Source: an uncultured Actinomycetes bacterium (lineage in GTDB: Bacteria; Actinomycetota; Thermoleophilia; UBA2241). From it: 64,000 nucleotides of DNA. Position 1 is the first letter of the stretch. Each line of letters opens with the position of its first letter. The position numbers and the translations under genes are program-made. Shown here piece after piece: positions 1 through 64,000 of this stretch. Location of the stretch: NCBI GenBank assembly GCA_963764225.1, contig CAVXRL010000007.1, positions 531,510 to 595,509 of the forward strand. Reading direction: 5' to 3'. The notes beneath the pieces were generated by a model that had not been told where the DNA came from, ran no database searches, and saw nothing but the letters and a program-made list of their open reading frames with translations.

Positions 1-450
1 CACGGAGATCTCGTGCGTGTCCATCTCGCTGAGGTAGTCGTTCAGCCGGGCGATGTCGCCGACGTCCTGGAGCGTGCACTCGCGGACCCGGCCGGTGTCC
101 ACGTCGACGACGGCGATGCCCTCGCTGAAGTTGGTGAAGGCGACCCGCCCCGGCTCCATGAGGAAGTCGTTCTTGGGGTCGCGGCCGCAGAGCACGTACT
201 TGCTCGGCGACGAGGCGATGGCCTCCTCGACGACGTGCGGCGGGATGCGTACCATGCGCGTCTCCGCGTCGATCGTGCAGCCGCCGTCCTTGAAGATGTC
301 CCGCGCGTCCTGGGCCTCGACGAACACGCCCGTGCGCTCGAGCACCTCGAGCGAAGCGAGGTGGATGTCGTCGAGCTCCGACTCGGTGAACACGTTCACG
401 CTCAGCCCGCGGCTGCGCATGCCGCCGGCGAAGAGGTTGCGCTTCACACC
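1..450 (-). CDS. MttB-superfamily (trimethylamine/quaternary-amine:corrinoid) methyltransferase, 5' part only; gene continues past window start
   Basis: Minus-strand translation of 1-450 gives GTG-KRNLFAGGMRSRGLSVNVFTESELDDIHLASLEVLERTGVFVEAQDARDIF..., typical of the MttB-family N-terminus. GGAGG lies 6 nt before the GTG at 450. The plus-strand ORF 13..471 is its shadow. Confidence 0.6.
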
Positions 451-496
451 GCTCCTCCTGGTAGGGATTGACGAGTCTTGACTGCCCGGCGCGCGA

Positions 497-1894
497 TCAT
501 GCGCGCGCGCCCAGCCCGGCGTGCTCCTGGAAGCGCGCCACGCTGTTGATGGGCACCTCGAGCACCTCGGCGATGCGGAACTTGGCTTCCATCGCCCCGG
601 CGTGCGTGGGGTACGTGAGCTCCTGCACGGGGACACGGCCGAGGCCGAGGTCGCGGCGCACGTCGTGCATGGCGATGGGGTCGGCGAGATCGGTGACGGA
701 GCAACCGAGCTTGCCGGCCACGTAGGTCTTGGCGTCGCTGAGGCGCATGCCCCGGGTCATCTGCATGCGGCCCACCAGATCTCCGGTGGTCCGCATCCCG
801 CCCATGCCCGAAGCGAGCGCGTGGGTGCACGCCATGCCCAGCGGGTCACCCACGCCCACCTACAACCCGTCGCACTTGAGGATGTCGACGAGCGCGCGGG
901 AGACGCGTGACACGGCGTCCGCCGGCGGGTAGGGGCTCATCGGCACGCCGCCGACCCCCATGCCGACGTTGGGGTGCACGGGGATCTCCGCGACCGCCAT
1001 CGCCGGCTTGATGATGGCGCACGCCCGGGCCACGTTCCAGGCGATCGACTTGGTGGTGTTGACGTTGACGGCCGGCCCGAACATCGTCGCGCCGGCCTCC
1101 TGGGCGACCTCGAGCTGCGCCTTGGGCCACATGCCGGCGAGCCGCTTGCCCTTGTAGGTGAGCTCGCCGTGCATGCCCAGCACACACTCGCTCGCCATGC
1201 CGAGCTCGATGCCGATGTCGGGGTAGCGACCCTTGATGGTCTCGACGGCGGTCAGGGTCGCCAGGAAGTCGCCGTCGCCCGCGGCGCCGGCGGTGTCGAA
1301 GTCCATGCCGTCGGCGCCGGCCTCCCACATGCCCTCGGCGACGAACACCATGTCGCGGACCGCGTGGTCGATGGCCGCCACTTGCGCGTCGCGCGCCTCG
1401 TCGATCTTGCCGAGCGGCATGAGCTCCGACCAGTTCGGGATGGGCCCGTCGGGCATGGAGTAGCGGCCCAGGTCCGGCATCGCGCCGTATTGGCAGGGCG
1501 CGATGAGGTTGAGCTGGGCCACCTTCATCGCCTGTGCCTCGAAGCTCAGGATGGTCTTGATGGCCTTGTACGAGTAGTCGATGGCGAACAGCTCGAGCAT
1601 GTCCGCTCCGCGGTGGCTCTGGTAGCTGTAGAGCTCGTCCACCCGGGTGCCGGAGTCGAGGTTGCCGGAGCCGTCGAAGCTGAGGCAGACCTCGTCGCCC
1701 ATGTCCACCGCGCTGAACTTCGACTCGCTCGAGAAGATGTCCAGCAGGTGGTCGATCTCCGCCTCGGAGAGCGGAGAGGCCTTCGCGCGGCGGGCCCCGA
1801 GCGCGGAGCCTGCCACCAGGTCTTCGCGGATCTCCGCCGGAGTCATCTCGACGAGCCCACCGTCGCCGAGGCGCGTACGTACAGGTCGCTCCAC
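497..1894 (-). CDS. mtbB: Dimethylamine:corrinoid methyltransferase MtbB, copy 1, with in-frame UAG (pyrrolysine) codon at 860-862
   Basis: ORFs 860..1894 and 497..859 are in the same frame, separated only by TAG. The junction reads ...[45 protein letters not shown], matching the MtbB Pyl site (...[14 protein letters not shown]...). Conserved motifs are present across the 465 aa (RLGDG, YGAMPDLG, GADGMDFDTAGAAGDGDF, GMHGELTYKGKRLAG, FGPAVNVNTTKS, VGGVPM). Start is GTG at 1894 and the final stop is TGA. Confidence 0.85.
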
Positions 1895-1923
1895 TTCAGC
1901 ACCCCCGATGGCCGTCCTGAGCG

Positions 1924-1943
1924 ATTAGTTAGTTGTGTAACTA
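1924..1943. promoter_or_regulatory. Candidate TetR operator, inverted repeat TTAGTTA-gttgtg-TAACTAA, 30 bp upstream of mtbB1 start, in the mtbB1/tetR divergent region
   Basis: Inverted repeat seen directly in the sequence. An almost identical site lies upstream of mtbB2. Confidence 0.5.
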
Positions 1944-2110
1944 ATTGGTGAGGTAGACTACCAGACGCGATTGGGGTGTCAAGGAGACGCGGATGCCGAT
2001 CCGGCGGCCGGCGCGCGGTGGTCTGGCTCGCCGGCCGCGCAATCCGGTAAGGTGCGCATCGATGAGAAAGCGGGCCGTGCTGCGGCGCCCGCGGGAGACG
2101 CGAGGGAGGG

Positions 2111-2743
2111 GTGGCGGGCTTGACCAGGTACGAGCTTCCGTTCGACGATCCCACCCCCGACCTGTCGCCGACGGCGGCCAGGATCCTGGAGGCGGCCAGG
2201 CAGGTCCTCTCGAGGGACGGGTTACGGGGGCTCACGTTCGAGATCATCGCCCGGCAGGCGGGAGAGAACCCGGCCCTGATCCGCTACCACTTCGGCAGCA
2301 AGGCCGGGCTCCTGTCCGCGCTCGTGGACTCCGTGCTCTACCAGGAGGCCGTGGAGCTCGTCGAGCGACTCACGGACGTGCCCGCCGGCGACGAGCGGCG
2401 CGCCCGGCTGCTCGACCTGCACGAAGGGCTGCCGGAGGACACGGACGCGTACCGCAACTTCTTCGAGCTGATCCCGCACATCCTGCGCGACGAAGAGCTC
2501 CGGCCGCACCTGCGCGGCCTGTTCGACTGGTACCGCAAGCTGGACGCGTGGGCGCTCAAGGACGCCGGCGCCACGGAGCCGGCGGCGCACATCGCGCCCC
2601 TGGCGCTGCTCACGGTGGCGATCGCCGACGGCATCGCGCTGCAGAAGCTGGCCGACCCGGGCCTGGACTTCGAGCCGGCCTTCGCGCTGTGGCGCCGGCT
2701 CGTCCTCGGCCACGTGGAGTCGGGCGGCGAAGCAGCCGGCTGA
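2111..2743 (+). CDS. TetR/AcrR family transcriptional regulator
   Basis: N-terminal HTH with the TetR signature ...ILEAARQVLSRDGLRGLTFEIIARQAGENPALIRYHFGSKAGLL, followed by a helical ligand-binding domain. Divergent from mtbB1. Confidence 0.8.
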   Translation: MAGLTRYELPFDDPTPDLSPTAARILEAARQVLSRDGLRGLTFEIIARQAGENPALIRYHFGSKAGLLSALVDSVLYQEAVELVERLTDVPAGDERRARLLDLHEGLPEDTDAYRNFFELIPHILRDEELRPHLRGLFDWYRKLDAWALKDAGATEPAAHIAPLALLTVAIADGIALQKLADPGLDFEPAFALWRRLVLGHVESGGEAAG

Positions 2744-2820
2744 GCCCCCGGGGTCGGCCGCTGCTCCTGCGGCCGCCGGGGCGGCTGCTCGCGCGGCCGG
2801 CCGGGGCGGCCCCGTCCGTC

Positions 2821-4287
2821 TCAGCCGAGCTCGGCGTCGGCGGCGGCGCAGATCCTCGCCAGCTCCGCCGCCTTCCCCGCGTCGAGCGGCTCGGGCACGT
2901 AGTTCTCGAGGATGTCGAGCCCGCGCTCGCGCGCGACCTCCACGGGGTCGCGCAGGTGCGCGCCGTCCGGCCCGATCTCCTGCCCGATCGAGCGCTCGAC
3001 CGTCTCCTTCATGTGCCGGCGGGTGTGCGCCTGCCCCAAAAAGTGCCCGCCGGGCCCCACCGCGTCGATCACGTCGAGCGCCAGCTGCTCCTCGTCCAGC
3101 TCGAGGTCGCGGAACGCGCTCGCCGCGCGCCGGTAGAGGTCGTCGTCCAGCAGCAGGTGTTCGGGGGTGAACAGCTGGTACCGGTTGGTCAGCCCTATGG
3201 TGGTCATGAGTTCCGAGCCGACGATGCCGGCGAGCATGACGGTGTGCGCCGTCTCGGCCGCCGCCAGCCAGCTGCCCGGCAGGTCGTCGTCGGTGCCGGC
3301 GTACCCGGTCATCGCCGGCAGCCCGAAGTGGTGCACGAGCTCGCCGGGCAGGAACAGCCCCTTGTGGTTCAGCGGCGCCGTCGTGAGCGCCGCCGTCCGC
3401 GGGTCGGCGTGCACCGGCAGGGGGAAGAGGATCACGGGCGCCCCGGGGTGCGCCAGCTGCACGCACACCGTGGCGCTCACGAGCTCGGCGAAGCCCATGA
3501 CGAGGGCGCCGGCCTTGGTGGCCGGCGCCGTCGTCCCGTAGGTCGGCATGGTGACGAAGCACACGGGGACGCCGGCCTCGGCGAACACGAGCGCCGCCTC
3601 GATGCCGTCCCTGTCGTTGACGAGCGGCTGCACGGTGCCGATGAGGTTGCTCAGCGGGGGGCGGCGGCGCAGCCGCTCCGCCCCGCCCGCGACAACCGTC
3701 GCCATCTCGACCGCGTACCTCGCCTGGCGCTCACCCTGGACCATGCCCTGCAGGTGCTTGGCGGTGTTGTTCCAGGCCGCGTCGAGCTCGTGCAGCGTGT
3801 GCGTGTCGCCGGTGTCGGCGGCGGCCACGGTGGGCCACCAGAACTGCAGCGAGCCGAGGTAGTCGACCATGCGCGTGATCGCGGAGAGGTCGTCCTTGGT
3901 CGGCGCCCGGCGCAGCCCGGTGCGCCAGTCGACGACCTCGGTGCCGCAGCCGTTGGTGGTGTTGTACGTCTCGCCGCTGGAGAGGTCGAGGTCGAGGGTA
4001 CCGTCGCGCGACCCGAGCCGGAAGGTGCGCGGGGCTTCGGCCAGCGCTGCCGTCACGAGGTCGGGCGCGAAGCGCACGACGCCGGACGCGCGGTCCACCC
4101 GCGCACCGTGCCCGGCCAGGATGTCGAGCGCCTTGGGCGAGCCGAACCTGACCCCGGTGCGCTCGAGCACCAGCAGGACGGCCTCCTTGTAGCGGTCGAG
4201 CCTGGCGTCGTCGTAGAAGCGCACGGTGAAGTCCGAGCCGAGCGGCAGCAGCGGCTGCCGCCGGCTGAGATCGAGCTGAGAGGTCAT
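2821..4287 (-). CDS. MttB-superfamily methyltransferase (COG5598), non-pyrrolysine member with no in-frame stop; likely quaternary-amine or other methylamine:corrinoid methyltransferase
   Basis: 488 aa from MTSQLDLSRRQPLLPLGSDFTVRFYDD... to ...AADAELG. MttB-family motifs are present (GGHFLGQAHT, LFTPEHLLLDDD). The ATG overlaps the mtbB2 TGA (ATGA). The long ORF 2821..5136 in the track over-extends the N-terminus. Confidence 0.8.
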   Translation of the reverse strand: MTSQLDLSRRQPLLPLGSDFTVRFYDDARLDRYKEAVLLVLERTGVRFGSPKALDILAGHGARVDRASGVVRFAPDLVTAALAEAPRTFRLGSRDGTLDLDLSSGETYNTTNGCGTEVVDWRTGLRRAPTKDDLSAITRMVDYLGSLQFWWPTVAAADTGDTHTLHELDAAWNNTAKHLQGMVQGERQARYAVEMATVVAGGAERLRRRPPLSNLIGTVQPLVNDRDGIEAALVFAEAGVPVCFVTMPTYGTTAPATKAGALVMGFAELVSATVCVQLAHPGAPVILFPLPVHADPRTAALTTAPLNHKGLFLPGELVHHFGLPAMTGYAGTDDDLPGSWLAAAETAHTVMLAGIVGSELMTTIGLTNRYQLFTPEHLLLDDDLYRRAASAFRDLELDEEQLALDVIDAVGPGGHFLGQAHTRRHMKETVERSIGQEIGPDGAHLRDPVEVARERGLDILENYVPEPLDAGKAAELARICAAADAELG

Positions 4288-5681
4288 GCAGTCACCCCGA
4301 GCCCGGCGTTGGCCTTGAAGCGCTCCACCGAGTTGATCGGGATGTCCAGCACCTCGGCGATGTGGAACTTGGCCTCCATCGTGCCGGGGTGGTTCGGATA
4401 GGTGAGGTCCTGCACCTGCATACGCGCGAGGCCGAGGTCGCGCCTGAGGTCGTGCATGGCGATGGTGTCGCTGAGGTCGAGGACGGAACACCCGAGCTTG
4501 TCGGCGACGTACTGCTTGGCCTGCGGAAGGCGCAGGCCCCGGGTCAGTTGCATGCGAGCCACCAGATCTCCGGCGGTCCGCATCCCGCCCATGCCCGAGG
4601 CGAGCGCGTGTGACGAGGCCATCCCGAGGGGATCCCCGACCCCTACCTACAACCCGTCGATCTTGCAGATGTCGACCAGGGCTTTGGAGGCCCGGGACGT
4701 CGCGTCGACGGGCGGGTACGGGGTCATGGGCACGCCGCCGACCCCCATGCCGGCGTTCACGTGCACGGGGATCGTGGCCTCGGCGGTGACCGGCTTGATG
4801 AGCGCGCAGGAGCGCGCGGTGTTCCAGGCGAGCGACTTCGTCGTGTTCACGTTGACGGCCGGCCCGAAGATCGTGGCGCCGGCCGCCTCGCAGGCGCGGA
4901 GCTGGCCGAGCGGCCACTGGCCGGCCAGCCGCGTGCCCTCGTACTCGAGCTGTCCGTGCATGCCGAGCACGAGCTCGGAGGCCTGGCCGATCTCGATGCC
5001 GACGTCGGGATAGGCGTCGCGCAGCCGGCGGGCGACGCGCAGGGTGGCGAGCAGGTCGGCGTCGCCGGAGGCGCCGGCGGTGTCGAAGTCGAGCCCGTCC
5101 ACGCCGGCCTCGATCATGCCCTCCGCCACCAGCCACATGTCGTGCTCGAGGTGCCCGGCGGCCTCCTCCTGGGCGGCGCGCGCCTCCGCGATCTTGCCGA
5201 GCGGCATCAGCTGCGACCAGTTGGGCGCCGGGCCGTCGGGCTGCGAGTAGCGGCCCAGGTCCGGCATGGCCCCGTAGTTGAGCGGCACGACCGTCTGCTG
5301 CTGCGCGTCCTTGAGCATCTGCGTCTGGAACGGCAGCACGGTGCGCACGGCCTTGTACGAGTAGTCGTGGTGCCAGAGCTCGATCATGTCGGCGCCGTGG
5401 TGGTTCTGGTAGATGACCTGCTCGAGCACCGGTGAGGAGATGTCCGCGTTGCCGGAGCCGTCGAAGCTCAGGACGACCTCGTCGCCGTAGTCGACGGAGC
5501 TGAACCGGGCCGCGGAGCTGAAGATGTCCAGGAGGTGGGCGATCTCGTCGTCGCTCAGCGGTTCGACCTTGGCCCGCTTGACGGCCGCCTCCGAGCCGGC
5601 GTGCAGGTCGGCCTCGAGCTCCGCGCGCGTCAGCTCGGTCAGCGACCCGTCACCGAGCCGCGTCGGGATGCGGTGTGCCAT
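4284..5681 (-). CDS. mtbB: Dimethylamine:corrinoid methyltransferase MtbB, copy 2, with in-frame UAG (pyrrolysine) codon at 4647-4649
   Basis: ORF 4647..5681 ends at TAG 4647-4649 and the same frame continues as ...[41 protein letters not shown]... to TGA at 4284. About 70% identical to copy 1. RBS GGGAGG lies 5 nt before the ATG at 5681. Confidence 0.85.
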
Positions 5682-5717
5682 CGATCCTCCCGTCGTCCCC
5701 CCGAAGGGCGGTCGTCG

Positions 5718-5737
5718 TTAGTTAGTCGTATAACTAA
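5718..5737. promoter_or_regulatory. Candidate TetR operator, inverted repeat TTAGTTA-gtcgta-TAACTAA, 37 bp upstream of mtbB2 start
   Basis: Same half-sites and 6-nt spacer as the site at 1924-1943. Confidence 0.5.
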
Positions 5738-5825
5738 ACGAACCAGCCCTCGGACGATACCAGAAGCGGGCGCCGGGGTGTCAAGCGCACGGCGGCGGGA
5801 CGACGGGGGAACCGGAGGGCCGGCC

Positions 5826-6119
5826 TCAGAATTCCTCCGCCTCGGCGCCGGCCGGCGGCTCCTGCATGACGCCGTCCGCGTCCTGGCGCTCGGCGGCCAG
5901 TCGCTCGATGCGGTCGACGAGCTCGCGCGGAGCCTCTCCGCTGGAGAGCGCCTCACGGTCGACGGTCCACTGCCCCTGCTCGTCGAAGCGGCACGCCTCC
6001 CAGCCGCTCTCGCACACCTCCACGAGGCCCTCGCCGGTCAGCGGCAGCCCGAACTGCCGCCGGATGACCTCGGCGGCCTCGTCCACGCTGAGTCTGTCCT
6101 GTTCGAAATCCATCGTCAC
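5826..6119 (-). CDS. Hypothetical small acidic protein (97 aa)
   Basis: Intact ORF with GC3-rich codon usage. No recognisable domain. Confidence 0.4.
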   Translation of the reverse strand: MTMDFEQDRLSVDEAAEVIRRQFGLPLTGEGLVEVCESGWEACRFDEQGQWTVDREALSSGEAPRELVDRIERLAAERQDADGVMQEPPAGAEAEEF

Positions 6120-6245
6120 TCGTCCTCGCTCGCGGCCCGCGCGCTCAGCGGCGCGCCCTCACCCTCAGTCGTACCCGGCCGGACGGGCGCCGTGCGGGCA
6201 GGTGTGGCCGGGTGGGCGTGGCGCTGATGCCGTACCATTGACGGC

Positions 6246-7115
6246 ATGAGCGCCCACGCATCGCCCCAGTCGCTCTCCGTGACGTTCGCGGGACACTCGA
6301 CGGTGCTCCTGGACGTCGGCGGCGTGCGGCTGCTCACCGACCCGCTGCTGCGGCGGCGCGTCGGTGTGCTGATCCGGCGCGCCGCCGTCCCGGCGGCGGA
6401 GTTGCGGCGCGACCTCGACGCCGTGCTCATCTCCCACGCGCACCTCGACCACCTCGACGTCCCGTCGCTGCGCATGCTCGACCGGGACACCCCGGTCGTG
6501 GCGCCGCGCGGGGTCGGCAAGCTGCTGCGGCGCCAGGGGTTCGAGCCGGTCGAGCTCGAGGCGGGGGAAGAGGTCGAGCTCGCTGCTCGGCGGCAGGCCG
6601 GGGAGGAGGCGCATGCGCCGGTCACGGTGCGCGCCGTCCCGGCGTTCCACAGCGGCACGCGGTACCCGCTGGGCACGCCCTCGTCGGCTCTGGGCTACGT
6701 GGTCAGCGGCGCCCTGAGCGCCTACTTCGCCGGCGACACGGGCCTCTTCGACGGCATGCGGGAGCTCGGCCCCGTGGACGTCGCCGTGCTGCCGGTGGGC
6801 GGGTGGGGGCCGCGCCTGCCCGACGACCACCTCGGCCCCCTCTCGGCCGCGCGGGCGCTCCAGTTGCTGCGGCCGCGGGCCTGCGTGCCGGTGCACTGGG
6901 GCACGCTGTACCCGCCGTGGCTGCCGCCCGAGTTCAACGCGAAGTGGAGCGAGTGGCCGCGCGCGTTCGAGCGGTACGCGCGGCACCTGGCCCCCGACGT
7001 GGAGGTGCGCGTGCTGCCCCCGGGCGGCACGACGACGTTCACACCCGGGCAGACCATGCTCCCGGACGAGCCGGCGGCGCCCGTCGGCGAGCCGGCTCGG
7101 GACGGGTCCCCATGA
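6246..7115 (+). CDS. MBL-fold metallo-hydrolase
   Basis: HAHLDH metal-binding motif and a beta-lactamase-fold pattern. Confidence 0.75.
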   Translation: MSAHASPQSLSVTFAGHSTVLLDVGGVRLLTDPLLRRRVGVLIRRAAVPAAELRRDLDAVLISHAHLDHLDVPSLRMLDRDTPVVAPRGVGKLLRRQGFEPVELEAGEEVELAARRQAGEEAHAPVTVRAVPAFHSGTRYPLGTPSSALGYVVSGALSAYFAGDTGLFDGMRELGPVDVAVLPVGGWGPRLPDDHLGPLSAARALQLLRPRACVPVHWGTLYPPWLPPEFNAKWSEWPRAFERYARHLAPDVEVRVLPPGGTTTFTPGQTMLPDEPAAPVGEPARDGSP

Positions 7116-7993
7116 GCTCCTCGGAGCTGCGCGTCGCCCTGCTGCAGCTCGCGGGCTCCGGCTACGACCGGGAGCGCAGCCTGGCGCGCGGACTGGCCGC
7201 CTGCCGGGAGGCGGCCGAGCGGGGCGCGCACCTCGCCCTGTTCCCGGAGCTCTGGAGCACCGGCTACGCGTTCCCCGACGGCGACCTCGAGCGCTGGCGG
7301 GCGCAGGCGCTGCAGCGCGAGGACCCGTGGGTGCAGGCGTTCGCGGCCTCCGCCGCCGAGCTCGGCATGGCGGTGGCGGTCACCTACCTGGAGGCGTCCC
7401 CGGCGGGGCCGCGCAACGTGCTGACGCTCTTCGACGGCCGCGGCCACGAGGTACTCACCTACGCCAAAGCGCACACCTGCAGCTTCGATCTGCCCGAGCA
7501 GGCGCTCGTACCCGGTGACGAGTACCCCGTGGCGACGCTGCCGACGGGCGCCGGGCCCGTGGAGGTCGGAGCCATGATCTGCTTCGACCGCGAGTTCCCG
7601 GAAGCGGCAAGAGCCCTCGGCCTGGGCGGCGCCGAGCTGATCCTCGTGCCCAACGCCTGCGAGCTCGAGGCCAACCGGCTCGGGCAGGTGCGGGCGCGCG
7701 CGTTCGAGACCATGACGGCCGTGGCGGTGGCCAACTACGCGGCGCCGCGGAAGAGGCCCGTCGCGGAGGAGAACGGCCACTCCACGCTGGTCGACCCGAT
7801 CGCCTTCGACGCGGAGGGCCGCAGTCGCGACACGCGCCTGTTCGAGGCCGGCGAGGCGGAGGGGGTCTACGTGGTGACGCTCGACCTCGGCGCTCTGCGC
7901 GAGTGGCGCGAGCGGGAGGTCTGGGGGAGCAAGTGCCGCCGGCCGGAGACCTACGGCGCGCTGGTGGAACCCAGAGAGGACGTCTGCGGCTGA
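7112..7993 (+). CDS. Carbon-nitrogen hydrolase (nitrilase superfamily) protein
   Basis: MSSSELRVALLQ...LALFPELWSTGY... with catalytic E-K-C context (GAMICFDREFPE). Start overlaps the upstream stop (ATGA). Confidence 0.75.
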   Translation: MSSSELRVALLQLAGSGYDRERSLARGLAACREAAERGAHLALFPELWSTGYAFPDGDLERWRAQALQREDPWVQAFAASAAELGMAVAVTYLEASPAGPRNVLTLFDGRGHEVLTYAKAHTCSFDLPEQALVPGDEYPVATLPTGAGPVEVGAMICFDREFPEAARALGLGGAELILVPNACELEANRLGQVRARAFETMTAVAVANYAAPRKRPVAEENGHSTLVDPIAFDAEGRSRDTRLFEAGEAEGVYVVTLDLGALREWREREVWGSKCRRPETYGALVEPREDVCG

Positions 7994-8127
7994 GGATCGC
8001 AGGCCGCCGGGTCTTCAGGCGACCAAACGCGACGCGGCGGCCGGCTCACGCCGGCCGCCGCGCCGCCTCCGGGCATCAGTGTGGGGTGCGCCTCGCGGCG
8101 CCCCCCACGCTAAGCCGCCTGCGGTGC

Positions 8128-9408
8128 TTAGTCGTCGAAGTTGCCGGCGGCGCCCTTGTCGGTGTCGAGCGTCTTGGCGCGCTCGACGATCTTCTCGTCG
8201 GTCCACTCCGCGGGGTCCTCGATGCGGCCGACCTTGGGCCCGAGGTCGTACGAGCCGGCCTCCAGGATCGCCTCGACGGCGAGCGGCGCCGTGTCTCCGC
8301 CGTTGAGGACGTCGGTCATCATCTTGTAGGCGAAGTCCTCGACGCGCCTGGCCATACGCTCGCGGATCTCGGCCGGCTGCGCCAGGAACCTGCTCTCGAA
8401 CGGCAGGTTGAGGTTCTTGTAGTCGCCCTTCTTCCAGCCCTTCTCGTCGGCGTAGGCGACCACCTCGGCCCACATCTCCTCGGTCACGCCCTCGCCCTCG
8501 ACCTTGATGAAGCCGCCGTCGGCGTCGAGCTGCGCGTTGCCGTAGTCGTTGACCTCGAGGCCCCAGCTGATCATCTGCAGGGCGGTCGCCACGTTGGCCT
8601 TGGTGGTGTGCGTGCGCGCGGCGATCTCGCGCAGGCGGTCGGAGCTGTTGCCCGAGGTACCGTGCTGGGCGCCGCTCACGTTGTACGGCTCGAGGACCCT
8701 GTGGACCTCGGCGGTGAGCCCGACCTGGATGCCGGCGTCGGACGCCTCGATGCCGTGGGTGGTGCCGTTGTTAAGGGCGATCCAGTCCGCGGCGATGCCG
8801 TGGGCGTTGAGCCCCTGGATGAGGAACAGCGCCTCGTCCGGCGTGGAGAGGCCGGTGGAACCCTTGATCTCCCCGATCTCGGTCTCGAGGCCGGCCCACG
8901 CCGGGATGTACTCGTGCACGGCGAGGTTGGTGAGCAGGTTCTGGTCGTTGGGCTGGTGCGAGGCGTCGATGGCGATGGAGGTGATGCCGGCGTCGAACAT
9001 GCTGGGGATCTCGACCCGCGCCTGGGCGAGGTCCTTCTCGTTCTTCATGCCGTAGTGGTCCGCGTGGACGGCCACCGGGATGGTGATGCCCATCTCGTTG
9101 CAGAGCGAGTCGACGATGCGCGCCATGTTCCAGTAGTTCACGGCGCAGTACGCCTTCTGCCCGCCCTCGGACTTGGCGATCTCGACGATGAGCGCGGCGT
9201 TGGCCCGCTGCGCGGCCCGCAGGGCGCCGCGGATGACGAAGCTGTTGCGGCCGTTCGCGGCCATCGCGATGGCCTTGCCCTTGGCGCGCATGGCCCGGTC
9301 GATGGCCTTGCCGCTGACAAGGAGAGCCTTGGAGTTGGGGAACAGAGCCTGCACGTTGGGAGGCCGTCCCACCTGGAGGGCTCTCTCGAAATCCTCTGCG
9401 TACGCCAT
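8128..9408 (-). CDS. Class II fructose/tagatose-bisphosphate aldolase family protein (long form)
   Basis: Motifs VAVHADHYG, SIAIDASH, TEIGEIKG, NGTTHG and GAQHGTSGNS match PF01116 metal and substrate sites. Stop codon is TAA. Confidence 0.7.
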   Translation of the reverse strand: MAYAEDFERALQVGRPPNVQALFPNSKALLVSGKAIDRAMRAKGKAIAMAANGRNSFVIRGALRAAQRANAALIVEIAKSEGGQKAYCAVNYWNMARIVDSLCNEMGITIPVAVHADHYGMKNEKDLAQARVEIPSMFDAGITSIAIDASHQPNDQNLLTNLAVHEYIPAWAGLETEIGEIKGSTGLSTPDEALFLIQGLNAHGIAADWIALNNGTTHGIEASDAGIQVGLTAEVHRVLEPYNVSGAQHGTSGNSSDRLREIAARTHTTKANVATALQMISWGLEVNDYGNAQLDADGGFIKVEGEGVTEEMWAEVVAYADEKGWKKGDYKNLNLPFESRFLAQPAEIRERMARRVEDFAYKMMTDVLNGGDTAPLAVEAILEAGSYDLGPKVGRIEDPAEWTDEKIVERAKTLDTDKGAAGNFDD

Positions 9409-9553
9409 GGACGTCTCCTTCAGGGGGTTGTGGACGCTGTCTTCGGCAGGATTCTACCGAATACCAGACGGCGCTATGCGCAGTGGTGACCGAAAAGGCT
9501 CAGAGCAGCACAGCGGGGGCGTGATGGCGACAGGGCGCGGCGAGCGGCGGCGC

Positions 9554-10561
9554 TCAATCGAACGCCCCCGCCGCCGCGCGGACGGCGGCCGTGACGATCC
9601 GGTCGGCGTTCTCCTTCTTGACGTGCACGCCGTCGTAGAACGCGTCCGGATCACCGTGGAAGCTCTCGATGCGGCTGTAGTCGAGCACCGCGATGCGGTA
9701 GTCGCGGGAGAGGAACCGCAGGAAGCGCAGCAGGCGCAGCCGGCGATCCTCCCAGGCCTGCTCGCCCATCGCCCGGATGACGTAGGGATGGGTGGGCATG
9801 ATCACCAGGACCGGCGTCACGCCGATGCTGTTGAAGAGCCCGAGCGTCATCGCGAAGTACTGCTGGTTGAGGCCCCAGGAGTCTCGCCGCTGCCCGGTGC
9901 CGTGGCGGTTGGCCAGCTGTGCGGCGACGTACTGTCGCAGGGACTGATCGAGCGTGCGGCCCTGCGACTCCAGGTAGTCGTACCAGTTGTTGGTCATCAG
10001 TCCGTTGGAGGCGAACTGGTCCGGAGACCAGAACAGCGGCAGGCCGAGCGCCACGTACGCGACCTGGTCGGGCACGGCCTCGTCGAGGAGCTTCTGCGGG
10101 AAGTAGCGCGCGAGACGCTTGTCCTGCAGCAGGCCCGGGTCGAGGACCTTCTGGTAGAAGACGGAGGGCTGGATCGCCCACAAGCAGTGGAGCTTGACCT
10201 TGGGCGCCCGCTCGAGGCAGGAGCAGGCGAGCGCCCACGCGTCGGTGGGGCGCCCGTTGGAGAAGGCCGCATTGAAGGTGCGCAGCCCCGTCTTGCGGCC
10301 CAGGAGGCTCGGGTCGAAGCGCGTGCCGCGCGACCCGCCGAACACGATGAGCTCCGGCGGGGCCTTCAGGTTGTCGATGAGGTCGAGCTTGTAGGTGCGA
10401 TCGGACGCGCGGTGGGCCGAGGCGGGCAGCGACGCCGGGGGCGTGGCGTGGGTGAGCGGGAGGTCCACGTGCCCGGCCGCGGGCGGGAACATGAGGATGA
10501 ACCCGACCGAGAGACGCGCGGCCAGCCTGCCGACCCGCCGTGAACCCCTGCGCCGGTCCAT
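9554..10561 (-). CDS. Hypothetical secreted protein (signal peptide, about 335 aa)
   Basis: Starts MDRRRGSRRVGRLAARLSVGFILMF...; hydrophobic N-terminus, no known domain. The track ORF over-extends the N-terminus. Confidence 0.55.
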   Translation of the reverse strand: MDRRRGSRRVGRLAARLSVGFILMFPPAAGHVDLPLTHATPPASLPASAHRASDRTYKLDLIDNLKAPPELIVFGGSRGTRFDPSLLGRKTGLRTFNAAFSNGRPTDAWALACSCLERAPKVKLHCLWAIQPSVFYQKVLDPGLLQDKRLARYFPQKLLDEAVPDQVAYVALGLPLFWSPDQFASNGLMTNNWYDYLESQGRTLDQSLRQYVAAQLANRHGTGQRRDSWGLNQQYFAMTLGLFNSIGVTPVLVIMPTHPYVIRAMGEQAWEDRRLRLLRFLRFLSRDYRIAVLDYSRIESFHGDPDAFYDGVHVKKENADRIVTAAVRAAAGAFD

Positions 10562-10744
10562 CCGCGCGCTCCCTCGAGTGTGGACTGTCTCCAGCGGCAG
10601 GATAGAGGCACGGCGGGGCGGGCGGCGGCAGCGCCGTTGACGAGGTAAGTAGGAGCGGGGTGACGACTGCGAGCCGTGACAGCGGGCCGTCACTCTCGGC
10701 GCTCCGGGGGAATGCGTGAAGTAGGCCACCGAGGAGGTGCTTCC

Positions 10745-10912
10745 ATGGGAGGCAAGACGGACGAGAGCAAGGGTCGCCTGGAGAAGGCCGCCGGAGAGTT
10801 GACCGGCGACGAGAAGCTCAAGCGAGAAGGAGACGTGGACAAGGCCAGCGGCAAGGTCAAGAAGACCACCGACAAGGTCGCGGACAAGGCCAAGGACACG
10901 CTGGACAAGTGA
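10745..10912 (+). CDS. CsbD-family general stress protein
   Basis: MGGKTDESKGRLEKAAGELTGDEKLKREGDVDKASGKVKK... is the CsbD signature. Confidence 0.7.
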   Translation: MGGKTDESKGRLEKAAGELTGDEKLKREGDVDKASGKVKKTTDKVADKAKDTLDK

Positions 10913-11036
10913 TCTGCCGCGAGCGCGGCAGTGGGTCGGGGCCCGGGGCGAGAGAGCGCCCCGGGCCCCGCAGTACGTGGGGCGAGCGCGGCGGCGATCC
11001 GGGAGCGCGGCCGGCCGCGGCCGGCCGGAAGGACCG

Positions 11037-11330
11037 TCAGGGCAACTGGTTCACGAGGCCGGCGAACTCCTCGGGCGTGAAGGCGCGGAGCGTCTGGGTC
11101 GTGACGTAGCCCTTGGCGGCGGTCGCCATCGACATGAGGGCCGCGAACTCGTCGCCCGGGCCTTCCGCCACCATCACGTAGTCGTAGGCGCCCATCGTGG
11201 CATGGAAGCTGAGCACCTTGCCGCCGGCGGCCTCTATCCCTTTGACGACCTCCTGGTACCGCGCCGGCCCGCCCTTGAGGTCGGCCAGCCCCTTCGCGGT
11301 CAGGTTCGAGAGTATGACGTACTGCGGCAT
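11037..11330 (-). CDS. GYD domain protein
   Basis: The 97-aa protein ending ...GAYDYVMVAEGPGDEFAALMSMATAAKGYV matches the GYD family. Confidence 0.7.
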   Translation of the reverse strand: MPQYVILSNLTAKGLADLKGGPARYQEVVKGIEAAGGKVLSFHATMGAYDYVMVAEGPGDEFAALMSMATAAKGYVTTQTLRAFTPEEFAGLVNQLP

Positions 11331-11584
11331 GGCGAACCTCCGTCGTAGCGGGGTCGCACCCCTGTGTGCGGCGCCCTCTCACGGAGTTCTAGCCCGGGCC
11401 GTGCAATCGGCAACCGTTGCGACCGAGCCGGCTTCTCCGAGAGAGTCCATCATCCAGGGGGCGGCAGGAGCGCGAGCACGGTGACCGCGAGCGGGGAGTC
11501 GAGCGCCGGGATCGTCGGCGCGGCGTCAACCCGCATGCCTCGATGCGTGGAGCGGCGGTCGGACGCCCTCTCCGTCCGTGCGGG

Positions 11585-11761
11585 CTACGAGCGGAACTGG
11601 ACGAACAAGAGGCCGAGCACCGCGAGACACAGGCCACCGAGTGCCCAGCCGACGGTGCCGAACGAAGGGACGCTGCGCGCCGTGGCGCTGTAGACCGAGT
11701 AGTGGCCGAACGCCGCCACGACGATCCCGGAGCCGACCATCAGCCAGCCGATCTTCCTCAC
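11585..11761 (-). CDS. Possible small membrane protein (58 aa, GTG start), not in the ORF track
   Basis: VRKIGWLMVGSGIVVAAFGHYSVYSATARSVPSFGTVGWALGGLCLAVLGLLFVQFRS-TAG, with two hydrophobic helices. Confidence 0.25.
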   Translation of the reverse strand: MRKIGWLMVGSGIVVAAFGHYSVYSATARSVPSFGTVGWALGGLCLAVLGLLFVQFRS

Positions 11762-11925
11762 GGCAGTTGCCTCGCCTCACCCTCCATGTCAGTACGCTAC
11801 GCCGCGGGCATGGAATCGCTGTTAACTCCCCGTGAAGGAATGCGAACCGGGAAGGTCCCTGGAGGACGTGGAGCAACCGGAGTACAACGGCCGGGAGCCG
11901 TATGCCGTTTGCAGGGAAAGCGGAG

Positions 11926-12001
11926 TGGAGCCGACGCGGGGAATCGAACCCCGGACCCCATCATTACGAGTGATGTGCTCTGCCAGCTGAGCTACGTCGG
12001 C
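11926..12001 (-). tRNA. tRNA-Thr (anticodon CGU)
   Basis: Cloverleaf: acceptor GCCGACG/CGTCGGC, D-arm GCTC/GAGC, anticodon stem CATCA/TGATG with loop CTCGTAA, T-arm CGGGG-TTCGATT-CCCCG, CCA encoded. Confidence 0.85.
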
Positions 12002-12207
12002 CCATGTGAAGCCTAGGCATTCTAGGTCACCTCGTCTGCGCACGCAAAACCGTGGGCGCCTTCTTCTTCATGCTCGCCGAACGCCGACTCGATGTTTTGA
12101 CGTCCGAAACACGCTAAACTGCTCCGCACTCCGTCGACGGAGCAGCGGCGACCTCGCCGCGCCGGGCCGATCCCAGCCGGGGGCCCGCAGGACGACCAAG
12201 GAGGACC

Positions 12208-12612
12208 ATGAGGAAGTCACTGCTCACGCTCACCGTTGTGATCCTGGCGCTCGCGGCCGCCGTGCTGGCCGTCGTCGGCTTCACGGCTCCGCGCACGAGC
12301 GCCACATCCTCGCTGTGCCACAGCACGACGCTGTCGATCAAGGCGCCCAGGACCGCGAAGGCCGGTACGACCGTCAAGGTGACCGGCAGGGAGGCGCGCG
12401 CGCCGGCGCACACGGTGAAGGCGACGCTGCAGTACAGGAAGGCGACGGCGACCAGGTGGAAGAACGGCGCCTCGGCCAACCTCTCGTCGAGCGGCGCCTA
12501 CTCCCTGAAGTGGAAGGCGCCGGCGAAGACCGGCAAGTACAAGCTGCGGGTGCGCGTGACGCACGTATCAGCCTCGAACAAGTCCGCGGTCAAGACGATC
12601 GCCGTCAAATAG
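12208..12612 (+). CDS. Hypothetical secreted protein (signal peptide, 134 aa)
   Basis: MRKSLLTLTVVILALAAAVLAVVG... signal peptide. Ends with a TAG stop. Confidence 0.5.
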   Translation: MRKSLLTLTVVILALAAAVLAVVGFTAPRTSATSSLCHSTTLSIKAPRTAKAGTTVKVTGREARAPAHTVKATLQYRKATATRWKNGASANLSSSGAYSLKWKAPAKTGKYKLRVRVTHVSASNKSAVKTIAVK

Positions 12613-12880
12613 GTCAAAGTCCTGCTCGCTTGCGGCCGGCGGCGCTCTCTCCGTGCTGGAGCGCCGCCGGCCTCGTTCGTGACGGGAGCCGCCGCCCGTT
12701 CTGTTCATGTGAATGCTCGCACATGGACTGATTGGCGTGCAGACGGCCCCTTTGCAGGCCCCGCAGGAGACCAGGCGCCCATTGTGGCCCTAGGGTGTCT
12801 GCCCTACCATCTACTCGTATGAAGTACCGGCGCCGAGGTGGGGGGGAACCTGCTTCCTGAGACCGGCCGAGGGGAGAACG

Positions 12881-13546
12881 GTGGAACGCGCAGCTGAGAT
12901 CCGCGTCCTGCTCGTCGACGATCACGCGATCGAGCGGCAGGGGGTACGGTCGCTGCTCGACGCGCAACCCGACATCCAGGTCGTCGCCGAGGCCGGCGAC
13001 GGTCTCGAAGCTCTTCCTCTCGTCTCCCAGTACCACCCTGACGTCGTCATCACCGAGACCATCATGCCGCGCATGAACGGGCTCGAGCTCACCGGGCAAC
13101 TGCTGCGCCGGTACCCCGACCTCAAGGTCCTCGTCCTCACCCGCAACGACCGCGAGGACTGCGTGCTGAGGCTGGTGCAGGCCGGTGCGGGGGGATACCT
13201 GCTCAAGACGGTGGACCGCGCCGACCTGCTGGCGGCGCTCCGCGCCGTCATGCGCGGGGGGCGTGTGCTGCAGCCGTCCGCGCTCGACTGCGTGATGGAG
13301 GACTACCTGCAGCGCGTGCGTGAGCCCTCCGCGCGCCGCTATGGGGTGGAGCTCACGGCCCGCGAGCGCGAGGTCCTCAAGCTCATCGCCGAGGGCAACA
13401 CCAACCAGGACATCGCCGACTTGCTGTGCCTCAGCCGCAAGACGGTGGAGACCCACCGCAGCAACATCATGGACAAGCTCAGCCTCCACAAGGTCACGGA
13501 CCTCGTCAGGTACGCCATCCGCGAGGGTCTGGTCGGGCTGGATTAG
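12881..13546 (+). CDS. NarL/LuxR-family two-component response regulator
   Basis: REC domain (VLLVDDH...ITETIMPRMNG) plus C-terminal LuxR HTH (LTAREREVLKLIAEGNTNQDIADLLCLSRKTVETHRSNIMDKL). TAG stop. Confidence 0.8.
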   Translation: MERAAEIRVLLVDDHAIERQGVRSLLDAQPDIQVVAEAGDGLEALPLVSQYHPDVVITETIMPRMNGLELTGQLLRRYPDLKVLVLTRNDREDCVLRLVQAGAGGYLLKTVDRADLLAALRAVMRGGRVLQPSALDCVMEDYLQRVREPSARRYGVELTAREREVLKLIAEGNTNQDIADLLCLSRKTVETHRSNIMDKLSLHKVTDLVRYAIREGLVGLD

Positions 13547-13720
13547 GTCGTCCCGTCGCGGCGGGGAGGAGTGCTTCGGGCTGCCGGGGAGCCGATCCTG
13601 GATGGAGTGGCGGCGCCTCGTTCGCCCGCATTTGTGACACGATTCACCCAGAGGGATTATTATTGACGCAGTGAACGAAGGCTTGGGAGAGAAGAGAGTG
13701 GCGCTCACCTGGGTGACGGC

Positions 13721-14596
13721 ATGACCGAGGTCGGCATCGTCGCGGTCGTCAACCACGGGTTGCCGGAGCTGCGCACTGCGCTCCGGACCATCCGCGAGAC
13801 CGCTCCGCCCGAGGCGCAGCTGGCCGTGATCGCCCTCGACCTGGGGGACCATGAGGGCACCTACCTGCTGCGCCAGTACCTGCGCGGGCGCATCCACGCG
13901 GTGCAGTTCGACCACCGGCAGGACCACGGCTGCCACTGCGGCCTGGACCGCTCCGCACGCCTGGTGCGCGGCGACTACGTGGCGCGCGTCGACGACACGC
14001 TCCAGTTGAAGCCGGGCTGGGCAGAGAAGGCGGTCGCGGCGCTGGAGGCGGACCCGGGCATCGGCTGTCTCTCCCTCGTCCCCCCGAGCGACTATCAGCG
14101 AGGCCGCGGACGGCCGCGGACGGTGAACGTGGAGCCGATCGAGGTCGACCACCTCGACATGCGCTGCTTCGTGGTCCGGCGCGAGCTCCTGGCGCGGATC
14201 GGGTGCGGGGTCGCGGCCGGCCGGGAGGACGGCTGCGGGTTCCAGGAGGCGGTGCGCGCTCAGGGGCTCCGCCTCGCCTTCCTGCCGGGGCAGGCAAGCC
14301 CGCTCCGCAGCGTGGAGGTGCCGGCGGAGTACGACATCTGGCCGCTCGAAGAGGAGTTGCCGCCTCACGAAGGAGCGAGCGGCGCGCTCCAGCGTCTCGA
14401 GCAGGCGTATCAGCTCGGTGACGACGTGCTGCTCACGTGTCTCTCGTGCGGCGGCACGGAGCTCGAGACCATCGCCGCCCGCATCCGCTTCTGCGAGCGG
14501 CATCAGGTCGCCACCGGCTTCTGGTACGAGCTGCGCTGCCCCGAGTGCGGCGAGCTCCTCTACAAGGACGACTACCAGTTCCGGTGCCCCGACTGA
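13721..14596 (+). CDS. Glycosyltransferase family 2-like protein with C-terminal Cys-pair (zinc-ribbon-like) region
   Basis: N-terminus resembles a GT2 fold. C-terminus has CLSCGG...CERH and CPECG...CPD motifs. Confidence 0.45.
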   Translation: MTEVGIVAVVNHGLPELRTALRTIRETAPPEAQLAVIALDLGDHEGTYLLRQYLRGRIHAVQFDHRQDHGCHCGLDRSARLVRGDYVARVDDTLQLKPGWAEKAVAALEADPGIGCLSLVPPSDYQRGRGRPRTVNVEPIEVDHLDMRCFVVRRELLARIGCGVAAGREDGCGFQEAVRAQGLRLAFLPGQASPLRSVEVPAEYDIWPLEEELPPHEGASGALQRLEQAYQLGDDVLLTCLSCGGTELETIAARIRFCERHQVATGFWYELRCPECGELLYKDDYQFRCPD

Positions 14597-14687
14597 CCTC
14601 CTCCGCGATCAGCCGAGCGCTCCGCTACTTCGCCGCTTGATCTCGACACCAAGGCTCAGAGCCTGGCATGCCACGACGTGGGCCTCC

Positions 14688-15161
14688 TCAGAACGGCTTG
14701 GCGCTCATCGCCCACACGGTGACCGTCCAGGCCACGACGGCAATGCCGAGCGCCAGGGAGGCCGCAGCCGCCAGCCGACGGCTTCGGCGCCGCGCCGACA
14801 GCCAAATCAGCACCGTCCCCGCGATCAGCAGCAAGAAGCCGCCATCGGACGTGACGTAGCCGAGTACGACCCAGCCGGGATCCGAAGCGCCGTCTCCGAA
14901 CTCGCGCGAGCGGACCAGTTCGGCGCCGACGCGCATGACCACGTAGGAGGGAAGCGTCGCGAGCAGCAGGACGCGGAAGGCGAGGCGCCGCGACCAGACC
15001 GCCACGTCCGGACCGGAGAGAACCGCGATGTACGCCGCGGCCGCGGCTGCGCCGATGAGGGCGGCGGCGCCCGCTACGTGCAGGAGCAGAGGCAGGGCCA
15101 GATCGCCCGGCCGTCCGGCGGCGACCAGGGCGAAGAGGGCCGAGAGGATATCGGGCATCAT
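14688..15161 (-). CDS. Hypothetical integral membrane protein
   Basis: Several hydrophobic helices. Start MMPDILSALFAL overlaps the upstream stop (ATGA). Confidence 0.5.
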   Translation of the reverse strand: MMPDILSALFALVAAGRPGDLALPLLLHVAGAAALIGAAAAAAYIAVLSGPDVAVWSRRLAFRVLLLATLPSYVVMRVGAELVRSREFGDGASDPGWVVLGYVTSDGGFLLLIAGTVLIWLSARRRSRRLAAAASLALGIAVVAWTVTVWAMSAKPF

Positions 15162-15649
15162 GCGCCCGGCCTCCAGATCATGAGGGCGAACTCGGCGACG
15201 GTCGCTGCAGCCGCGCCAAGCTCCAGCCAAAGGAGGCCTCTGACATGCGGTACCGGTAGTCCCGTGTCGGCGGCTTTGCCCGTCATGCGCCTGAGACGCG
15301 AGATCCCCATGTCACTGAGGCCTCCGATCACCAGCCACAGCAGGATGGCAGCGATGACCCAGGTGTCCAGGAGCGAATAGGCGTCGCGCGTGAGCACCAG
15401 CCAGAGGCCGAGCACGAGCGTTGCCGCCACCCCCAAGCGAAGCACGGCGGCGGACACACGGACGAGGCCAGCGAGCGCGGGCATCGTCGCCGAGTCGCCG
15501 GACGTGATGGCTGCAGCGATCACCAATGCCGTCACCGGTGCGCCGACAGCGAACGCGGCGAGGACGTGCAGCGAAAGGAGCCAGCCGGCGCCGCTCACGG
15601 CGGTCAAGATCATGGATGCGATCCCTGGCGTGTCGACACGTTCGACCAC
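15158..15649 (-). CDS. Hypothetical integral membrane protein
   Basis: Four or more predicted transmembrane helices. Confidence 0.5.
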   Translation of the reverse strand: MVERVDTPGIASMILTAVSGAGWLLSLHVLAAFAVGAPVTALVIAAAITSGDSATMPALAGLVRVSAAVLRLGVAATLVLGLWLVLTRDAYSLLDTWVIAAILLWLVIGGLSDMGISRLRRMTGKAADTGLPVPHVRGLLWLELGAAAATVAEFALMIWRPGA

Positions 15650-15744
15650 CTTTCTCTGCGTGGGGTCTTCCCTCTGTGCAGTGAGCAGGTGCGCCGTGCG
15701 TCGACACGCGCGCGGGTCGAGAAACGAGAGGGGGAAGAGGAAGC

Positions 15745-15820
15745 TGGAGCCCGGTCGCGGATTCGAACCGCGGACCCCCTCCTTACCATGGAGGTGCTCT
15801 GCCAGCTGAGCTAACCGGGC
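15745..15820 (-). tRNA. tRNA-Thr (anticodon GGU)
   Basis: Acceptor GCCCGGT/ACCGGGC, anticodon stem CCTCC/GGAGG with loop ATGGTAA, T-loop TTCGAAT, CCA encoded. Confidence 0.85.
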
Positions 15821-15821
15821 T

Positions 15822-15906
15822 TGGTGGGGGAGCTAGGATTTGAACCTAGGTAGGCTGCGCCAACGGATTTACAGTCCGCCCCCTTTAACCACTCGGGCAC
15901 TCCCCC
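15822..15906 (-). tRNA. tRNA-Tyr (anticodon GUA), long variable arm
   Basis: GGGGGAG...CGGAC-TGTAAAT-CCGTT...long variable arm...CTAGG-TTCAAAT-CCTAG-CTCCCCC-A-CCA. Lies 1 nt from tRNA-Thr. Confidence 0.85.
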
Positions 15907-16000
15907 GGGAGCCGTGGAATCGTAGCCCAAAGCCGGAGCGCTTTCAACCGCGGTGGAGGCGGTCAGCGGGGAGGTCGTCCGAGGCCTGAGAAGAAGACAG

Positions 16001-16029
16001 CCGGGGTCGTCAGGGGATGACGACCCCGG
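16001..16029. terminator. Perfect 12-bp stem hairpin CCGGGGTCGTCA-ggggA-TGACGACCCCGG; T-rich tract follows on the minus strand (possible minus-strand intrinsic terminator)
   Basis: Seen directly. Lies in the 486-bp non-coding gap between tRNA-Tyr and tRNA-Met. Confidence 0.35.
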
Positions 16030-16392
16030 CCGGAAAGGTTGTGCCGCCCGGCCAGGGGAAGCGGGCGGGCACAGTGACTCGCAGTGTCATCATGCCGCCG
16101 TCGGCTGGAGGGGGATCCAGGTCCGGGGCGCTTGTGATGACAAGCGCATTCTACCCGAAATACGGACACACGCAACCGCTTCGTGGACGAATCGCTCCGG
16201 GCGGTTTGTACCCTTTGTCCTGCTTTTTCCGCCATGCGGACAGCGGCTCGCGGAGGCGCGGATCGAGACCCGGACCGAGGCGCGATCGAGGCGCGGATCA
16301 AGGCGCCGATGGAGGCGCAGGATGACCTCTGCGCGTCTCCTTGGCGCGGATTGAGCACCCTTTGGGCCTGTGGTACCGTAAGCATCCGCCGT

Positions 16393-16469
16393 GGCGGCGT
16401 AGCTCAGCTGGTCAGAGCAGCGGAATCATAATCCGCGTGTCGTAGGTTCGAGTCCTACCGCCGCTACCA
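16393..16469 (+). tRNA. tRNA-Met (anticodon CAU); elongator Met or possibly Ile2 precursor
   Basis: GGCGGCG-TA-GCTC...GAGC-A-GCGGA-ATCATAA-TCCGC...GTAGG-TTCGAGT-CCTAC-CGCCGCT-A-CCA. Confidence 0.85.
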
Positions 16470-16544
16470 GCACTCATCCCTTCGGTCGCCGGCCTGTCGA
16501 GTGGAGGGCAGGCGGACGAGCTGCCGACTTCGTCTCCGTCCTGG

Positions 16545-16724
16545 TCACGCGGGACTCCATGCGCAGGCCTGGACCGGATCCGCGGGCAGCGACCATTCGG
16601 TCTTTCGCGATCCCACAGGCGCTTCGCTGCCCTCGGCCCGGACGTCCTGCTCGTCCGCGGACTCGCTCAAGCTCATCTCCTCCATGCGCTCCAACGCTCG
16701 CCAGAACTCGATACACATCACGCT
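16545..16724 (-). CDS. Possible small hypothetical protein (about 58 aa from MCIEFWRALERMEEM...)
   Basis: GC3-rich codon usage only. No homology recognised. Confidence 0.2.
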   Translation of the reverse strand, partial: SVMCIEFWRALERMEEMSLSESADEQDVRAEGSEAPVGSRKTEWSLPADPVQACAWSPA

Positions 16725-17094
16725 CACCTCTTGACGCTCAAAGGCGGATCGCCTCTCCGCAGCCCGGGGGCCACCCAACTGCTTTCCGGGTTCCCGGGTC
16801 CTGCCCACGGAAACACCCCGCCGTGGGGCGCCCGGACGGGAAGGCGCTCGTCCTCGGGCGCGATGACGGCGGACGGACGACGACGGCGTCCCCTCATCGT
16901 GAACTCCGACGGTAGCGGCCTCTAGTGTGATGCGAGAGGCGGTGAGGAGGGAGCCGCAGCGGTTGCCGGAGTGAAGTGCCAGCCGTCCAGAGGGGGCCTC
17001 GTTTGCCACAGCACTTCAACGGGAAAGTAACTTTTCGTCCGAGATACCTCACCGTCGTCGTGTGGCGGAACGCGAAGCTGAGAGGGGTCCCACC

Positions 17095-17397
17095 ATGAAG
17101 AAGACCTTGATCGTGATGTCGGTCGTAGCCTTGGTCCTGGCCGTCATGGCCGTGCCGGTACTGGCGGCGCCAGGCGGCGCGCCGGCGGCGCACGGCGTCG
17201 ACGGCAAGACTTTCGGCGCGGCCGTGAGCGGGCTTGCTCAGAGCTCGCCCGGCGCCGTAGCCGCGCACGTGAGCGGCGGCAACTCCGGCGGCATGCCCGC
17301 CGCGCACGGACTCTCCGGCGCTGACTTCGGCGCCGCAGTCAGCGGCCTCGCGCAGAGCGCCCCGGGAGCCGTTGCAGCTCACGTCTCCGGCAAGTAG
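17095..17397 (+). CDS. Small secreted repeat protein (two copies of about 30 aa: FGAAVSGLAQS-PGAVAAHVSG)
   Basis: Signal peptide MKKTLIVMSVVALVLAVMAVPVLAAPG, then an internal tandem repeat. Confidence 0.5.
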   Translation: MKKTLIVMSVVALVLAVMAVPVLAAPGGAPAAHGVDGKTFGAAVSGLAQSSPGAVAAHVSGGNSGGMPAAHGLSGADFGAAVSGLAQSAPGAVAAHVSGK

Positions 17398-17522
17398 AAG
17401 CTGACGCGATCAGCGTAACGTCCACGGGGGGGCGGTCCCGGTCTTGGCCGGGACCGCCCCCCCGTCACTCGTGCTCCTGCTCGTGCCGCGGGTCCAGCTA
17501 CCGCGGCGCCGTCTCAACGATC

Positions 17523-18506
17523 TCAGTGAGCCGGTTGCGGCATGATCGCGCGGTCGCTGAGGGTCTTCATGAAGGCGACGAGCGCCAGCTCCTCGCGCTT
17601 CGTCAGGCCGAGGTCACCGAGCTCGTCCGTGTTGACGGTCTCGGGCACTTCAGGCGCCGCCCAGCCTGCTCCCGCGACGTCGCGCGTGTTGTAGAAGTGC
17701 ACGATGTCGTAGAGCGTCGCGAAGTAGCCATTGTGGCCGTAGGGGCGGTTCCTGGCGACGTTGCGCAGCGTCGGCACCTTGAACTTGCCCATCTCGGCCA
17801 TCCAGACGGCGTCGTCGTACCCTGCCGCGTAGAGGAAGCCGCCGAGACCGAGGTCCACGTCGCTGCTCCCAGTCAGCGCTGCGATCGTGGGGTTCGCCGG
17901 GAGGCCGAGGTTGTCGTAGGTGTGGTCGGTGAACAGCGCTTTGCCCGCGGCGATGCCGGTCGAGTCCCTCGAGGGCTCGCTCAGGTGGCACAGGTTGCAC
18001 TTGGCCTTGCCGTTGAAGAGCTTGAGCCCCAGCTTCTGCTGCGCCGTGAGCGCGTCCCTCTGGCCCGCCATATACGAATCGAAGCGCGAGTTGAAGCGGT
18101 TGACGGAACTGGACGACTCGTAGGCGGCGATGGCGAGGGCCATGTCGTCGTAGGCTTGATCGACATCAGTCCAGTCCGTGTGCGGGAAGACCTGGAGGAA
18201 GAGGTCGGCGTAGTCGCTGGCGCCGATGTCCCGGATGACCTCGGCCTTGCTCGCGTTGTGCATCTCGACGGGGTTCAGGAAGGGACCTTGGGCCTGCTCG
18301 GCGAGCGGCGATCCGAGCGTCCAGCCGGTGGCGCGGCCGTCCCAGAACATGCCGCCGATCCAGAGGCCCTCCGCTTCGTCGAAGTACAAAATCGGGCTCC
18401 AGGCGGTGTAGGCCCAGGACGGACAGGATTGAGTAGCCCGTTCGGACAACGCCCCGCCGGGTCGGCCTGCCGCCGGCCCGGCGGGCGGCAACGGCCCGAA
18501 CCCCAC
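17523..18506 (-). CDS. Cytochrome c peroxidase (CCP/MauG) family protein; only the second haem motif (CNLCH) is in frame, so the 5' region is possibly frameshifted
   Basis: ...FNGKAKCNLCHLSEP...PTLRNVARNRPYGHNGYFATLYDIVHFYN matches the CCP C-terminal haem domain. Confidence 0.6.
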   Translation of the reverse strand: MGFGPLPPAGPAAGRPGGALSERATQSCPSWAYTAWSPILYFDEAEGLWIGGMFWDGRATGWTLGSPLAEQAQGPFLNPVEMHNASKAEVIRDIGASDYADLFLQVFPHTDWTDVDQAYDDMALAIAAYESSSSVNRFNSRFDSYMAGQRDALTAQQKLGLKLFNGKAKCNLCHLSEPSRDSTGIAAGKALFTDHTYDNLGLPANPTIAALTGSSDVDLGLGGFLYAAGYDDAVWMAEMGKFKVPTLRNVARNRPYGHNGYFATLYDIVHFYNTRDVAGAGWAAPEVPETVNTDELGDLGLTKREELALVAFMKTLSDRAIMPQPAH

Positions 18507-18550
18507 GAGCCCCTCCGCTCGGGGTAGGAACGGTCCGTGAGAGGAGGGCC

Positions 18551-18826
18551 ATGATGAGTGATCTGCTGTCCCTGAACGAGGTGCGCAGCCTCCAGCGTCC
18601 GGCGCTGTTCATCGACTTCGGAGAGAAGCTGCTGTACCACGACGAGCGGTTGTTCGACCTGACGCCCGAAGCCCCCGGCAGGCCTCCCGACTACTCACCG
18701 GTCATGCTGCCCGCGCAGGTGCTCGACTTGGGGGTCGGCATCGAGTTCGGTTGGCGCCACCTGGCGGAGTGCGACTGCGACCACTGCCGCTCCCTGCGCG
18801 CCCGCCGCGGGCGGCACGCCGCCTGA
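18551..18826 (+). CDS. Hypothetical protein (91 aa) with CDCDHC motif
   Basis: Strong RBS GAGGAGGG lies 4 nt before ATGATG. GC3-rich codon usage. Confidence 0.45.
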   Translation: MMSDLLSLNEVRSLQRPALFIDFGEKLLYHDERLFDLTPEAPGRPPDYSPVMLPAQVLDLGVGIEFGWRHLAECDCDHCRSLRARRGRHAA

Positions 18827-18949
18827 CGACCGGGGAGTCGCTTTCCGGCAGCGCGGCGTGTTCACGGCGAGGAATCGAGGAAGCGGCAACAGGGAGGGCG
18901 CCCTGGGGCGCCCTTTCGCTTCTCTCGCGGCCACGGCGGTCGCGTCGAT

Positions 18950-21007
18950 CACTTGGCCGGGCACTTGGAGGGGCTCACGGGGATCTGCATGATAACGGCC
19001 CTTCGAGCTGATCTCCGTCGATCGTGATCTTGGTCCCCGTCTTGGGCAGGATGACGCTGCCGTACGGGTTCTCCATGTCGTAGTAGGTCTCGGGTCGTTG
19101 AAGGTCCGCACGGCCGGCAGGCTCTGGTACTTGACGGCCGCTGTTGTAGTGCAGCGTGATGCCGTCGGTCCGGGACAGCGTGAAGGTCGAGTCGTAGCTC
19201 TGGACGCGGTTTCGCCAGACGCACCGTCGGGGCACTTGAGCGCCTCGGGATGCGCGTCGACGGCAGGAGGAGGCCCTGCCCGGGGGCTCGGGACGGTGTT
19301 GTTGTTGGCCGTAGGTGTCCCAGTAGTTGATCAGCAGGCCGTCCTGGTACGGGAAGTGGTCGACGAGTTCCGCCGAGGTCGGGATTGTTCAGATAGCCGA
19401 AGTGGTACGGACCGACCTTCAGCGTGGAGTCGTAGCCCCTGTACGTGCGGTACTCGGCCACGTAGTACTGGCTGTACAGCTTGCTCCTCGGTGCCGGTCG
19501 TGACGCGGAAGCCGTTGGCGTAGGTCCAGCCGGCGTCGGTCTCGGCGCCGTCGAGTCGGCTATCCGGTGATGTTGATGTCGTCGACCATGAACCCGGCGT
19601 AGTTGACGCCGCCGTCGCTCCGGTACTGGAAGCCGAGGAGGACGTGCCTGCTGGCGAGAGGTTCGCGGTCAGGTCGACCCAGCCGCTCGAGAAGCCCTCG
19701 ATGCTGTTCGCCTCGACGCGTCGAGTTCGAGAGGTTGGTCGGGACCGTCTGCCAGGTCGCGCCGCCGTCGGTCGAGGCGATCAGGTTGGCGTAGTCGTAG
19801 CCCTGCTCGATGCCGTAGTTGACCTTGGCGCTGAGCGTCGCCCCGGCGGCCGAGCGTGAACGCCTTGGTCATGTTGTTGTTGAGGTTGTTGGCGGAGCCG
19901 CTGAAGTAGAACTTGGACCCGCGTAGGGAGCGCCGATGTCGGCAGTCACCGGCTTCTTCGGCAGGACGACGAACAGGCCCTGCGCCTGCTTGGTGTTGAA
20001 CTCCATCGGGCCGAGCTCGGTACTCGCGATTTCGGCCTGCACGGGCCACCTCGTAGTTGAGCCAGCCGAGCTGGAACTTCTCCCAGGCGCCCATGTGCCC
20101 CGGCTTGGTGCCGATGTCTCGTTGCCGTCGCCCATCCAGGAGCCGGAGGACATGAGCGTCCAGAACCCGGTGCCGTTCTCGCCCGAGGTGTCGTACAGGT
20201 CCGGGCAGGCCCAGGTCGTGGCCGAACTCGTGGGTGAAGACGCCCACGCCGCCGTTCTCGGGCTGGATAGTGTACTTGCCGACCCAGTAGTCGCTGTCCC
20301 CGATCTGGATGCCGCCGAGCTTGTTGAACGGCGCGGGCCGGTCTTGTCGATGTCGGGTAGTTGGCGTACCAGCTGTGGCTCCAGATGCGTCGGCGCCGAG
20401 CGCGCCGCCGCCGGCCTCCTCGCCCTCGCCCGCGTGCACCGACTGGAAGGTGTCGATGTAGCCGTCGGGCTCGTCGAAGTTGCCGTCGCCGTCGTAGTCG
20501 TAGCGGTCGCAGCGGTCGAACTGCGCCAGGTACGCGTCGATCTGGGCGGGCGTCTTGCCGGCCGCGATCTGTCGTCGTACCAGCCGTCGGCCATGTCCTG
20601 GAGGAAGAACCAGACGTTCGTCGAGGTGCCTGTCCGGGTTGTCGTCGTAGTGGAGGTCGCCAGGGCACGGTGACCCAGTCGGTCGCGTCGCCGTCCACGC
20701 TGTAGCGGCCGGAGGACTGCTCGATGTAGAAGTTGCCCATCGAGTTCACGCCGGGCGAGTCGTCGTAGAGCAGTTTGTTGAAGTAGTCGCGGCTGAAGTC
20801 CTGCATCCAGATCGTGGTGTTGTCGACGGCGCGGTCCGGCTCGGCGATGCTGTTGTGCTGGAAGTCCGTGAACTCGCCGAGGAGCGTCCAGACCGGGTCC
20901 TCGCCCTCGAGCTCGAGCTGGACGTACTGGCCCTCGGCGACCTCGACGACGCCGCCCTTGTCTTGCCGTAGCTTGCCCTTGAGCTTCTTCTCGAGGGCGG
21001 CCTGCAT
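18950..21007 (-). pseudogene. M6 (immune inhibitor A-like) zinc metallopeptidase gene disrupted by multiple frameshifts
   Basis: Homologous segments alternate among three minus-strand frames: ...TLLGEFTDFQHNSIAEPDRAVDNTTIWMQDFSRDYF..., ...VFTHEFGHDLGLP (HEXXH)..., ...DLYDTSGENGTGFWTLMSSGSWMGDGNE..., ...GAWEKFQLGWLNYEVA... and a C-terminal piece. Confidence 0.6.
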
Positions 21008-21469
21008 CAGCGCCGCCTGCTTGACCGCGAGCGGACTGTGACGATCATCTTTCTTGACGTGCCTGGTCCGCGCGTCGGAGGCGCCGTCGAGTCGGCTACC
21101 GCAGGCGAGCCCACACCAGGCGCGGCACTACAGCAGCAGCGGCAGTAACGCGAACAGCACGAGACTGAAGCAGCTTTACTGACATGTAGGAACCCCCTTC
21201 TGTCCCTCGTGTGCAGCTCGGGCAGGACCTGCGCGGTACCGGGTCCACGAATACACCCCGGGGGGTACCAGCGCAAGCTTGGGCCGGGTGCTCCGCCTGC
21301 CCGCCTGGGCCTTCTTGTAGTCAAGCTGGCAACGGCGCCCGGCCCGCCGGCTCGCGCCTCCGCCTGGAGCGGCCTCAGCCCCTCGCGATGGTGACGCCGC
21401 GCGCCTCGGCCATCCACCTGACGGGCCGGCGCGGGCAGCCGACACCGGCTCTTACTGCGTCCGGCGCCC

Positions 21470-22192
21470 TCAGGCTCCCGGACCGCCGGGTCCGCTGACC
21501 ACGCTGCCGGCGGTCTCGCCGCCGTCCATCACGATCACCGAGCCGGTGAAGTAGGCGGCCTCGTCGCTCGCCAGGTAGGCGAAGAGGCCGGCGAGCTCCT
21601 CGGGCGTCGCGTGCCGGCCCAGCGGGATGCGCTCGTTGACCTGGGCCAGCATCTCGGGCGTGTACTCCGACTCCTGCATCGGCGTCAGCACGTAGCCCGG
21701 GCAGACGGCGTTGACCCGCACCGTCGGCGCCCACTCGAGCGCCAGGGAGCGGGCGAGCGCCACGAGGCCGGCCTTGGACGCGTTGTAGTCGGCGTAGTAG
21801 CGGTAGCCGACCAGAGCGTTGGTGGAGGCCGTGAAGACGATGGAGCCGCCGCCTGCCGCCAGCATCCTCGCGGCGGCCGCCTGCGCCGCCCAGAACGCGC
21901 CGCTGAGGTTGGTGCCGATCACCTGGTCCCACTGCGGGGCGCCGATCTCCACCGCCGGGCTGCGCAGGCTCACGCCGGCGTTGTCGATCAGGACGTCGAG
22001 GGCGCCGATCCGCTCGAAGGCGGCCTCCACCTGGTCGCGGTCGCTCACGTCACAGGGGATCACGTCCGGGCCGGGCGTGCGGGCCAGGACGATCACCTCA
22101 GAGCCCTCCTCGCGGAATCGCCGCACCGTCGCCGCGCCGATGCCGCTGGTGCCGCCGGTGACCACCACGCGCTTGCCCGCCAGACCCTTCAT
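21470..22192 (-). CDS. SDR-family short-chain dehydrogenase/reductase
   Basis: TGGTSGIG cofactor motif and YxxxK (YNASK). Confidence 0.8.
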   Translation of the reverse strand: MKGLAGKRVVVTGGTSGIGAATVRRFREEGSEVIVLARTPGPDVIPCDVSDRDQVEAAFERIGALDVLIDNAGVSLRSPAVEIGAPQWDQVIGTNLSGAFWAAQAAAARMLAAGGGSIVFTASTNALVGYRYYADYNASKAGLVALARSLALEWAPTVRVNAVCPGYVLTPMQESEYTPEMLAQVNERIPLGRHATPEELAGLFAYLASDEAAYFTGSVIVMDGGETAGSVVSGPGGPGA

Positions 22193-22251
22193 CGCCGTCC
22201 TCCTCGTCGCTCCGGCTCCAGCCGTACTGCCCTTGCCTGTATCCTATCTGC

Positions 22252-22734
22252 ATGCCTGACGAGCAGGACCCCTTCATCGGTGTCGTCAGCGACACCCACG
22301 GCTACTACGACCCGCAGCTGGATGAGCTGCTGGCCGGCGCCGTGCGCATCATCCACGCCGGCGACATCGGCACCCAGGAGGTGCTCACTCGCCTGCGGGC
22401 GATCGCCCCGACGACCGCCGTGCTCGGCAACACCGACCTGCCGTACTGGGACGAGAGCCTGCCGTGGGAGACGGAGGTGCGCGAGCTCGGCCTGCGCATC
22501 CTGCTGTGCCACATCGGCAAGAGCCTCATGGGGCGGCACGACCCGGTGGCCGAGGGCTACGACCTCGTGATCAGCGGTCACAGCCACAAGGCGGCGGTGG
22601 AGTGGCGGGAGCAGACGCTGTTCCTCAATCCCGGCGCGGCCGGCAAGGCCCGGTTCGGCCTGCCGCGCACGCTCGCGCGCGTCACCGTGAGCGCGGAGGG
22701 GCGTCCCGTTCCCCAGATCGTCGAGCTGGGGTAA
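22252..22734 (+). CDS. Metallophosphoesterase (YfcE-like)
   Basis: GVVSDTHG, HAGDIG, GNTD and SGHSH motifs. Confidence 0.75.
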   Translation: MPDEQDPFIGVVSDTHGYYDPQLDELLAGAVRIIHAGDIGTQEVLTRLRAIAPTTAVLGNTDLPYWDESLPWETEVRELGLRILLCHIGKSLMGRHDPVAEGYDLVISGHSHKAAVEWREQTLFLNPGAAGKARFGLPRTLARVTVSAEGRPVPQIVELG

Positions 22735-22784
22735 GGGGCGGGGCCGGTCCGTGCGGGAAGGGCGCGAGCCGGCCTCCCGGCCGC

Positions 22785-24281
22785 TCAGCGCTTCTTGACC
22801 GCTTCGTAGGCGGCGAGCGCCCGCAGGCGGGCCTCGCCGTGATCCACCAGCGGCTCCGGGTAGGTCTCGCCGAGGGCGAGGCCGGCGCCCGCCGGCGCCT
22901 CCGGCCCCGCCAGCCAGGGGGCCTGCGCCAGCTCCGCCGGCAGGCCCGCCAGCTCCGGCAGCCACCGGCGCACGAACGCCGCGTCCGGGTCGTACCGCGA
23001 TCCCTGCGTCACCGGGTTGAACACGCGGAAGTACGGCGCCGCGTCGGCGCCGCAGCCGGCGACCCACTGCCAGCCGAGCGTGTTGTTGGCGAGGTCGGCG
23101 TCCACCAGCGTCTCCCAGAACCAGGCGGCGCCGTCCTGCCACGGCAGGAGCAGGTCCTTGACGAGGAACGACCCGGCCAGCAGGCGCGCCCGGTTGTGCA
23201 TCCAGCCCGTGGTCCAGAGGGAGCGCATCGCGGCGTCGACGATCGGGTAGCCGGTGCGGCCGCGCCGCCAGGCCTCGAGCGCGGCCGGGTCGTCGCGCCA
23301 GGGGAACGCCGCGAACCGCTCGTGCAGCGGGCGCGCGACGGTGTGCGGAAACGCGGCCAGCAACTGGTGGCCGAACTCGCGCCAGCCCAGCTGGCGGAGG
23401 AAGGCGCCGGCGGACCTGCGCAGCCCCGGCGCCTGCTCTTCGTCCCTGCTCCGCGGTCCGACCGAGGCCTCCAGGTCCATCCCGGCCTCCTCGAGCGCGC
23501 CGGCGACGCCGTACCAGACCTGGCGGGCGGTCAGCTCCCCCCAGTGCAGGTACGGCGAGAGACGGGAACTGCCGTCGAGGTCGGGACGGTCGCGGTCGGC
23601 CGCGTAGCTGCCGAGGCCGTCGGCCAGGAACGTCTCGAGGCGCTGGTGAGCGCCGGGCTCGCCCGGCCGCCACAGCTCCGCGAAGCCGCCGGCCCAGGGG
23701 CGCACGGCTTCGTCGCGCAGGGCGTCGAGCGAGAGCCCGCGCGGCGCGTCCGGCGCCGGCGGCAGGGCGCCGGGCGCCGGCAGCGGCTCGTCGGGCGCGC
23801 CGGCCGCCAGGCGGGCGCGCCAGAACGGCGTGAACACCGTGTAGGCCCCGCCGGCCTTCGTGCGCACGGCGCGCGGGTCCGCGAGCAGGTTCGCCTGCCG
23901 CACGGGCGCCGCCTCGATGCCCGACGAGCGCAAGGCCGTCTCGAGCGCCCGGTCGTCGTCCAGCTCGTCCGGCTCCAGGCCCTCGGCCCAGACGACGGCG
24001 CGGGCGTGGGCCGAGCGGGCAAGCCCCGCGACCACCGAGACCGGGTCGCCGCGCTCGACCAGCAGCCGCGACCCGAGCCCGCGCAGGGCCTCGTCCAGGC
24101 TGCGCAGCGAGTGCCAGAGCCACCAGCGCGCCGCGCCTCCCGGCGCCCAGGCGCGGCGCTCCCGCGGCTCCCACACGTACACGGGCAGGAGCAGGCCGCC
24201 CCGGTCCCGGTTCGCCCGCTCGGCCGCCTCCAGCAGAGCCGGGTTGTCGCTCAGCCGCAGGTCGCGGCGCAGCCACAGCAC
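22785..24281 (-). CDS. phr: Deoxyribodipyrimidine photolyase / cryptochrome family (GTG start)
   Basis: VLWLRRDLRLSDNPAL... at the N-terminus. FAD-binding C-terminus ...TGYPIVDAAMRSLWTTGWMHNRARLLAGSFLVKDLLLPWQDGAAWFWETLVDADLANNTLGWQW. Confidence 0.8.
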   Translation of the reverse strand: MLWLRRDLRLSDNPALLEAAERANRDRGGLLLPVYVWEPRERRAWAPGGAARWWLWHSLRSLDEALRGLGSRLLVERGDPVSVVAGLARSAHARAVVWAEGLEPDELDDDRALETALRSSGIEAAPVRQANLLADPRAVRTKAGGAYTVFTPFWRARLAAGAPDEPLPAPGALPPAPDAPRGLSLDALRDEAVRPWAGGFAELWRPGEPGAHQRLETFLADGLGSYAADRDRPDLDGSSRLSPYLHWGELTARQVWYGVAGALEEAGMDLEASVGPRSRDEEQAPGLRRSAGAFLRQLGWREFGHQLLAAFPHTVARPLHERFAAFPWRDDPAALEAWRRGRTGYPIVDAAMRSLWTTGWMHNRARLLAGSFLVKDLLLPWQDGAAWFWETLVDADLANNTLGWQWVAGCGADAAPYFRVFNPVTQGSRYDPDAAFVRRWLPELAGLPAELAQAPWLAGPEAPAGAGLALGETYPEPLVDHGEARLRALAAYEAVKKR

Positions 24282-24546
24282 GGTCGCGGGAGCTTGACTG
24301 CCTGCCGCCGAGCGGCTGCTGGCCGCTGTCTCGTTGATGGAGGTCCTCCGTCGTTGGGACCGCGCCCGCGGCGCGCGCCGTTCACATGAAGGCGCGCCGT
24401 GATGGAATATGACCGGCTGTCGCGACGGCCAACCACTACGCCATCCGGCCGGAGAGGAGGAGCAGGTGAGCGCTGAGGACGGCGGCAGGGATCTGAGCCC
24501 CGGGCATCGAGCGGCCCTGGATCGCCTGCGGTCGCAGTGGGGCCGC

Positions 24547-25380
24547 ATGGACGGCAAGACGGTGCTGGTCACCGGCGCGACCCGCGGGGTCGGCCTGGAG
24601 AGCGCCTGCCGGCTGGCGAGCCTCGGGGCCCAGGTGCTGGTGCACGGGCGCGACCCGGACCGGACCCACGGCGCTCTGCGCGCCGTCCGCAGGGAGGCCG
24701 CTCCGTACGCGTCGCCGGTCGTGTTCACGGCGGACCTCAGTTCGCTCGCCGACGTGCGCGACCTGGCAGCCGCCGTCCTGCGGGACCGGCCGCGCCTCGA
24801 CGTGCTGCTCGCCAACGCGGGCGTGTACGCGCCCCAGCGGAGCGAAACGGCGGACGGCCTGGAGCTCACGTTCGCGGTCAACGTGGTCGCGCCGATCCTG
24901 CTCGCGTCCGAGCTCCTGCCTGCTCTGCGAGCCGCGGCGCCGTCGCGCATCGTCATCCTGAGTTCGGCGTCACACTGGACGGGCGAGATCCACTGGGACG
25001 ACCTGCAGCTCGCCCGTCCCGGCGCGTACGCCGGCCTGCGCGCCTACGACCAGTCCAAGCTGGCCGTGCTCATGCTCACGCTGGCGCTCGCCCGGCGCCT
25101 GGAAGGCGCCGGGGTGACGGCCGCCTGTCTGGACCCCGGCGACGTGGCCACCGCCATGCTGGCGTCCGGCTGGCCCGGCCTCCCCGGCATCCCGGTGAAG
25201 GACGGCGCCGTCACCAGCGTGTATCTCGTTTCGGCGGCCGAGGCCTCGGGCCTGACCGGCGTCTACCTGGAGGGCGGCGAGGTCACCACGCCGCTCGCCG
25301 CCGCCCTGGACGTCGAGGCCCAGGAGCGTCTCTGGCGCGCCGTCGAGGACGTCGCCGGTCCGCTCGTGCGCGGCGCGTAG
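24547..25380 (+). CDS. SDR-family oxidoreductase
   Basis: TGATRGVG and YDQSK motifs. Confidence 0.75.
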   Translation: MDGKTVLVTGATRGVGLESACRLASLGAQVLVHGRDPDRTHGALRAVRREAAPYASPVVFTADLSSLADVRDLAAAVLRDRPRLDVLLANAGVYAPQRSETADGLELTFAVNVVAPILLASELLPALRAAAPSRIVILSSASHWTGEIHWDDLQLARPGAYAGLRAYDQSKLAVLMLTLALARRLEGAGVTAACLDPGDVATAMLASGWPGLPGIPVKDGAVTSVYLVSAAEASGLTGVYLEGGEVTTPLAAALDVEAQERLWRAVEDVAGPLVRGA

Positions 25381-25450
25381 TCGCGGGTATACACGCTGTG
25401 GGACAAGGAAGAGCGTGGTCGCGCGATCCCCGACGCGCGTGGAGGACGAC

Positions 25451-25705
25451 ATGAGCACACCACCCGTGACCATCTACTCACTCACGACCTGTGGCTGGAG
25501 CCGGAAGGCCAAGGAGTACTTCAAGCAGCGAGGCATCAAGGCGTTCGTCATCGAATACGACACCGTAGGCCCCGAACTGCAGCAGAAGATCTCGGCGGAG
25601 ATGCACAAGGAAGGCGCGGACGGGTTCCCGTTCGTGCGCATCGCCGGCAAGGTCGTCAAGGGGTACGACCCCGCCGCCTACGACAGGCTGCTGAGGGCCG
25701 CCTGA
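25451..25705 (+). CDS. Glutaredoxin-family protein (CGWS active-site variant)
   Basis: VTIYSLTTCGWSRKAKEYF...GFPFVRIAGKVVKGY. Confidence 0.6.
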   Translation: MSTPPVTIYSLTTCGWSRKAKEYFKQRGIKAFVIEYDTVGPELQQKISAEMHKEGADGFPFVRIAGKVVKGYDPAAYDRLLRAA

Positions 25706-25735
25706 GAGGCCGAGACGACCAGAGGAGCGACCAGA

Positions 25736-26068
25736 GTGGGCGAGCAGATCAAGGTGGAGTTGTACTCACTGAGCACGTGTCCGTGGAGCCGCAACACCCG
25801 CGCCTGGCTCGACAACCACCACGTGCCCTACGACTTCGTGGACTACGACCTCGCCGACGAGGGCATGCAGCGGCACATCCAGGAGGAGATGGTGAGCCGC
25901 GACGCGTCGGCGTTCCCCTACGTGAAGATCGGCGACAGCGACTTCATCATCGGCTACAACCCGGACGCGTTCGCGCGGCTGCTCGGGTTGCCGAAGGACC
26001 CCGAGCCGGCGGCGGCCGAGACCGGCGAGTGCGCCGCGGACTTCGAGGCGGGCGCGCCCGAGCCGTGA
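25736..26068 (+). CDS. Glutaredoxin-family protein (CPWS active-site variant)
   Basis: VELYSLSTCPWSRNTRAWL...AFPYVKIGDSDFIIGY. Confidence 0.6.
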   Translation: MGEQIKVELYSLSTCPWSRNTRAWLDNHHVPYDFVDYDLADEGMQRHIQEEMVSRDASAFPYVKIGDSDFIIGYNPDAFARLLGLPKDPEPAAAETGECAADFEAGAPEP

Positions 26069-26120
26069 GGGTGGCGCCGCCGCGCGCATCGTCGTGACCG
26101 ACGGCGGAGGGAAGGGAAGA

Positions 26121-26197
<77 letters not shown>

Positions 26198-26433
26198 ACG
26201 CGGGGACGGATTCTAGCGGAATGCGGCCGGAGGCGCTACCACGCGTCTGGCCTGACTCTCTCTCGCTGCCGGTCACTTGCCCGCCGTTGGCCTCGGCCTC
26301 ACATCCCCGTTGTCAGCCTTGACGACGAACGCCGCGTGTCCTTGACACACTGCCTGCGCCGTCCATAGCCTGCTTGTATTGATGCCTTCCGGGCTGGAGC
26401 CTGGTGGGGTACCGCATCACGAAGGGGGACTCG

Positions 26434-28118
26434 ATGGTTATCGTTCGCAAGGGGTCACTGCTCGGGCTCATCGTCCTGCTCATCTTGCTGGTCGCCGCCG
26501 GGGCGGCACTCGGCAAGACGCCGAAGCGCGTGATCATCGTGGTGATGGACCAGATGCAGCCCGGGTACGCGCAGCAGTACGACATGAAGAACGTACTGTT
26601 CCTGCAAGACCACGGTGTCAACTTCAAGAGGGCCTACGTCGGCGACATGGCCTCCGAGACGGTCGTGAGCCACAACGTGATGGTCAGCGGCCTGTTCCCC
26701 GAGCAACATGGGCTGGTCGGACGAGGCCATCCGCGACGTCGACAGGCGTCCTTGGTTACGGTGAGAACGCTATCGTGACCGTCGGAGACCTCGGCTACGC
26801 CGACTACGTGAAGCTCATCGATCACTACGGTCCCTATCCAAAGCTCGGCGACTACCTGCAAGGCCAAGTTCCCGGGGACGATCGTCGCCAACGTCGGCGA
26901 AAAGGGCTACCAGGTCGAGTCCATGGCGGCCAAGAGTTCCGACTGGTACGTGCGCATGGGGAGCAAGAAGACCCCGCCCGGCACGGCGGAAAAGCCAGTG
27001 CCGTACATCGCCGGGCTGCCGGGGTCGTATCGTGGCCCGTCCGGCTCTGTACCTCCGTACATCGCTTCTGACCCCCGGTTCTATGTAAGCGTGGGGAACA
27101 GCAGCACCGACACAAGCTTGGGCTTCATTCCCCCCGCGGATTACTACGGCACCAAGACCGACAAGCCCGCGTGGATGTACCCAGAGGACGGGCGCTACGT
27201 GAAGGGTCCGTACGCCGGTCACGAGAGCGGCGACATTGGGTCGCCGACGCCGCCCTGAAGATCATGGACAACGAGAAGTGGTCCGGTCTGTGGGTGACCT
27301 TCAGCGCCATCGACAAGGTCGGCCACATGTGGGGCGGTGGCGCCGTCGACACGCTGAAGAACTACAAGTGGGACCCGAACTCGATCTTCCGCGAGGTCCA
27401 CATGCCGTGGGCTGCCAAGAACGCGGATGACCAGCTCGGGCGCCTCATCAAGAAGCTGAAGCAGAAGGGCCAGTACGACGACACGCTGATCGTCGTCACC
27501 GCCGACCATGGCTCGACCTACGGCGGCAAGGGCTGGTACGGCGACAACGTGTACGACGGCGGCAATGTCGCCGGCTGGTACGCGGGCACCTGGTATCCGG
27601 GGTATGGAACGGACGCTCACGTTCCGAACACCTCGGCCGGCCCGTCGGCCCTGAAGCCGCTCATGGACACCGGCCTGGTCGACTTCAGCTATCAGTCCAC
27701 GTCGATCCAGACCTGGCTCAAGGAGCCGACCGCGGACAACATGGCGAGGTGTGCCGGTGTCATGGCCGAGCTGCCAGGCGTCATTGCCACCTACGTCAAG
27801 GACGGCGACCACTACACGCTGACCTGGGCCAGCGACTCGATGACGAGGGCTGAGCATCGCTGGTGGGCCCGTCACGGACAGGAGTTGGTCGACACGATGG
27901 CGTTCGAGGGTTCGGGCGACGTGGTCGGGCTGCTCGCGGACAAGACGCTCTACGCGGTCTACGGCGACCACGGCGGCGCTCAGAAGGACGTCCAGCGGAT
28001 CCCGATGGCGTTCTACATGCCGGGTATCTCGAAGGACACGAGCAAGGCCGGATTCCGCCTGGTCGACATCATGCCGACGGTCCTCGATACTTCGGCATCG
28101 AGCCGAGCAGCGACATGA
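26434..28118 (+). pseudogene. Nucleotide pyrophosphatase/phosphodiesterase (ENPP, alkaline-phosphatase superfamily) gene split over at least four frames
   Basis: Signal peptide then ...VIIVVMDQMQPGY...VSGLFPEQHGLVG (frame 1). ...GYGENAIVTVGDLGYADYVKLIDHYGPYPKLGDYLQGQ (frame 2). ...YVRMGSKKTPPG...HESGDIG (frame 3). ...ALKIMDNEKWSGLWVTFSAIDKVGHMWGG...IVVTADHGSTYGGKGWYG...YGDHGG (frame 1). Confidence 0.55.
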
Positions 28119-28240
28119 ACGGCAAGGCCTACAACCTCCCGATCCCCGGCAGCAAGTAGCCCGAGGCGCAGCGAGGGAGACGCGAAGGGGCCGGGGGTGC
28201 TGTGCACCCCCGGCCCCTTCGCTCGTCCGGGCGACCGCGC

Positions 28241-29339
28241 TCAGGCGGCGCCGCGGCCGCCGGCGCCGGCGCCGGCGGTGCGGCCGAGCGACGAGAGCAG
28301 CTGCTGGATGCTCTCGTTGATGGCCTCGGCCGTCTCGTGCACGGCGGCCTTCTCCGGGTAGATCTCGTAGCGCTCGCGCTCGTCCGGCGGCGTCAGGTTG
28401 GGCATGACCACGTTGGCGCCGCGCTCCAGCCCGTGGACGCGGCCGCCGGCCTTGTTGACGAGCGAGAGCGCCGTGGTGGCCGGCAGGTTCGCGTCCGGGC
28501 CGCGCCAGGCGTGTCAGGGCGAGCGCCTTGCAGGTCATGAGCTCGCTGTTGGGCGCCTGGTCCTCGGGCCAGTCGTCGTCCGCCAGCCGCCGCTCGAACT
28601 CCCGCCCCAGGGGCGTGGCCGGGTGGGGCAGGTAGGGGCCGATGCCGATCATGTCCATGTCCATGCCGCGGAACAGCTCGATGTCGGCGGCGATGCTGGC
28701 GTGGGTCTGGCCGGGGATGCCGACCATGATCCCCGTGCCTGCCTCGTAGCCCAGCTCCTGCAGGCGGCGGAGGATGCGCATGCGGTCGCTGACCTTGCCC
28801 GGCAGGTCGGGGTGGATGCGCCGGTAGAGCTCCTCGTCCGAGGTCTCGAAGCGCAGGAGGTAGCGGTCGCCGCCCGCCTCGCGCCAGGCGATGAGGTCCT
28901 CATCGGGCCGCTCCCCCAGACTGAGGGTGATCGCCGAGATGGTCGTCTCCGCGCGGATGCGGCGCAGCACGCCGGCCATCCACTCCGCGGTGATGCCGTA
29001 GTCCTCGCCGGCCTGCATGACGAGCGTGCCGTAGCCGAACGCCACCGCCTTGCGGGCGCAGTCGAGGACGACCTCCTCCGAGACACGGTAGCGCTCGACG
29101 CCGCGGTTGCCGGCGCGGATGCCGCAGTAGGTGCAGCCGCGCACGCAGTAGTTGCTCACCTCGACGAGGCCGCGGAGGTGGACGGCGTCGCCGACGTAGC
29201 GGCGTCTCGCCTCGTCCGCCGCCGCCCACAGCGTCTCCAGGCGCGCCTCGTCGGTCTCCCGCAGCCACCACTCGATGGCCTCGCGGGAGAGCTCGTCGGC
29301 GACGCCGAGCGGCGGGGGAGAGGGCGGAGAAGGCGTCAC
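28241..29339 (-). CDS. hydE: [FeFe]-hydrogenase maturase HydE (radical SAM); apparent -1/+1 frameshift near 28490
   Basis: CVRGCTYCG radical-SAM motif. ...ELMTCKALALTRLARP then the frame is lost. The other frame continues PDANLPATTALSLVNKAGGRVHGLERGANVVMPNLTPP...GRGAA-TGA, matching the HydE C-terminus. Confidence 0.7.
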
Positions 29340-29367
29340 GGGCGCGGCTCGGTGGAGGGCGGCGGCG

Positions 29368-30675
29368 TCAGCAGAGGTCGTCGACGGCGGCGCCGTCCGG
29401 CAGGCCGCTGGTCACCGGCTCCGCCGGCACGTGCCCGGCCCGCCGCGCCCGCGCCGCGCGGAGCGCCTCGAGCGCCGCCGGGAACGGCTGCAGCGCCCGG
29501 TCGAAGATGCCGAGGCTGAAGGCGATGACGAGCCCGTAGTTGGTGATCGGCACGCCTTGCTGGCGGCAGCGCAGGATGCGTCCCAGCATCGCCCTGCGGT
29601 TGAACGTGCAGGCGCCGCAGTGGATGACGAGGTCCCACTTCGAGAGGTCCGCGGGGAAGTCGTGTCCCTGCATGTGCTCGATCTCCAGCTTGCCGCCCAC
29701 GTACTGCGTGAGCCAGCGCGGGATCTTGACGCGCCCGATGTCCTCGGCGATGGGGTGGTGGCTGCAGGCCTCGGCGATGAGGATCCTGGCGCCGCTCCTG
29801 AGGTCGTCGACCGCGAGCGTGCCCTCCACCTGGCTCACCAGGTCGCCCTTGAAGCGGCTGAAGAGGATGCTGAAGCTCGTCATCGGCACCTCCGGCGGCG
29901 TGTCGGCCGCCACCTTGAGGAAGGCCTGGGAGTCGGTGACCACGAGCTTGGGCGGCCGGTTGAGCCGCTCGATGGCGTTGCGCAGCTCCCGCTCCTTGAC
30001 CACCAGCGCCATCGCGTCGCTGTCCATGAGGTCGCGGATGCTCTGCACCTGCGGCAGGATCAGGCGCCCGCGCGGCGCCTCCTTGTCGATGGGCACCACG
30101 AGCACGGCGAGCTCGCCGGTGTTGACCAGGTCGCCGAGGATCGACGGGTTGTCGATGAAGTCCGGCGGCGCCGCGTCGAGCAGCGCCTGGCGGAAGTCGA
30201 GCACGCCGCGGCCCTCGCTCGCGGCGGTCAGGACGGGCTTGAGCTTGAGCTCCTCCAGGCGCCTGACCGGCGCCGGCCGGTCCACGAGGTCGCTCTTGTT
30301 GAAGACGACGACGATGGGCGTCTCGCGCTCGAGGAACTCGTCGAGGATGCCGTCCTCGTACTCGCCCCAGCTGCCCGCCTCGGTGACCAGCACGCCGAGG
30401 TCGGTGCGGTCGAACACCTGCGTGGTCTTCTTCGCCCGCAGCTCGCCCAGTACGCCGACGTCGTCGATGCCGGCGGTGTCGATGAAGAGGACCGGGCCGA
30501 GGGGCAGCAGTTCCATCGGCTTCTCGACCGGATCGGTGGTGGTGCCGGCGAAGTCGCTGACGATGCTGACCTCCTGCCGGGTGATGGCGTTGAGCAGGCT
30601 CGACTTGCCGACGTTGCGGCGGCCGAAGATCCCGATGTGGAGGCGCATGCCCTTGGGTGCGTCCATCAGGCCCAT
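29368..30675 (-). CDS. hydF: [FeFe]-hydrogenase maturation GTPase HydF
   Basis: GRRNVGKSSL P-loop, DTAG, NKSD and a C-terminal CxH...HCGAC FeS-binding region. Confidence 0.85.
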   Translation of the reverse strand: MGLMDAPKGMRLHIGIFGRRNVGKSSLLNAITRQEVSIVSDFAGTTTDPVEKPMELLPLGPVLFIDTAGIDDVGVLGELRAKKTTQVFDRTDLGVLVTEAGSWGEYEDGILDEFLERETPIVVVFNKSDLVDRPAPVRRLEELKLKPVLTAASEGRGVLDFRQALLDAAPPDFIDNPSILGDLVNTGELAVLVVPIDKEAPRGRLILPQVQSIRDLMDSDAMALVVKERELRNAIERLNRPPKLVVTDSQAFLKVAADTPPEVPMTSFSILFSRFKGDLVSQVEGTLAVDDLRSGARILIAEACSHHPIAEDIGRVKIPRWLTQYVGGKLEIEHMQGHDFPADLSKWDLVIHCGACTFNRRAMLGRILRCRQQGVPITNYGLVIAFSLGIFDRALQPFPAALEALRAARARRAGHVPAEPVTSGLPDGAAVDDLC

Positions 30676-30695
30676 GCGGAGGTCCTTTCGGTGCT

Positions 30696-32078
30696 TCAGT
30701 CTTCCACGCCGCGGCCGCGGGTCTGGGGGGTCCCCAGACGGCACACGGCCTCGGCGGTGAGCAGTTCGTCGTACTGCTCGGCGGTGAGCAGGCCGTCGGC
30801 GAGGACGACGTCGCGGATGGCCGCGCCCTGCGCCTCGGCGCGCCGGGCGACGTCGCAGGCGGCGTCGTAGCCGATCTCCGGCACGAGCGCCGTGGCGGCG
30901 GCGCTCGAGGCGCGCACGTGCGCGGCGCAGCGCTCCTCGTCGGCCTCGATGCCCTCCACGCAGAGCCGCCGCAGCACCTCGTCGGCGCTCGCCAGCAGCC
31001 GCAGGCTCTCGAGCAGGCAGTCGGCGATCAGCGGCAGGAACGCGTTGAGCTCCAGGTTGCCGAGGCCGGCGGCGGTGGCGATCGTGGCGTCGTAGCCGAA
31101 CACCAGCAGCGCCACCTGGCTCACGGCCTCGGGGATCACCGGGTTGACCTTGCCGGGCATGATGCTCGACCCGGCCTGCCGCCGCGGCAGCCGGATCTCG
31201 CCGAACCCGGCCTCGGGGCCGGAGCTGAGCAGGCGCAGGTCGCCGCTGATCTTGAGCAGCGTCGCGGCGTGCGCCTTGAGGATGCCGGAGACCTCGACGA
31301 AGACGTCGACGTTCTGCGTGGCCTCGGTGAGGTTCTCCGCGCGGGCGAACCCGATGCTGGTGAGCTCGCGCAGCGCGTCCACCACGCGGAAGATGTACTG
31401 CCGCGGCGCGGCGAACCCGGTGCCGATGGCCGTGCCGCCGAGGTTGACCACCCGCAGCCGCTCCTCGCACTTGTAGATGCGCCAGCGGTCGCGGTTCAGC
31501 GCCTCGGCGTAGGCGCCCATCTCGCGTCCGAGCGTGGTGAGCACGGCGTCCTGCAGCTGCGTGCGCCCGACCTTGACCACGTGGGCGAACTCCTGCTCCT
31601 TGGCCTGGAACGCCTCCTGCAGCGCGACGACCTGGTCCTCGAGGCGGTGCAGCAGGTCGATGGCCGCCACGCGCAGGGCGGTGGGGAAGGTGTCGTTGGT
31701 GCTCTGGTGGAGGTTGAGGTCGTCGGCGGGGGAGACGCGGGCGTAGGCGCCGAGCGGCTCGCCGAGGAGCTGCAGGGCGCGGTTGGCGAGCACCTCGTTG
31801 ACGTTCATGTTGGTGCTCGTCCCGGCTCCGCCCTGCAGGCGGTCGGCGACGATGTGCTCGTCGAGCAGGCCGTCGGCGAGCTCGCGGCAGGCGCGCTCGA
31901 TGGCGTCGGCCTTGGCGTCGTCGCCCTCCCAGGCGCCGAGCGCGCGGTTGGTCCTGGCGCAGGCGAGCTTGACGACGCCGAACGCCCGCGCGAGCTCCGC
32001 GTGCACCGGGCGTCCGGCGAGCGGGAAGTTCTCGAGCGCCCGCTCGGTGTGCGCGCCGTGCAGGCTGCCCGCCGGCAC
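30696..32078 (-). CDS. aspA: Aspartate ammonia-lyase / class II fumarase family protein (hyd-cluster-associated AspA-like); true start may lie slightly upstream
   Basis: GSSIMPGKVNP signature and TNDTFPTA. Confidence 0.75.
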   Translation of the reverse strand: MPAGSLHGAHTERALENFPLAGRPVHAELARAFGVVKLACARTNRALGAWEGDDAKADAIERACRELADGLLDEHIVADRLQGGAGTSTNMNVNEVLANRALQLLGEPLGAYARVSPADDLNLHQSTNDTFPTALRVAAIDLLHRLEDQVVALQEAFQAKEQEFAHVVKVGRTQLQDAVLTTLGREMGAYAEALNRDRWRIYKCEERLRVVNLGGTAIGTGFAAPRQYIFRVVDALRELTSIGFARAENLTEATQNVDVFVEVSGILKAHAATLLKISGDLRLLSSGPEAGFGEIRLPRRQAGSSIMPGKVNPVIPEAVSQVALLVFGYDATIATAAGLGNLELNAFLPLIADCLLESLRLLASADEVLRRLCVEGIEADEERCAAHVRASSAAATALVPEIGYDAACDVARRAEAQGAAIRDVVLADGLLTAEQYDELLTAEAVCRLGTPQTRGRGVED

Positions 32079-32128
32079 GGCGACCTCACCGAGCAGGTCG
32101 TGTTCGCTAGCGCGTGTCGCTCATGGGC

Positions 32129-32393
32129 TCAGGGATGGCCGAACACCATCTTCTGGACGTGCACGCCCTCGATCGCGTCGAGCTTGTCGACCATCGTCTG
32201 CGCCGCGGCCTCGTCGCCGAAGAACTCGATCAGCACGATGCCGCTCGGTGAGCAGAAGGACGCGTCGACGTCGTGGAGCCCGACGCGCGTCTTGATGTTG
32301 CAGCCGTACTCGGTGAAGACGGCCTGCACGTCGCGCGCCTCCTGCAGCCTGTCGCGTGACGTGGATGCCGAGGATGATGTGGTCGTCGCTCAC
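32129..32393 (-). CDS. TM1266-like putative [FeFe]-hydrogenase system regulator (ACT-like small protein); apparent frameshift near 32355
   Basis: N-terminus MSDDHIILGIHV in one frame (ORF 32121..32393). Remainder ...DRLQEARDVQAVFTEYGCNIKTRVGLHDV...KMVFGHP in the adjacent frame (ORF 32129..32329). Confidence 0.55.
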
Positions 32394-32451
32394 GCTGGCC
32401 CTCCGTGGTCGTGGTCGTGGCTGGCTGGTCGTGCGCTCGCGGCGTGCCGGC

Positions 32452-33855
32452 TCAGCAGAGCACGTCCCGGTCGCCGGCGCGCACCTTGGCCAGCATCTTC
32501 TCGGTGAACTCGCGCCGCACCGGGTCCATCTCCGCGACCGTCTTCGCGATGGCGGTCTCGCCGATCGCGCGCGTCTCCTCGCTGCCGTAGTCGATGAGGT
32601 ACTCGAGGTACGTGCTGAGGGCGTTGGGGTCGCAGTGGTGCTTGATGTCGCCCGGCTTGGCCAGGTCCATGAAGTCCATGCCCGTGCGGCCCAGGCGGTA
32701 GCAGGCGGTGCAGAAGCTGGGGATGAAGCCGAGCTCGGAGACGTCGCGGATGACCTCGTCCAGCGTGCGGTGGTCGCCGAGCTGGAACTGGGCCGCGTCG
32801 AACTCCTCGTCCTCTTCGTAGCCGCCGGGGTTGGTGCGGCTGCCGGCGCTGATCTGGCTGATGCCGAGGGCGAACGTCTCGCTGCGCAGGTTGGCGGTCT
32901 CCCGCGTGCTCAGGATCATGCCGGTGTAGGGGACGGCGAGCCGCAGGATGGCGACGATCTTGCGGAAGTCGACGTCGCTCACCGGCTGCGGCGGGTGACT
33001 GGCCATGTCGGAGCCGCTGGCGGGCTCGAGGCGCGGCACGCTGATGGTGTGCGGGCCGACGCCGTACGCCCGCTCGAGCTCACGGATGTGCTGCAGCATG
33101 GCGAGGATCTCGTAGCGCCAGTCGGCGAGGCCGAAGAGCACGCCGATGCCGACGTCGTCGATGCCCGCCTCCATGGCGCGGTGCATGCCGGTCACGCGCC
33201 AGTCGAAGTCCTTCTTCTTGCCGCCGACGTGCACCGCGTGGTAGGTCGCGCGGTGGTAGGTCTCCTGGAACAGCTGGAACGTGCCGATGCCGCTCGCCTT
33301 GAGCTCGCGGAACTGGTCCACCGGGAGCGGCGCCACGTTGACGTTGACGCGGCGGATCTCGCCGTTGCCGCGCTTGACGTCGTAGATGGTCGCGATGCTG
33401 TCGAGCACGTACTGGAAGCCGCCGTCCTTGGGGTAGGACTCGCCGGCCACGAGCAGGATGCGCTTGTGACCCTGGTCGACCAGCACCTCGACCTCGTGAC
33501 GGATCTCCGCCTGCGTGAGCGCCCGGCGGTGGAGCTCCTTGTTGCGCACCCGGAACGCGCAGTAGAGGCAGTCGTTGTTGCACAGGTTGCTGATGTACAG
33601 CGGGGCGAAGAGCACGAGGCGCGCGCCGTAGATGGCCTCCTTGACCTCGCGCGCCGTGCCGAACAGCTCCGCCATCAGCTCCGGGTCGCTGATCGACGAG
33701 AGCACGGCCACCTCGTCCATCTCCAGCCCGTGGAGCTCGCGCGCCTTGGCGAGGATCTCGCGGACCCGCGCGGCGTCCTTGGTGGCCGCGGACTGCATCG
33801 CCTGGGCGATGGCGGCCTCGTCGATGAACTCTCCTGTGTCTACAACGGCTGTCAT
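32452..33855 (-). CDS. hydG: [FeFe]-hydrogenase maturase HydG (radical SAM tyrosine lyase)
   Basis: CNNDCLYC radical-SAM motif and C-terminal CTACYRLGRTG auxiliary-cluster motif. About 467 aa from MTAVVDTGEFID. Confidence 0.85.
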   Translation of the reverse strand: MTAVVDTGEFIDEAAIAQAMQSAATKDAARVREILAKARELHGLEMDEVAVLSSISDPELMAELFGTAREVKEAIYGARLVLFAPLYISNLCNNDCLYCAFRVRNKELHRRALTQAEIRHEVEVLVDQGHKRILLVAGESYPKDGGFQYVLDSIATIYDVKRGNGEIRRVNVNVAPLPVDQFRELKASGIGTFQLFQETYHRATYHAVHVGGKKKDFDWRVTGMHRAMEAGIDDVGIGVLFGLADWRYEILAMLQHIRELERAYGVGPHTISVPRLEPASGSDMASHPPQPVSDVDFRKIVAILRLAVPYTGMILSTRETANLRSETFALGISQISAGSRTNPGGYEEDEEFDAAQFQLGDHRTLDEVIRDVSELGFIPSFCTACYRLGRTGMDFMDLAKPGDIKHHCDPNALSTYLEYLIDYGSEETRAIGETAIAKTVAEMDPVRREFTEKMLAKVRAGDRDVLC

Positions 33856-33860
33856 GGAAC

Positions 33861-35228
33861 TTACTCCCTCGGGTCGACAGCGACAGGCTCGGCGCAGTCC
33901 GCCGTAGCCGGGATCTCGAAACTGAACTCGGCCCACTCACCCCGTTTGGAGTCGGCCGTGATGCGCCCGCCGTGCAGCTGGACGATGCGCCAGGAGTTGT
34001 AGAGCCCGACGCCGGTGCCGCGGCGGCTTTTGAGGGCCGGGTCGTCCAGGCGCGAGAAGCGGCGGAAGAGCTTGTCCTGCTGCGCCGTGTCGAAGCCCGG
34101 CCCGCTGTTCCACACGCTGATGCGCAGGCGTTCGCCGAGCTTGCGGTCGAACAGCACCTCGGCCTTGACGCGGATGTCGCCGCCCTCGTTGCCGTACTTG
34201 ATGGCGTTGTCCAGCAGGTTGACGGTGACGATGCGCAGCAGGGTGGGGTCGCAGCACACCGGCGGCAGCGCCGGCGACGGCATGCAGACCATGAGGTGCA
34301 CGCCGTGCGAGTCCGCCTGGGGGCGGACCAGGTCGACGGCCTCGTCGAGGACCTCTTCCATGACGTCCACGCGCGAGCGCGTGGCGAGCGTGAGCTCGCC
34401 GCCCTCGACGCGCGCCAGGTCGAGGTACTCGCGCACGAGGCTGAGCAGGTACTGCCCCTTGCGCGCCATGCTCTCGACCTTGGCCTTCTGCTCGGGAGTG
34501 AGGTCGCCGAGATAGCCCTGGGCGAGGACCTGGGCGTCCGTCACCATGGACGCCACGGGGCTCTTGAGCTCGTGGCTCACGAACCCGAGCATCTGGGTGT
34601 ACGCGTAGTTGGCGTCTTCGAGCTGTTCGATGCGCCAGGCCTTCTCCACGGCCTGGCTGAGGCGCTCGGTGATGGCCATCTGCAGCTCGATGTGCTGTGG
34701 GCCGTACATGTGGGGCCGCAGCGAGCTGCGGAAGATGAACCCGACCACGCGGCCCTCGACGCTGAGCGGGCAGGTGAGGCTGGAGCGCACGCCCTCGCGC
34801 ACGAGCAGGCGCGAGGAGCGGCTCTGCGGGCGGTCGTGGCTGTACGCCTCGAGGTCGCCGATGATGCGCGGCAGCCCGTTCTGCAGCACCTCGCTCAGCG
34901 TGCTGTTCTGAAGCGACTCGCGGTACCCCTGCTTCACGTACAGACGGTCGTAGGACGCCCGGTTGTAGTAGCTGGTGACCGAGCCGCCGTGCTCGTCCAC
35001 GAACGCCAGGCCCATGCGGTCGCAGGGGATGAGCGCCTGGGTGTGCTCGAAGAGGTAGTCGACGATGGCGCGCAGCGACGGCCTGGCGGCGATCTTCTGA
35101 TTGACGGTGCGGAGCACCGTCCGCGCCTCCGGGCTGATGGGTCTGAGGGCGTCGCCGTCACGGAACGGGTCGACGTAGGTGACGGCGGGGCGCTGGGTCT
35201 GCTGGGGTTCGTCGGCCATCGGCCTCAA
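33861..35228 (-). CDS. GAF-domain sensor histidine kinase
   Basis: N-terminal GAF-like region, HisKA (FVSHELKSP) and HATPase (NLLDNAIKY...GTGVGL). Confidence 0.75.
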   Translation of the reverse strand: MRPMADEPQQTQRPAVTYVDPFRDGDALRPISPEARTVLRTVNQKIAARPSLRAIVDYLFEHTQALIPCDRMGLAFVDEHGGSVTSYYNRASYDRLYVKQGYRESLQNSTLSEVLQNGLPRIIGDLEAYSHDRPQSRSSRLLVREGVRSSLTCPLSVEGRVVGFIFRSSLRPHMYGPQHIELQMAITERLSQAVEKAWRIEQLEDANYAYTQMLGFVSHELKSPVASMVTDAQVLAQGYLGDLTPEQKAKVESMARKGQYLLSLVREYLDLARVEGGELTLATRSRVDVMEEVLDEAVDLVRPQADSHGVHLMVCMPSPALPPVCCDPTLLRIVTVNLLDNAIKYGNEGGDIRVKAEVLFDRKLGERLRISVWNSGPGFDTAQQDKLFRRFSRLDDPALKSRRGTGVGLYNSWRIVQLHGGRITADSKRGEWAEFSFEIPATADCAEPVAVDPRE

Positions 35229-35298
35229 GTGTACCTCGTGCGGGCGGCCGGGCTGCCCTGAGTCGGGTCAGCCCGGCCGCCGCTGGTCTTGCGTCAGG

Positions 35299-37233
35299 TC
35301 ACGCCTGCGGGATGTGCTTGCCGCGGGCGATGTACTCCGTGTGCAGGAGCTTGTGGCTCTTGTGGCCGCACGGGCCGTCGGTGAGGAACTCACCGTAGGT
35401 GGCGAGCACGGCCGGGTTCTCGTGCGACTTGCGCACCGCGTAGGCCGAGTCCTCCGAGTAGATGGCCCTGGCCCGGGCGGCACGGATGTCCGCGCTGGTC
35501 GGGATGGGCTGGCCGCCGCCGCCCAGGCAGCCGCCCGGGCAGGCCATGAACTCGATGAAGTGGCACTCGCTGAACTTGCCGCCGGCCTTGATGTCGTCCA
35601 TGACCTTCTTGGCGTTGGCGGTGCCGTGCGCCACGGCCACCTTGAGCGTCGCGCCGTCCAGCCAGTCCCAGTCCGGCACGAGGTGCGCCACGATCTCGGG
35701 CACCGGGCCGACCTTGGGGACGGTGATCTCGGCGTACTTGACGCCCTCGAAGCCGCGCACCGGGATGATGTCGCCGTGGTCGTAGATGCTCTCGATCTTC
35801 TCCCCCGTGACCATCTCGATGACGGTGCGCAGGGCGGCCTCCATCACGCCGCCGCTGGCGCCGAAGATGACGCCGGAGCCGGTGGCCGAGCCGAAGGGGT
35901 CGTCGAAGTCGCTCTTCGGCAGCGTCGGCACGTGCAGGCCGGCCTCCTTGAACATCTTGCCGAGCTCGCGCGTGGTGAGGCCGTAGTCGACGTCCTGGAA
36001 GCCCGAGTCGACCATCTCCGGCCGGTTGCACTCGAACTTCTTCGCCGAGCAGGGCATGAGCGCGACGCTCACGATCTTGGCGGGGTCGACGCCCATCTTC
36101 TCGGCGTAGAACGTCTTGATGAGCGCGCCGAACATCTGCTGCGGGCTCTTGGCGCTCGAGGCGTTGGGCAGGTACTCGGGGTAGAAGTGCTCGAGGTACT
36201 TGACCCAGCCCGGCGAGCAGCTGGTGAACTGCGGCAGAGCCACGCTCTCGTCCTTCTCCACCAGCGCCTTGTAGAGCCGGAGGATGAGCTCGGTGCCCTC
36301 CTCGATGATGGTGAGGTCGGCGGTGAAGTTGGTGTCGAACACCTTGTCGAAGCCGGCGCGCCGCAGGGCGGTGTTCATCTCGAACGTGACCGGCGTGCCC
36401 GGCTCGAGGCCGAACAGCTCGCCCATCGCCGAGCGCGGCGCGGGCGCCGTCTGGATGACGACGTGCTTGTCGGGGTCGTCGATCGCCGCCCACACCTCGT
36501 CGGTCTCGTCCTTGGCGTACAGGGCGCCGACGGGGCAGCGGTTGACGCACTGCCCGCAGTTGATGCAGACGGCGGTGCCGAGGGGCATGTCCTCGAACGT
36601 CTCGATGGTGACCTTGTTGCTGCGCCCGACGGCCTCCAGCACGCCGACCTCCTGCACGTCGATGCAGGTGCGGATGCAGCGGCGGCAGCGGATGCACTTG
36701 TTCATGTCGCGGACGACGCTGTAGCTCGAGTCGTCCACCGCGAACGCCGGCTCCTCGGGATGGCCGTAGGGGTAGCTCGTCACCCCGTACTCCTCGGCCA
36801 GCGTCTGCAGCTCGCAGTTGCCGTTGCGCACGCAGCTGTAGCACTCGCCGCAGTGCTCGCTGAGGAGCAGCTCGAGCACGTGCTTGCGCGCCATGCGTAC
36901 CTTGCGCGTGTGCGTGTTGATCTTCTGCTGGTTCACGACCGGGAACGTGCAGGCGGGCTGCAGCGTGCGCTGGCCCTCGACCTCCACGACGCACATGCGG
37001 CACACGCCGGCTACGTCGAGGTCCGGGTGGTCACACAGCGTGGGGATCTTGATCCCGGCGGTCTTGGCGGCCTCGAGGATGGTCGTCCCGAAGGGGACCT
37101 TGGCCTCGACGCCGTCGATGACGACGCTCACCTGGGCGCCGATGGCGTCCGGGCTGGTGGTGGTGATGACGCGCCGGTGCTGCTGCGAGAGCGGCGCGCG
37201 ATGGATCGGCGTGGTCGGGTTGCTCATGCTCAC
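35299..37233 (-). CDS. hydA: [FeFe] hydrogenase catalytic subunit HydA (set 1; group A3 multimeric/bifurcating-type architecture)
   Basis: N-terminal 2Fe-2S ferredoxin domain, 4Fe-4S motifs, and H-cluster motifs TSCSPGW, MPCSAKK and EFMACPGGCLGGGGQP. Confidence 0.9.
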   Translation of the reverse strand: MSMSNPTTPIHRAPLSQQHRRVITTTSPDAIGAQVSVVIDGVEAKVPFGTTILEAAKTAGIKIPTLCDHPDLDVAGVCRMCVVEVEGQRTLQPACTFPVVNQQKINTHTRKVRMARKHVLELLLSEHCGECYSCVRNGNCELQTLAEEYGVTSYPYGHPEEPAFAVDDSSYSVVRDMNKCIRCRRCIRTCIDVQEVGVLEAVGRSNKVTIETFEDMPLGTAVCINCGQCVNRCPVGALYAKDETDEVWAAIDDPDKHVVIQTAPAPRSAMGELFGLEPGTPVTFEMNTALRRAGFDKVFDTNFTADLTIIEEGTELILRLYKALVEKDESVALPQFTSCSPGWVKYLEHFYPEYLPNASSAKSPQQMFGALIKTFYAEKMGVDPAKIVSVALMPCSAKKFECNRPEMVDSGFQDVDYGLTTRELGKMFKEAGLHVPTLPKSDFDDPFGSATGSGVIFGASGGVMEAALRTVIEMVTGEKIESIYDHGDIIPVRGFEGVKYAEITVPKVGPVPEIVAHLVPDWDWLDGATLKVAVAHGTANAKKVMDDIKAGGKFSECHFIEFMACPGGCLGGGGQPIPTSADIRAARARAIYSEDSAYAVRKSHENPAVLATYGEFLTDGPCGHKSHKLLHTEYIARGKHIPQA

Positions 37234-37246
37234 TCCTCCGCTCTCG

Positions 37247-38443
37247 TCAGGCGCTCGGGGCGCGGTTTGCGATCTCGTCGCCGAAGCCCTCGAGGATCGA
37301 GAGGAAGGCGCTCGGGCTGGTCTGGCCGAGGCCGCACTTCGAGGCGACCTGCATGGTGGCGGCGAGGTCCTTGACGCTCTTGAGGAACTCGGGCGGGCAC
37401 TCGCCCTTCTTGAGGAGCTTGACGGCCTCGAGCATCTGGGGGTTGCCCAGACGGCACGGGGTGCACTGGCCGCAGCTCTCCTCGACGAAGAAGTCGAGGA
37501 AGTTCTCGGCCACGTCGAGGATGTCGCGGTCGGGGCCGATGACCATCACCGAGCCGCCCGTCGGGATGTCCTCGAACGCCAGAGCGCGCGTGAAGTCCCT
37601 TGCGGGGACGCACACGCCGCTGGCGCCGCCGATCTGCACCGCCTTGGCGCCCTCACCGCCGACCTCCCTGAGCAGGTCGGCCACGGTGATGCCCCACGGG
37701 AACTCGTACACGCCGGGCTTCTCGCAGTCGCCGCTGATGCTGAACAGCTTGTAGCCGGTCGACTTGTCGGTGCCGAACGTCTTGAACCAGTCACAGCCCC
37801 GGCAGAAGATCGCCGCCACCGAGGCGAGCGTCTCCACGTTGTTCACCACGGTGGGGTTGTTGAGCAGGCCGGCGACCACCGGGAACGGCGGGCGGTTGCG
37901 CGGCTCGCCGCGGAAGCCCTCGAGGCTCTCGATGAGGGCCGTCTCCTCGCCGCACACGTAGGCGCCGGCGCCCATGGCCACGAGGATGTCGAAGTCGAAG
38001 CCCTCGACGCCCATGATGTTGCGCCCGAGCAGGCCGGCCGCGCGCCGCCGCTGGATGACCTCGTTGAGGTGCGGGCGCAGGTAGGTGTACTCGGCGCGCA
38101 GGTAGACGATGCCGAGGGTCGCGCCGATGGCGCGGCCGCCGATGGTCATGCCCTCGAAGACGAGGTCGGCGAACCGCGTGAGGATGACCCGGTCCTTGAA
38201 CGTGCCGGGCTCGCCCTCGTCGGCGTTGCAGATGATGTACTTCTGGTCGGCCTTCTCCGCCGCGCAGAAGCCCCACTTCATGCCGGTGGGGAACCCGGCG
38301 CCGCCGCGGCCCTTGAGGCCGCTGTCACGCATGAAGTCGACGAGGTCGGCGCGGCTCATGGCCAGGGCGGCCGTGAGGCCGGCCTCGGCCTCGATGGTCT
38401 CGTAGGTGAGGGCGTTGCCCTGCGTCTCGATCGTGGCAGGCAT
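37247..38443 (-). CDS. hydB: Hydrogenase NADH-binding flavoprotein subunit HydB (NuoF-like, short form)
   Basis: [20 protein letters not shown] and ESCGQCTPCR motifs. Confidence 0.85.
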   Translation of the reverse strand: MPATIETQGNALTYETIEAEAGLTAALAMSRADLVDFMRDSGLKGRGGAGFPTGMKWGFCAAEKADQKYIICNADEGEPGTFKDRVILTRFADLVFEGMTIGGRAIGATLGIVYLRAEYTYLRPHLNEVIQRRRAAGLLGRNIMGVEGFDFDILVAMGAGAYVCGEETALIESLEGFRGEPRNRPPFPVVAGLLNNPTVVNNVETLASVAAIFCRGCDWFKTFGTDKSTGYKLFSISGDCEKPGVYEFPWGITVADLLREVGGEGAKAVQIGGASGVCVPARDFTRALAFEDIPTGGSVMVIGPDRDILDVAENFLDFFVEESCGQCTPCRLGNPQMLEAVKLLKKGECPPEFLKSVKDLAATMQVASKCGLGQTSPSAFLSILEGFGDEIANRAPSA

Positions 38444-38446
38444 CGC

Positions 38447-38947
38447 TCACGCCTCCTTCGACGCGGCCCGGCAGGCGGCCACGATCTCTTTGGCGGTCTC
38501 GGGAGTGACCCGCGTGTGGACTTCGTCGTTGACGAGCAGAGCGGGGCCCTGGTCGCACATGCCGACGCAGCTGGCCCACTCGAGCGTGAACAGGCCGTCG
38601 TCGGTGGTCTGGTCGAAGTCGATGCCGAGCTCGGTCTTGAGCGCGTCGGCGACGGCGTCCTTGCCGGCGAAGTCGCACGAGAGCGTGCCGCACAGGCGCA
38701 CCACGAACTGCCCGGTGGGGGCGCCGTGGAGGAACGCGTAGAACGACGCGACGCTGTAGACCTCCACGGGGTGGATGTCGAGCACGTCGGCGATGGTCTG
38801 CATGGTCTCCGAGTCGATCTCGTGGAACCGCCTCTTGACATCCGCGAGGATCGGGATGAGAGAAGAGCGGCCGGGGCCGAGCTTCTCGACGAGGCTCTCC
38901 ACCTCGGCCCTGAGCTGGTCCTGATTGGTGATGATGGTCGCTGGCAT
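38447..38947 (-). CDS. hydC: Hydrogenase subunit HydC (NuoE-like 2Fe-2S thioredoxin-like)
   Basis: C-x4-C ... C-x3-C (CGTLSCD ... CVGMCDQGP). RBS GAGAGGA lies before the ATG at 38947. A GTG at 38962 is an alternative start. Confidence 0.8.
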   Translation of the reverse strand: MPATIITNQDQLRAEVESLVEKLGPGRSSLIPILADVKRRFHEIDSETMQTIADVLDIHPVEVYSVASFYAFLHGAPTGQFVVRLCGTLSCDFAGKDAVADALKTELGIDFDQTTDDGLFTLEWASCVGMCDQGPALLVNDEVHTRVTPETAKEIVAACRAASKEA

Positions 38948-38958
38948 CTGGAGTCCTC

Positions 38959-39332
38959 TCACTGCTCGAGGAGCTTCTTGACCTTGGCGACCAGCGTCTG
39001 AGGCTCCACCGGCTTGGGCTGGAACTCATCGACCGGCACGATCTCGCCGTCCTTGTCGATGTTGAGGCCCATGGCGGCGTTGACGCTGGTGAGCATGATG
39101 ATCGGCAGCTCATTACCGTTCTTGCGGATCTCGCGCGCCATGCGGAGGCCGTCGTCGGGCTCTTCCATCATGACGTCGAGGATGAGGAGGTCGGGCTTGA
39201 CCTCATCAAGCTTCTTCATGCCGTCGGCGCGATTGGCTGCGCCGATGATCTCGTAGCCCTCGCGCTCGAGGACCAGGCGGCCGGCATCGACGATGTCCGG
39301 GTCGTCGTCAATGATGAGAATCTTTGGCACCA
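38959..39332 (-). CDS. Single-domain response regulator (CheY-like REC), GTG start
   Basis: KILIIDDDPDIVDAG...LILDVMMEEPDDG...KP. Confidence 0.7.
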
Positions 39333-39702
39333 CGCTCTCCTCTGTCCGTTTGCGTTCCCCCGGGGCGGGGTCGGCCCGCCCTCCACAAGCCCGATCCACT
39401 GCCCGGTCCCGCACCCATCCCGGAGAGACCGCTGCGCGGCAGGGACGGGTGGAGGAAGGACGATCGGTCAGGCCACACACTCCACTGGATCAACGGCAAG
39501 AACTTGGCCTCAAATCCGCTCATTTTCTAACACATCAACGGCAGCTTGTGCAAGGGTGCACGAGCGTCTGAAGTTAGTATCGCACATCCTCGAACAGGCA
39601 CAAGCCGTACCTTCTGGCGAGGTGAGGGAGACGATTGTGGACAGCTCGGAGTGCGCGGCGGGGAAGAGGCGACGCCGGGGCGGCCCTTGACGCGGCGAAG
39701 CC

Positions 39703-40933
39703 TCAGAGTTGGGGCGCCGCCGCGGTCGCGGCGTCGGCCGCCGGCTCGGCCGGCCTGGCCGGCCCCTCCGGCCGCGCGTCGTGCAGCGTGACGGTGAAGG
39801 TGCTGCCGACGCCGGGCTCGCTCTTCACCGTCGGCCTCGCCGTCGTACATGTTGGCGATCTTGCGCACCGTGCTGAGGCCGAGGCCGCTGCCGAGGATCT
39901 TGACCGTCTGCTCGTTCTTGATGCGCGTGAACTCGTTGAACAGCTTGCCGGCCTCTTCCGCGCTGAGCCCGATGCCCGTGTCGCTCACGGTGACGACCGC
40001 CGCGTCGCCCTTGCGGCTGAGCGTGACCTTGACGTCGCCGCCGTCGCGGTTGTACTTCACGGCGTTCGAGATGAGGTTGTTCAGGACGATCTCGACCTCG
40101 CCGGGGTCGGCCTTGAGCTCGACGTCCGGTCCGTCCGCGAGCTCCACCGTGATGCCCCGGCGCTCGGCGTCGACGGCGAACAGTTCCATCGACGCGCGCG
40201 CGAGCTCGCGCAGGTCCACGCGCCTGATGACGCGCTCGCGCTGCCCGGACTCGATGCGCGTGAGGTCGAGCAGGTCCATGATGAGCTTCTTCATGCCGTC
40301 CACGCGCACGATGCTGCGCTCCACCATCTGCAGGTTCTGGTCGGCCTCGGTGGTGCGCAGGATGTTGAGGTAGCCCTCGACGGCGTTGAGCGGCGCCTTG
40401 AGCTCGTGCGCGAGCACCGAGATGAAGTTGAAGCGGATCTCGCGCTTCTCCTCGGCGAGCTTGCGCGCCTGCTTGCTCAGGATGAGCTGGCTGGTCGCCT
40501 TGCGCAGCGCGTAGCGCAGCTCCTCGGGCGTGAAGGGCTTGGCGAGGAAGTCGTAGGCGCCGAGCTTGGTGGCCTTGACCGCCGTCTCGAACGTGGCGTA
40601 GGCCGTGATCATGATGGTGAGGACCTCGCGGCCCTGGGCGCTCATGGCGTCGAGCACGTCCATGCCGCCGACGCCCGGCAGCTTGAGGTCGAGCAGCAGC
40701 AGGTCGACCTCGCCGCCCTCGCCGAGCCACGTCAGGTAGTCCTCGCCGCTGGTGAAGTAGCGGAACTCGTAGTCGGCGTCGACGAGCACGTCGGCCACGT
40801 GCACCCTGTACTTCTGGATGATGCGGCGGACGCCGAGGCAGAGCGCCTCCTCGTCGTCGACCATGACGACCTTGAGGGTGACCTGCTGCGGGTCCATGAG
40901 GCTCTCGCGCGCGGTCGGGTCAGGAGAGTTCAT
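39703..40933 (-). CDS. Hybrid response regulator-histidine kinase (REC-HisKA-HATPase); apparent frameshift near 39835 in the HATPase C-terminus
   Basis: REC (VVMVDDEEAL...LLLLDLKLPG), HisKA (FISVLAHELKAPLN), HATPase (NLISNAVKY...DTGIGL...GSGLGLSTVRKIANMYDGE). In-frame junk follows. The +1 frame gives ...VKSEPGVGSTFTVTL... ending at TGA 39703. Confidence 0.65.
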
Positions 40934-40935
40934 GA

Positions 40936-42990
40936 TCAGCTCCCGGTGATCTCCTGCAGGCTGGCCGGGACGTCGGTGGGCGCCTCGTACCGGGGCAGGG
41001 AGATGCTGAAGGTGGTGCCGGTGGGGCCCTTGGCGGGGTCGGCGTTGGACTCCACGCCGATCTGGCCGCGGTGCATCTTGACGATGCCGTGCGTGACGGC
41101 GAGCCCGAGCCCGGTCCCCTTGCCGACCTGTTTGGTCGTGAAGAACGGGCTGAAGAGCTTGTCCAGGTTCTCGGGGGGGATGCCCGTGCCCTCGTCCTGC
41201 ACCGTGATGAGGACGTGCTCGTCGGTACCGTCGAGCTTGACGAGGATCTCGCCTCCGTCCGGCATGGCGTGCTGGGCGTTGGTGAGCAGGTTGGTGAGCA
41301 CCTGGACGATCTGGTCGCCGTCGAGCTCGGCGACGGGGTCCTCGAGGTGGTCGACGACCTGCACGGAGACGCCCTCGGCGACGGGCAGCGTGCGCATGAC
41401 CTCGGCGACGAGGCTGGTGACGTCGGTGGGCTGGCGCACCACCCGGCTCTGGCGGGCGAAGTTGAGCAGGCCGGAGATGATCTTCTTGCAGCGGTTGGCC
41501 TGGTCGACGATGAGCTTGACGTCGTCGGCCTCCTGGGAGTCGACCTCGCAGTCCTCGAGCAGCAGGTTGGCGTGCAGGAGGAGGATGCCGAGCGGGTTGT
41601 TGACCTCGTGGGCGATGCCGGCCGCGAGCTGGCCCATGCTGGCGAGCTTCTCGCTCTTGACCAGGGCCTCCTTGGTGGTCTCCAGCGAGTGGTTGGTCTC
41701 CTGCAGTTCGTCGACCGTCTTGCGCAGCTCCTCGACGGAGTACGGCAGGCACATCTCCACCTCGGCCAGGCCCTGCCAGATGGCCACCGCGTGGTGGCGG
41801 CAGGTGTCGTACCCGCAGGCCCCGCAGTCGAGCTCGTCCTCGGGGCCGTACTTGTTCATGCGCGCGAGGATCTCCTCGACCTCCTCGCCGGACGGCATGT
41901 CGTCGAAGCGCTGGTCGAACGGAGCGAAGGTGCGCGAGAGGTCCACGTCGGCGAACTCGGCGACCGCGGCCTCCCACGCCGCCTGGTCGAAGGCGCTCTG
42001 GCGGCGGCGCGTCTCCTGGCTGACGTCCGAGCGGCGTTTGAAGACGGGGTCCTCGCAGCTGAAGCCGGCGCCCATGATGCAGCCCTCGCAGCAGAGGATG
42101 TCGAGCAGCCGGGCCTCGGTGTCGCCGTGCTCGAAGTCGGTGATGGCCTCCACCAGGTTCTGGCGGCCGTCGGCGCTGACGATCTCGCCGTCCAGCAGGT
42201 CTTCTTCGAGATCGGCGGCCTGGAGCAGGCCGCGCGTGATGGGGAAGAGGGCGCCGAGGCTGCCGTGCGGCGGGTCGAAGTCGTCGTCGCCGCCGTCGCG
42301 CCCCGTGAGGCGGATGCCGTTCGAGGCGAGCAGGGTGCGCAGCTCGACGTAGGTGAGCGCCGCGTGGACCTCTCCCTCGAACTGCTCGTAGCGCGCCTCG
42401 CCCTTCTTGGCGATGCACGGGCCGATGAACACGACCCTGAGGTCCGGCCCGTGCTTCTTGTGCAGCACGCGCGCGATCGCGAGCATCGGCGAGACGATGG
42501 GCGCCAGGTTGTCGAGGATGCCGGGGTTGTACTTGCGCACGTAGCTGACGACGGCGGGGCAACTGGTGGCGATGTGCCGGCCGTCGCTCTCCTCGAGCAG
42601 GCGCGCGTACTCGGCGGCCACGAGGTCGGCGCCGAAGCTCACCTCGTGGACCTGGGCGAAGCCGAGGTCGCGGAGGGCGCCGACCAGCGCCGCCGTGTCG
42701 CACTCCGTGAACTCGGCCGGGTAGCTCGGCGCCACGATGGCCGCGACGGGAGCGTCACCGGCCAGCAGTCCCTCGGTGTCCTCGATGCCGCTGAGCACCT
42801 GCTTGGCGTTCTGGCTGCAGATGGTGACGCAGTTGCCGCAGCCGATGCAGCGCGTCTGGATGACGCTCGCCTGCCCGTCGAGGATCTGGATGGCCTTGGC
42901 CGGGCACTCGCGCACGCAGGTGTAGCAGCGGCGGCACTTCTCCCGGATCGTCGTGACCAGCTGGAGGTAGGGGACCTTGTCTTCGTTCAT
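40936..42990 (-). CDS. Sensory [FeFe]-hydrogenase-like protein fused to a histidine kinase (group C3-like HydS-HK): 2x[4Fe-4S]-H-domain-Cx2Cx4Cx16C-HisKA-HATPase
   Basis: CRRCYTCVRECP and CIGCGNCVTIC; H-domain variants TSCPAVVSY, GPCIAKKGE and CCEGCIMGAG; CGACGYDTCRHHAVAIWQGLAEVEMC; HisKA AHEVNNPL; HATPase LTNLLTNAQHAM...DEGTGI...GTGLGLAVTHGIV. Stop TGA overlaps the start region of the next gene. Confidence 0.85.
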   Translation of the reverse strand: MNEDKVPYLQLVTTIREKCRRCYTCVRECPAKAIQILDGQASVIQTRCIGCGNCVTICSQNAKQVLSGIEDTEGLLAGDAPVAAIVAPSYPAEFTECDTAALVGALRDLGFAQVHEVSFGADLVAAEYARLLEESDGRHIATSCPAVVSYVRKYNPGILDNLAPIVSPMLAIARVLHKKHGPDLRVVFIGPCIAKKGEARYEQFEGEVHAALTYVELRTLLASNGIRLTGRDGGDDDFDPPHGSLGALFPITRGLLQAADLEEDLLDGEIVSADGRQNLVEAITDFEHGDTEARLLDILCCEGCIMGAGFSCEDPVFKRRSDVSQETRRRQSAFDQAAWEAAVAEFADVDLSRTFAPFDQRFDDMPSGEEVEEILARMNKYGPEDELDCGACGYDTCRHHAVAIWQGLAEVEMCLPYSVEELRKTVDELQETNHSLETTKEALVKSEKLASMGQLAAGIAHEVNNPLGILLLHANLLLEDCEVDSQEADDVKLIVDQANRCKKIISGLLNFARQSRVVRQPTDVTSLVAEVMRTLPVAEGVSVQVVDHLEDPVAELDGDQIVQVLTNLLTNAQHAMPDGGEILVKLDGTDEHVLITVQDEGTGIPPENLDKLFSPFFTTKQVGKGTGLGLAVTHGIVKMHRGQIGVESNADPAKGPTGTTFSISLPRYEAPTDVPASLQEITGS

Positions 42991-43008
42991 GGCACTGCCA
43001 CCGTCACG

Positions 43009-43416
43009 TCAGTCCGCGCCGGCGAGCAGCTCGCTCACCTTGGCGAGGAGCGCCGGTGCGTCGATGGGCTTGTCGAAGTAGGCGTCGACGTTCATCTCGG
43101 CGAGGTCCTCGTCCGAGCCGGGGCGGAAGTTGAGGCCGAGCGCGCTGCTCACCGACGTGCTGATGATGATGGGCACGTGGGCGGTGCGCGCGTCGCTCTT
43201 GAGGCGGGCGGCGAAGGAGAATCCGGCGTCGATGCTCGTCATCATGAGGTCGGTGATGACGAGGTCCGGGGCCTCCTCGTCGATGCGCGTCTGCGCCTCG
43301 ACCGGGTTGGTGGCGGTGACGACGCGGTAGCCGGCTCCCTCGAGGATGAAGCGGTTGATCTCGAGGAAGTCGAAGTCGTCGTCGACGATGAGTATCAGTG
43401 CCTGCTGTCCGCTCAT
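43009..43416 (-). CDS. Single-domain response regulator (REC)
   Basis: LILIVDDDFDFLE...LVITDLMM...KP. Confidence 0.75.
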   Translation of the reverse strand: MSGQQALILIVDDDFDFLEINRFILEGAGYRVVTATNPVEAQTRIDEEAPDLVITDLMMTSIDAGFSFAARLKSDARTAHVPIIISTSVSSALGLNFRPGSDEDLAEMNVDAYFDKPIDAPALLAKVSELLAGAD

Positions 43417-43537
43417 GCTCCGCCTTCAGTATAGATGCTGCGTCTTCTTCGGCGGCGGCCCGGGCGGCCCCGGTCTCCCGGGGCCGCCCTGGGGCGCGCC
43501 GCCCACGCGCCCGGCCGCCGTCTTGCTCAGACGCGTC

Positions 43538-45316
43538 TCAGACGCGGTCGTGCTCGAAGTAGTGGGTGTGCAGGAGGTGGTGCGAGATCTCGCCGCACGG
43601 CGCCCCGAGGTACTCCTCGTACAGGGCGCAGACGGCGGGATTCTCGTGCGACTTGCGCAGCTCGCGGCCCTCGTCCTCGCGGTAGATCGCCTCGATGCGC
43701 TTCCTGCGCACCTCGTTGGTGGTGAAGCGCGGCTGCCCGCCGCCGCCGATGCAGCCGCCGGGGCAGGTCATGACCTCGACGAAGTGGTACTCGGCCTCGC
43801 CGCTCTTGATCTGGTCGATGACCTTCTGCGCGTTGCCGAGCCCGTGGGCCACGGCGACCTTCAGGTCGGCGCCCTCGAGGAACGCCCAGTCTCCCTTGGC
43901 TCCCTCGACCTTGACGGTCGCCACCTTCACGCCGTCGAGGCCCTCGATGGGCTGGACGTGCAGGTCGGGGAAGGGGAACGGGGTCTCGGTGACGATCTCC
44001 CAGGCCGTGCGCAGGGCCGCCTCCATGACTCCGCCCGTGTTGGCGAAGATGTCGGCGGCGCCGGTGCTGATGCCGAGCGGCGCGTCCATCTGCTCGTCGG
44101 GCAGGCTGCGGAAGTCGATGCCGGCCTGCTTGATGAAGGCGCCGAGCTCGCGCGTGGTGAGCACGATGTCGACGTCCTGCACGCCGCTGTCGTTCATCTC
44201 GGGACGTGCCGCTTCGTACTTCTTCGCCGTGCACGGCATGACCGAGACCACGACCATGTCCTTCGGGTCCACGCCGATCTTCTCGGCGTAGTAGGTCTTC
44301 GCGATGGCTCCGAACATCTGCTGCGGGCTCTTGCAGGTGCTCAGGTTGTCGAGCATGTCGGGGTTGAAGTGCTCCATGTAGTTGATCCAGCCCGGGGAGC
44401 AGCTGGAGAACTGCGGCAGGGCGACCTGCTCGCCGTCCACGAGGGCCTTCTTGAGCCGCACGAGCAGCTCCGTGCCCTCCTCCATGATCGTGAGGTCGGC
44501 GGTGAAGTCCGTGTCGAACACGGCGTCGAAGCCGAGGCGGCGCAGGGCGGCGACCATCTTGCCGGTCACCAGGGTGCCGGCCGGGTAGTCGAAGCATTCG
44601 CCGAGAGCGGCGCGGATGGCCGGCGCGGTCTGGACGATCACCGTCTTGCCCGGGTCCTCGAGCGCCGCCCAGACGTCGTCGATCTGATTGCGCTCGGTGA
44701 TCGCGCCCACCGGGCAGACGGCGGCGCACTGGCCGCACTGCACGCACACGACGTCGCTCAGGTTCTGGGCGAACGCCGGGCCGATGAGGGTGGCGAAGCC
44801 GCGGCCCTGGGCGAACAGGCCGCCCACCTGCTGGACCTCGTTGCACACCGTGACGCAGCGGCGGCAGGCGACGCACTTGCCGGTGTCGCGGATGAGCGCC
44901 GGGGTGCTGTCGTCCACCATCCTGAGGGTCTTCTCGCCCTCGTACCGGAGGTCGCCGATGCCGAGGTCCTCGGCCAGCGTGCGCAGCTCGCAGTCGCCCG
45001 AGCGGGAGCAGGTGCGGCAGTCGCCGTCGTGCTCGGAGAGCAGCAGTTCGACCACCATCTGGCGCGCGTCGCGCACCTTGCCGGTGTTGGTCTTGACGAC
45101 CATGCCGTCGGTGGCCGGCTGGCTGCACGAGGCGACGAGGGAGCGAGCGCCCTCGACTTCCACGAGGCAGACGCGGCAGGCGCCGATGGACTGGACGTCT
45201 TCGAGGTAGCAGAGGGTCGGCACCTTCACGCCCGCCTGTCTGGCGGCCTGAAGCACCGTGGTGCCCTCGGGGACCTCGACGGTGATCCCATCAATGGTGA
45301 GGGTAGGCATGGTCAT
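43538..45316 (-). CDS. hydA: [FeFe] hydrogenase catalytic subunit HydA (set 2)
   Basis: 592 aa from MTMPTLTIDG. H-cluster motifs SSCSPGW, MPCTAKK and EVMTCPGGCIGGGGQP, plus N-terminal ferredoxin domains. Confidence 0.9.
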   Translation of the reverse strand: MTMPTLTIDGITVEVPEGTTVLQAARQAGVKVPTLCYLEDVQSIGACRVCLVEVEGARSLVASCSQPATDGMVVKTNTGKVRDARQMVVELLLSEHDGDCRTCSRSGDCELRTLAEDLGIGDLRYEGEKTLRMVDDSTPALIRDTGKCVACRRCVTVCNEVQQVGGLFAQGRGFATLIGPAFAQNLSDVVCVQCGQCAAVCPVGAITERNQIDDVWAALEDPGKTVIVQTAPAIRAALGECFDYPAGTLVTGKMVAALRRLGFDAVFDTDFTADLTIMEEGTELLVRLKKALVDGEQVALPQFSSCSPGWINYMEHFNPDMLDNLSTCKSPQQMFGAIAKTYYAEKIGVDPKDMVVVSVMPCTAKKYEAARPEMNDSGVQDVDIVLTTRELGAFIKQAGIDFRSLPDEQMDAPLGISTGAADIFANTGGVMEAALRTAWEIVTETPFPFPDLHVQPIEGLDGVKVATVKVEGAKGDWAFLEGADLKVAVAHGLGNAQKVIDQIKSGEAEYHFVEVMTCPGGCIGGGGQPRFTTNEVRRKRIEAIYREDEGRELRKSHENPAVCALYEEYLGAPCGEISHHLLHTHYFEHDRV

Positions 45317-45327
45317 GCTCTCCTTGC

Positions 45328-48300
45328 TCACGAGCCGTACTTGCCGTAGTCGCAGCGCAGGCAGCGCTTCGCCTCGGCGACCGCGACCTCCGCGGCCCAG
45401 CTCAGCTCGACCTCGTCGAAGTTGGTGACGCGGGCGCCGACGGCCAGTTCCTCGACCGCGTGGCGCTCGACGAACGCGGGGTCGGCGTCGGGGTCGAAGA
45501 ACGTCGGCGGCTCGATGTCGCGCCGCCAGAAGGCGTGGTTGACGCCGGTGAGGAGCTCGTCCATGGCGACGGCGGCCTTCTCGCCGGCGCCGATGGCCTC
45601 GACCACCGACGACGGACCGGTCGCCGCGTCGCCGCCGGTGAACACCCAGTCGACGCTCGTCTGGCCGGTGTCCGGGTCGGCGCCGAGGTAGCCCCAGCGG
45701 TTGAGCTCGACGGGGGTGCCGTCCAGCACGGCCGGCGCGTCGAGCTTCTGCCCGATCGCGGCGATGACGGTGTCGGCCTCGACCACGAAGTCGGGGTTGT
45801 GGCCGGCCACCGGACGGCGACGGCCGCTGCGGTCGTAGTCGCCCAGCGCCATCTCCTTGCAGCGCACGCCGGTGACGTTGCCGCTCGCGTCGCGGAGGAT
45901 CTCCTCCGGCGCGACGAGCGTCATGATGTCGATGCCCTCGAGGTCGGCGGCGTCGATCTCCTCGCCCCACGCCGGCATCTGCGCGCGCGTGCGGCGGTAG
46001 AGGATCCTGACGCTCTCGGCGCCGAGGCGCAGGGCGGTGCGGGCGGCGTCGATGGCCGCGTTGCCGCCGCCGATGACGGCGACGTTCTTGCCCACTTCGC
46101 CCTTGCCGCTGACGTTGTACTCCTTGAGGAAGGAGAGGCCGTCGTACACGCCCGGGCCGTCTTCGCCCGGGACGCCGATGCCGGCGCCCTGCGGGGCGCC
46201 GACGCCGACGAACACGGCCTCGTAGCCCTCGTCCCGGAGGCTCTGCAGCGTGAAGTCCTTCCCGAGCGCCTTGCCGTACTCGAAGCGCGCGCCCATGGAC
46301 TCGATCATCCTGACCTCGCGCTCGAGCTCGGGACGCGGCAGGCGGTAGGCCGGGATGGCCTGGACCAGCATGCCGCCGGCCTTGGGCTCGGCCTCGAACA
46401 CGACCGGCTTGTAGCCCAGCCGCGCGAGGAAGTAGGCGGCGGAGAGGCCGGCCGGCCCGGAGCCGACGACCGCGACCTTGCGCGCGGCGTTCTCGGCGTT
46501 CTCCACGACCTCCGGAAGCTGGATCTCCTCCTCCTGCTCCACCATGAAGCGCTTGACGTGGCGGATGGCGAGGGCGCCGTCGAGGCTGGAGCGCATGCAC
46601 TTGCTCTCGCAGGGGTGGAAGCAGACGCGGGCGCAGACGCTGGCGAGCGGGTTGCGCTCGCGGTGCAGCTTGAGCGCCTCGTCGTAGCGCTGCTCGCCCA
46701 CCAGGCTCACGAAGCCGGGGATGTTGACGCTGGCCGGGCACGCGTTGGAGCAGCGCGCCTTGAACAGCGTCGAGCAGACGCCGGCCTCGCAGTACTTGTC
46801 CTTGATGTGGGCCTCGTACTCGTGGCGGAAGTGGCGGATGGTGCTGAGCACCGGGTTGGGGGCCGTCTGGCCGAGGCCGCAGAGCGCGGTCTGGCTGATG
46901 GACTCGCCGAGGGCGATGAGACGCTCGATGTCGCCCTCCTCGCCCTCACCGTTGCAGATGCGCTCGACGATCTCGAGCATCCGCTTGGTGCCGACGCGGC
47001 AGGGCGGGCACTTGCCGCAGCTCTCTTCCTGCGTGAACTCGAGGAAGAACCGGGCGATGTCCACCATGCAGGTGTCCTCGTCCATGACGATGACGCCGCC
47101 GGAGCCCATGATCGCGCCGAGCTCCTGCAGGGTGGCGTAGTCCACCGGCACGTTGAGGTGCTCCTTGGGGATGCAGCCGCCCGAGGGACCGCCGAGCTGG
47201 GCGGCCTTGTACGCCTTGCCGTTCGGGATGCCGCCGCCGACCTCGTAGATGAGCTCGCCGAGCTGCATGCCGATCGGGACCTCGACGAGGCCGGTGTGCT
47301 GCACGTTGCCGCCGAGCGCGAACACCTTGGTGCCCTTGCTGCTCTCGGTGCCGGTGCTGGCGTACCAGGCCGACGCCCTTGAGGATGATCGGCGCGATGT
47401 TGGCGAAGGTCTCGACGTTGTTGAGCACGCTGGGCTTGCCCCAGAGGCCGCTGACGGCCGGGAACGGCGGGCGCGGCCGCGGCTCGCCGCGGTGACCCTC
47501 GATCGAGGTCATCAGCGCGGTCTCCTCGCCGCAGACGAAGGCGCCGGAGCCCATGCGGATCTCGAGGTCGAAGTCGAAGCCCGAGCCCATGATGTCGTTG
47601 CCGAGCAGGCCGTACTCGCGCGCCTGCCCGAGCGCGTGCTCGAGGCGCTCGACGGCGAGCGGGTACTCGGCGCGCACGTACACGTAGCCCTGGTGCGCGC
47701 CGATCGCGAAGGCGCCGACGACCATGCCCTCGATCAGCGAGTGCGGGTCGCCCTCGAGCACGGAGCGGTCCATGAACGCGCCCGGGTCGCCCTCGTCGGC
47801 GTTGCAGAGGATGTACTTGACGTCGTTGTCCTGCTGCTGGGCGAAGCGCCACTTCATCCCGGTGGGGAACCCGGCGCCGCCGCGGCCGCGCAGGCCCGAG
47901 GCGAGGACTTCTTCGACGACCTGCTCGGGGGTCATCGCGGTGAGCACCTTGGCGAGGGCCTGGTAGCCGTCGCGGGCGATGTACTCGTCGATGTTGAGGG
48001 GGTCGATGATGCCGGAGTTGCGCAGCACGATCTTGACCTGGCGGTTGAAGAACGGGATGTCGTCCATCTCCGCCTGCGTCCGCTCGGTGCCGGGCGCGTG
48101 ACTCACGAGACGCTCGACGACGCGGCCCTTGAGGAGGTGCTCCTCGACGAGCTCGGGCACGTCGTCGACCTTGATGTTCTGGTAGAACACGCCGTCCGGG
48201 TAGACGAGCGCCACGGGGCCCTGCACGCAGGGGCCGAGGCAGCCGGTCTCGACGACGTCGACCTCGCCGGCGAGCTCGCGAGCCTTGAGCTCCTCGCGCA

Positions 48301-48382
48301 CCGCCTTGCTCACGTCGAGGGCGCCGGAGGCGATGCAGCCGCCGCCGGTGCAGATGAGGAAGTGACTTCTCACGTCAGCCAT
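45328..48382 (-). CDS. hydB: HydB (NuoF-like flavoprotein with N-terminal thioredoxin-like domain) fused to a C-terminal GltD-like FAD/NAD(P) oxidoreductase domain; one apparent frameshift near 47327
   Basis: N-part is ORF 46946..48382 (...[13 protein letters not shown]...[10 protein letters not shown]...[10 protein letters not shown]). C-part is ORF 45328..47325 (...[20 protein letters not shown]...[10 protein letters not shown]..., then [22 protein letters not shown]...[15 protein letters not shown]...). Shifting the frame by +1 at the aagggcg/tcggcc junction restores ...[29 protein letters not shown]. Confidence 0.75.
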
Positions 48383-48399
48383 AGCAGATCCACTCGCTC

Positions 48400-48771
48400 T
48401 CAGGTCTTGATGAGGTAGGCCTCGACGGGGGTCCCGCCGACGAGGTGGTTGACGACGATGGTGTGCACTCTGGCCTTGTCGAGCAGGCCGTAGCGGTAGG
48501 TCCTGCCGTCGGACAGGGTCAGGGTCGCCATCGGCTCCTGTTCGCAGAGTCCGGCGCAGCCGGACTGGTGCAGGCTGGCGGAGGTGACGCCGTTGGCCGA
48601 GAGCTCGGTCATGAACGCGGCCACGATCTCGCGCGCGCCGGCGGCGATGCCGCAGGTGCCCATGTGCACGGTCACCTGCGTCTCCTTGCGGCCGGAGCGG
48701 AGGTCGATGTCGGCCTTCGCCTTCTCGGCCAGTGCCTTGAGCTGGTCGGGGCTCGTGATCCGGTCGGTCAT
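48400..48771 (-). CDS. Thioredoxin-like [2Fe-2S] ferredoxin (HydD-like small hydrogenase subunit)
   Basis: 123 aa with CGIAAG...CAGLC. ATG overlaps the hydC2 stop (ATGA). Confidence 0.65.
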   Translation of the reverse strand: MTDRITSPDQLKALAEKAKADIDLRSGRKETQVTVHMGTCGIAAGAREIVAAFMTELSANGVTSASLHQSGCAGLCEQEPMATLTLSDGRTYRYGLLDKARVHTIVVNHLVGGTPVEAYLIKT

Positions 48772-49307
48772 CAGGCGCTCCTCTCTACAAGGGCCGGCTC
48801 CTCGGCGTACTGGGCGAGGATCTCGTTGACGCGCTTGGGCTTGACCCGGTGGTGCACGTCGTCGTCGACCATGATCACCGGGGCGAGGCCGCAGGCGCCG
48901 AAGCAGCGGCCGATCTCCAGGGAGAACTGACGGTCCTCGGTGGTGCCGCCGATGTCGATGCCGAGTTCTTTCTTGAAGGCGTCCATGACGGCGACGCCGC
49001 CGCGCACGTAGCAGGCCGTGCCCAGGCAGATGCGGACGAGGTGCTTGCCGCGCGGGACGGTGGTGAAGAAGGAGTAGAACCCCACCACGCCGGCCACTTC
49101 GCTGTACGGTTTCCGCAGCTCGCGTGCGATGTGCTTGAGCGCGACCTCCGGCAGGTAGCCGAAGATGCCCTGGGCGAGCTGCAGCACGGGGATCAGGGCC
49201 CCGGGCTTGCCCCTGTACTCGGCGATGACCGCGTCGAGGCGCTCGAGGAGTTCCTCCTCGGTCGGCTCCTCGGTGCAGCATGCGCACTGGTTGACTGCTT
49301 CAGCCAT
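48771..49307 (-). CDS. hydC: Hydrogenase subunit HydC (NuoE-like 2Fe-2S), set 2
   Basis: ...CLGTACYVRG...CFGACGLAP. Confidence 0.8.
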   Translation of the reverse strand: MAEAVNQCACCTEEPTEEELLERLDAVIAEYRGKPGALIPVLQLAQGIFGYLPEVALKHIARELRKPYSEVAGVVGFYSFFTTVPRGKHLVRICLGTACYVRGGVAVMDAFKKELGIDIGGTTEDRQFSLEIGRCFGACGLAPVIMVDDDVHHRVKPKRVNEILAQYAEEPALVERSA

Positions 49308-49362
49308 TCCCCTCTCCTTCGCTTGGTTCTGCTGCGATCGCTTCGCAGATGATGTCCATGGC

Positions 49363-49858
49363 TCAGCCAGCGCTCTCTGGAACAGCGGTGAGTTCCGAGA
49401 AGCGTGCCGGTATGTCCGGGCCGCGCAGGGTGGTGCGCGACCCGTCGTCTTTGAGGTCGACCCGGAACTCGATCTCCGGGTTGGTGGCGAACATCGCGGC
49501 GATGGAGGCGGCCACGTCGCCCAGCGGCGGGCGGTCGACGTTGGCGAGCCGCATGTGCGCGGTCGACGCAGACCCCGCCGAGCTCGCCGGACCGCCCCAC
49601 GGTGAGGCCGCCGCCGGCGGCCTCGGCCGCCTGCCGGAAGAGGCTGAGGCCGAGGCCCGTCTTCTTGTCGCTCTTGGTGGTGAAGAACGGGTCGAGGGCC
49701 TGCTCCGGTTCCACCGGCAGGCCCGGCCCGTCGTCCTCGACGCGCATCGTGAGCTCGTCCGCCGCGCGGTCGGCGACGATGGTCGTGGCGATCACCGTCG
49801 CCCCGGCGCGCACCGAGTTCTCGAGGATGTCGAGGAGGTAGAGCGAGAGGTCATGCAT
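49363..49858 (-). CDS. Histidine-kinase-like ATPase (HATPase_c-only) protein typical of hyd operons; apparent frameshift near 49560
   Basis: MHDLSLYLLDILENSVRAGA...VEDDGPGLPV...DKKTGLGLSLFRQAAE...GRSGELGG in frame 1 (ORF 49193..49858). C-terminus ...MRLANVDRPPLGDVAASIAAMFATNPEIEFRVDLKDDG... in the adjacent frame (ORF 49363..49554). Confidence 0.6.
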
Positions 49859-50590
49859 CGCCGATGCGCCTGCCTTCGCGGCCGTGGATGGCGAGCGCCA
49901 GCTCGTCGAAGCCGGGGCGCTCGCACGTGACGGCCGTGCGCGTGGCGCCCACGTCGGTCACGTAGTGGGCGTCGGACGAGTGCAGCACCGGGAGGCCGTG
50001 GACCTTGAACCCGGCCTCCTGCTCCGAGCCGGCCGGCACGTGGCGCGAGAGCTCCACCGCGTCGAACCCGGCCTCGTCCGGGAAGAAGCCCAGCTGGCCG
50101 ATGACCCCGAAGCTGGGGCGGTCGATGTGCGCCGCCACGGCGATGCCGCCGTGCCGGTGCACCAGGGCGACGGCGGCGTCCACGCTCAGCAGCGTGGCGG
50201 TGGCGAGCGCCAGTGTCTCGCGGCCGGTCTCCAGCCCGGCCGCGTCCAGCAGGCGCTGCTCGCCGAAGAACGTCTCGTAGTCCTCGTCGGCCGGGCCCAG
50301 CGTGGCCCCGACCTCCGCGCCGGCCGCCTCGGCGGCCGCGGCGTCGGGGAAGAGCCCCACCACGTGGCACTCCTCCACGGTCGTGATCTCCATGCCGGCG
50401 AGCACGCACAGGTGCTCGCCGGCCGCCTCCTGGACGGCGGCGACGTTGCGCGCGCTGTTGTGGTCGCAGACGGCGATCATCCCCAGCCCCTCAGTGAGCG
50501 CCGATCCCACGATCACCGGCGGGGTCATCGCTTCGTCCGCGCACGGCGAGAGCGCGGTGTGCACGTGCAGGTCTGCGAAGCAGATGTTCA
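49851..50590 (-). CDS. PHP-domain (polymerase/histidinol-phosphatase-like) protein, GTG start
   Basis: ADLHVHTALSPCAD...AVCDHNS...HIDRP...HSSDAH metal-ligand pattern. Confidence 0.7.
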
Positions 50591-50937
50591 CGCATGGGTC
50601 CCCTTGACGCCCAGGGCGTACAGGCGGCCGACGACGTCGAACGTGTCGGCCGGGGAGGAGTAGAGGGCCAGGCCCTCGGCCACCGCCTTGCCGAGCACGT
50701 CGTCCTCGGGCTTGCGGCCGCCGGCGAACACCACGGCGGCGAGCTCGGCGTGGCTGGCCACGGCGATCACGTTGAGGTGGACCTGCAGGGTGACCAGGAG
50801 CCCGCCCTCCGGGGCGTGCGCCAGCACGTCACTCAGCAGGTCGGACGCGTAGCCTCGTTCGATGTCCGCATCTTTGGCGCCGGAGACCTCCGGCGTGAGC
50901 TCCGCGAACCCGAGCTCGCTGGCGATGTCCTCGAGTC

Positions 50938-52504
50938 TCATCTCGCGCTCTCCTCCTCCACACGGGCGGTGTATGGACAGAGCGCGCGCGTGGCGCGCCC
51001 CATGACGACGTCCTCGGCGAGCGCGGCGCACGTGGGCGCGCCGCAGACGCCGCAGTCGCGACCGGGCAGCGCCCGGCTCTCTTCGTCGAGCTGGGCGAGC
51101 TTGCGGATGGCGGTCGCCATGTCCGCGTCCAGGCGGATGCCGGGCCGGGCGCGGAACGGCCGCGTGCGCGTGTGGCTGCCGCCGCCGCCCGGAGCGCCGC
51201 CGCCGCCGGCGGCCCAGCGCCAGGCCGCCACCGACGTGTCCTCGGCGAGCAGCGGGGTGCCGAAGCAGCCGCCGTCGCAGATGTACGGCTCCACGACCGC
51301 GACGCCGGGCAGCCGGCCGTCCTCGACCGCCTCGAGCACCGCGAGCACGTGGGCGACGCCGCTGACCACGAGCAGGTCGTCCGCTCCGACGCGCCTGCTG
51401 TGGGGAGGCGTCGCCGGGCGTGCGGAGCGCGCGCGCCGAGAGCCGCGGCAGCACCGCTTCGCGGACGGCCGCGGCCGTCACCGTGTCGCGCTGCGCCGTG
51501 GGCCGCTGCGAGAGCAGCGCCGTGCGCTGGCTCGGGCAGGACACGGCGAAGGTGGCGCTGCGCCCGTCGAGCTCGAGCTGCGCCGCCTCCCAGGGCGACG
51601 CGAGCGGCGCGAGGTGGTCGAGCAGCGAGGGGAACTTGACCTCCACGAGGCTGACGACCGCCGGGCACACCGGCGAGATCACGGGCGCCGGGCCGTCGCC
51701 GGTGGTGGCGAGGTCGATCAGCTCCCGGCGCAGGTCGTCCTCGTAGCGGTGCACGGAGACGACCTCGTCGTAGCCGAGCCCGAGGAGCTCCTCGACCACC
51801 TCGGGCACGGAGTGGTCGCCGAAGCCGGCGAGGAGCGCCGGTGGGACCACGAGCACGTCCCCGCCGGCGAGCGCGCCGGGCACGTCCTTCATCGTGAGCG
51901 CGCGCGGCGCGCAGGCGGCGATGCACGCGGTGCAGTCGATGCAGAGGTGGTCGAGCACGTGCGGCCGCGCGTCCCGCACGCGGATCGCGGCCGTCGGGCA
52001 GGCGACCAGGCAGTGGCGGCACTCCTTGCAGAGCGCGGCGTCCACGCCGAGCGAGGAGGGCCGCGCGCCCTGGTCCGCGGCCTCCGGCCGCAGCGACACG
52101 GTGAAGCTGACGCGCGTGCCGGCGCCGGGCGCCGAGGTGACCCGGAGCCGGTCGCTGTTGCGCAGGATGTTGGGCAGGCCCATGCCCGCGCCGAACCCGA
52201 GCGCGCGGGCCTCGGCCGAGGCCGTCGACCAGCCCTCGCGCATGGCCGCGTCCACGTCCGTCATGCCCGGGCCCTCGTCCACGACGTCCACGTCCAGCTG
52301 GCCGTCGCTCACGGCCGCCTCCAGGCGGCCGCCGCCCCGGGCGTGGATGACCACGTTCATCTCGGCCTCGTAGGCGGCGATCATGGCGCGCCGCACGGCG
52401 TCGCTCTCGGCGCCGATCCGCTTGAGGTGCTGCTTGAGGTCGCGGGAGGCAGCGCCCGCGCTCGTGAAGTCCCCGCAGCGGATGTCGTAGGCCAGGTGCT
52501 CCAT
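50938..52504 (-). CDS. RsbW-like serine-kinase/HATPase domain fused to ferredoxin and a degenerate [FeFe]-hydrogenase H-domain with C-terminal Cys cluster; apparent frameshift near 51410
   Basis: N-terminus MEHLAYDIRCGDFTSAGAASRDLKQHL...NVVIHARGG (anti-sigma/serine-kinase fold). CKECRHCLVACP and CIDCTACIAAC. H-domain relics SPVCPAVVSLV and VSCPSQRTA. C-part in another frame (ORF 50938..51369): ...VAVVEPYICDGGCFGTP...RDCGVCGAPTCAALAEDVVMGRATRALCPY. Confidence 0.65.
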
Positions 52505-52507
52505 GCG

Positions 52508-53551
52508 TCAGGAGACGCGCTCTCCGTCGAGCGCCGCGTAGATGAGGCCGCAGGTCTCGAAGACGCCCTGCGGCGAGACCATGAGCAGCGTGTCGTTGTC
52601 CTGGGCGAGCTGCACCATCTCGGCGTCCGGTTGGACGCCGTTGACGAAGCAGATGCCCGGCACGTCCATGAGCTCCGCGACGCGCAGCATCTGCACGCTG
52701 GCCAGGTTGCTCACCAGCAGCGTCTTGTCCGACGCCTCGTTGAGCAGGTCGCTGACGCGGTCGCCGGCGTAGACCTTGGCGACACTGGTGCCGCCGGGCT
52801 TGCCCGGAGTCACCAGGTGGGCCCCGATGGTGGCGGCCAGTTCCTCGAGCTTCATGTTCGACCTCGCGAGCAGGGATTCCAGTTCCTTGACGATGGGTCC
52901 GATGTCGCCGCTCCCGTTGGGCTGCGGCTCGGCGCGGCTGCTGAGCCGCGCGAAGTAAGCGGCCGACTCGAGCGCCGCCGTGATGTCCATGTACTCGACG
53001 AAGATCTCGTTGGGCAGGGCGAGCGGCGTGGGGGCGAAGCTGATGATGCTCTTGACCCCCGCGCGCACGAGCACGTCCGCGACCTCCTGGGCCGCCGTGC
53101 CGGGAACGGTGAGCACGGCGATCTGGATGCCGAGGTCGCGCACCAGTCCTTCCATGCGCGCGACGTCGAAGCAGCGCACGCCGTGCACCAGGGTGTCGTC
53201 GAGCGCCGGGTCGCTGTCGAACGCGGCGACGATGGCGACCGACGGGCTCTTCTCGGCGAAGTGCGAGAGCACGGCGTGCCCGAGGTTGCCGGCACCCACC
53301 AGCACGACCTCCTGGCGCACCGAGCCGTCGAGGAAGTGCGTGATGCTCTCGATGCAGGCGGCCACGTCGTAGCCCTTGTTGGGGCTGCCGGAATAGCCGA
53401 TCTCCATGAGGTCGCGGCGCACCTGGGCGGCGCTGACGACGGCGTGACGGGCGAGCTGGTGGGAGTAGATGCTCTCGACGCCGTCGGCCTGGAGGGATTG
53501 CAGCAGCCGCCGGTAGCGGCTCATGCGCGATACGGTCTTCCTCGATACCAC
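52508..53551 (-). CDS. rex: Redox-sensing repressor Rex fused to a C-terminal DRTGG-like domain
   Basis: Rex winged helix (SRYRRLLQSL...) plus Rossmann domain (VLVGAGNLGHAV...). Then about 140 extra residues (...KVYAGDRVSDLL...GICFVNGVQP...) resembling DRTGG-domain proteins found in hyd clusters. Confidence 0.75.
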   Translation of the reverse strand: MVSRKTVSRMSRYRRLLQSLQADGVESIYSHQLARHAVVSAAQVRRDLMEIGYSGSPNKGYDVAACIESITHFLDGSVRQEVVLVGAGNLGHAVLSHFAEKSPSVAIVAAFDSDPALDDTLVHGVRCFDVARMEGLVRDLGIQIAVLTVPGTAAQEVADVLVRAGVKSIISFAPTPLALPNEIFVEYMDITAALESAAYFARLSSRAEPQPNGSGDIGPIVKELESLLARSNMKLEELAATIGAHLVTPGKPGGTSVAKVYAGDRVSDLLNEASDKTLLVSNLASVQMLRVAELMDVPGICFVNGVQPDAEMVQLAQDNDTLLMVSPQGVFETCGLIYAALDGERVS

Positions 53552-53602
53552 AAGGGCTCCCGGGCGGTGGGTGGCCTCACTGGTCCGTTACGGAACGAAC
53601 GC

Positions 53603-53619
53603 TGTGAAATCTGTCACGA
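53603..53619. promoter_or_regulatory. Candidate Rex box TGTGAA-atct-GTCACG, about 55 bp upstream of the rex start (autoregulation?)
   Basis: Resembles the Rex consensus TTGTGAA-N4-TTCACAA, with two mismatches in the right half. Confidence 0.35.
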
Positions 53620-53859
53620 TTCTCTCCCTCACGAGCGCTGGTGTCAACACTCCCGCGCAAAACAGAACACCTCCGCGCACTTGTCCAAGTTGGCCAATCG
53701 GGGCCGCTCTCTCGTGTCGCGCGTACGTTGACCTGTCGCAATCCGGGCGCGGCGCTCTGCTAAAGTGCGGGCACAGCGAGCCATGGGGGAATCTCTCGCT
53801 TCGGCGGGCCGCGGACGGCTCGCCGACCGTGTCTCGGCAGACCGTTCGACTGGAGGTCA

Positions 53860-55146
53860 TTGATGACGGTGACGACGGACAGACCGGCCCACATGCGGCA
53901 CATGCCGCACTTCGTGGCGCCGCTTGCACCCTTCACGGCGGAGAGCGCCCAGGGCAGTTGGGTCACGGACACCGACGGCAACCGGTGGCTCGACTTCGTC
54001 ATGGGCATCGCCGTGATGAACACCGGCTACTCGCACCCCAAGGTGGTCAAGGCGGTGCAGGACCAGGCCGCCAAGGTGTCGCACGCGCAGATGGGCGTGT
54101 GGCGGCACCAGCCCATGCTCGACCTCGCCGCCAAGATGCAGGAGATCCTGCCTGAGGGCATGGACCAGGTCCTGTTCCAGAACTCGGGCGCCGAGGCCGT
54201 GGAGAACGCCGTCAAGCTGGCCAAGCAGGCCACCCGGCGCCCCGGCATCATCGCCTTCCAGGGCGCGTTCCACGGCCGCACGCACCTCACCATGGCGCTC
54301 ACCGACTCGGCCGTGCACTACCGCGGCCACATGGAGCCGCTCATGGGCGGCATCTACCACGCGCGCTACTGCTACCCGTACCGCACCCCGGCGAGTGAGG
54401 ACCCCACCGCCTACGCGCTCGACGACGTGCGCCGCGTGCTCCGCGCCGAGATCGTCGGCGACGACGTGGCCGGCATCATCGTCGAGCCCATCCAGGGCGA
54501 GGGCGGCTTCGTCGTGCCGACCGCGGAGTTCATGCAGGGCCTGCGCGCCATCGCCGACGAGATCGGCGCCAAGCTCATCATCGACGAGATCCAGGCCGGC
54601 ATGGGCCGCACCGGCACGTGGTACTGCCACGAGCACTACGGCGTGAAGCCGGACATCCTGACCAGCGCCAAGGGCCTCGGCTCCGGCTACCCGATCGCCG
54701 CCATCGCGGCCAACGGCGAGCTCTGGGACAAGTGCATGCCGGGCTCCATGGGCGGCACCTACGGCGGCAACGCCGTCGGCTGCGCCGCCGCCGTCGCCAC
54801 CATCGAGGCGATGAAGGAAGAGGGGATGCTCGAGAACGCCGCCCGCCAGGGCGACAAGCTCAAGGCGTACTTCGAGAAGCTGCAGCAGGCGTACCCGGCC
54901 ATCGGCGAGGTGCGCGGCAAGGGCCTCATGATGGCCGTCGAGCTCGTCATGCCGGGCACCAAGGAGCCCAACGCCCCGGCCGCCAAGGCCTTCATCGCCG
55001 AGTGCATCAAGCGGCACATGATCGTCATGGGCGCCGGCGCGTTCGGCAACTGCGTGCGCATGCTGCCGGCCCTCAACGTCACCGACGAGGACCTGGACGC
55101 CGCCATGGCCATCTTCGACGAGGTCGCGCCCATCGCGTTCGCCTGA
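53860..55146 (+). CDS. Class III pyridoxal-phosphate aminotransferase (GabT/ArgD-like)
   Basis: ...IIVEPIQGEGGF...LIIDEIQAGMGRTG...LTSAKGLGSGYP. Confidence 0.85.
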   Translation: MMTVTTDRPAHMRHMPHFVAPLAPFTAESAQGSWVTDTDGNRWLDFVMGIAVMNTGYSHPKVVKAVQDQAAKVSHAQMGVWRHQPMLDLAAKMQEILPEGMDQVLFQNSGAEAVENAVKLAKQATRRPGIIAFQGAFHGRTHLTMALTDSAVHYRGHMEPLMGGIYHARYCYPYRTPASEDPTAYALDDVRRVLRAEIVGDDVAGIIVEPIQGEGGFVVPTAEFMQGLRAIADEIGAKLIIDEIQAGMGRTGTWYCHEHYGVKPDILTSAKGLGSGYPIAAIAANGELWDKCMPGSMGGTYGGNAVGCAAAVATIEAMKEEGMLENAARQGDKLKAYFEKLQQAYPAIGEVRGKGLMMAVELVMPGTKEPNAPAAKAFIAECIKRHMIVMGAGAFGNCVRMLPALNVTDEDLDAAMAIFDEVAPIAFA

Positions 55147-55253
55147 GCCCGCTATTCGCACACCGGCTCGTCCAGGAGGGCGGGGCGCCTTGGCGCCCCG
55201 CCCTCCTCGCGTGCGGGGGCGGGCGCACCCGGCGCCGTGCTATCCTCGCCTCC

Positions 55254-55697
55254 GTGAGCACGTCGCCCAAGTCACAGCCCAGGTTCGAGACGCGCGTGCG
55301 CGTGCGCTACGCCGACACGGACGCCGACCAGGTCTGCTACTACGCCAACTACCTCACGTACTTCGAGGTGGTCCGGGTGGAGTGGCTCCGGGCGCTCGGC
55401 TATCCCATCGGCAGGATCCTCGAGCAGGGCGTCATCCTGCCGGTGGTCGAGGCGCGCGTGCGCTATCTGCGTCCCGCGCGTGTGGACGACCTCCTCACGG
55501 TGCGCGCCACGCTCGCTTCGGTCGGCCCCGCGTCGTTCGCGTTCGACTACGAGATCGAGCGTGAGGACGGCCTGCTGCTGGTCACCGGCTGGACGCGACT
55601 CGCGGTGTGCGAGCGCGACTCCGCGCGCGCCTGCGCCATGCCCTCGTGGCTGCGTGATCTGTTTGCGCAGCTGCCCCGCTCGGTAGAGGAAGTGTGA
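55254..55697 (+). CDS. Acyl-CoA thioesterase (4HBT/YbgC hotdog family), GTG start
   Basis: ...RYADTDADQVCYYANYLTYFEV.... Confidence 0.65.
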   Translation: MSTSPKSQPRFETRVRVRYADTDADQVCYYANYLTYFEVVRVEWLRALGYPIGRILEQGVILPVVEARVRYLRPARVDDLLTVRATLASVGPASFAFDYEIEREDGLLLVTGWTRLAVCERDSARACAMPSWLRDLFAQLPRSVEEV

Positions 55698-56647
55698 TGG
55701 GTGACGTGTACCAGTTCCCGGGCGGAGACCTGCCGCCCGACTTCGAGACCAGGATGCCTCCGGACATCGAGGTCAAGCACTGCTACCGCCATCACGACCG
55801 CGAGACCGGAGTCTCGTGCTCCAACTGCGGGCGGCCGATCTGCCACGAGTGCATGATCCCGGCGCCGGTGGGGTTCCACTGCCCGGAGTGCGTCAAGGAG
55901 CAGAACGCCCGCGGCTCGCGGAGCAGGGTCGTCACCCGTGGGCAGATGCGCTCACGCTGGGACGGGGCGCTCGCCGGGTACGGAGGCGGCCTCTCCGCCA
56001 CCAAGGTGCTCGTCGCCATCAACGTGGTCATCTTCCTGCTGCGCCTCTTCCCGGTGATGGGCGATTGGATCTACCGGTGGGGGGCGATGAGCACCCCGCT
56101 TGTACTCCTGGATCATCAGTACTGGCGCATGTTCACGTCGCTGTTCCTCCATGCCGGCATCATCCACATCCTGTTCAACATGTGGGCCCTGTGGCTGGTC
56201 GGCGGGTTCCTTGAGTCGGCGCTGGGGCGCGGCAAGTTCCTCGTCGTGTACTTCATCTCGGGCTTCGCCGGTTCGGCGCTGGTGCTCTTGACGCTGTCGC
56301 CGAATCCGGTGGTCGGAGCCTCCGGGGCGATCTTCGGCCTCTTCGGCGCCCTCGCGGTGCACGCCTTCTTCAATCGTGGCGACTTCCAGTCACAGGCGTT
56401 CCTGCGCCAGATCCTCTTCATCATCGTCCTGAACCTGGTCTTCACGTTCGCGCTCGGCGGCATCTCGTGGCAAGCGCACATCGGCGGCCTCATCGGCGGC
56501 GCCGCCACCATGTTCGCGATGATCCTCGGCGGGCGAAAGGATGCCCGGCGGCCCTTCGAGCTGGCCGACGGCCTCGCCGTGGGCGGCATCGTGCTGGTCC
56601 TGGTGTTCCTCACCGCTTGGCGGGTGCTCACCGTCTCGGTGATGTGA
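55694..56647 (+). CDS. Rhomboid-family intramembrane serine protease with N-terminal zinc ribbon
   Basis: CxxC...CxxC N-terminus. GASGAIFGL (catalytic Ser) and AHIGG (catalytic His). Confidence 0.8.
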   Translation: MMGDVYQFPGGDLPPDFETRMPPDIEVKHCYRHHDRETGVSCSNCGRPICHECMIPAPVGFHCPECVKEQNARGSRSRVVTRGQMRSRWDGALAGYGGGLSATKVLVAINVVIFLLRLFPVMGDWIYRWGAMSTPLVLLDHQYWRMFTSLFLHAGIIHILFNMWALWLVGGFLESALGRGKFLVVYFISGFAGSALVLLTLSPNPVVGASGAIFGLFGALAVHAFFNRGDFQSQAFLRQILFIIVLNLVFTFALGGISWQAHIGGLIGGAATMFAMILGGRKDARRPFELADGLAVGGIVLVLVFLTAWRVLTVSVM

Positions 56648-57873
56648 GCGTGGGGGAGGGCCGCGCAGAGCGGCTGGTCGAGCCGCGCGCGGTCCTCACG
56701 CCGGCGGCCGAGCTGGCGCATCGCCTCGCCGGCCTGCAGGCTTCGCTGTCGAGCCTGGGCCTCGACGCCGCCCTCCTGCAGCAGAACGCCGACCTCTACT
56801 ACTACGCCGGCACCATCCAGCAGTCGTACCTCTACGTGCCGGCGGAGGGCGAGGCGACGCTGTTCGTGCGCAAGGTCGCCGAGCGCGCCCGCCTGGAGTC
56901 GGCGCTCGACGCGATCGAGCAGCTGGCGTCGCCCAAGGACCTTCCGCGGGTCATCGCCGAGCGCTACGGCCGCCTGCCGGCGCGGCTCGGCCTTGAGCTC
57001 GACGTGCTGCCCGTGGCGCTGTTCCGCCGCCTGGAGAAGTCGTTCCCGCAGGCGGCGTTCGAGGACGTCGGCCGCGCGGTCGTACGCCAGCGGGCGGTCA
57101 AGTCGGCCTGGGAGGTCGAGCGCATCCGCGCCGCGGCCGCCGTGGCCGACGAGGTCTGCGGCCTCATCCCCGGCCTCCTCGAGGAGGGGCTCACCGAGGT
57201 CGAGTTCGCCGGCCGGGTGGAGGCCGAGGCGCGCCGCCTGGGGCACGAGGGCTACATCCGCATGCGCGGGTTCAATCAGGAGATGTTCTACGGCCAGCTG
57301 CTCACGGGGGTGAGCGGCACGGTGCCCAGCTATCTCGACACGCCGCTCGCCGGCACGGGCCTGAGCGCCTCCGTGGCGCAGGGCGCCAGCTTCCGGCGCA
57401 TCGGCCGCGGCGAACCGGTGGTGTTCGACTTCGTGCCGGTGCGCGACGGCTACATGGCCGACTTCACGCGCGCGTTCAGCCTCGGGCCGCTGCCCGCGGA
57501 GCTCACGCGCGCCTACGCCGCCGCCCTGCGCGTGCAGGAGGCGGCGACCGCGGCCGCCCGGCCCGGCGCTGCCTGCCGCGCCGTCTGGGAAGCGGCGCGT
57601 GGCGCGGCCGAGGCGGCGGGGCTGGCCGGGAACTTCATGGGCCACGGCGCCGGCCAGGTGCCCTACGTGGGCCACGGCATCGGCATCGAGCTCGACGAGC
57701 TGCCGGTGCTCACCGGCAGCAGCCTCGAGCTCGAGCCCGGCATGGTGTTCGCGCTCGAGCCCAAGTTCGTGCTGCCGGGGCTGGGAGCCGTCGGCATCGA
57801 GAACACCTGGGTGGTCACCGACGACGGCGTGGAGCGGCTCACGCTGGCGCCGGAGGAGCTCGTGATCGTCTAG
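56644..57873 (+). CDS. M24-family peptidase (Xaa-Pro aminopeptidase/creatinase-like), GTG start
   Basis: ...VFDFVPVRDGYMADFTRAF...GHGIGIELDELP...ALEPK.... Confidence 0.75.
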   Translation: MSVGEGRAERLVEPRAVLTPAAELAHRLAGLQASLSSLGLDAALLQQNADLYYYAGTIQQSYLYVPAEGEATLFVRKVAERARLESALDAIEQLASPKDLPRVIAERYGRLPARLGLELDVLPVALFRRLEKSFPQAAFEDVGRAVVRQRAVKSAWEVERIRAAAAVADEVCGLIPGLLEEGLTEVEFAGRVEAEARRLGHEGYIRMRGFNQEMFYGQLLTGVSGTVPSYLDTPLAGTGLSASVAQGASFRRIGRGEPVVFDFVPVRDGYMADFTRAFSLGPLPAELTRAYAAALRVQEAATAAARPGAACRAVWEAARGAAEAAGLAGNFMGHGAGQVPYVGHGIGIELDELPVLTGSSLELEPGMVFALEPKFVLPGLGAVGIENTWVVTDDGVERLTLAPEELVIV

Positions 57874-57933
57874 ACAGCCGTGATCCGTCGCGGTGGGCAA
57901 GGGCAGGCCTGCCGCGTGACCTGAGGAGGAGAA

Positions 57934-58734
57934 GTGACGATGCAGCAACTGGCGCCGTCCGTGTGGGCGCACGTCCTCGAGGCCGAGGGGTTCCAGACGG
58001 CCGCGGCCGTGGTGCTCACGCCGCGCCGCGCGGTCGTCGTGGACACGCTCACCGGTCCCGAGCACATGACGCCGGTCCTCGAGTTCCTCGCCGCCGAGGC
58101 GGGCGACCGTTCCCGGCTCGTCGTCAACACGCACCACCACTGGGACCACGTGTTCGGCAACGCCGCCTTCCCGGGGGTGGACATCGTGGCGCAGCAAGCC
58201 TGCCCACGGATGATCCAGGCCGAGCTGGAGGGAGGCGACGAGTCGCTGCGCCTGCCGCCGGACGAGGGCGTGCCGCTGCCGACCGTCACCTTCGGCGACC
58301 GGCTCAGCTTCGCCGACGAAGGCGAGACGGCGCACCTCATCCACACGCCCGGCCACACCGAGGACTCGCTGGTCGTCTACCTCGCCGGCAGCAGACTGCT
58401 GCTGGGCGGCGACACGGTGGAGTGGCCGCTGCCCAACTTCTGCCAGCGCGACGGCCGGGAGCAGTGGGTGCGCAGCCTGCGCCAGCTCAAGCAGCTGCCG
58501 GTGCGCCTCGTCGTCCCCGCGCACGGGCCGGCCATGGACCGGACCATCCTCGACGCCAACGAGCGGTACGTGGAGGGCGTGTACGAGGCGGTCGCCGCGG
58601 CCAAGGCCGCCGGAGCGGGCCGCGGGGAGCTCGACCTGCCGGCGGAGCAGTTCCTGGCCGCCGGCGTCGCCGTCGACGAAGCCTACCGGCACGCGCACCG
58701 CGAGAACCTCCTCTGGGCCTGGGACGAAGTCTAG
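57934..58734 (+). CDS. MBL-fold metallo-hydrolase
   Basis: NTHHHWDH motif. Confidence 0.75.
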   Translation: MTMQQLAPSVWAHVLEAEGFQTAAAVVLTPRRAVVVDTLTGPEHMTPVLEFLAAEAGDRSRLVVNTHHHWDHVFGNAAFPGVDIVAQQACPRMIQAELEGGDESLRLPPDEGVPLPTVTFGDRLSFADEGETAHLIHTPGHTEDSLVVYLAGSRLLLGGDTVEWPLPNFCQRDGREQWVRSLRQLKQLPVRLVVPAHGPAMDRTILDANERYVEGVYEAVAAAKAAGAGRGELDLPAEQFLAAGVAVDEAYRHAHRENLLWAWDEV

Positions 58735-58742
58735 GCCCGAGG

Positions 58743-58770
58743 ACTAATTGGACATTGTCTTCCAATTAGT
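58743..58770. promoter_or_regulatory. Perfect 10-bp inverted repeat ACTAATTGGA-N8-TCCAATTAGT immediately upstream of or overlapping the rrf2 start; candidate Rrf2 operator
   Basis: Seen directly in the sequence. Confidence 0.45.
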
Positions 58771-58783
58771 GTACAAAGGACCC

Positions 58784-59230
58784 ATGAAGCTCTCCACACA
58801 AGCGGACTACGCCGTGCGCGCCGTCTACGAGCTCGCCCGGCGCGAGCCGGGCGTGGTGCTGCACACCGGCGACATCGCCGCCGCGCAGCACATCCCGGTG
58901 CCGCGGCTCGCCAAGGTCATCCACGACCTGGCGCGCGCCGACCTGGTGCGCACGCAGCGCGGCCACCAGGGCGGCGTCATGCTGGCGCGTCCGGCCGCCG
59001 ACATCACGGTCAAGGACGTGTACGAGGCCGTGGAGGGTCCCATCTTGCTGTGCCGCTGTCGTCAGCGCGTGGAACCGTGCGTCGACAACGGCTGCGACAC
59101 CCACGAGTTCTGGCACGGTGTCGAGACGCTCCTCACCGAGGAGCTCCAGACCATGACGTTCGCGGCCCTGACCGACGCGCGGCGACGCGCGTGCGTCTCG
59201 AGCGGCCGCCCGCAGGCGACGGGGAGGTGA
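58784..59230 (+). CDS. Rrf2-family transcriptional regulator (IscR/NsrR-like, Cys-containing)
   Basis: MKLSTQADYAVRAVYELAR... HTH, plus CRC...C...C cysteines. Confidence 0.8.
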   Translation: MKLSTQADYAVRAVYELARREPGVVLHTGDIAAAQHIPVPRLAKVIHDLARADLVRTQRGHQGGVMLARPAADITVKDVYEAVEGPILLCRCRQRVEPCVDNGCDTHEFWHGVETLLTEELQTMTFAALTDARRRACVSSGRPQATGR

Positions 59231-59238
59231 CAACTTAC

Positions 59239-59475
59239 ATGGCAGTGATCAAGGAGCAGGTCGAGAAGGCCCTGGGCGACATCCGCCCGGCTCTGCAGGC
59301 CGACGGTGGCGACATCGAGCTGGTCGACGTGCAGGACGACGGCGTCGTCCAGGTGCGCCTCCAGGGCGCCTGTGCAGGGTGCCCGATGTCCCAGCTCACG
59401 CTCACCAACGGTGTGGAGCGCCACCTCAAGAACGTGGTGCCCGGCGTCGAGCGGGTCGAGAACATCGGGTTCTGA
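59239..59475 (+). CDS. NifU-like (Nfu-type) Fe-S cluster scaffold domain protein
   Basis: ...GGDIELVDVQDDGVVQVRLQGACAGCPMSQLTL... with a CxxC motif. Confidence 0.75.
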   Translation: MAVIKEQVEKALGDIRPALQADGGDIELVDVQDDGVVQVRLQGACAGCPMSQLTLTNGVERHLKNVVPGVERVENIGF

Positions 59476-59649
59476 GCTGCAAGCGTGCGGCGGCGGCCGG
59501 CCGGGTCACCCGCGGGTGACCCGGCCGGCCGCCGCCGTTCTGCCGTCCGCGGGCAACGGGCATATACTGTCAAGTCCGGACGGTAAGGCCGGAGGGTCTG
59601 CAGATCCGACGGGGCGCCGACAGGCGCCCCGAACGTCGAGGAGGTTGTC

Positions 59650-61881
59650 GTGAGGGGCCCACAAGACCACAGCCGCGCGGAGGAGTACCACGGTCGTGAG
59701 GCCGTCAAGGCCACGACCCGGGCGGCTCAGGAGGAGTTCACCGGCGAGCTGGAGGGCAAGGCCGAGCTCAGCGACGCCGACCTGCGCGACCCCGCGCTCT
59801 ACATCAACCGCGAGCTCAGCATGCTCGACTTCTTCGAGCGCGTCCTGGACGAGGCCCGCGACGGCAACAATCCCCTCATCGAGCGCGTCAAGTTCGTCGG
59901 CATCGTCGGGTCGATCCTCGGCGAGTTCTTCATGGTCCGCATCGCCGGCCTGCGCCAGCAGGTCGAGGCCGGGGTCACCGAGGCTTCGGCCGACGGCTAC
60001 ACGCCGCAGCAGCTGCTTCCCCTGGCGCAGGAGCGCGCCTGGAACGTCATGAAGGCGGCGCGCCAGTGCTTCAGCGAGCTCAGGCCCGAGCTCGACGCCG
60101 CCGGCATCCACATCGTCGACTACGGCGACCTCGGCGCCGAGCAGCGGGCCGAGCTCGGCCGGTACTACCAGGAGCAGGTCTTCCCGGTGCTGACGCCGCT
60201 GGCGTTCGACCCCGGGCGGCCCTTCCCGCACATCTCCAACATGAGCCACAACCTCGCCGTGCTCCTGCGCGACGCCAACGGCGACGACCGGTTCGCGCGC
60301 GTCAAGGTGCCGGATTCTCTGCCGCGCCTCGTGCCCGTGCGGCAGCCCGCCGGCGCGGAGGTCCCCGATGACGGCGTGGAGCACCAGTGGTTCACCTGGC
60401 TGGAGCAGGTCATCGCCGCCAACCTCGAGACCCTGTTCCCCGGTATGGACCTCCTCGAGTCGCACGCGTTCCGCGTGACGCGCGACGCGGAGCTCGCCAT
60501 CCAGGAACTGGAGGCGGACGACCTCCTCGAGACCATCGAGCAGTTCGTGCGCAGGCGCCGCTTCGGGTCGGTCATCCGCGTCACCATCGACGACAAGATG
60601 CCGCCGCCCGTGCGCGACATCCTCGCCGAGAACCTCGAGCTGGGCGAGTCCGACATCTACGAGGTGCGCTCGCCGCTCGGCCTCAGCAGCCTCTGGGGCG
60701 CCGGCGCCATCGACCGGCCGGAGCTCAAGTACGCGCCGCTGGTGCAGTCGGTGCCGCCGTCCATCGCCGGGCTGGAGGGGACCGAGCTCTTCGCCGCCAT
60801 CCGCCACCGCGACGTGCTGCTGCACCACCCCTACGACTCGTTCGACCCGGTGGTGGAGTTCCTGCGCGCCGCGGCCAACGACCCCGACGTGCTCGGCATC
60901 AAGCAGACGCTGTACCGCGTGGGGCGCAACGCGCCCGCCGTCGAGCAGCTCATGGAGGCGGCCGCCAACGGCAAGGACGTCGCCGTGCTGGTCGAGCTCA
61001 AGGCGCGCTTCGACGAGGAGAGCAACATCGGCTGGGCCAAGGCGCTCGAGCGTGAGGGAGCCCACGTCGTGTACGGGCTCATCGGGCTCAAGACGCACTG
61101 CAAGGCGCTGCAGGTGGTGCGCCGCGAAGGCGAGCGTATCCGGCGCTACACGCACCTCGGCACCGGCAACTACAACAGTGTCACCACCAAGCAGTACACC
61201 GACCTCGGGTACCTCACCGCCGACGACGACATCGGCGCCGACGCCAACCTCGTCTTCAACCACCTGACCGGGGGCGGGCAGGCCACCGAGTACCGCAAGC
61301 TGCTGGTCGCGCCGGTCAACATCCGCCAGGGCATCGCCGCCCGCATCGACCGCGAGATCGCCCACGCCGAGGCCGGGCGCGAGGCGCACCTCATCTTCAA
61401 GATGAACTCCCTGGTCGACAAGCCGATGATCCGCAAGCTGTACCGCGCCTCGCAGGCCGGGGTGAAGGTGGAGCTCAACGTGCGCGGCATGTGCTGCCTG
61501 CGGCCGGGCGTGCCCGGGGTGAGCGAGAACATCACCGAGCAGAGCGTGGTGGGCCGGTTCCTCGAGCACAGCCGCATCTACTGGTTCCGCAACGACGGCG
61601 ACGACGAGGTCATCCTCGGCAGCGCCGACCTCATGCCGCGCAACCTCAACCGCCGCGTCGAGATCCTGTTCCCCGTGCAGGACAAGGGCATCCTGCGCCG
61701 CATCCGCGACGAGATCCTGCCGGCGTACATGAGCGACAACATGAAGACCCGCGTGCTCGGTGCGGACGGCAGGTGGACGCACATCTGGCCCGCGGAGGGC
61801 GAGGAGCCGCTGAACGCGCAGGAGTGGTTCGTGGCGCGGGCGCGCGAGCAGGCCGTGGACGTGAGCGAGCTGGCCCGATGA
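59650..61881 (+). CDS. ppk: Polyphosphate kinase 1
   Basis: ...YINRELSMLDFFERVL... N-terminus. PLD-like C-terminal domains (...HCKALQVVRREG...; ...LEHSRIYWF...). Confidence 0.85.
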   Translation: MRGPQDHSRAEEYHGREAVKATTRAAQEEFTGELEGKAELSDADLRDPALYINRELSMLDFFERVLDEARDGNNPLIERVKFVGIVGSILGEFFMVRIAGLRQQVEAGVTEASADGYTPQQLLPLAQERAWNVMKAARQCFSELRPELDAAGIHIVDYGDLGAEQRAELGRYYQEQVFPVLTPLAFDPGRPFPHISNMSHNLAVLLRDANGDDRFARVKVPDSLPRLVPVRQPAGAEVPDDGVEHQWFTWLEQVIAANLETLFPGMDLLESHAFRVTRDAELAIQELEADDLLETIEQFVRRRRFGSVIRVTIDDKMPPPVRDILAENLELGESDIYEVRSPLGLSSLWGAGAIDRPELKYAPLVQSVPPSIAGLEGTELFAAIRHRDVLLHHPYDSFDPVVEFLRAAANDPDVLGIKQTLYRVGRNAPAVEQLMEAAANGKDVAVLVELKARFDEESNIGWAKALEREGAHVVYGLIGLKTHCKALQVVRREGERIRRYTHLGTGNYNSVTTKQYTDLGYLTADDDIGADANLVFNHLTGGGQATEYRKLLVAPVNIRQGIAARIDREIAHAEAGREAHLIFKMNSLVDKPMIRKLYRASQAGVKVELNVRGMCCLRPGVPGVSENITEQSVVGRFLEHSRIYWFRNDGDDEVILGSADLMPRNLNRRVEILFPVQDKGILRRIRDEILPAYMSDNMKTRVLGADGRWTHIWPAEGEEPLNAQEWFVARAREQAVDVSELAR

Positions 61882-62360
61882 AGGTCTACTTTCTGCGGCA
61901 CGGCAGGGCGGAGAGCCGCTCGGCGTGGCAGGGCCGCGACGCCGACCGGCCGCTCACGCCCGAGGGCGAGCAGGCGCTGCGGCGCGAGACCAGGGTCCTG
62001 CGGGACCTCGACCTCGCGCTCGACGCCATCGTCACGAGCCCGCTGGCGCGCGCGCGGCGCACGGCCGAGATCGTGGCGGAGGACCTGGGGCTGCAGGGCA
62101 AGCTCGTGGAGGACGAGCGGCTGGCGCCGGGGTTCGACGTGCGCCGCCTGGAGCAGGTGCTGGCGGCGCACGAGCCGGCCGACGCGCTCATGGTCGTCGG
62201 GCACGAGCCCGACTTCAGCGCCACCGTGGCCGAGCTCATCGGCGGCGGCGAGATCGTGATGAAGAAGGGCGGGCTGGCACGCGTCGACGTCACCGCGCCC
62301 GTGGCCGGCGGCGGCGAGCTGGTGTGGCTGCTCACGCCGCCTCTCCTGGGGAGCAGATGA
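61878..62360 (+). CDS. sixA: Histidine-phosphatase family protein (SixA-like)
   Basis: MKVYFLRHGRAE... with RHG motif. Start overlaps the ppk stop (ATGA). Confidence 0.7.
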   Translation: MKVYFLRHGRAESRSAWQGRDADRPLTPEGEQALRRETRVLRDLDLALDAIVTSPLARARRTAEIVAEDLGLQGKLVEDERLAPGFDVRRLEQVLAAHEPADALMVVGHEPDFSATVAELIGGGEIVMKKGGLARVDVTAPVAGGGELVWLLTPPLLGSR

Positions 62361-64000
62361 CGATGGAGGTCGAAGCCAAGTTCCTGGTGCCGGACGCAGA
62401 GACGCTGGCGCGTCTCGTCGAGACCGCGGCGCTGGGCGGCTACAGGGTCGAGCCCGGCGCCGAGCGCCACGACGCGGACACGTTCCTCGACACGCCGGGG
62501 CGGCGGCTGCTGGCGGCGGGGTACTACTTCCGCCGGCGGGAGACCGACGACGGCGTGCGGCTCACGCTCAAGCAGCTGGTCGCGCCGGCCGAGGGCGTGC
62601 TCCGGCGCGAGGAGATCGAGGCGCTGGTGGCCGCCGACGTGCCCGTGGCCGAGTGGCCGGACGGCGAGCTGCGCAGCCGTGTGGAAAGCCTCACCGGCGG
62701 CGAGCCGCTGGAGCCCATGCTCACGCTCTCGCAGGTGCGCGTGGCCCGCGTGGTGCGCAAGGCCAGGCGCGAGGTCGCCGAGCTCAGCTGCGACCGCGTC
62801 ACCGCGAGCGCGCAGGACGGCGAGCGCGGCTGGCTGGAGTGCGAGGTGGAGGCGCGCGGCCAGGGCGGCGACGCCGACGTGACCGCGCTGGCGGCCGTGC
62901 TGCGCGACGAGTGGGGCCTCACGCCCGAGGGCCGCGCCAAGTTCACGCGGGCGCTCGAGCTGGCCACCGACGAGGACGACGGCCTGCTCATGAGCGCCGC
63001 CGAGCGCGCCGTGCACGAGGCGCACGCCTCCGGCGACGGCGCGCGCGCCCGGCGCGCGCAGGCGCTGCTCGCGCTCGACCGCGGCCTCTCGCAGGTCGAG
63101 GCCGGCCGCGTGGCCGGGCTCTCGGACCGTCGCGTCCGCTACTGGCTCGCGCGCTACCGCGCCGAGGGCGCCGGCATCTACGGCGACGAGGCGGCCGACC
63201 CCGGCGCCGGCGCGACCGGCGAGGCCGCTCCCGCGGCGGCGCCGAAGAAGCGGCCCGACATCTTCCCGGCCGACACCATGACCGAGGCGGCCGTCAAGAC
63301 GCTCGCGTTCCACCTCGCCAGGATGCTCGAGCACGAAGAGGGCACCCGGCTGGGCGAGGACCCGGAGGAGCTGCACGACATGCGCGTCTCCACGCGCCGC
63401 ATGCGCATGGCCCTGCGCGTGTTCGCCGACTACCTGGACCCGGAGGTGATGCGGCCGGTGCTCAAGGGGCTCCGCCGCACCGGCCGTACGCTGGGCAACG
63501 TCCGCGACCTCGACGTGTTCAACGAGAAGACGCAGGTGTACCTGGACGGCCTGCCCGACGAGCACACGGGCGACCTCGACGGCCTGCTGGAGGCCTGGAA
63601 GGCCGAGCGCGACAAGCAGCGCGAGGCCCTGGTCCGGTACCTCGACGGCAGGCGCTACCACCGCTTCGTCGAGGCCGCGCAGGAGCTGCTCGACGGCCCG
63701 GTGGAGGCGCTGGCGCCGAAGCACGTCGTCTCGCCGCGCCCGCAGCGCGTGGCCCAGGTGCTGCCCGGCGTGCTCTACAAGGACATGGCCGTGGTGTGGG
63801 CGTTCGAGGGGCAGCTCGGCGGCCTCCAGACGCCGCTGCCGCGGTTTCACGCGCTGCGCAAGGCGTGCAAAGGCCTGCGCTACACGCTGGAGTTCTTCGA
63901 GGGCGTGCTGGGCCCGGGCGCGCGGCCGCTCATCAAGCGGGTCAAGGGCCTCCAGGACCACCTCGGCGACCTGCAGGACGCGGTGGTGACCAGCGGCGTG
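62357..64000 (+). CDS. CYTH domain-HTH-CHAD domain protein (polyphosphate-granule-associated type), 3' end beyond window
   Basis: MEVEAKFLVPD... CYTH start. CHAD-like helical C-terminus with conserved Arg/His. Start overlaps the sixA stop (ATGA). Confidence 0.65.
   Translation, partial: MTMEVEAKFLVPDAETLARLVETAALGGYRVEPGAERHDADTFLDTPGRRLLAAGYYFRRRETDDGVRLTLKQLVAPAEGVLRREEIEALVAADVPVAEWPDGELRSRVESLTGGEPLEPMLTLSQVRVARVVRKARREVAELSCDRVTASAQDGERGWLECEVEARGQGGDADVTALAAVLRDEWGLTPEGRAKFTRALELATDEDDGLLMSAAERAVHEAHASGDGARARRAQALLALDRGLSQVEAGRVAGLSDRRVRYWLARYRAEGAGIYGDEAADPGAGATGEAAPAAAPKKRPDIFPADTMTEAAVKTLAFHLARMLEHEEGTRLGEDPEELHDMRVSTRRMRMALRVFADYLDPEVMRPVLKGLRRTGRTLGNVRDLDVFNEKTQVYLDGLPDEHTGDLDGLLEAWKAERDKQREALVRYLDGRRYHRFVEAAQELLDGPVEALAPKHVVSPRPQRVAQVLPGVLYKDMAVVWAFEGQLGGLQTPLPRFHALRKACKGLRYTLEFFEGVLGPGARPLIKRVKGLQDHLGDLQDAVVTSGV

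What the first reader, a model, noticed from the sequence alone, without database searches (positions are those of the whole stretch)
28241..53619. A 26-kb single-strand [FeFe]-hydrogenase supercluster: two HydABC sets, complete maturase set and a multi-tier sensory and regulatory layer
Contiguous on the minus strand lie: rex-DRTGG; RsbW-hydrogenase-like sensor; PHP; HATPase; hydC2; ferredoxin; hydB2-gltD; hydA2; RR; HydS-HK; RR-HK; RR; hydC1; hydB1; hydA1; GAF-HK; hydG; TM1266-like; aspA; hydF; hydE. This combines the Thermotogae/Firmicutes-type bifurcating hydrogenase context (Rex, PHP, HATPase and DRTGG proteins) with a second paralogous hydCBA and the maturases in a single locus, in a high-GC genome.
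Basis: partly seen in the sequence, partly recalled or inferred. Interest (0 to 1): 0.6.

Follow-up and report, generated by a model that had tools for sequence, protein, structure and literature searches.

The report
Conserved two-hydrogenase gene cluster with sensors
This is a real 25-kb block of 22 same-strand genes from an uncultured high-GC actinobacterium (Thermoleophilia-like) that encodes two different NAD(P)H-linked [FeFe] hydrogenases, their assembly enzymes and redox and hydrogen sensors; its one unusual part is a hydrogenase subunit whose ferredoxin-docking domain is replaced by an NADPH-binding module.

Summary
I add one small DRTGG-like gene, giving 22 genes.

The cluster is not unique. 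It is colinear in at least 20 related Thermoleophilia/Actinomycetota MAG species. A one-hydrogenase version occurs in a Riflebacteria MAG.

Corrections:
- The window carries six 1–2-base indels, absent from all relatives, that break sensor 1, the HATPase gene, hydB2, RR-HK, the CPF_0552 gene and hydE. These are probably assembly errors.
- The 638-aa "RsbW-hydrogenase" ORF is a frameshift artefact covering two genes.
- HydB1 is a bare NuoF and carries all published non-bifurcating signatures. Set 1 therefore resembles the Syntrophomonas NADH-only hydrogenase.
- HydB2 keeps the bifurcating core, but a complete GltD/NfnB-like NADPH module replaces its ferredoxin-binding B3/B4 domain. This fusion is common in metagenomes. 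I found no biochemical study of it.

Conserved Rex-type palindromes precede rex and the RR3-hydC1B1A1 operon. Hairpins and −10 boxes suggest four transcription units.

Verdict: a new variant of known systems, of moderate interest.

The parts
53619..53647 (-). Promoter-like site P1: TTGACA, 17-nt spacer, GAGAAT
   Evidence: It is the only sigma-70-like match on the minus strand in 39000-54000 (10 of 12 positions). Both hexamers are conserved in relative L017 while the flanking sequence diverges.
53602..53618 (.). Rex-operator-like palindrome CGTGACAGATTTCACAG, directly after the -10 box of P1
   Evidence: It is conserved in L017. The motif TTGTGMA-N4-KTCACR gives 9 hits in the window against 2.96 expected; 0 of 100 shuffles reach 9. 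Assignment to Rex is inferred.
52508..53551 (-). rex with a C-terminal extension of about 135 aa (weakly DRTGG-like)
   Evidence: Pfam Put_DNA-bind_N (residues 2-48) and CoA_binding (81-174). DRTGG scores only 13.2 bits, E 0.079, and 18.7 bits in the L015 orthologue.
50938..52504 (-). Sensor 1: RsbW-type HATPase_c_2, 2x[4Fe-4S], divergent H-domain and Cx2Cx4Cx16C motif (group D/M2e-like HydS). Frameshifted at about 51431-51405.
   Evidence: Orthologues are intact at 520-525 aa. Motifs: SPVCPA, VSCPSQR (M353 to S, K358 to Q), ICDGGC, and CGVCGAPTC-x16-C.
50588..50941 (-).
   Evidence: Pfam DRTGG at 22.8 bits, E 8e-5, below the cut-off. It is a separate ORF of about 120 aa in relatives L015 and L021. 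Coordinates.
49851..50591 (-). PHP-domain protein
   Evidence: Pfam PHP and PHP_C. The same gene lies next to the HATPase gene in Riflebacteria locus L081.
49363..49858 (-). Small HATPase_c protein (hisK-like). Frameshifted by a 1-base insertion near 49565.
   Evidence: Pfam HATPase_c. The insertion is absent from 6 of 6 relatives.
48771..49307 (-). hydC2 (NuoE-like [2Fe-2S] subunit)
   Evidence: Pfam 2Fe-2S_thioredx, E 8e-48.
48400..48771 (-). fd2: small thioredoxin-like [2Fe-2S] ferredoxin (hydD-like)
   Evidence: Weak Pfam 2Fe-2S_thioredx match, E 8e-4. The same gene sits at the same position in L081. Coordinates.
45328..48382 (-). hydB2::gltD fusion (1017 aa after repair). Frameshifted by a 1-base insertion at about 47373.
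   Evidence: Residues 1-543 match full bifurcating HydB (7q4v_B, 808 bits). Residues 543-1012 match the GltD module of StnC/NfnA. Diagnostic motifs [20 protein letters not shown] and H-x5-C-x4-C are present.
43538..45316 (-). hydA2, catalytic [FeFe] hydrogenase subunit (592 aa)
   Evidence: NF040763 at 887 bits. H-cluster motifs are SSCSPGW, MPCTAKKYE and MTCPGGCIGGGGQP. The best PDB match is 7q4v_A, which also has TSCSPGW.
43463..43516 (-). Two GC-rich hairpins after hydA2 (terminator-like, no T tract)
   Evidence: The folded 100-nt segment containing them gives -74.6 kcal/mol. Hairpins occupy the same position in relatives.
43009..43416 (-). RR1, a single-domain response regulator, preceded by a conserved TATACT -10-like box (43427-43432)
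   Evidence: Pfam Response_reg only. The box is conserved in 8 of 8 sequences.
40936..42990 (-). hydS::HK: 2x[4Fe-4S], H-domain, Cx2Cx4Cx16C, HisKA and HATPase_c (684 aa). Corresponds to HydDB group C1.
   Evidence: Motifs are TSCPA (no C299), GPCIAKKGE and CCEGCIMG. tblastn confirmed 575 relatives across several phyla; the 80 loci fetched match over most or all of the protein.
39703..40933 (-). RR::HK hybrid (receiver, HisKA, HATPase_c). Frameshifted at about 39833-39828.
39521..39585 (-). Conserved intergenic control region: GTGCGATACTAAC, a palindrome at 39544-39564 (CTCGTGCACCCTTGCACAAGC) and GTTAGAA
   Evidence: The blocks are conserved in 8 of 8 sequences within otherwise unalignable DNA. 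The region matches the Rex-like motif. Coordinates.
38959..39333 (-). RR3, a single-domain response regulator and first gene of the hydC1B1A1 unit
   Evidence: Pfam Response_reg. The start is inferred from a GAGGAGAG Shine-Dalgarno sequence.
38447..38962 (-). hydC1 (NuoE-like)
   Evidence: Pfam 2Fe-2S_thioredx, E 2e-42. NCBIfam NuoE-family models match but score below their cut-offs.
37247..38443 (-). hydB1: bare NuoF-like flavoprotein (398 aa) of non-bifurcating type
   Evidence: Motifs are GTFKD, GAGAYVCGEE and GGASG. There is no N-terminal 2Fe-2S domain and no C-terminal FeS domain. It aligns only to the core (residues 142-521) of 9n5u_B.
35299..37233 (-). hydA1, catalytic [FeFe] hydrogenase subunit (start 37233, 37227 or 37131)
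   Evidence: NF040763 at 789 bits. Motifs are TSCSPGW, MPCSAKKFE and MACPGGCLGGGGQP. It is 53% identical to HydA2.
35243..35281 (-). Terminator-like hairpin after hydA1
   Evidence: The stem changes on both sides in relatives (GGCGGCCGGGCTG/CAGCCCGGCCGCC against GGCGGCGGGGCGC/GCGCCCCGCCGCC).
33861..35228 (-). GAF::HK sensor kinase. The likely true start is ATG 35219, 8 nt after a conserved TACACT box (possibly leaderless).
   Evidence: Pfam GAF, HisKA and HATPase_c..
32452..33855 (-). hydG
   Evidence: TIGR03955 at 536 bits against a cut-off of 312. Start.
32129..32393 (-). Frameshifted near 32354.
   Evidence: NF052672 at 86.6 bits against a cut-off of 85. Frameshift. It sits next to hydG in Caldisericia and Bacteroidales loci too. 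No PDB sequence hit.
30696..32078 (-). aspA (aspartate ammonia-lyase)
   Evidence: NF008909 at 587 bits against a cut-off of 510. Its adjacency to hydF and its role as ammonium donor for the dithiomethylamine ligand are published (PMC11736057).
29368..30675 (-). hydF
   Evidence: TIGR03918 at 545 bits against a cut-off of 326. Start.
28241..29339 (-). hydE. Frameshifted by one extra G in CCCGGAC (28499-28482).
   Evidence: TIGR03956 at 231 bits covers profile positions 9-240 only. It aligns to PDB HydE residues 13-241. The C-terminal part, ANLPATTAL...GANVVMPN, lies in the next frame.

Best explanation
The region is a conserved hydrogen-metabolism island of an uncultured, presumably anaerobic, Thermoleophilia-like actinobacterium. 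It holds 22 co-oriented genes in probably four transcription units.

**TU1 (53551 to 43538).** It starts at a sigma-70-like promoter whose -10 box abuts a Rex-type palindrome. It encodes Rex, an RsbW-kinase::HydS-like sensor, DRTGG-like, PHP and HATPase accessory proteins, and hydrogenase 2 (HydC2, a small [2Fe-2S] ferredoxin, HydB2::GltD and HydA2).

**TU2 (43416 to 39703).** It encodes RR1, HydS::HK and RR::HK. This is read as a hydrogen-sensing phosphorelay.

**TU3 (about 39333 to 35299).** It lies behind a second conserved Rex-like site and encodes RR3 and hydrogenase 1 (HydC1B1A1).

**TU4 (about 35219 to 28241).** It encodes GAF::HK, HydG, a CPF_0552-family protein, AspA, HydF and HydE, which build the H-cluster.

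**Proposed working.**
1. When NADH/NAD+ rises, Rex leaves its operators and both hydrogenases are made.
2. Hydrogenase 1 is an NADH-only, ferredoxin-independent enzyme of the Syntrophomonas Hyd1ABC type. It is useful only at very low H2.
3. Hydrogenase 2 keeps the bifurcating flavin/FeS core. Its low-potential arm, however, ends in a GltD-type [4Fe-4S]x2-FAD-NADPH module instead of the ferredoxin-docking domain. It most likely couples H2 to both NAD(H) and NADP(H).
4. The two HydS-type proteins report H2 to kinases. This tunes expression or activity.

**Shown here:** gene content, motifs, domain replacement, synteny, and conservation of the DNA elements.

**Inferred:** all enzyme activities, Rex binding, the direction of phosphotransfer, and the transcription-unit boundaries.
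For: - **Gene identities:** Pfam and NCBIfam.
- **H-cluster motifs:** intact in HydA1 and HydA2, with TSCSPGW as in the solved bifurcating HydA 7q4v_A.
- **HydB1:** 398 aa with GTFKD, GAGAYVCGEE and GGASG, and no extra FeS domains. It meets every non-bifurcating criterion of Losey 2020 (PMC7311640) and Schut 2022 (PMC9304861).
- **HydB2:[20 protein letters not shown] and H-x5-C-x4-C. Residues 1-543 align end to end with HydB 7q4v_B. The alignment stops about 55 residues before the end of that chain. Residues 543-1012 align with the GltD module of StnC 8oh5_C and NfnA 9n5u_A. No Fer4 domain lies between NADH_4Fe-4S and Fer4_20.
- **Ferredoxin site:** ferredoxin binds at the B3/B4 Fd-like domain of the B subunit in a solved Bfu enzyme (PMC12018979).
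- **Fusion is intact elsewhere:** more than 120 90%-identity clusters carry it intact. At least 10 50%-identity representatives span both halves.
- **Cluster conservation:** colinear in at least 20 MAG species at 70-90% nucleotide identity. A one-hydrogenase version occurs in Riflebacteria.
- **HydS signatures:** HydS::HK and sensor 1 lack C299, carry M353 to G or S, and have Cx2Cx4Cx16C (PMC8163306). The order hydCBA, HydS::HK, RR, HK recurs in Planctomycetota, Bacteroidota, Caldisericia and others.
- **Regulatory DNA:** promoter plus palindrome; conserved TU3 control region; hairpins and -10 boxes.
- **AspA role:** PMC11736057.
Against: - No experiment or expression data exist for any of these proteins.
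- Six genes are frame-broken in this window. If the breaks are real, the island is non-functional here.
- None of the three receiver proteins has a DNA-binding output domain, so the route from H2 sensing to gene expression is unknown.
- Sensor 1 lacks the Lys358 equivalent and matches the H-domain model only weakly. It may not bind a full H-cluster.
- Electrons on the low-potential arm would lose energy reducing NADP+. GltD-type clusters dock ferredoxin in NfnSL, so ferredoxin use by hydrogenase 2 is not excluded.
- The Rex-like sites differ from the textbook consensus at 2-3 positions. The simple consensus scan was not enriched over chance (8 hits against 5.3 expected).
- Transcription units are predicted from sequence only. 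The terminator scan found none with T tracts.
Confidence: 0.7

Rival explanations
1. Both HydABC sets are ordinary ferredoxin-dependent electron-bifurcating (group A3) hydrogenases. The cluster is simply a duplicated Firmicutes/Thermotoga-type locus.
For: Both HydA proteins exceed the cut-off of the same NCBIfam model and are 53% identical. Both sets contain NuoE- and NuoF-like partners. HydDB's rule would label both as A3 because NuoF is present (PMC5037454).
Against: HydB1 lacks the N-terminal and C-terminal FeS domains and carries T/K, Y and GGASG instead of A/M, F and GGPSG. HydB2 lacks the B3/B4 Fd-like domain where ferredoxin binds.
Confidence: 0.08
2. Hydrogenase 2 is still ferredoxin-dependent. 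The GltD [4Fe-4S] pair substitutes for B3/B4 as the ferredoxin docking site, as it does in NfnSL. The FAD/NADPH site adds a fourth substrate, giving a combined hydrogenase and Nfn-type transhydrogenase.
For: The GltD module is complete: two cluster motifs, FAD, and an NADPH site with YRR. In NfnSL the homologous clusters lead to ferredoxin (PMC9304861; PMC12018979). Greening 2024 proposed ferredoxin as the acceptor at the glutamate-synthase domain of an archaeal HydB (PMC11216029). A small [2Fe-2S] ferredoxin gene lies inside the operon.
Against: In the only solved cases where a GltD module is grafted onto a Bfu enzyme (Stn and Nfn-Bfu), it acts as a plain NADPH entry port, not a ferredoxin site (PMC10482914). 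Ferredoxin docking in Bfu enzymes also needs the mobile C-terminal domain of the C subunit next to the Fd-like domain. No structural model was built here.
Confidence: 0.22
3. In this particular genome the island is a decaying set of pseudogenes. The six indels are real mutations.
For: Six of 22 genes are frame-broken, including essential hydE and hydB2. The window's proteins are not on record in the assembly collection, so no second copy could be checked.
Against: - GC3 codon bias continues at full strength in the shifted frame after each break.
- Protein identity to relatives stays at 72-95% on both sides of the breaks tested.
- There are no in-frame stop codons or large deletions.
- An unrelated plus-strand gene (26383-28118) is also split over three frames, which suggests a window-wide indel problem.
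- Several indels lie within small patches of clustered mismatches, typical of consensus errors.
- Several closest relatives are MFD-series MAGs with contig_N names, which I take to be long-read assemblies.
Confidence: 0.13
4. The HydS-type proteins are low-activity catalytic hydrogenases or electron-transfer subunits, not H2 sensors. The kinases respond to other signals.
For: TamHydS and TmHydS do turn over H2 in vitro (PMC8163306). Sensor 1 lacks Lys358. HydDB lists C1 only as 'putative'.
Against: The H-domain is covalently fused to HisKA/HATPase_c in HydS::HK and to an RsbW-type kinase domain in sensor 1. These fusions are conserved across phyla, next to catalytic hydABC and receiver genes. 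The proton-transfer Cys299 is absent.
Confidence: 0.1

Closest known systems
Electron-bifurcating [FeFe] hydrogenase HydABC (group A3 / Bfu family; T. maritima 7p5h, and 7q4v/7q4w; organism names are my attribution, not shown in the tool output)
   Same: HydA2 has the same M3-type architecture and shares the TSCSPGW variant. HydC2 is NuoE-like. HydB2 residues 1-543 align end to end with 7q4v_B (808 bits). They carry the bifurcation-type residues (A/M, F, GGPSG), the N-terminal [2Fe-2S] domain and the B2 ligand pattern H-x5-C-x4-C.
   Different: The C-terminal Fd-like domain with clusters B3/B4, which is the ferredoxin site, is missing. A GltD-type module of about 470 aa replaces it.
[quoted passage not shown]
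   Same: HydB1 has only FMN and one [4Fe-4S] site. It shows T/K at the NADH site and Y at the FMN site, and lacks GGPSG. The enzyme is trimeric, with NuoE-like HydC1 and M3-type HydA1.
   Different: The host is an actinobacterial-lineage organism. The operon begins with a receiver-domain gene and sits inside a larger regulated island. Activity is untested.
Stn / Nfn-Bfu transhydrogenases (StnABC 8oh5; NfnABC 9n5u, 9bov)
   Same: The same GltD/NfnB-like NADPH module (two [4Fe-4S], FAD) is grafted onto a HydBC-type bifurcating core. HydB2 residues 543-1012 align with residues 103-568 of StnC/NfnA.
   Different: In Stn and Nfn-Bfu the module is fused to the NuoG-like A subunit and feeds the mid-potential path, and there is no H-cluster. 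Here it is fused to the C-terminus of the B subunit in place of B3/B4, and the A subunit is a true hydrogenase.
Putative sensory [FeFe] hydrogenases: group C (TmHydS, M2f; HydDB C1 'histidine kinase-linked') and group D (TamHydS, M2e)
   Same: Both have N-terminal 2x[4Fe-4S], an H-domain without Cys299, and a C-terminal Cx2Cx4Cx16C motif. M353 is G in HydS::HK, as in TmHydS, and S in sensor 1, as in TamHydS. Both genes lie next to catalytic hydABC.
   Different: HydS::HK has no PAS domain; the FeS motif runs through a coiled coil straight into HisKA. Sensor 1 carries an N-terminal RsbW-type HATPase_c_2 domain and has Gln in place of Lys358.
HydB with a glutamate-synthase-type domain in archaeal hybrid (group F) hydrogenase complexes (Greening et al. 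2024, PMC11216029)
   Same: A NuoF-like HydB carries a glutamate-synthase-type flavin/FeS domain, proposed as the site for the second acceptor.
   Different: That complex is archaeal and combines [NiFe] and [FeFe] parts. Sequence relatedness to the present fusion was not tested here.
hydG/hydE/hydF maturation operons with aspA (PMC11736057)
   Same: HydE, HydF and HydG are present with aspA immediately upstream of hydF. AspA has been shown in vitro to supply the bridgehead nitrogen.
   Different: Here the operon also begins with a GAF::HK kinase and includes a CPF_0552-family gene between hydG and aspA.

Membership tests
Bifurcating HydABC / Bfu family (applied to HydA2-HydB2-HydC2) | HydA with the three H-cluster motifs and accessory FeS domains | tested here: met
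   SSCSPGW, MPCTAKKYE and MTCPGGCIGGGGQP. NF040763 at 887 bits. Aligns over its full length to 7q4v_A.
Bifurcating HydABC / Bfu family (applied to HydA2-HydB2-HydC2) | B subunit with bifurcation-type residues: A/E232 and M234, F367, GGPSG (Losey 2020) | tested here: met
   [23 protein letters not shown] and GGPSG. Criteria from PMC7311640.
Bifurcating HydABC / Bfu family (applied to HydA2-HydB2-HydC2) | B subunit with the N-terminal [2Fe-2S] (B5) and B2 ligands (His plus Cys) | tested here: met
   The alignment to 7q4v_B starts at residue 1, and Pfam 2Fe-2S_thioredx matches. [12 protein letters not shown] gives H-x5-C-x4-C. Cluster definitions from PMC9304861.
Bifurcating HydABC / Bfu family (applied to HydA2-HydB2-HydC2) | [quoted passage not shown] | tested here: not met
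   The alignment to HydB ends at residue 543, about 55 residues before the end of the chain. The GltD module starts at 543. No Fer4 domain lies between NADH_4Fe-4S and Fer4_20.
Bifurcating HydABC / Bfu family (applied to HydA2-HydB2-HydC2) | Ferredoxin- and NAD-coupled H2 turnover | not testable with these tools
   Requires enzyme assays.
Non-bifurcating NADH-dependent [FeFe] hydrogenase (applied to HydA1-HydB1-HydC1) | Beta subunit lacking the extra FeS domains (only FMN and the N3-type cluster) | tested here: met
   398 aa. Pfam finds only Complex1_51K, SLBB and NADH_4Fe-4S. It aligns only to the core (residues 142-521) of 9n5u_B. No H-x5-C-x4-C motif.
Non-bifurcating NADH-dependent [FeFe] hydrogenase (applied to HydA1-HydB1-HydC1) | T/S232 and K/S/A234, Tyr367, no GGPSG | tested here: met
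   CNADEGEPGTFKD, GAGAYVCGEE and GGASG (criteria).
Non-bifurcating NADH-dependent [FeFe] hydrogenase (applied to HydA1-HydB1-HydC1) | H2 production from NADH without ferredoxin | not testable with these tools
   Requires enzyme assays.
Sensory [FeFe] hydrogenase, group C / HydDB C1 (applied to HydS::HK) | N-terminal 2x[4Fe-4S]; H-domain retaining the cluster cysteines but lacking Cys299 | tested here: met
   Pfam Fer4 x2 and Fe_hyd_lg_C at E 5e-42. Motifs TSCPA, GPCIAKKGE and CCEGCIMG. Features as listed in PMC8163306.
Sensory [FeFe] hydrogenase, group C / HydDB C1 (applied to HydS::HK) | C-terminal Cx2Cx4Cx16C motif | tested here: met
   CGACGYDTCRHHAVAIWQGLAEVEMC at residue 389. Pfam FeS PF04060.
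Sensory [FeFe] hydrogenase, group C / HydDB C1 (applied to HydS::HK) | PAS domain after the FeS motif (M2f subclass) | tested here: not met
   No PAS hit at E<=0.001. The FeS motif is followed directly by a coiled coil and HisKA. The link to a histidine kinase, which defines C1, is a direct fusion.
Sensory [FeFe] hydrogenase, group C / HydDB C1 (applied to HydS::HK) | H2-dependent signalling | not testable with these tools
   HydDB itself lists C1 as putative.
Group D (M2e, TamHydS-like) putative sensor (applied to sensor 1) | 2x[4Fe-4S], H-domain with M353 changed to Ser/Thr, Cx2Cx4Cx16C, and no PAS domain | tested here: inconclusive
   VSCPSQR (Ser before Cys), the CGVCGAPTC-x16-C motif and absence of PAS all agree. 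However, the H-domain match is weak and partial (E 1e-5 to 1e-10), Lys358 is Gln, and an RsbW-type domain is fused at the N-terminus.
Rex redox-sensing repressor | N-terminal winged-helix DNA-binding domain plus Rossmann NAD(H)-binding domain | tested here: met
   Put_DNA-bind_N at E 6e-14 and CoA_binding at E 4e-15.
Rex redox-sensing repressor | Palindromic operator (TGTGAA-N4/6-TTCACA type) at regulated promoters | tested here: inconclusive
   Two conserved palindromes lie at promoter positions, but with 2-3 mismatches to the consensus. The strict-consensus scan was not enriched. Binding was not tested.
[FeFe] hydrogenase maturases HydE/HydF/HydG | Equivalog-level match to all three | tested here: met
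   HydG at 536 bits against 312 and HydF at 545 against 326. HydE at 231 against 255 only because the frame breaks; its C-terminus is recovered in the next frame.

The most novel reading that the evidence does not exclude
HydA2-HydB2::GltD-HydC2 would be a ferredoxin-independent hydrogenase. A Bfu-type flavin/FeS bifurcation core would split electrons between NAD(H) at the FMN and NADP(H) at a grafted GltD flavin. NADPH would thus replace reduced ferredoxin as the low-potential partner (NADH + NADPH + 2H+ <-> 2 H2 + NAD+ + NADP+). The two HydS-type sensors would switch the cell between this enzyme and the NADH-only hydrogenase 1 according to H2 partial pressure. This would be a new reaction type for the Bfu family and a natural experiment on what the low-potential arm requires.
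Probability: 0.27. Interest if true: 0.75.

Novelty: new variant of a known kind. Interest (0 to 1): 0.48.

Why it matters
If hydrogenase 2 works as proposed, anaerobes without a large ferredoxin pool could vent reductant as H2 from NADH plus NADPH. By my own estimate (not computed or measured here), the mean potential of that pair is near −330 mV against −280 mV for NADH alone. That would allow H2 pressures roughly ten to a hundred times higher than an NADH-only enzyme permits.

The fusion also offers a natural test of the disputed Bfu mechanism: is the B3/B4 ferredoxin arm dispensable?

The fusion is common in metagenomes. Current classification rules hide it, because HydDB calls anything with NuoF 'A3'. 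Hydrogen budgets inferred from metagenomes may therefore mislabel these enzymes.

The locus pairs a predicted non-bifurcating hydrogenase and a modified bifurcating-type one with two classes of putative H2 sensor and Rex. That makes it a compact system for studying how cells choose between hydrogenases.

It also documents [FeFe] hydrogenase metabolism in an uncultured Thermoleophilia-like lineage. I found no paper in the held library on [FeFe] hydrogenase clusters in this lineage.

Tried and rejected
1. **Rex consensus with a 6-nt spacer (TGTGAA-N6-TTCACA).** It gave only 2 poor hits, fewer than chance. The N4 form was not enriched overall. Only the lineage-adapted motif was enriched, and because it was derived from two sites in this window, its enrichment is partly circular.

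2. **Finding the window's own source.** I tried exact-protein look-up of HydA2, HydB1 and RR1 to check the frameshifts against other assemblies. None is on record.

3. **Testing the 'Firmicutes/Thermotoga-type context' directly.** I searched with an intact sensor-1 orthologue. The 120 hits listed are at least 54% identical and, where named, come from Thermoleophilia/Actinobacteria MAGs. A literature search for DRTGG, PHP and hydrogenase gave nothing useful.

4. **'TM1266-like'.** Pfam gave no hit even at E<=1, and there was no PDB sequence hit. Only NCBIfam's CPF_0552 family matched.

5. **Intrinsic-terminator scan.** It found no minus-strand sites. GC-rich hairpins without T tracts were found by eye in the alignments instead.

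6. **Literature on a bacterial HydB::GltD fusion.** The Bfu survey, the Hydrogenedentota paper and the Stn structure paper do not describe it. Only the archaeal group F note was found.

7. **TSCSPGW (Cys299 to Ser) as an anomaly.** I rejected this because the solved bifurcating HydA 7q4v_A has the same motif.

8. **Structure prediction of the fusion.** I did not run it. The tools return no coordinates, so cluster-to-cluster distances could not be measured.

Full report
**1. What is there**

The window is about 70% G+C, so raw ORF lists are swamped by spurious frames. I used third-position GC frame plots to pick the coding frames and then ran domain searches.

Between 53551 and 28241 every real gene is on the minus strand. 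In order of transcription, Pfam and NCBIfam give:

| Gene | Notes |
|---|---|
| rex | About 135 aa C-terminal extension |
| sensor 1 | RsbW-type HATPase_c_2, 2x[4Fe-4S], divergent H-domain, FeS motif |
| DRTGG-like | Small gene |
| PHP | |
| HATPase | Small protein |
| hydC2 | |
| fd2 | Small thioredoxin-like [2Fe-2S] ferredoxin |
| hydB2::gltD | |
| hydA2 | |
| RR1 | |
| hydS::HK | |
| RR::HK | |
| RR3 | |
| hydC1 | |
| hydB1 | |
| hydA1 | |
| GAF::HK | |
| hydG | |
| CPF_0552-family gene | |
| aspA | |
| hydF | |
| hydE | |

The flanks are unrelated. A class-III aminotransferase lies divergently upstream at 53764-55146 (+). A phosphodiesterase-like gene lies at 26383-28118 (+).

**2. Source and conservation**

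The HydS::HK protein retrieves 575 relatives confirmed by tblastn. The closest, at 73-90% identity, are all uncultured Thermoleophilia/Actinomycetota MAGs. No exact source was found.

blastn shows the whole block from about 52970 down to the limit of the fetched flanks (about 30900) is colinear at 70-90% nucleotide identity in at least 20 such species-level genomes. A tblastn layout gives the same gene order. The supercluster is therefore a stable trait of a lineage, not a peculiarity of one contig.

A Riflebacteria MAG (L081) carries a one-hydrogenase version in the order RR, small ORF, PHP, HATPase, hydC, fd, hydB::gltD, hydA, RR, Rex, HydS::HK, RR::PAS::HK, hydG, hydF, hydE. Its HydB::GltD is 70% identical to the window's, which points to transfer of the module between phyla.

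The Thermoleophilia form differs in two ways. It has RR3-hydC1B1A1 and GAF::HK inserted before hydG, and it has sensor 1 and the DRTGG-like gene at the front.

A smaller unit, hydC-hydB-hydA followed by HydS::HK, RR and HK, recurs in Planctomycetota, Bacteroidota, Caldisericia, Verrucomicrobiota and others.

**3. Frame-breaking indels**

Six genes change frame in the window but not in relatives:

| Gene | Position |
|---|---|
| sensor 1 | between 51431 and 51405 |
| HATPase | extra base near 49565 |
| hydB2 | extra base near 47373 |
| RR::HK | 39833/39828 |
| CPF_0552 gene | about 32354 |
| hydE | extra G in CCCGGAC, 28499-28482 |

The true sensor gene ends at 50938, with its FeS motif in the other frame, and a separate DRTGG-like gene follows.

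Several points favour consensus errors over decay:
- Codon bias continues undiminished after every shift.
- Identity to relatives is equally high on both sides of the breaks tested.
- An unrelated plus-strand gene is also split over three frames.
- Several of the closest relatives are MFD-series MAGs with contig_N names, which I take to be long-read assemblies.

I rate real decay at about 0.13. Only read-level data can settle it.

**4. The two hydrogenases are different kinds**

HydA1 and HydA2 are 53% identical. Both have all three H-cluster motifs. Their L1 motif is TSCSPGW rather than TSCCPxW, but the solved bifurcating HydA 7q4v_A has the same variant, so this is not an anomaly.

The flavoprotein partners differ sharply.

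*HydB1.* It is 398 aa and consists of Complex1_51K, SLBB and NADH_4Fe-4S only. It aligns just to the core of solved B subunits. It shows GTFKD, GAGAYVCGEE and GGASG. Losey et al. 2020 list exactly these as non-bifurcating states: T/S and K/S/A, Tyr, and no GGPSG (PMC7311640). Schut et al. 2022 state that non-bifurcating homologues lack clusters B2-B5 (PMC9304861). Set 1 is therefore best read as an NADH-only, ferredoxin-independent hydrogenase of the Syntrophomonas wolfei Hyd1ABC type.

*HydB2.* After removing the extra base it is 1017 aa. It has [20 protein letters not shown] and the B2 ligand spacing H-x5-C-x4-C. Residues 1-543 align end to end with bifurcating HydB 7q4v_B at 808 bits.

The alignment stops about 55 residues before the end of that chain. 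From residue 543 the protein aligns with residues 103-568 of StnC/NfnA, the GltD/NfnB-like NADPH module with two [4Fe-4S] clusters and FAD (PMC10482914). Pfam on an intact orthologue shows NADH_4Fe-4S followed directly by Fer4_20 and Pyr_redox_2, with no ferredoxin-type domain between them.

The replaced piece is the Fd-like domain with clusters B3/B4. This is the proposed low-potential exit and the place where ferredoxin was seen bound in a cryo-EM structure (PMC12018979).

**5. How common and how known is the fusion**

More than 120 90%-identity clusters of intact 1000-1060 aa homologues exist at 69% identity or above. They are annotated only as NuoF, FAD-dependent oxidoreductase or HndC.

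In the 50%-identity representative library, at least 10 representatives span both halves, down to 35% identity. The family is therefore old and diverse.

In the held literature the GltD module is described on the NuoG-like subunit of Stn and Nfn-Bfu, not on HydB. The only related remark I found is a glutamate-synthase-type domain on HydB of archaeal hybrid complexes, with ferredoxin suggested as acceptor (PMC11216029).

HydDB's rule assigns A2 only when GltD is present without NuoF. These enzymes are therefore filed silently as A3.

**6. Mechanism proposed for hydrogenase 2 (inferred)**

The bifurcating core is intact: FMN, B1, B2, B5 and HydC2's cluster. Its low-potential arm leads through the two GltD clusters to FAD and an NADPH site. 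A YRR motif after the GGGNAAID dinucleotide fold fits NADPH; that reading rests on my knowledge of GltD-type proteins.

The simplest reading is that H2 is coupled to both NAD(H) and NADP(H) without ferredoxin.

The main rival is that the GltD clusters still dock ferredoxin, as in NfnSL, and NADPH is an additional substrate. I rate this rival at 0.22. [quoted passage not shown] 1), the HATPase and fd2 products are probably not subunits.

**7. Sensors and relay**

HydS::HK has two N-terminal [4Fe-4S] motifs. Its H-domain has TSCPA (no Cys299), GPCIAKKGE (M353 to G, as in TmHydS) and CCEGCIMG. It carries an exact Cx2Cx4Cx16C motif, and then a coiled coil runs straight into HisKA and HATPase_c with no PAS domain (features from PMC8163306). 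This corresponds to HydDB's putative class C1.

Sensor 1 has the same FeS motif. Ser precedes the L2 cysteine, a group D/M2e trait. Gln replaces Lys358, and the protein has an N-terminal RsbW-type kinase domain. Its orthologues are uniformly 520-525 aa.

All three receiver proteins (RR1, RR3 and the receiver of RR::HK) lack output domains. The path from H2 to gene expression is therefore not visible in the locus.

**8. Regulatory DNA**

*P1 and the first palindrome.* The only sigma-70-like promoter on the minus strand of 39-54 kb is TTGACA-17-GAGAAT at 53647-53619. It is followed at once by the palindrome CGTGACAGATTTCACAG at 53618-53602. Both hexamers and the palindrome are conserved in L017 while the flanks diverge.

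*The TU3 control region.* A second palindrome lies at 39564-39544 in the gap before RR3-hydC1B1A1. It sits within blocks conserved in 8 of 8 sequences. The lineage-adapted motif is enriched: 9 hits against 2.96 expected, and 0 of 100 shuffles reach 9. This enrichment is partly circular, because I derived the motif from two sites in this window. The generic consensus is not enriched, so the assignment to Rex remains an inference.

*Hairpins and -10 boxes.* GC-rich hairpins follow hydA2 (43516-43463) and hydA1 (35281-35243). The latter shows two-sided stem changes among relatives. Conserved -10-like boxes follow: TATACT before RR1, and TACACT 8 nt before an ATG of GAF::HK. From these I predict four transcription units.

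**9. Maturation genes**

HydG and HydF score above their equivalog cut-offs, and HydE does so in effect once the frame is repaired.

aspA sits directly upstream of hydF. This adjacency is already documented, and AspA has been shown to supply the nitrogen of the dithiomethylamine bridge in vitro (PMC11736057).

The CPF_0552-family gene accompanies hydG in other phyla too. I could not confirm its 'TM1266-like' label.

**10. Verdict**

Most parts are known families in known arrangements.

The distinctive element is the HydB::GltD subunit. It fails one defining feature of the Bfu family, the B3/B4 domain, while keeping the rest. It occurs here paired with a predicted non-bifurcating hydrogenase and two classes of putative H2 sensor, in a lineage where I found no prior report of [FeFe] hydrogenase clusters.

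I class it as a new variant of a known kind, with interest 0.48.

Noticed in passing
window 497-1924 (-) and 4284-5717 (-): Two dimethylamine methyltransferase (MtbB, Pfam Dimeth_Pyl) genes each contain a single in-frame TAG at profile position 354. The codons are at 860-862 and 4647-4649, in the context DGL*VGVGDPLGM, and the true stops are TGA. This is the pyrrolysine-type amber codon, here in a Thermoleophilia-like high-GC genome. No pyl genes were looked for.
   Followed up: partly
window 384-400, 12708-12724, 13632-13648: Three further Rex-like palindromes lie outside the cluster. One lies about 70 nt upstream of a LuxR/NarL-type DNA-binding response regulator (12794-13546, +). That is the nearest regulator with an output domain and a possible missing output of the hydrogenase phosphorelay.
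   Followed up: no
window 26383-28118 (+): A phosphodiesterase/sulfatase-like gene is split over three reading frames. This adds to the six indels in the cluster and suggests the whole window is indel-rich, as in a long-read consensus.
   Followed up: partly
L017 (JBAZPK010000008.1) about 2435-2448, against window 51430-43387: In this relative, rex and the 5' part of sensor 1 join directly to RR1. The roughly 8-kb block from the sensor 1 C-terminus through hydA2 (all of hydrogenase 2) is absent. This is either a natural deletion variant or a misassembly.
   Followed up: no
L024 2827-4187, against window 39702-39586: About 1.36 kb of extra DNA lies between RR::HK and RR3 in this relative, just upstream of the conserved control region. 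It may be an insertion element. It was not examined.
   Followed up: no
L016 about 18154-20922: This relative has two tandem GAF::HK copies (54% and 69% identical to the window's) and no hydG hit in the fetched stretch.
   Followed up: no
window 39573-39585 and relatives: A block GTGCGATACTAAC is conserved upstream of the palindrome in the TU3 control region. A second conserved GTTAGAA lies downstream. Its function is unassigned; it may be a second promoter or a binding site for another regulator.
   Followed up: no
window 58748-59230 (+), 59587-61881 (+), 17523-18608 (-): An Rrf2-family regulator, polyphosphate kinase 1 and a di-haem cytochrome c peroxidase (MauG/CCP) gene lie in the same window. 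The peroxidase hints at oxygen or peroxide exposure in an organism that carries oxygen-sensitive hydrogenases.
   Followed up: no

Follow-up and report, generated by a model that had tools for sequence, protein, structure and literature searches.

A sensor-type [FeFe] hydrogenase module fused to a histidine kinase between two hydrogenase operons of a Thermoleophilia-like bacterium

Introduction

Bioinformatic studies have recorded group C [FeFe] hydrogenases that carry a fused histidine kinase and whose genes adjoin those of trimeric group A hydrogenases (PMC11406978; bioRxiv 10.1101/765248). One example is 'BfuT' of the sub-type V BfuABCT gene clusters, found in Hydrogenedentota and Caldithrix abyssi, with WP_006928132.1 (C3) as best match in HydDB (PMC11406978), and another is a HATPase-fused group C protein from groundwater Elusimicrobia (bioRxiv 10.1101/765248). 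The initial annotation of the locus treated here had already stated that such fusions are classified bioinformatically, and this is indeed the kind of evidence that the searched text of both sources gives. In the same text no receiver (REC) or receiver-kinase (REC-HK) partners of these proteins are described, and the term 'response regulator' occurs zero times in the searched text of PMC11406978. HydDB names group C1 'histidine kinase-linked' and group C3 'phosphatase-linked'; the label 'C3-like' that was first given to the present protein agrees with the HydDB class reported for this architecture in the searched part of PMC11406978, and is a label by architecture match.

Two sensory proteins have been studied, TmHydS of group C and TamHydS of group D, both without a measurable output. 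A natural fusion to a complete kinase would offer a simple read-out for H2 sensing by groups C and D, namely autophosphorylation and phosphotransfer with versus without H2. Here we analyze such a fusion, termed HydS-HK, that is encoded in a 64-kb stretch of DNA (64,000 nucleotides, hereafter the window) of a Thermoleophilia-like metagenome-assembled genome and that adds a Thermoleophilia-like member to a fusion type catalogued so far from bioinformatics alone. HydS-HK, its flanking signalling genes and both hydrogenase operons lie on the minus strand.

Domain architecture of HydS-HK

HydS-HK is encoded by an intact open reading frame of 684 aa with an ATG start (40936..42990), matches a database protein (P0001) at 100% identity and shares 73-89% identity with homologues named Thermoleophilia; the genome is called Thermoleophilia-like after these names. 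Its N-terminal F-domain (residues 16-62; 42805..42945; Pfam Fer4, Fer4_10 and Fer4_9) carries two [4Fe-4S] motifs, C19/22/25/29 and C48/51/54/58, the cysteines of which are invariant or at least 90% kept in 26 relatives of 34-51% identity. It is followed by the H-domain (residues 81-308; 42067..42750; Pfam Fe_hyd_lg_C, E 5.5e-42) and by an accessory C-terminal Fe-S domain (residues 387-416; 41743..41832; PF04060, E 3.6e-8), whose cysteines C389-x2-C392-x4-C397-x16-C414 are invariant in 26/26 relatives. The protein ends in a kinase core (40990..41637) composed of HisKA (residues 452-514, E 3.3e-12) and HATPase_c (residues 557-667, E 1.6e-26), both with Pfam scores exceeding the gathering cut-offs.

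The class I (HisKA) set of kinase boxes is complete, comprising an H-box AHEVNNPL with His461, N567/N571, D599xG601xG603, F613/F616/F617 and G625xG627xG629, and the core aligns to ZraS (9jfj) with an E-value of 2.6e-31. The relatives of 34-51% identity keep N571 and D599/G601/G603 without exception, and 24/26 of them have H461. These Pfam and alignment results agree with the reading from the letters alone of a 684-aa protein with two 4Fe-4S motifs, a sensor-type H-domain, an accessory cluster, HisKA and HATPase, and the motifs listed for it, TSCP (within ATSCP, C144), GPCIAKK (C192), CCEGCIMGAG (C300/C301/C304) and Cx2Cx4Cx16C, are all present. That annotation had named the absence of H-cluster cysteines on proper alignment, or of the kinase His or G-boxes, as grounds for abandoning the assignment; on alignment, all four cysteines, the His and the G-boxes were found. 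Antisense open reading frames over the gene (e.g. 39635-42352 on the plus strand) were rejected as high-GC artefacts by codon-position GC.

No Pfam match to a PAS domain was found after the C-terminal cluster, the DHp domain of the kinase following directly via one predicted helix, and for this reason HydS-HK is a group-C-like sensor module and not an M2f protein.

The predicted H-cluster site

The H-domain was aligned by phmmer to the structures of CpI and HydABC and by MAFFT to 33 relatives together with HydA1 and HydA2 of the same island, with column counts taken on 26 relatives. The four ligand cysteines of the H-cluster were located as C144, C192, C301 and C304 (C300, C355, C499 and C503 in CpI numbering), invariant in 26/26 relatives of 34-51% identity. 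K358 (CpI) is retained as K195, a position occupied by K/R/H in 25/26 relatives, and HydS-HK still has the APS and SP motifs as well. The proton-relay residue C299 is replaced by Ser, with S/A/T/P/N across the family; E279 is replaced by Tyr and E282 by Arg, R286 falls in an alignment gap, M353 is replaced by Gly (Gly in 24/26 relatives) and M497 by Leu. C299, E279, E282, R286 and M353 are replaced in the sensory groups C and D (PMC8163306); HydS-HK differs from group D (M2e) in carrying Gly rather than Ser/Thr at M353 and in its fused kinase. Judged by these residues, the H-site is a predicted H-cluster site from which the proton pathway has been removed.

The motif L3 of the kinase-fused clade reads C-x-G-C, i.e. 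Cx2C, as opposed to the canonical Cx3C (ExMxCxxGCxxG). In HydS-HK the motif is CCEGC, in which C300...C304 gives Cx3C and C301...C304 gives Cx2C, so either spacing is possible, with C301 as the only one of the two doublet cysteines that is invariant in the family; the CC doublet is shared with the nearest sub-clade. Since the clade has Cx2C, survey pipelines that demand CxxxC (PMC11216029) would miss most of its members. Sequence and Foldseek searches returned no solved structure of a sensory hydrogenase, the best matches being group A/B enzymes of about 20-24% identity.

The predicted helix between the Fe-S domain and the kinase

The AlphaFold2 model of HydS-HK, a monomer with a mean pLDDT of 87.8 that drops to 57-70 around residues 440-470, contains one continuous, predicted signalling helix assigned by DSSP to residues 415-480 (41551..41748), which begins at C414, the last cysteine of the Fe-S domain, and runs through the phospho-accepting His461. 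Counted from the last Fe-S cysteine, the phospho-His stands at a spacing of 47 in 114/114 close homologues. Of the representatives at 50% identity, 23/26 have a spacing of 33, 40 (four cases), 47 (13 cases), 54 (four cases) or 68; 13 depart from 47, ten of them by a multiple of seven. The genome loci listed have 40, 47 or 54 in 24/24. Lengths that differ by multiples of seven argue for rigid coiled-coil coupling between sensor and kinase, and heptad phase of the linker matters in coiled-coil-coupled kinases such as FixL. The heptad-quantised linker also yields a sharp structural prediction. H2 fails to reduce the C-terminal cluster of TamHydS, and catalysis hardly changes when this cluster is mutated (PMC13104023), which makes a redox switch at this cluster unlikely and would leave it a structural or conformational role, if any.

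Candidate signalling partners encoded beside HydS-HK

The fusion is flanked by two stand-alone receivers and a second kinase. The first receiver, REC_a (135 aa; 43009..43416; Pfam Response_reg, E 1.7e-16), lies 18 nt upstream of HydS-HK and contains an acidic pair, the acceptor Asp (LVITDLMM), the Thr/Ser and the Lys (FDKP). Immediately downstream, REC-HK (39703..40933), with a receiver followed by HisKA and HATPase in Pfam, starts 2 nt past the HydS-HK stop. In the present assembly its reading frame is interrupted near 39833, the end at 39703 being reached only after a one-base frame correction, and intact orthologues of 390-414 aa occur in loci L001, L002, L003 and L083. The second stand-alone receiver, REC_c (123 aa; 38959..39330; E 6.1e-20), is the first gene of a REC-hydC1B1A1 operon, with its stop 0-12 nt from the hydC1 start. 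The initial annotation had found all three flanking genes; it had missed the broken frame of REC-HK, and for the second receiver the extent 38959-39330 is preferred to the one it gave because the resulting 123 aa are those of the relatives. As read from the translations, the acidic pocket, acceptor Asp, Thr/Ser and Lys are intact in REC_a, REC_c and the receiver of REC-HK, the three of which match Response_reg with E-values from 1.7e-16 to 2.8e-20. A third kinase of the island, GAF-HisKA-HATPase (33861..35228), lies directly downstream of hydA1, a position that Thermoleophilia relatives and Ignavibacteriota loci share.

A multi-step phosphorelay had been proposed for this set of genes. Pfam scans of the signalling proteins and the other scanned open reading frames of the island revealed no Hpt domain, and a weak PF10090 match in HydS-HK was rejected as one, since the residues it covers (560-606) belong to the HATPase domain. 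With two kinases and receivers in the absence of Hpt, the layout is that of a kinase cascade. In NCBIfam comparisons, all below the curated cut-offs, the kinase of HydS-HK resembles AtoS/ZraS and the receiver of REC-HK resembles LuxO/FixJ/AtoC/NtrC, while the kinase of REC-HK resembles PhoR/PnpS and the single receivers resemble PhoB/YycF/MtrA/OmpR.

The flanking hydrogenase operons

By matches to curated profiles far beyond chance, HydS-HK does lie, as first described, between two hydrogenase operons and beside three receivers. Hydrogenase 1 (35299..38962) consists of hydC1 (NuoE-like), hydB1 (short NuoF-like, 398 aa) and hydA1 (644 aa), the latter matching NF040763 FeFe_hydrog_A6 with 788.7 bits against a cut-off of 765. 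Hydrogenase 2 (43538..49307) is encoded by hydC2 (48771-49307), a small gene for a 2Fe-2S ferredoxin-like protein (48400-48771), hydB2 (45328-48382), a NuoF-GltD fusion frameshifted at about 47370 that is intact with 1017 aa in relatives, and hydA2 (43538-45310). The TSCSP motif of HydA1 and HydA2 was considered as a loss of a cluster ligand and dismissed, since HydA1 of A. woodii (structure 7q4v) carries the identical motif. The island also has the genes of HydE, HydF and HydG, which makes H-cluster maturation available.

Upstream of REC_c and hydCBA1, a 370-nt gap contains a Rex-operator-like inverted repeat, TCGTGCA-N4-TGCACAA (39546..39563), which is the best kept intergenic block in loci L001, L002 and L083. 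Three Rex-like sites were observed in the window where 0.16 are expected, one further box lying at 53602-53619, and Rex-like boxes stand at the heads of both hydrogenase operons. A Rex protein is encoded in the island. Scans for sigma-70 promoters and intrinsic terminators between 38800 and 43700 gave no hits, scans of this kind being uninformative in an actinobacterial-type genome of 68-70% GC. The initial annotation had suggested that the phosphorelay controls hydCBA1. No DNA-binding or other output domain was found on the receivers of the cassette and no further REC or HK proteins were found in the 64-kb window beyond the island's own; together with the Rex-like operators at both operons, this makes the target of the cassette and the level of its control matters that we can only infer.

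Distribution of the cassette and of the sensor module

Among the loci listed, REC-HK lies directly downstream of the fusion in 22/22 with downstream sequence, which makes it the first candidate partner of HydS-HK. These loci span at least about eight phyla, including Planctomycetota, Desulfobacterota, Bacteroidota, Elusimicrobiota, Ignavibacteriota and Myxococcota. The fusion is usually accompanied by a stand-alone REC and a HydABC operon, a single REC homologous to REC_a adjoining in most of the loci listed; HydA is directly upstream of the fusion in most of them, and HydG/HydE are often linked. A REC directly upstream of NuoE-NuoF-HydA also occurs in Ignavibacteriota and Bacteroidota loci of the same set.

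Elsewhere, the sensor module occurs in fusions with HisKA, HisKA_3, sigma-54 AAA+/HTH, GGDEF, MCP or PAS. In a rough neighbor-joining tree of 124 sequences, these outputs are interleaved, as is characteristic of an input domain used in signalling. The PAS-only forms group in the same tree as a separate clade with the canonical Cx3C in L3, as distinct from the Cx2C of the HydS-HK clade.

What HydS-HK may sense and how it may pass the signal on

Our preferred reading is that HydS-HK is a cytoplasmic class I sensor histidine kinase with a complete group-C-type [FeFe] hydrogenase as input, and the H2-sensing proposal as a whole appears to us probable, if by a modest measure. In this proposal, H2 or its electrons would change the state of the H-cluster and the H-domain, and the change would pass via the C-terminal Fe-S domain, where C414 caps the coiled-coil helix, to the DHp domain with His461. 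The anatomy of the C414-capped helix and its heptad-locked length are given by the AlphaFold2 model and the spacing in homologues; transmission along it is what we infer. The helix signal would switch autophosphorylation or phosphatase activity of HydS-HK. Going by family-level resemblance, the translationally coupled REC-HK may, as a first step, accept the phosphoryl group on its NtrC-like receiver, after which its PhoR-like kinase may act on REC_a and REC_c, the stand-alone receivers that resemble OmpR/PhoB. The position of the cassette between two HydABC operons suggests an output on H2 metabolism, by a route other than a linked transcription factor, perhaps through a regulator encoded elsewhere or through direct contacts of the stand-alone receivers with other proteins, with Rex as a presumably separate, NADH-dependent transcriptional input.

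A bolder version makes of HydS-HK, REC-HK and the stand-alone REC a conserved, self-contained H2-responsive two-kinase circuit without a transcription-factor output, in which the terminal receiver, encoded by the first gene of REC-hydCBA, would act directly on HydABC or on the partner kinases. We regard it as speculative and rather improbable; if true, it would mean phosphorylation-dependent, post-translational control of a hydrogenase, and the enigmatic C-terminal Fe-S domain would, through the heptad-locked helix, become the mechanical transmitter of the H2 signal.

Sensing of the redox pool, which the initial annotation had likewise allowed, is the strongest of the other explanations, albeit an unlikely one. 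The relay clusters would take electrons from reduced ferredoxin or HydABC and the kinase would report reducing pressure, the H-site merely buffering or venting electrons. This would fit the conservation of two surface-type relay [4Fe-4S] clusters and the usual place of the cassette, among the loci listed, beside HydABC operons linked to NAD(H) and ferredoxin. It would also fit the finding that, of the clusters of TamHydS, the H-cluster and one in the N-terminal part are the only two that H2 reduces (PMC13104023), so that signalling does not obviously depend on the whole chain. For such a task, however, a plain ferredoxin-like domain would suffice, and Rex already gives the island an NADH/NAD+ input, whereas the strict conservation across phyla of the four H-cluster cysteines, K358 and the surrounding motifs argues for selection on the H-site itself.

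A second alternative, which we consider improbable, turns on the L3 motif and sees in the H-domain a degenerate site with a [4Fe-4S] cluster alone, of the kind seen in Nar1/NARF-like proteins, that senses O2, NO or cluster integrity rather than H2. In the whole clade with directly fused outputs L3 lacks one residue relative to all characterized [FeFe] hydrogenases, published surveys demand CxxxC (PMC11216029), and the searched text of PMC11406978 reports that H-cluster motifs are hard to find in some group C proteins. Nevertheless, the residues that touch the ligands of the 2Fe subcluster are kept, with K358 as K/R/H in 25/26 relatives and the APS and SP motifs in place, the CC doublet of HydS-HK and its nearest sub-clade restores the CxxxC option, and the consistent linkage to HydA, often with HydG/HydE, among the loci listed speaks against degeneration.

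The gene directly follows hydA in most of the loci listed, and BfuT is treated in the searched text of PMC11406978 as the T subunit of BfuABC gene clusters, from which one might conclude that HydS-HK is an additional structural or catalytic HydABC subunit with a role in H2 turnover and a secondary kinase. This is very improbable, as the proton-transfer cysteine and the pathway residues are missing, a lack that goes with slow turnover in TmHydS and TamHydS (PMC8163306), the kinase boxes are complete and conserved, REC-HK is an obligatory partner in the loci listed, and sigma-54, GGDEF and MCP occur as alternative outputs. Finally, an assembly artefact or decaying pseudogene cluster, suggested by frameshifts relative to relatives in at least three neighbors (REC-HK, hydB2 and a HATPase-hydrogenase-like gene; suspect positions at 39833, 47370 and 51400) and probably in HydE, is hardly credible given that HydS-HK itself is intact and full-length, with a GC3 of 0.97 and 73-91% full-length identity to more than 100 independent database clusters of the same architecture, and that its frameshifted neighbors are 87-95% identical to relatives at the protein level, which fits indel errors better than decay.

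Comparison with known systems

The closest described proteins, BfuT and the Elusimicrobia protein, share with HydS-HK the order of sensor hydrogenase then His-kinase and the position by a trimeric group A hydrogenase; HydS-HK differs from them, in a comparison by the descriptions in the searched text of the two sources, in its Thermoleophilia-like genome and its two flanking hydrogenase operons. TmHydS of Thermotoga maritima (group C, M2f; Chongdar et al. [quoted passage not shown] The position of M497 is Ser in TmHydS and Leu in HydS-HK. TamHydS of Thermoanaerobacter mathranii (group D, M2e) has the same three-part sensor module (PMC8163306; PMC13104023) and a similar genomic setting beside a trimeric group A hydrogenase, with a histidine-kinase-like ATPase nearby; in contrast to the Gly and the fused kinase of HydS-HK, group D has Ser/Thr at M353 and TamHydS carries no fused output.

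In the input to its kinase, HydS-HK can be set beside FixL and engineered LOV-FixL fusions (PDB 4gcz and 8a3u among the matches), in which the sensor is likewise joined to the DHp domain by a continuous helix, although their input is a PAS/LOV domain and that of HydS-HK is a predicted Fe-S/H-cluster module. In its logic, the cassette recalls HoxBC-HoxJ-HoxA ([NiFe] group 2b, 'histidine kinase-linked' in HydDB), where a low-turnover hydrogenase reports H2 through a kinase to hydrogenase genes; there, however, the metal site and fold are unrelated, sensor and kinase are separate proteins and a DNA-binding regulator stands at the end, whereas the HydS-HK cassette joins sensor and kinase in one protein and is without such a regulator.

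Domain architecture and active site of HydS-HK

The open reading frame of HydS-HK (40936-42990, minus strand) is intact, begins with ATG and encodes 684 aa, and its codon-position GC is normal for genes of this 68-70% GC sequence (GC3 = 0.97). From the N-terminus onwards, Pfam recognises a ferredoxin domain with 2x[4Fe-4S] (residues 16-62), Fe_hyd_lg_C (81-308, E 5.5e-42), PF04060 (a small 'FeS' domain, 387-416), HisKA (452-514) and HATPase_c (557-667). In NCBIfam the N-terminal half matches models of [FeFe] hydrogenases and the C-terminal half those of AtoS/ZraS-type kinases, all matches lying below the equivalog cut-offs, as expected of a fusion. With the reading frame intact and the domain series present, the single sensor hydrogenase-kinase protein proposed in the initial annotation is confirmed, and HydS-HK is almost certainly a true fusion of the two parts.

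The active site was aligned with CpI, the reference [FeFe] hydrogenase for residue numbers, and HydABC structures, as well as with 33 distant relatives and HydA1 and HydA2 of the window. C144 ('ATSCP') aligns to CpI C300, with Ser replacing the proton-relay C299; C192 ('GPCIAKK') aligns to C355, with Gly for M353 and K358 retained; and 'LCCEGC' aligns to the C499/C503 motif. All four H-cluster ligands, whose absence had been named as a point against the fusion, thus align, and the proton-pathway residues E279, E282 and R286 show no conservation. Among 26 kinase-fused relatives (34-51% identity), C144, C192, C301 and C304 are invariant, as are all four cysteines of C389-x2-C392-x4-C397-x16-C414, and the K195 position is basic in 25. 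[quoted passage not shown]

The L3 motif of the HydS-HK clade, which comprises the directly output-fused modules, is C-x-G-C (Cx2C), whereas group A and PAS-only group C proteins carry the canonical C-x-x-G-C (Cx3C), one residue longer. HydS-HK and its nearest sub-clade have a CC doublet, so that either spacing is available; only the second Cys is invariant family-wide. A survey filter requiring CxxxC (methods of PMC11216029) would lose most of the Cx2C clade, as seen among the related proteins P0121-P0270.

Predicted coupling of the sensor to the kinase

The kinase likewise retains the conserved His and G-boxes that the initial annotation had singled out for checking: His461 (AHEVNNPL), the N-box (N567/N571), G1 (D599xG601xG603), F-box and G2 can all be identified, and they vary little or not at all among relatives. 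An AlphaFold2 model built from a 26-sequence alignment (mean pLDDT 87.8, confident) predicts one helix over residues 415-480, which begins directly behind C414, the last Fe-S ligand, and runs into the DHp helix bearing His461. Measured from the last Fe-S cysteine, the phospho-His lies at a spacing of 47 in 114/114 close homologues. Of 26 direct fusions among the 50%-identity representatives, 23 have a spacing of 33, 40 (four cases), 47 (13), 54 (four) or 68, and the other three have 24, 48 and 49; ten of the 13 that deviate from 47 do so by an exact multiple of seven. Independent genome loci among the matches listed gave 40 (five), 47 (18) or 54 (one), 24/24 in all. Since a rigid coiled-coil transmitter predicts that heptad phase is kept, this pattern supports, without proving, a mechanical role of the C-terminal Fe-S domain in coupling. 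[quoted passage not shown]

The sensor module in other signalling proteins

A full HMMER scan with HydS-HK residues 1-430 returned 950 cluster representatives at E<=1e-30. Among the best 150 of these 950, a HisKA kinase directly follows the Fe-S domain in at least 42, a sigma-54 AAA+/HTH activator, alone or combined with PAS, in about 17 and GGDEF in three, the other tails being HisKA_3, a signalling domain of the MCP type, PAS alone and a region of about 200 aa without Pfam match. Examples are sigma-54 (P0153, P0158, P0171, P0181), PAS-sigma-54 (P0164, P0195), the diguanylate cyclase domain GGDEF (P0141, P0156), the chemoreceptor MCP domain (P0182, P0183), HisKA_3 (P0146) and, in proteins of about 620 aa, the unmatched C-terminal region (P0150, P0210, P0184). 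A rough NJ tree separates the PAS-only proteins, as one clade, from a second clade in which the directly fused outputs are intermixed. Because almost all classes of bacterial signalling output thus occur behind one and the same input, there is strong comparative evidence that the hydrogenase-like module acts as a sensory input.

Gene neighbourhood and assembly quality

All hydrogenase and signalling genes of the window lie on the minus strand. The island opens with rex (52508-53551), directly followed by a gene for a second sensory-like protein (50941-52504) that combines an N-terminal anti-sigma-type HATPase_c_2, 2x[4Fe-4S], a shortened H-domain and a Cx2Cx4Cx16C cluster; its H-domain keeps four cysteines (VCP, SCP, CDNGC) and lacks K358, and the protein is similar to the 'C1' proteins of PMC11406978, which also bear a HATPase. 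Before hydC2 come a 117-aa gene, a PHP-domain protein of 246 aa and a small HATPase_c-only protein (164 aa long in most relatives), the latter two (49193-50591) conserved within the hydrogenase-2 operon. Then follow hydC2, a small ferredoxin-like gene, hydB2 and hydA2 (operon 43538-49307), the receiver REC_a (43009-43416), HydS-HK and, 2 nt after its stop, the receiver-kinase REC-HK (39703-40933). A 370-nt gap precedes the receiver REC_c (38959-39330), hydC1 (starting 0-12 nt from the REC_c stop), hydB1 and hydA1 (operon 35299-38962) and a GAF kinase, after which HydG, a short ORF (86 aa in relatives), an aspartase-like lyase, HydF and HydE occupy 28260-33936. HydF and HydG score 546 and 536 bits against cut-offs of 325 and 312; the aspartase/fumarase-class lyase between them is also kept in relatives.

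The hydB2 product (45328-48382), about 1017 aa long, combines a NuoF-like flavoprotein with a GltD/pyridine-nucleotide-disulfide-oxidoreductase module, and that of hydB1 is a short, 398-aa NuoF-like protein without C-terminal ferredoxin domain. The electron partners of the two hydrogenases are probably not the same. In both hydA1 (35299-37233) and hydA2 (43538-45310) L1 reads (T/S)SCSP rather than TSCCP, placing Ser at the CpI C300 position, a known natural variant, since A. woodii HydA1 (PDB 7q4v) has TSCSP.

Single frameshifts interrupt REC-HK (near 39833), hydB2 (at 47367/47375, about 47370) and the HATPase-hydrogenase-like gene (50588-52504, near 51392-51411), and HydE (about 28260-29339), matched by its model over positions 9-240 of 340 only, is probably frameshifted too. 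Intact orthologues of the first three are 87-95% identical, unbroken copies of the HATPase-hydrogenase-like gene occur at two related loci (L001:456-2024, L003:482-2047), and the window's gene order, with each gene intact, recurs in four Thermoleophilia-type MAG contigs (74-90% identity). Several frameshifts within about 25 kb suggest (long-read) assembly indels rather than pseudogenes.

Proposed phosphotransfer and probable Rex input

The HydS-HK kinase resembles AtoS/ZraS and that of REC-HK PhoR/PnpS; the receiver of REC-HK resembles LuxO/FixJ/AtoC/NtrC, and the stand-alone receivers PhoB/YycF/MtrA/OmpR. Together with the invariant gene linkage, these family resemblances suggest that phosphoryl groups would flow from HydS-HK to REC-HK and on to REC_a/REC_c. 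The multi-step phosphorelay originally proposed is unsupported in the strict sense, as no Hpt domain is present. No further REC or kinase beyond the island's own was detectable within the 64-kb window.

The window has three inverted repeats that resemble Rex operators, where chance would give 0.16; they lie upstream of REC_c-hydCBA1 (39546-39563), upstream of the rex-led operon of hydrogenase 2 (53602-53619) and at 13632-13649. The first lies in the stretch of the intergenic region that relatives conserve best, and the core TCGTG-N8-CACAA is conserved in three of them. Through these putative operators, Rex probably supplies NADH-dependent control, so that transcription of hydCBA1 need not be switched by the kinase cascade. 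The full mechanism proposed for HydS-HK signalling is, in our judgement, moderately likely.

Distribution of the cassette

A scan of one genome per species for full-length fusions of this type found them, among the matches listed, in Planctomycetota (including Kuenenia), Desulfobacterota, Bacteroidota, Elusimicrobiota, Bdellovibrionales, Ignavibacteriota, Anaeromyxobacteraceae and Syntrophorhabdaceae. At these listed loci, a REC-HisKA-HATPase gene follows the fusion in 22/22 with downstream sequence, usually with a stand-alone REC between the two, and NuoE-NuoF-HydA lies directly upstream in most. A response regulator with a DNA-binding domain is absent from all the cassettes listed; a divergent REC-sigma54 gene occurs at one locus. 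The whole two-hydrogenase layout occurs in at least four Ignavibacteriota loci (L016, L018, L019, L020). Common to these and the Thermoleophilia-type MAGs (window 33861-49307) is the series long-HydB hydrogenase, HydS-HK, REC, REC-HK, REC, short-HydB hydrogenase and kinase, which suggests that an island of 15-18 kb was transferred laterally.

Comparison with known systems

HydDB names group C1 'histidine kinase-linked' and C3 'phosphatase-linked'. A kinase-fused C3 type ('BfuT') beside group A3 hydrogenases has nevertheless been reported in Hydrogenedentota, Caldithrix and Bacteroidota (PMC11406978), and the same hydrogenase-kinase fusion was noted in Elusimicrobia (preprint, bioRxiv 10.1101/765248). 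We found neither biochemical work on a kinase-fused [FeFe] hydrogenase in the literature nor a sensory [FeFe] hydrogenase structure in the PDB, which bears out the earlier remark that such fusions are catalogued and uncharacterised. HydS-HK therefore adds a member to a known, uncharacterised type, and its value is that of a test bed, in which conserved partners and the linker rule allow concrete experiments.

Follow-up and report, generated by a model that had tools for sequence, protein, structure and literature searches.

The window analysed here is a 64,000-nucleotide stretch of contig CAVXRL010000007.1 from an uncultured Actinomycetes bacterium. It carries two sets of hydrogenase genes, all on the minus strand. 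Set 2 opens with hydC2 (48771..49307), which encodes a NuoE-like protein with the [2Fe-2S] cluster C1 (Cys94, 99, 135, and 139). A small hydD/hndB-like ORF of 122 aa follows (48403..48771); it has a weak thioredoxin-like [2Fe-2S] match and contains just three Cys. The flavoprotein gene hydB2 (45328..48382) comes next, and the set closes with hydA2 (43538..45316), which encodes the catalytic [FeFe]-hydrogenase subunit. This gene order, hydC-hydD-hydB::gltD-hydA, is kept across lineages. HydA2 carries an H-cluster domain and is an ordinary catalytic subunit; it matches 7q4v_A at 1e-195 and scores 887 bits with NCBIfam NF040763, whose cut-off is 765. Its SSCSPGW motif, found in place of TSCCP, was considered as the loss of a cluster ligand. 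This was rejected because the characterized HydA1 of A. woodii has the same SCSPGW...SCKSPQ variant.

The gene at 40936..42990, downstream of hydA2, encodes a sensory [FeFe]-hydrogenase of the HydS type joined to a histidine kinase and is part of a conserved regulatory neighbourhood. Set 1 (35299..38962) consists of hydC1 (38447-38962), hydB1 (37247-38443), and hydA1 (35299-37233). As proposed in the initial annotation, HydB1 is a short form; its 398 aa comprise a bare NuoF core with non-bifurcating residues (T/K, GAGAY, and GGASG). In this it resembles the non-bifurcating HydABC/HydAB enzymes of Syntrophomonas wolfei and Syntrophus aciditrophicus (Losey et al., 2020). Compared with this NADH-dependent type, HydB2 has the opposite, bifurcating-type residues as well as extra domains.

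Reading frame of hydB2

The interval occupied by hydB2 is 3055 nt long, which is not divisible by three, and no single ORF in the ORF listing spans it. Two minus-strand ORFs cover it instead, one of 478 aa (48382..46946) and one of 665 aa (47325..45328), which overlap but are read in different frames. The 5' part of the gene (frame A, 47369..48382) encodes residues 1-338, comprising the N-terminal [2Fe-2S] domain and the FMN/NADH domain, and aligns to A. woodii HydB (7q4v_B). Past the break frame A turns into Arg-rich out-of-frame sequence, and HydB2 resumes in frame B (45328..47367), where the ORF and the repaired translation give residues 339-1017 and the stop. The frame change is +1 and falls at ~47369, between residues 338 and 339; omitting one base at 47368 yields a HydB2 of 1017 aa followed by a stop. 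The initial annotation had described one ORF of about 1018 aa that runs without a stop from a NuoF-like core into a GltD-like domain. The order of the two parts along 48382->45328 was borne out by Pfam on the repaired protein and by the motifs at residues 640-653 and 771-780. Moreover, no stop separates the NuoF C-terminus from the GltD part, since both lie in one frame in ORF 47325..45328. The uninterrupted ORF itself was not found, and the frameshift that breaks it lies inside the NuoF core rather than at the NuoF/GltD junction.

When aligned at the DNA level with three orthologous genes that are intact (91-94% nucleotide identity), the window gene has a single extra base. This is one G/C within the GGCC at 47368-47371, assigned to 47368..47368. 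A single gap lies opposite the extra base in six orthologous loci (L001, L003, L004, L007, L008, and L009), all of which have an intact hydB2. The intact proteins are 1017 aa long and 93-95% identical to the window protein, a near-identical copy of one that databases already contain. The dN/dS ratio of hydB2 is 0.06-0.2 on either side of the break. Single-base breaks were also found in four further genes that lie within 23 kb, at about 28500, 39832, 49565, and 51430, and all five are insertions. All the sites fall in the hydrogenase region at 28-53 kb of the window (rough P ~0.02 for the clustering), and a GC3 frame scan detected no frame break elsewhere, over ~28 kb of sequence that codes well. 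No sequence or methylation motif common to the five insertion sites was evident. Unpolished long-read MAG assemblies typically contain about one error per 10 kb.

The extra base most probably arose as an indel during assembly or sequencing and is not biology. Because four neighbouring genes of the hydrogenase cluster have similar single-base insertions, the likeliest cause is an assembly prone to indels. If the frameshift were real, hydB2, hydE, and three regulatory genes would have been recently inactivated, and the window would hold a decaying [FeFe]-hydrogenase regulon. Such decay would fit the confinement of the breaks to one region, and the related genome L003, which lacks the sensor and the set-1 region downstream of hydA, shows that this region is evolutionarily plastic. 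We nevertheless regard decay as doubtful, given that the lesions are all +1 insertions and include no deletions, nonsense mutations, or large changes, that dN/dS stays at 0.06-0.2 downstream of the break, that the orthologues were intact in every case examined, and that the error rate mentioned above is an ordinary one for such assemblies. Programmed +1 ribosomal frameshifting or transcriptional slippage, which would control HydB2 synthesis, has in its favour only that the protein is regained by a +1 shift. This explanation is effectively refuted, as the extra base is missing from the six orthologous loci, some of them 94-95% identical. Furthermore, no slippery run occurs at the site, the 0-frame continues open for a further 141 codons, so that the site has neither a stop nor a hungry codon, and the same type of lesion is found in the four other genes. 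The window hydB2 should be annotated as frameshifted, probably by sequencing error, and not as an intact ORF of 1018 aa.

The bifurcating-type core of HydB2

Domains were assigned with Pfam on the repaired, frame-restored protein. The N-terminal half was found to contain 2Fe-2S_thioredx (residues 7-81), Complex1_51K (161-330, 7e-45), SLBB (354-402), and NADH_4Fe-4S (441-525, 1e-34). The C-terminal half contains Fer4_20 (528-619, 7e-21) and Pyr_redox_2 (635-933, 6e-30). The first ~541 residues make up a complete core of the bifurcating type, in which an N-terminal thioredoxin-like [2Fe-2S] domain (48140-48364; Cys11, 16, 48, and 52, invariant in 27 homologues) is followed by the FMN/NADH domain (47393-47902), the NuoF [4Fe-4S] domain that holds cluster B1 (residues 441-525, 46807..47061; Cys455, 458, 461, and 501), and a hinge or linker (residues 517-541, 46759..46833). 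In alignments this hinge is common to canonical HydB, StnB, and NfnB of the Bfu family, and HydB2 follows the canonical HydB sequence as far as about residue 541. A Zn-stabilised linker corresponding to the HydB hinge has been described (PMC10482914).

The closest known systems for this half are the bifurcating HydABC(D) hydrogenases of Acetobacterium woodii (7q4v), Thermoanaerobacter kivui (8a6t), and Thermotoga maritima (7p5h), whose HydB aligns end to end with HydB2 residues 1-543. The match to A. woodii HydB (7q4v_B) reaches 8e-241 with phmmer, and the identity over these residues is 61% by Foldseek. The N-terminal [2Fe-2S] domain, the FMN/NADH residues, the B1 cluster, and the hinge are the same, as are the partner subunits HydC, HydD-like, and HydA. 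After the hinge the proteins differ: HydB of HydABC(D) has a C-terminal ferredoxin-like domain with two CX2CX2CX3CP motifs, whereas HydB2 has a GltD module there.

Published criteria for bifurcating HydB proteins include Ala/Glu at position 232 of T. maritima (Tm) HydB, Met at 234, the sequence GGPSG (Tm 427-431), and a Phe rather than a Tyr near FMN (Losey et al., 2020). In a gap-free alignment, in which Tm numbering equals HydB2 numbering plus 30, HydB2 was found to have the bifurcating-type residues A202 and M204. GGPSG is located at residues 397-401, near SLBB, and is invariant among the homologues aligned. The Phe/Tyr criterion is published for 'Tm 367', a number that falls on no aromatic residue under the +30 offset. 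If the position in GAGA[F/Y]VCGEE (Y180 of Nqo1) is meant, HydB2 has F282, like all five bifurcating structures, and the set-1 HydB has Tyr. By all published signatures that could be mapped onto its sequence, HydB2 is a bifurcating-type HydB.

The BfuB subunit has been defined by an N-terminal thioredoxin-like [2Fe-2S] domain with four Cys, a NuoF FMN-binding domain, an SLBB domain, and a NuoF [4Fe-4S] domain (IPR011538, IPR019554, and IPR019575) together with a ferredoxin-type 4Fe-4S domain (IPR017896) (Schut et al., 2022). With Pfam equivalents standing in for these InterPro entries, HydB2 carries all three NuoF-type domains (Complex1_51K, SLBB, and NADH_4Fe-4S), and its N-terminal domain matches 2Fe-2S_thioredx. 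The C-terminal ferredoxin-like domain with clusters B3/B4 was not found; HydB2 contains no CX2CX2CX3CP motif, and Fer4_20 is its sole match to a Fer4-family Pfam entry. Ferredoxin binds to the ferredoxin-like domain (clusters B3/B4) in NfnABC of Thermococcus sibiricus (PMC12018979), and this domain is the proposed ferredoxin site in StnB and HydB (PMC10482914).

The GltD module

The GltD module, of about 475 residues, replaces the canonical 2x[4Fe-4S] ferredoxin-like domain at the exact tether point after the hinge. This replacement, which the initial annotation did not mention, is the mechanistically important point. The module starts with a GltD-type 2x[4Fe-4S] subdomain (residues 543-619, 46525..46755) containing Cys544, 548, 587, 591, 595, and Lys610. 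It continues with the FAD and NADP(H) Rossmann domains (residues 635-933, 45583..46479), which contain GSGPAG (640-645), GGGNAA (771-776), and YRRT (795-798). At its end lies a permuted C-terminal segment (residues 985-1010, NFDEVELSW...AKRCLRC, 45352..45429), which supplies Cys1007 and Cys1010.

The best solved matches to this part are the NADPH-binding modules of NfnABC/StnABC and of NfnB. Residues 543-1013 match residues 103-568 of NfnA from Caldicellulosiruptor saccharolyticus (Csac; 9bov_A, 6e-107), and matches were also found to NfnA of T. sibiricus (9n5u_A), StnC of Sporomusa ovata (8oh5_C), and T. maritima NfnB (4ylf_B). The module opens at C-x3-CP (C..ACP) and closes with RCLxC, in HydB2 RCLRC at 1006-1010, so that it is circularly permuted. 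The RCLRC segment at the C-terminus of HydB2 aligns with the N-terminus of NfnB, but with the end of the insert in StnC and NfnA, and it is invariant in 18 diverse fusions. In addition to this permutation, the StnC and NfnA modules share with HydB2 seven conserved Cys, the FAD and NADPH motifs, and a Lys, as K610 aligns with K170 of both StnC and Csac NfnA. By analogy with the structures described in PMC10482914 and PMC11829005, K610 would be a ligand of the FAD-proximal [4Fe-4S] cluster. NfnB/NfnL (T. maritima 4ylf_B and P. furiosus 5jca_L; 1e-93) has the same fold with two [4Fe-4S] clusters, FAD, and NADPH. However, NfnB is unpermuted (its RCLQC is N-terminal), uses Glu as the cluster ligand, and contains a bifurcating FAD that partners NfnA, whereas HydB2 has the segment at its C-terminus and a Lys ligand. 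No NfnA homologue was found near hydB2. On its sequence features, then, the module belongs with those of Stn/NfnABC: it is circularly permuted, has Lys and not Glu in the ligand position, and has two [4Fe-4S] clusters and FAD and NADP(H) motifs.

The placement of the module differs between the two systems. In Stn/NfnABC it is inserted in a BfuA-like large subunit after the N-terminal [2Fe-2S] domain of that subunit and feeds the mid-potential path. These enzymes have no hydrogenase and keep the ferredoxin-like domain on their B subunit. In HydB2 the module forms the C-terminus of the B subunit in place of the ferredoxin-like domain, and its partner A subunit is a true hydrogenase. At single positions, C114 of StnC is Ile in HydB2, and HydB2 has an extra Cys, C583.

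Conservation points to a second pyridine-nucleotide site. GxGxxG and GxGxxA have been described as the FAD and NADP(H) motifs, respectively (PMC7483475), and correspond in HydB2 to G640/G642/G645 and G771/G773/A776. These glycine motifs, Y795-R796-R797, K610, and Cys544/548/587/591/595/1007/1010 are invariant in 27 homologues, and NADP(H) specificity is predicted from this pattern. Fusion clades that are more distant have Glu, His, or Gly in place of the Lys, and their YRRT is variable. An AlphaFold2 model of an intact orthologue, built with 27 homologues, had a mean pLDDT of 71.7 and a pTM of 0.44; the hinge and the Fe-S loops scored below 50, and the placement of the GltD module in the model is unsupported. 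Foldseek recovered the two halves of HydB2 separately, and no solved chain spans both (best TMq 0.46).

Measured against these results, the initial annotation was right about the domains and their motifs, about a NuoF-GltD fusion at family level (intact orthologues of 1017 aa; at least 80 reference species in many phyla), about a credible second dinucleotide site, predicted here from GxGxxG, GxGxxA, and YRRT, and about comparing the protein with Nfn/Stn-type enzymes. Besides the intact ORF, one of its points has little in its favour. Transhydrogenase-like bifurcation at the GltD flavin is unlikely, as the module has the non-bifurcating Stn-type signatures (Lys610 and the permutation) and not the Glu of NfnB. 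The idea of a NuoF-GltD hydrogenase is not new, because the fusion was already noted, with the same reading of a second NAD(P)H site, in the trimeric hydrogenase peg.3894-3896 of Vallitalea guaymasensis L81 (Schouw et al., 2018; PMC6163223). This species belongs to another phylum, Bacillota, and the likeness is one of genome annotation. Other cultured carriers of the fusion are Pontiella sulfatireligans F21 and Pelotomaculum terephthalicicum JT. The Vallitalea genome note was the only account found in the searchable literature, which yielded no biochemical characterization of any HydB/NuoF-GltD hydrogenase subunit. The fusion is not described in the papers on the Bfu family, Hydrogenedentota, digester eco-thermodynamics, Dehalobacteriia, or Chloroflexi, nor in the review '[FeFe]-hydrogenases and where to find them'.

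Function and wider meaning of the fusion

From the sequence features above, the complex of HydB2 is most likely a hydrogenase linked to both NAD(H) and NADP(H). We somewhat favour a reading in which hydB2, with its insertion most likely an artefact, encodes the BfuB-type flavoprotein subunit of a HydC-HydD-HydB-HydA hydrogenase that uses both NAD(H) and NADP(H). In this enzyme NADP(H) would exchange hydride with the FAD of the GltD module, and single electrons would travel by way of the two GltD clusters, into or out of the BfuBC core. The likeliest relay between these clusters and the core would be the mobile [2Fe-2S] cluster of HydC, which serves the ferredoxin-like domain in canonical enzymes. 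NADP(H) would thereby become a substrate of the hydrogenase beside NAD(H). Overall, the enzyme would catalyse NADH + NADPH + 2H+ <-> 2 H2 + NAD+ + NADP+, with NADPH in the usual role of ferredoxin. Ceilings for H2 were calculated by us from the in-vivo potentials listed in PMC9304861. They are ~3 Pa for the NADH-only type, ~10^2 Pa for the NADH+NADPH type, and ~10^4 Pa for the NADH+Fd type, so that an enzyme such as that of HydB2 could evolve H2 up to ~10^2 Pa.

Two other functions were considered. Ferredoxin could still be a substrate of HydB2 because the homologous cluster pair in NfnB is a ferredoxin-reducing site. The enzyme would then join four substrates, H2, NAD(H), NADP(H), and ferredoxin, with ferredoxin acting at the distal GltD [4Fe-4S] cluster, as in NfnB, or elsewhere; it would amount to a bifurcating hydrogenase combined with an Nfn/Stn-like NADP(H) port. 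Several features agree with this. Every bifurcating signature is kept (the flavobicluster ligands, the [2Fe-2S] of HydC, GGPSG, A202/M204, and, if it is the residue meant by the Phe/Tyr criterion, F282), the NfnB cluster pair leads to ferredoxin (PMC10482914), and C583, an NfnB-like extra Cys that StnC lacks, is invariant in the HydB2 clade. However, the ferredoxin site that has been seen experimentally is formed with the ferredoxin-like domain, which HydB2 is missing, and K610 and the permuted topology mark the non-bifurcating, non-ferredoxin-reducing module of Stn/Nfn-Bfu. A four-substrate enzyme seems rather improbable. A link to glutamate synthase, in which the GltD domain would hand H2-derived electrons to the large subunit GltB, was suggested by Schouw et al. 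(PMC6163223) and agrees with the group A2 description of HydDB (PMC5037454) and with the homology to GltD itself (2vdc_G, 2e-60). It is very improbable here: no gltB was found in the window neighbourhood or in any orthologous locus inspected, the permuted module with its Lys ligand scores 365 bits against Nfn/Stn modules but 208 bits against GltD and so is much nearer to the former, and the presence of the NuoF domain assigns the enzyme to A3 under the HydDB rule (PMC5037454), which reserves A2 for a GltD/GltA domain in a neighbouring protein that lacks NuoF.

Returning to the NAD(H)- and NADP(H)-linked enzyme, it can be tentatively proposed that HydB::GltD complexes form a ferredoxin-independent Bfu class in which the low-potential partner of the flavobicluster is NADP(H) in place of ferredoxin, the hydrogenases among them being NADH+NADPH-confurcating. 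In other genomes the HydB::GltD subunit also partners formate-dehydrogenase-like and Hdr-like subunits, and because of these partners its relevance is broader than hydrogenases. If the ferredoxin-independent reading is true, complexes with other A subunits would be formate dehydrogenases or Hdr-linked enzymes of the same class. Such a class would be widespread in syntrophs and digester anaerobes and would have been missed by a Bfu definition that requires a ferredoxin-type domain. If the GltD module truly replaces the ferredoxin-binding domain, these proteins would be a natural experiment on Bfu-type bifurcating enzymes, one that tests whether the FMN/[4Fe-4S]/[2Fe-2S] flavobicluster can couple to NADP(H) instead of ferredoxin. 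They would also define a hydrogenase type with an H2 threshold between those of the two known NADH-linked types, and this intermediate threshold would matter for modelling how H2 passes between species in anaerobic digesters, sediments, and guts.

Reading frame of hydB2 and frame breaks in the hydrogenase region

The HydB::GltD fusion gene hydB2 spans 45328..48382 on the minus strand, a length of 3055 nt, which is not a multiple of 3. The initial annotation had described a single ORF of about 1018 codons without a stop, which was not borne out. The ORF list contains two overlapping minus-strand ORFs in different frames, 48382..46946 (478 aa, ATG start) and 47325..45328 (665 aa). The first frame encodes a good NuoF sequence followed by an Arg-rich out-of-frame stretch, and the second is the direct continuation of the conserved NuoF motif at which the first leaves off. 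Dropping the c at 47368 (in GGCC) yields a protein of 1017 aa plus a stop, hence the earlier 1018. When three intact orthologues (91-94% identical) are aligned with the gene at the nucleotide level, a single gap column results, at ~47368, and three further loci also lack the extra base. The fusion and its motifs are real, yet the ORF is broken by a +1 insertion at ~47369, inside the NuoF core, which had been crossed unnoticed. The junction between the NuoF and GltD parts is uninterrupted as described, and the reported domains and two dinucleotide-fold motifs are present (residues 640-653 and 771-780 of the repaired protein).

Comparison of orthologous proteins with the window by tblastn revealed three more minus-strand genes with a mid-gene frame change, each due to a single-base insertion and intact in orthologues. 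These encode a response-regulator/histidine kinase (~39832), a 164-aa HATPase_c protein (~49565), and a 522-aa HATPase/Fe-S protein (~51430; ~51420-51440). A GC3 frame plot recovered these four breaks, including that of hydB2, and flagged hydE (minus strand, ~28500; ~28497-28503) as a fifth. An extra C in GGCCCGG puts its radical-SAM N-part and its conserved C-terminus (DANLPATTAL...GANVVMPNLTP) out of frame with each other; hydE too is intact in orthologues. The GC3 scan of the window found no +1 break outside 28-53 kb, and the remaining same-strand frame changes all coincide with a stop codon.

An indel-prone assembly is quite probably the best account of these breaks, because the error type is one-sided (five of five lesions are single-base insertions), selection is purifying, and orthologues are intact. 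Against two orthologues, dN/dS of hydB2 is 0.06-0.2, upstream and downstream of the break alike. Many metagenomes and MAGs that bear a Thermoleophilia or Actinobacteria label, some of them sampled from anaerobic digesters (several cases), encode intact 1017-aa orthologues (93-95% identity) in the gene order of the window. Recent genuine inactivation of the region's genes is possible though doubtful: it would explain why all five breaks are confined to the 28-53 kb [FeFe]-hydrogenase region (rough P about 0.02), but it is at odds with the same three observations. Programmed frameshifting is effectively excluded, as the extra base is not conserved, no slippery site is present, and the 0-frame stays open for 141 codons beyond it. 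The window's locus is ordinary, and its assembly is probably faulty.

The GltD module of HydB2

A Pfam search of the repaired HydB2 identified a thioredoxin-like [2Fe-2S] domain (residues 7-81), Complex1_51K (161-330), SLBB (354-402), NADH_4Fe-4S (441-525), Fer4_20 (528-619), and Pyr_redox_2 (635-933). Residues 1-543 match HydB of the A. woodii electron-bifurcating hydrogenase (7q4v_B; 8e-241; 61% identity by Foldseek) and also the B subunits of T. kivui and T. maritima HydABC, NiFe-HydABCSL, StnABC, and NfnABC. For residues 543-1013, the matches are to the GltD-like region (~103-568) in the large subunit of the transhydrogenases C. saccharolyticus NfnABC (9bov_A; 7e-108), S. ovata StnABC (8oh5_C), and T. 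sibiricus NfnABC (9n5u_A), and to T. maritima NfnB (4ylf_B). No solved chain spans both halves in Foldseek (best TMq 0.46), and no NCBIfam model covers the whole protein.

At the C-terminus of canonical bifurcating HydB and BfuB (the B subunit of the bifurcating-enzyme family, Bfu) stands a bacterial-ferredoxin-like domain that carries two CX2CX2CX3CP motifs (clusters B3/B4) (PMC10482914, PMC12018979). In StnB and HydB this domain is the proposed ferredoxin site, tethered via a Zn-stabilised linker (PMC10482914). In the T. sibiricus NfnABC structure, ferredoxin is bound with the ferredoxin-like domain on one side and the C subunit's mobile C-terminal domain on the other (PMC12018979). HydB2 contains no CX2CX2CX3CP motif, and its Pfam search gave no Fer4 match besides Fer4_20. 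It tracks canonical HydB through the hinge to about residue 541 (A. woodii hinge for comparison: EYEAHIRDKKCPAGVC), where the GltD module begins. This pattern indicates that the module is no add-on, but a substitute for the ferredoxin-docking domain, attached where that domain is tethered.

Bifurcating and non-bifurcating HydB can be told apart by the sequence criteria of Losey et al. 2020. HydB2 contains A202/M204 and GGPSG at 397-401 (numbering from a gap-free alignment to T. maritima HydB), and is of the bifurcating type by these published criteria. It also has Phe (F282) in its GAGAF motif, which would agree with the Phe/Tyr criterion if this is the residue meant by the published position 367. 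HydB1 from set 1 (35299-38962, minus strand) is indeed the short form, a bare NuoF core of 398 aa without both accessory domains, and carries the non-bifurcating residues GTFKD, GGASG, and GAGAY. These signatures point to two hydrogenase types encoded in one organism, an S. wolfei-like NADH-only hydrogenase and a bifurcating-type core with an exchanged C-terminal domain.

In alignments, the last ~30 residues of HydB2 (NFDEVELSW...AKRCLRCDY) find their counterpart at the N-terminus in T. maritima NfnB (residues 10-43), but in StnC/NfnA at the end of the insert (residues ~540-568), and the module is therefore circularly permuted as in StnC/NfnA. Across 18 diverse fusion proteins the RCLRC end does not vary. 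In StnC and Csac NfnA, three Cys and Lys170 ligate the FAD-proximal cluster, and bifurcating NfnB has Glu in place of the Lys (PMC10482914, PMC11829005). HydB2 has Lys610 at this position, invariant in 27 homologues, and together with the invariant Cys 544, 548, 587, 591, 595, 1007, and 1010 it gives the Stn ligand count. C531 and C536, which canonical HydB also has, are more likely part of the hinge site. Three motifs are also conserved, likewise in NADPH-bound homologues: GxGxxG for FAD, GxGxxA of the NADP(H) type, and a YRRT that follows the second Rossmann strand. By topology and cluster ligand (Lys610 rather than the Glu of NfnB), the module is assigned to the Stn/Nfn-Bfu kind, apart from classical NfnB/GltD. 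The FAD of StnC is non-bifurcating by experiment (PMC10482914), and that of HydB2, being homologous, most likely does no more than convert between two-electron and one-electron transfer for NADP(H). Of the second pyridine-nucleotide site suggested initially, with NADP specificity or bifurcation chemistry, the site, probably for NADP(H), is likely, whereas the Stn-type module would be non-bifurcating and takes the place of the ferredoxin domain. Nor is the idea new: Schouw et al. had already noticed the architecture in Vallitalea guaymasensis and put a second site into print (PMC6163223).

Operon context and distribution

HydC2 is NuoE-like with four Cys for a [2Fe-2S] cluster. The adjoining HydD/HndB-like ORF (122 aa; 48403-48771, minus strand) encodes three cysteines only (40, 72, 76), so its product may lack a [2Fe-2S] cluster. 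HydA2 is a full catalytic subunit, nearest to A. woodii HydA1 (1e-195), and passes the NCBIfam model 'NADH-dependent [FeFe] hydrogenase, group A6'; its HydDB class would be A3 because a NuoF domain is present (PMC5037454). The HydA2 L1 motif (residues ~305-311; 44384-44404, minus strand) reads SSCSPGW, with STCKSPQ downstream, vs the textbook TSCCP. A defect was rejected, as characterised A. woodii HydA1 has the same variant.

The operon order is Rex, HATPase/Fe-S, DRTGG-like, PHP, HATPase_c, hydC, hydD-like, hydB::gltD, hydA, response regulator, and HydS-type sensor kinase, and is conserved in Thermoleophilia-like MAGs, one Riflebacteria MAG, and other MAGs. The regulatory neighbourhood (38959-43416 and 49851-53551, minus strand), a set kept in the Riflebacteria and other MAGs, encodes a HydS-type sensory [FeFe]-hydrogenase fused to a histidine kinase (40936-42990), Rex (52508-53551), response regulators, a PHP protein, a 117-aa DRTGG-like protein, and HATPase proteins. 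In a relative (GCA_040768465.1, locus L003, 14823-23054; encoding the identical database protein P0002), DEAD/ResIII helicase, Macro, DarT, and Eco57I-like genes lie downstream of hydA, in the place that the sensor kinase and set-1 hydrogenase occupy in the window. Close relatives thus differ in their hydrogenase neighbourhood.

Elsewhere in the window, two minus-strand dimethylamine-methyltransferase genes (Dimeth_Pyl/mtbB-type; 497-1894 and 4284-5681) each contain an in-frame TAG (860-862; 4647-4649) followed by a PYLIS_2 element (Rfam; 763-862; 4550-4649). In this Thermoleophilia-like actinobacterium, both enzymes thus probably contain pyrrolysine. The two genes flank an MTTB-family gene and a TetR regulator (2821-4266, minus strand). 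No tRNA-Pyl or pyl genes were seen within the window.

An exhaustive search of 50%-identity representatives found the full fusion in about a dozen clusters, down to 35% identity. At least 80 GTDB species representatives matched a junction-spanning query (236 aa) from end to end (the best 80 of 593 candidates). Among these 80 are Verrucomicrobiota, Planctomycetota, Spirochaetota, Kiritimatiellota (Pontiella sulfatireligans F21), Syntrophales, Smithella, Armatimonadota, Chloroflexota, the Bacillota Pelotomaculum terephthalicicum JT and Ca. Dichloromethanomonas, and others; most of their loci have hydC upstream and hydA directly downstream. The NuoF::GltD subunit instead adjoins a formate-dehydrogenase-like molybdopterin subunit in L069 (7759-10446), L075 (8414-12077), and L076 (7822-11615), and an HdrA/MvhD-like protein in L050 (7682-10509). 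Because partners differ among loci, HydB::GltD behaves as a modular BfuB variant. Non-hydA partners, which also include a NiFe hydrogenase large subunit, occur in some Desulfomonilia, Caldilineaceae, Syntrophobacteraceae, and Anaerolineales genomes. The formate-dehydrogenase-like molybdopterin BfuA is apparently split, possibly at a selenocysteine codon. A ~635-663-aa family (P0210, P0233, P0246, P0257, P0260, P0268) has only the NuoF C-terminal [4Fe-4S] region and permuted GltD (query ~400-1010), and is probably NCBIfam PRK12771 'NAD(P)-binding protein'.

In the Bfu family survey, the definition of BfuB rests on four InterPro domains, the ferredoxin-type domain among them; HydB::GltD therefore falls outside, and the variant is not discussed there (PMC9304861). 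No enzymology for any HydB::GltD member was found in the literature. The window's gene adds a new, near-identical member to a Bfu-type hydrogenase variant that had been noted before but is uncharacterised.

Proposed role of NADP(H)

In the proposed mechanism, NADP(H) would exchange hydride with FAD in the GltD module, and single electrons would pass to or from the BfuBC core via the two GltD [4Fe-4S] clusters. Since the module occupies the place of B3/B4, the mobile [2Fe-2S] of HydC would be their natural partner. NAD(H) would react at the FMN and H2 at HydA. The simplest stoichiometry would be NADH + NADPH + 2H+ <-> 2H2 + NAD+ + NADP+. From the in-vivo potentials of Schut et al. (NADH -280 mV, NADPH -380 mV, Fd -500 mV; PMC9304861), we calculated an equilibrium H2 pressure of about 145 Pa for NADH + NADPH; NADH alone would give ~3 Pa, and NADH+Fd ~1.5x10^4 Pa.

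On balance, the module's sequence slightly favours NADP(H) as a genuine substrate; within this wider claim, the NADH + NADPH <-> 2H2 reading is tentative. The main rival, in which ferredoxin still binds, for example at the distal GltD cluster as in NfnB, to give a four-substrate enzyme, is considered rather improbable. A link to glutamate synthase, which a GltD-like module might suggest, is unlikely, since none of the loci inspected has gltB nearby and the module resembles Nfn/Stn much more closely than it does GltD. If NADH and NADPH are used together, the ceiling of ~145 Pa H2 would fit low-H2 syntrophic habitats. The family poses a clean, testable question: can NADP(H) stand in for ferredoxin in Bfu enzymes?
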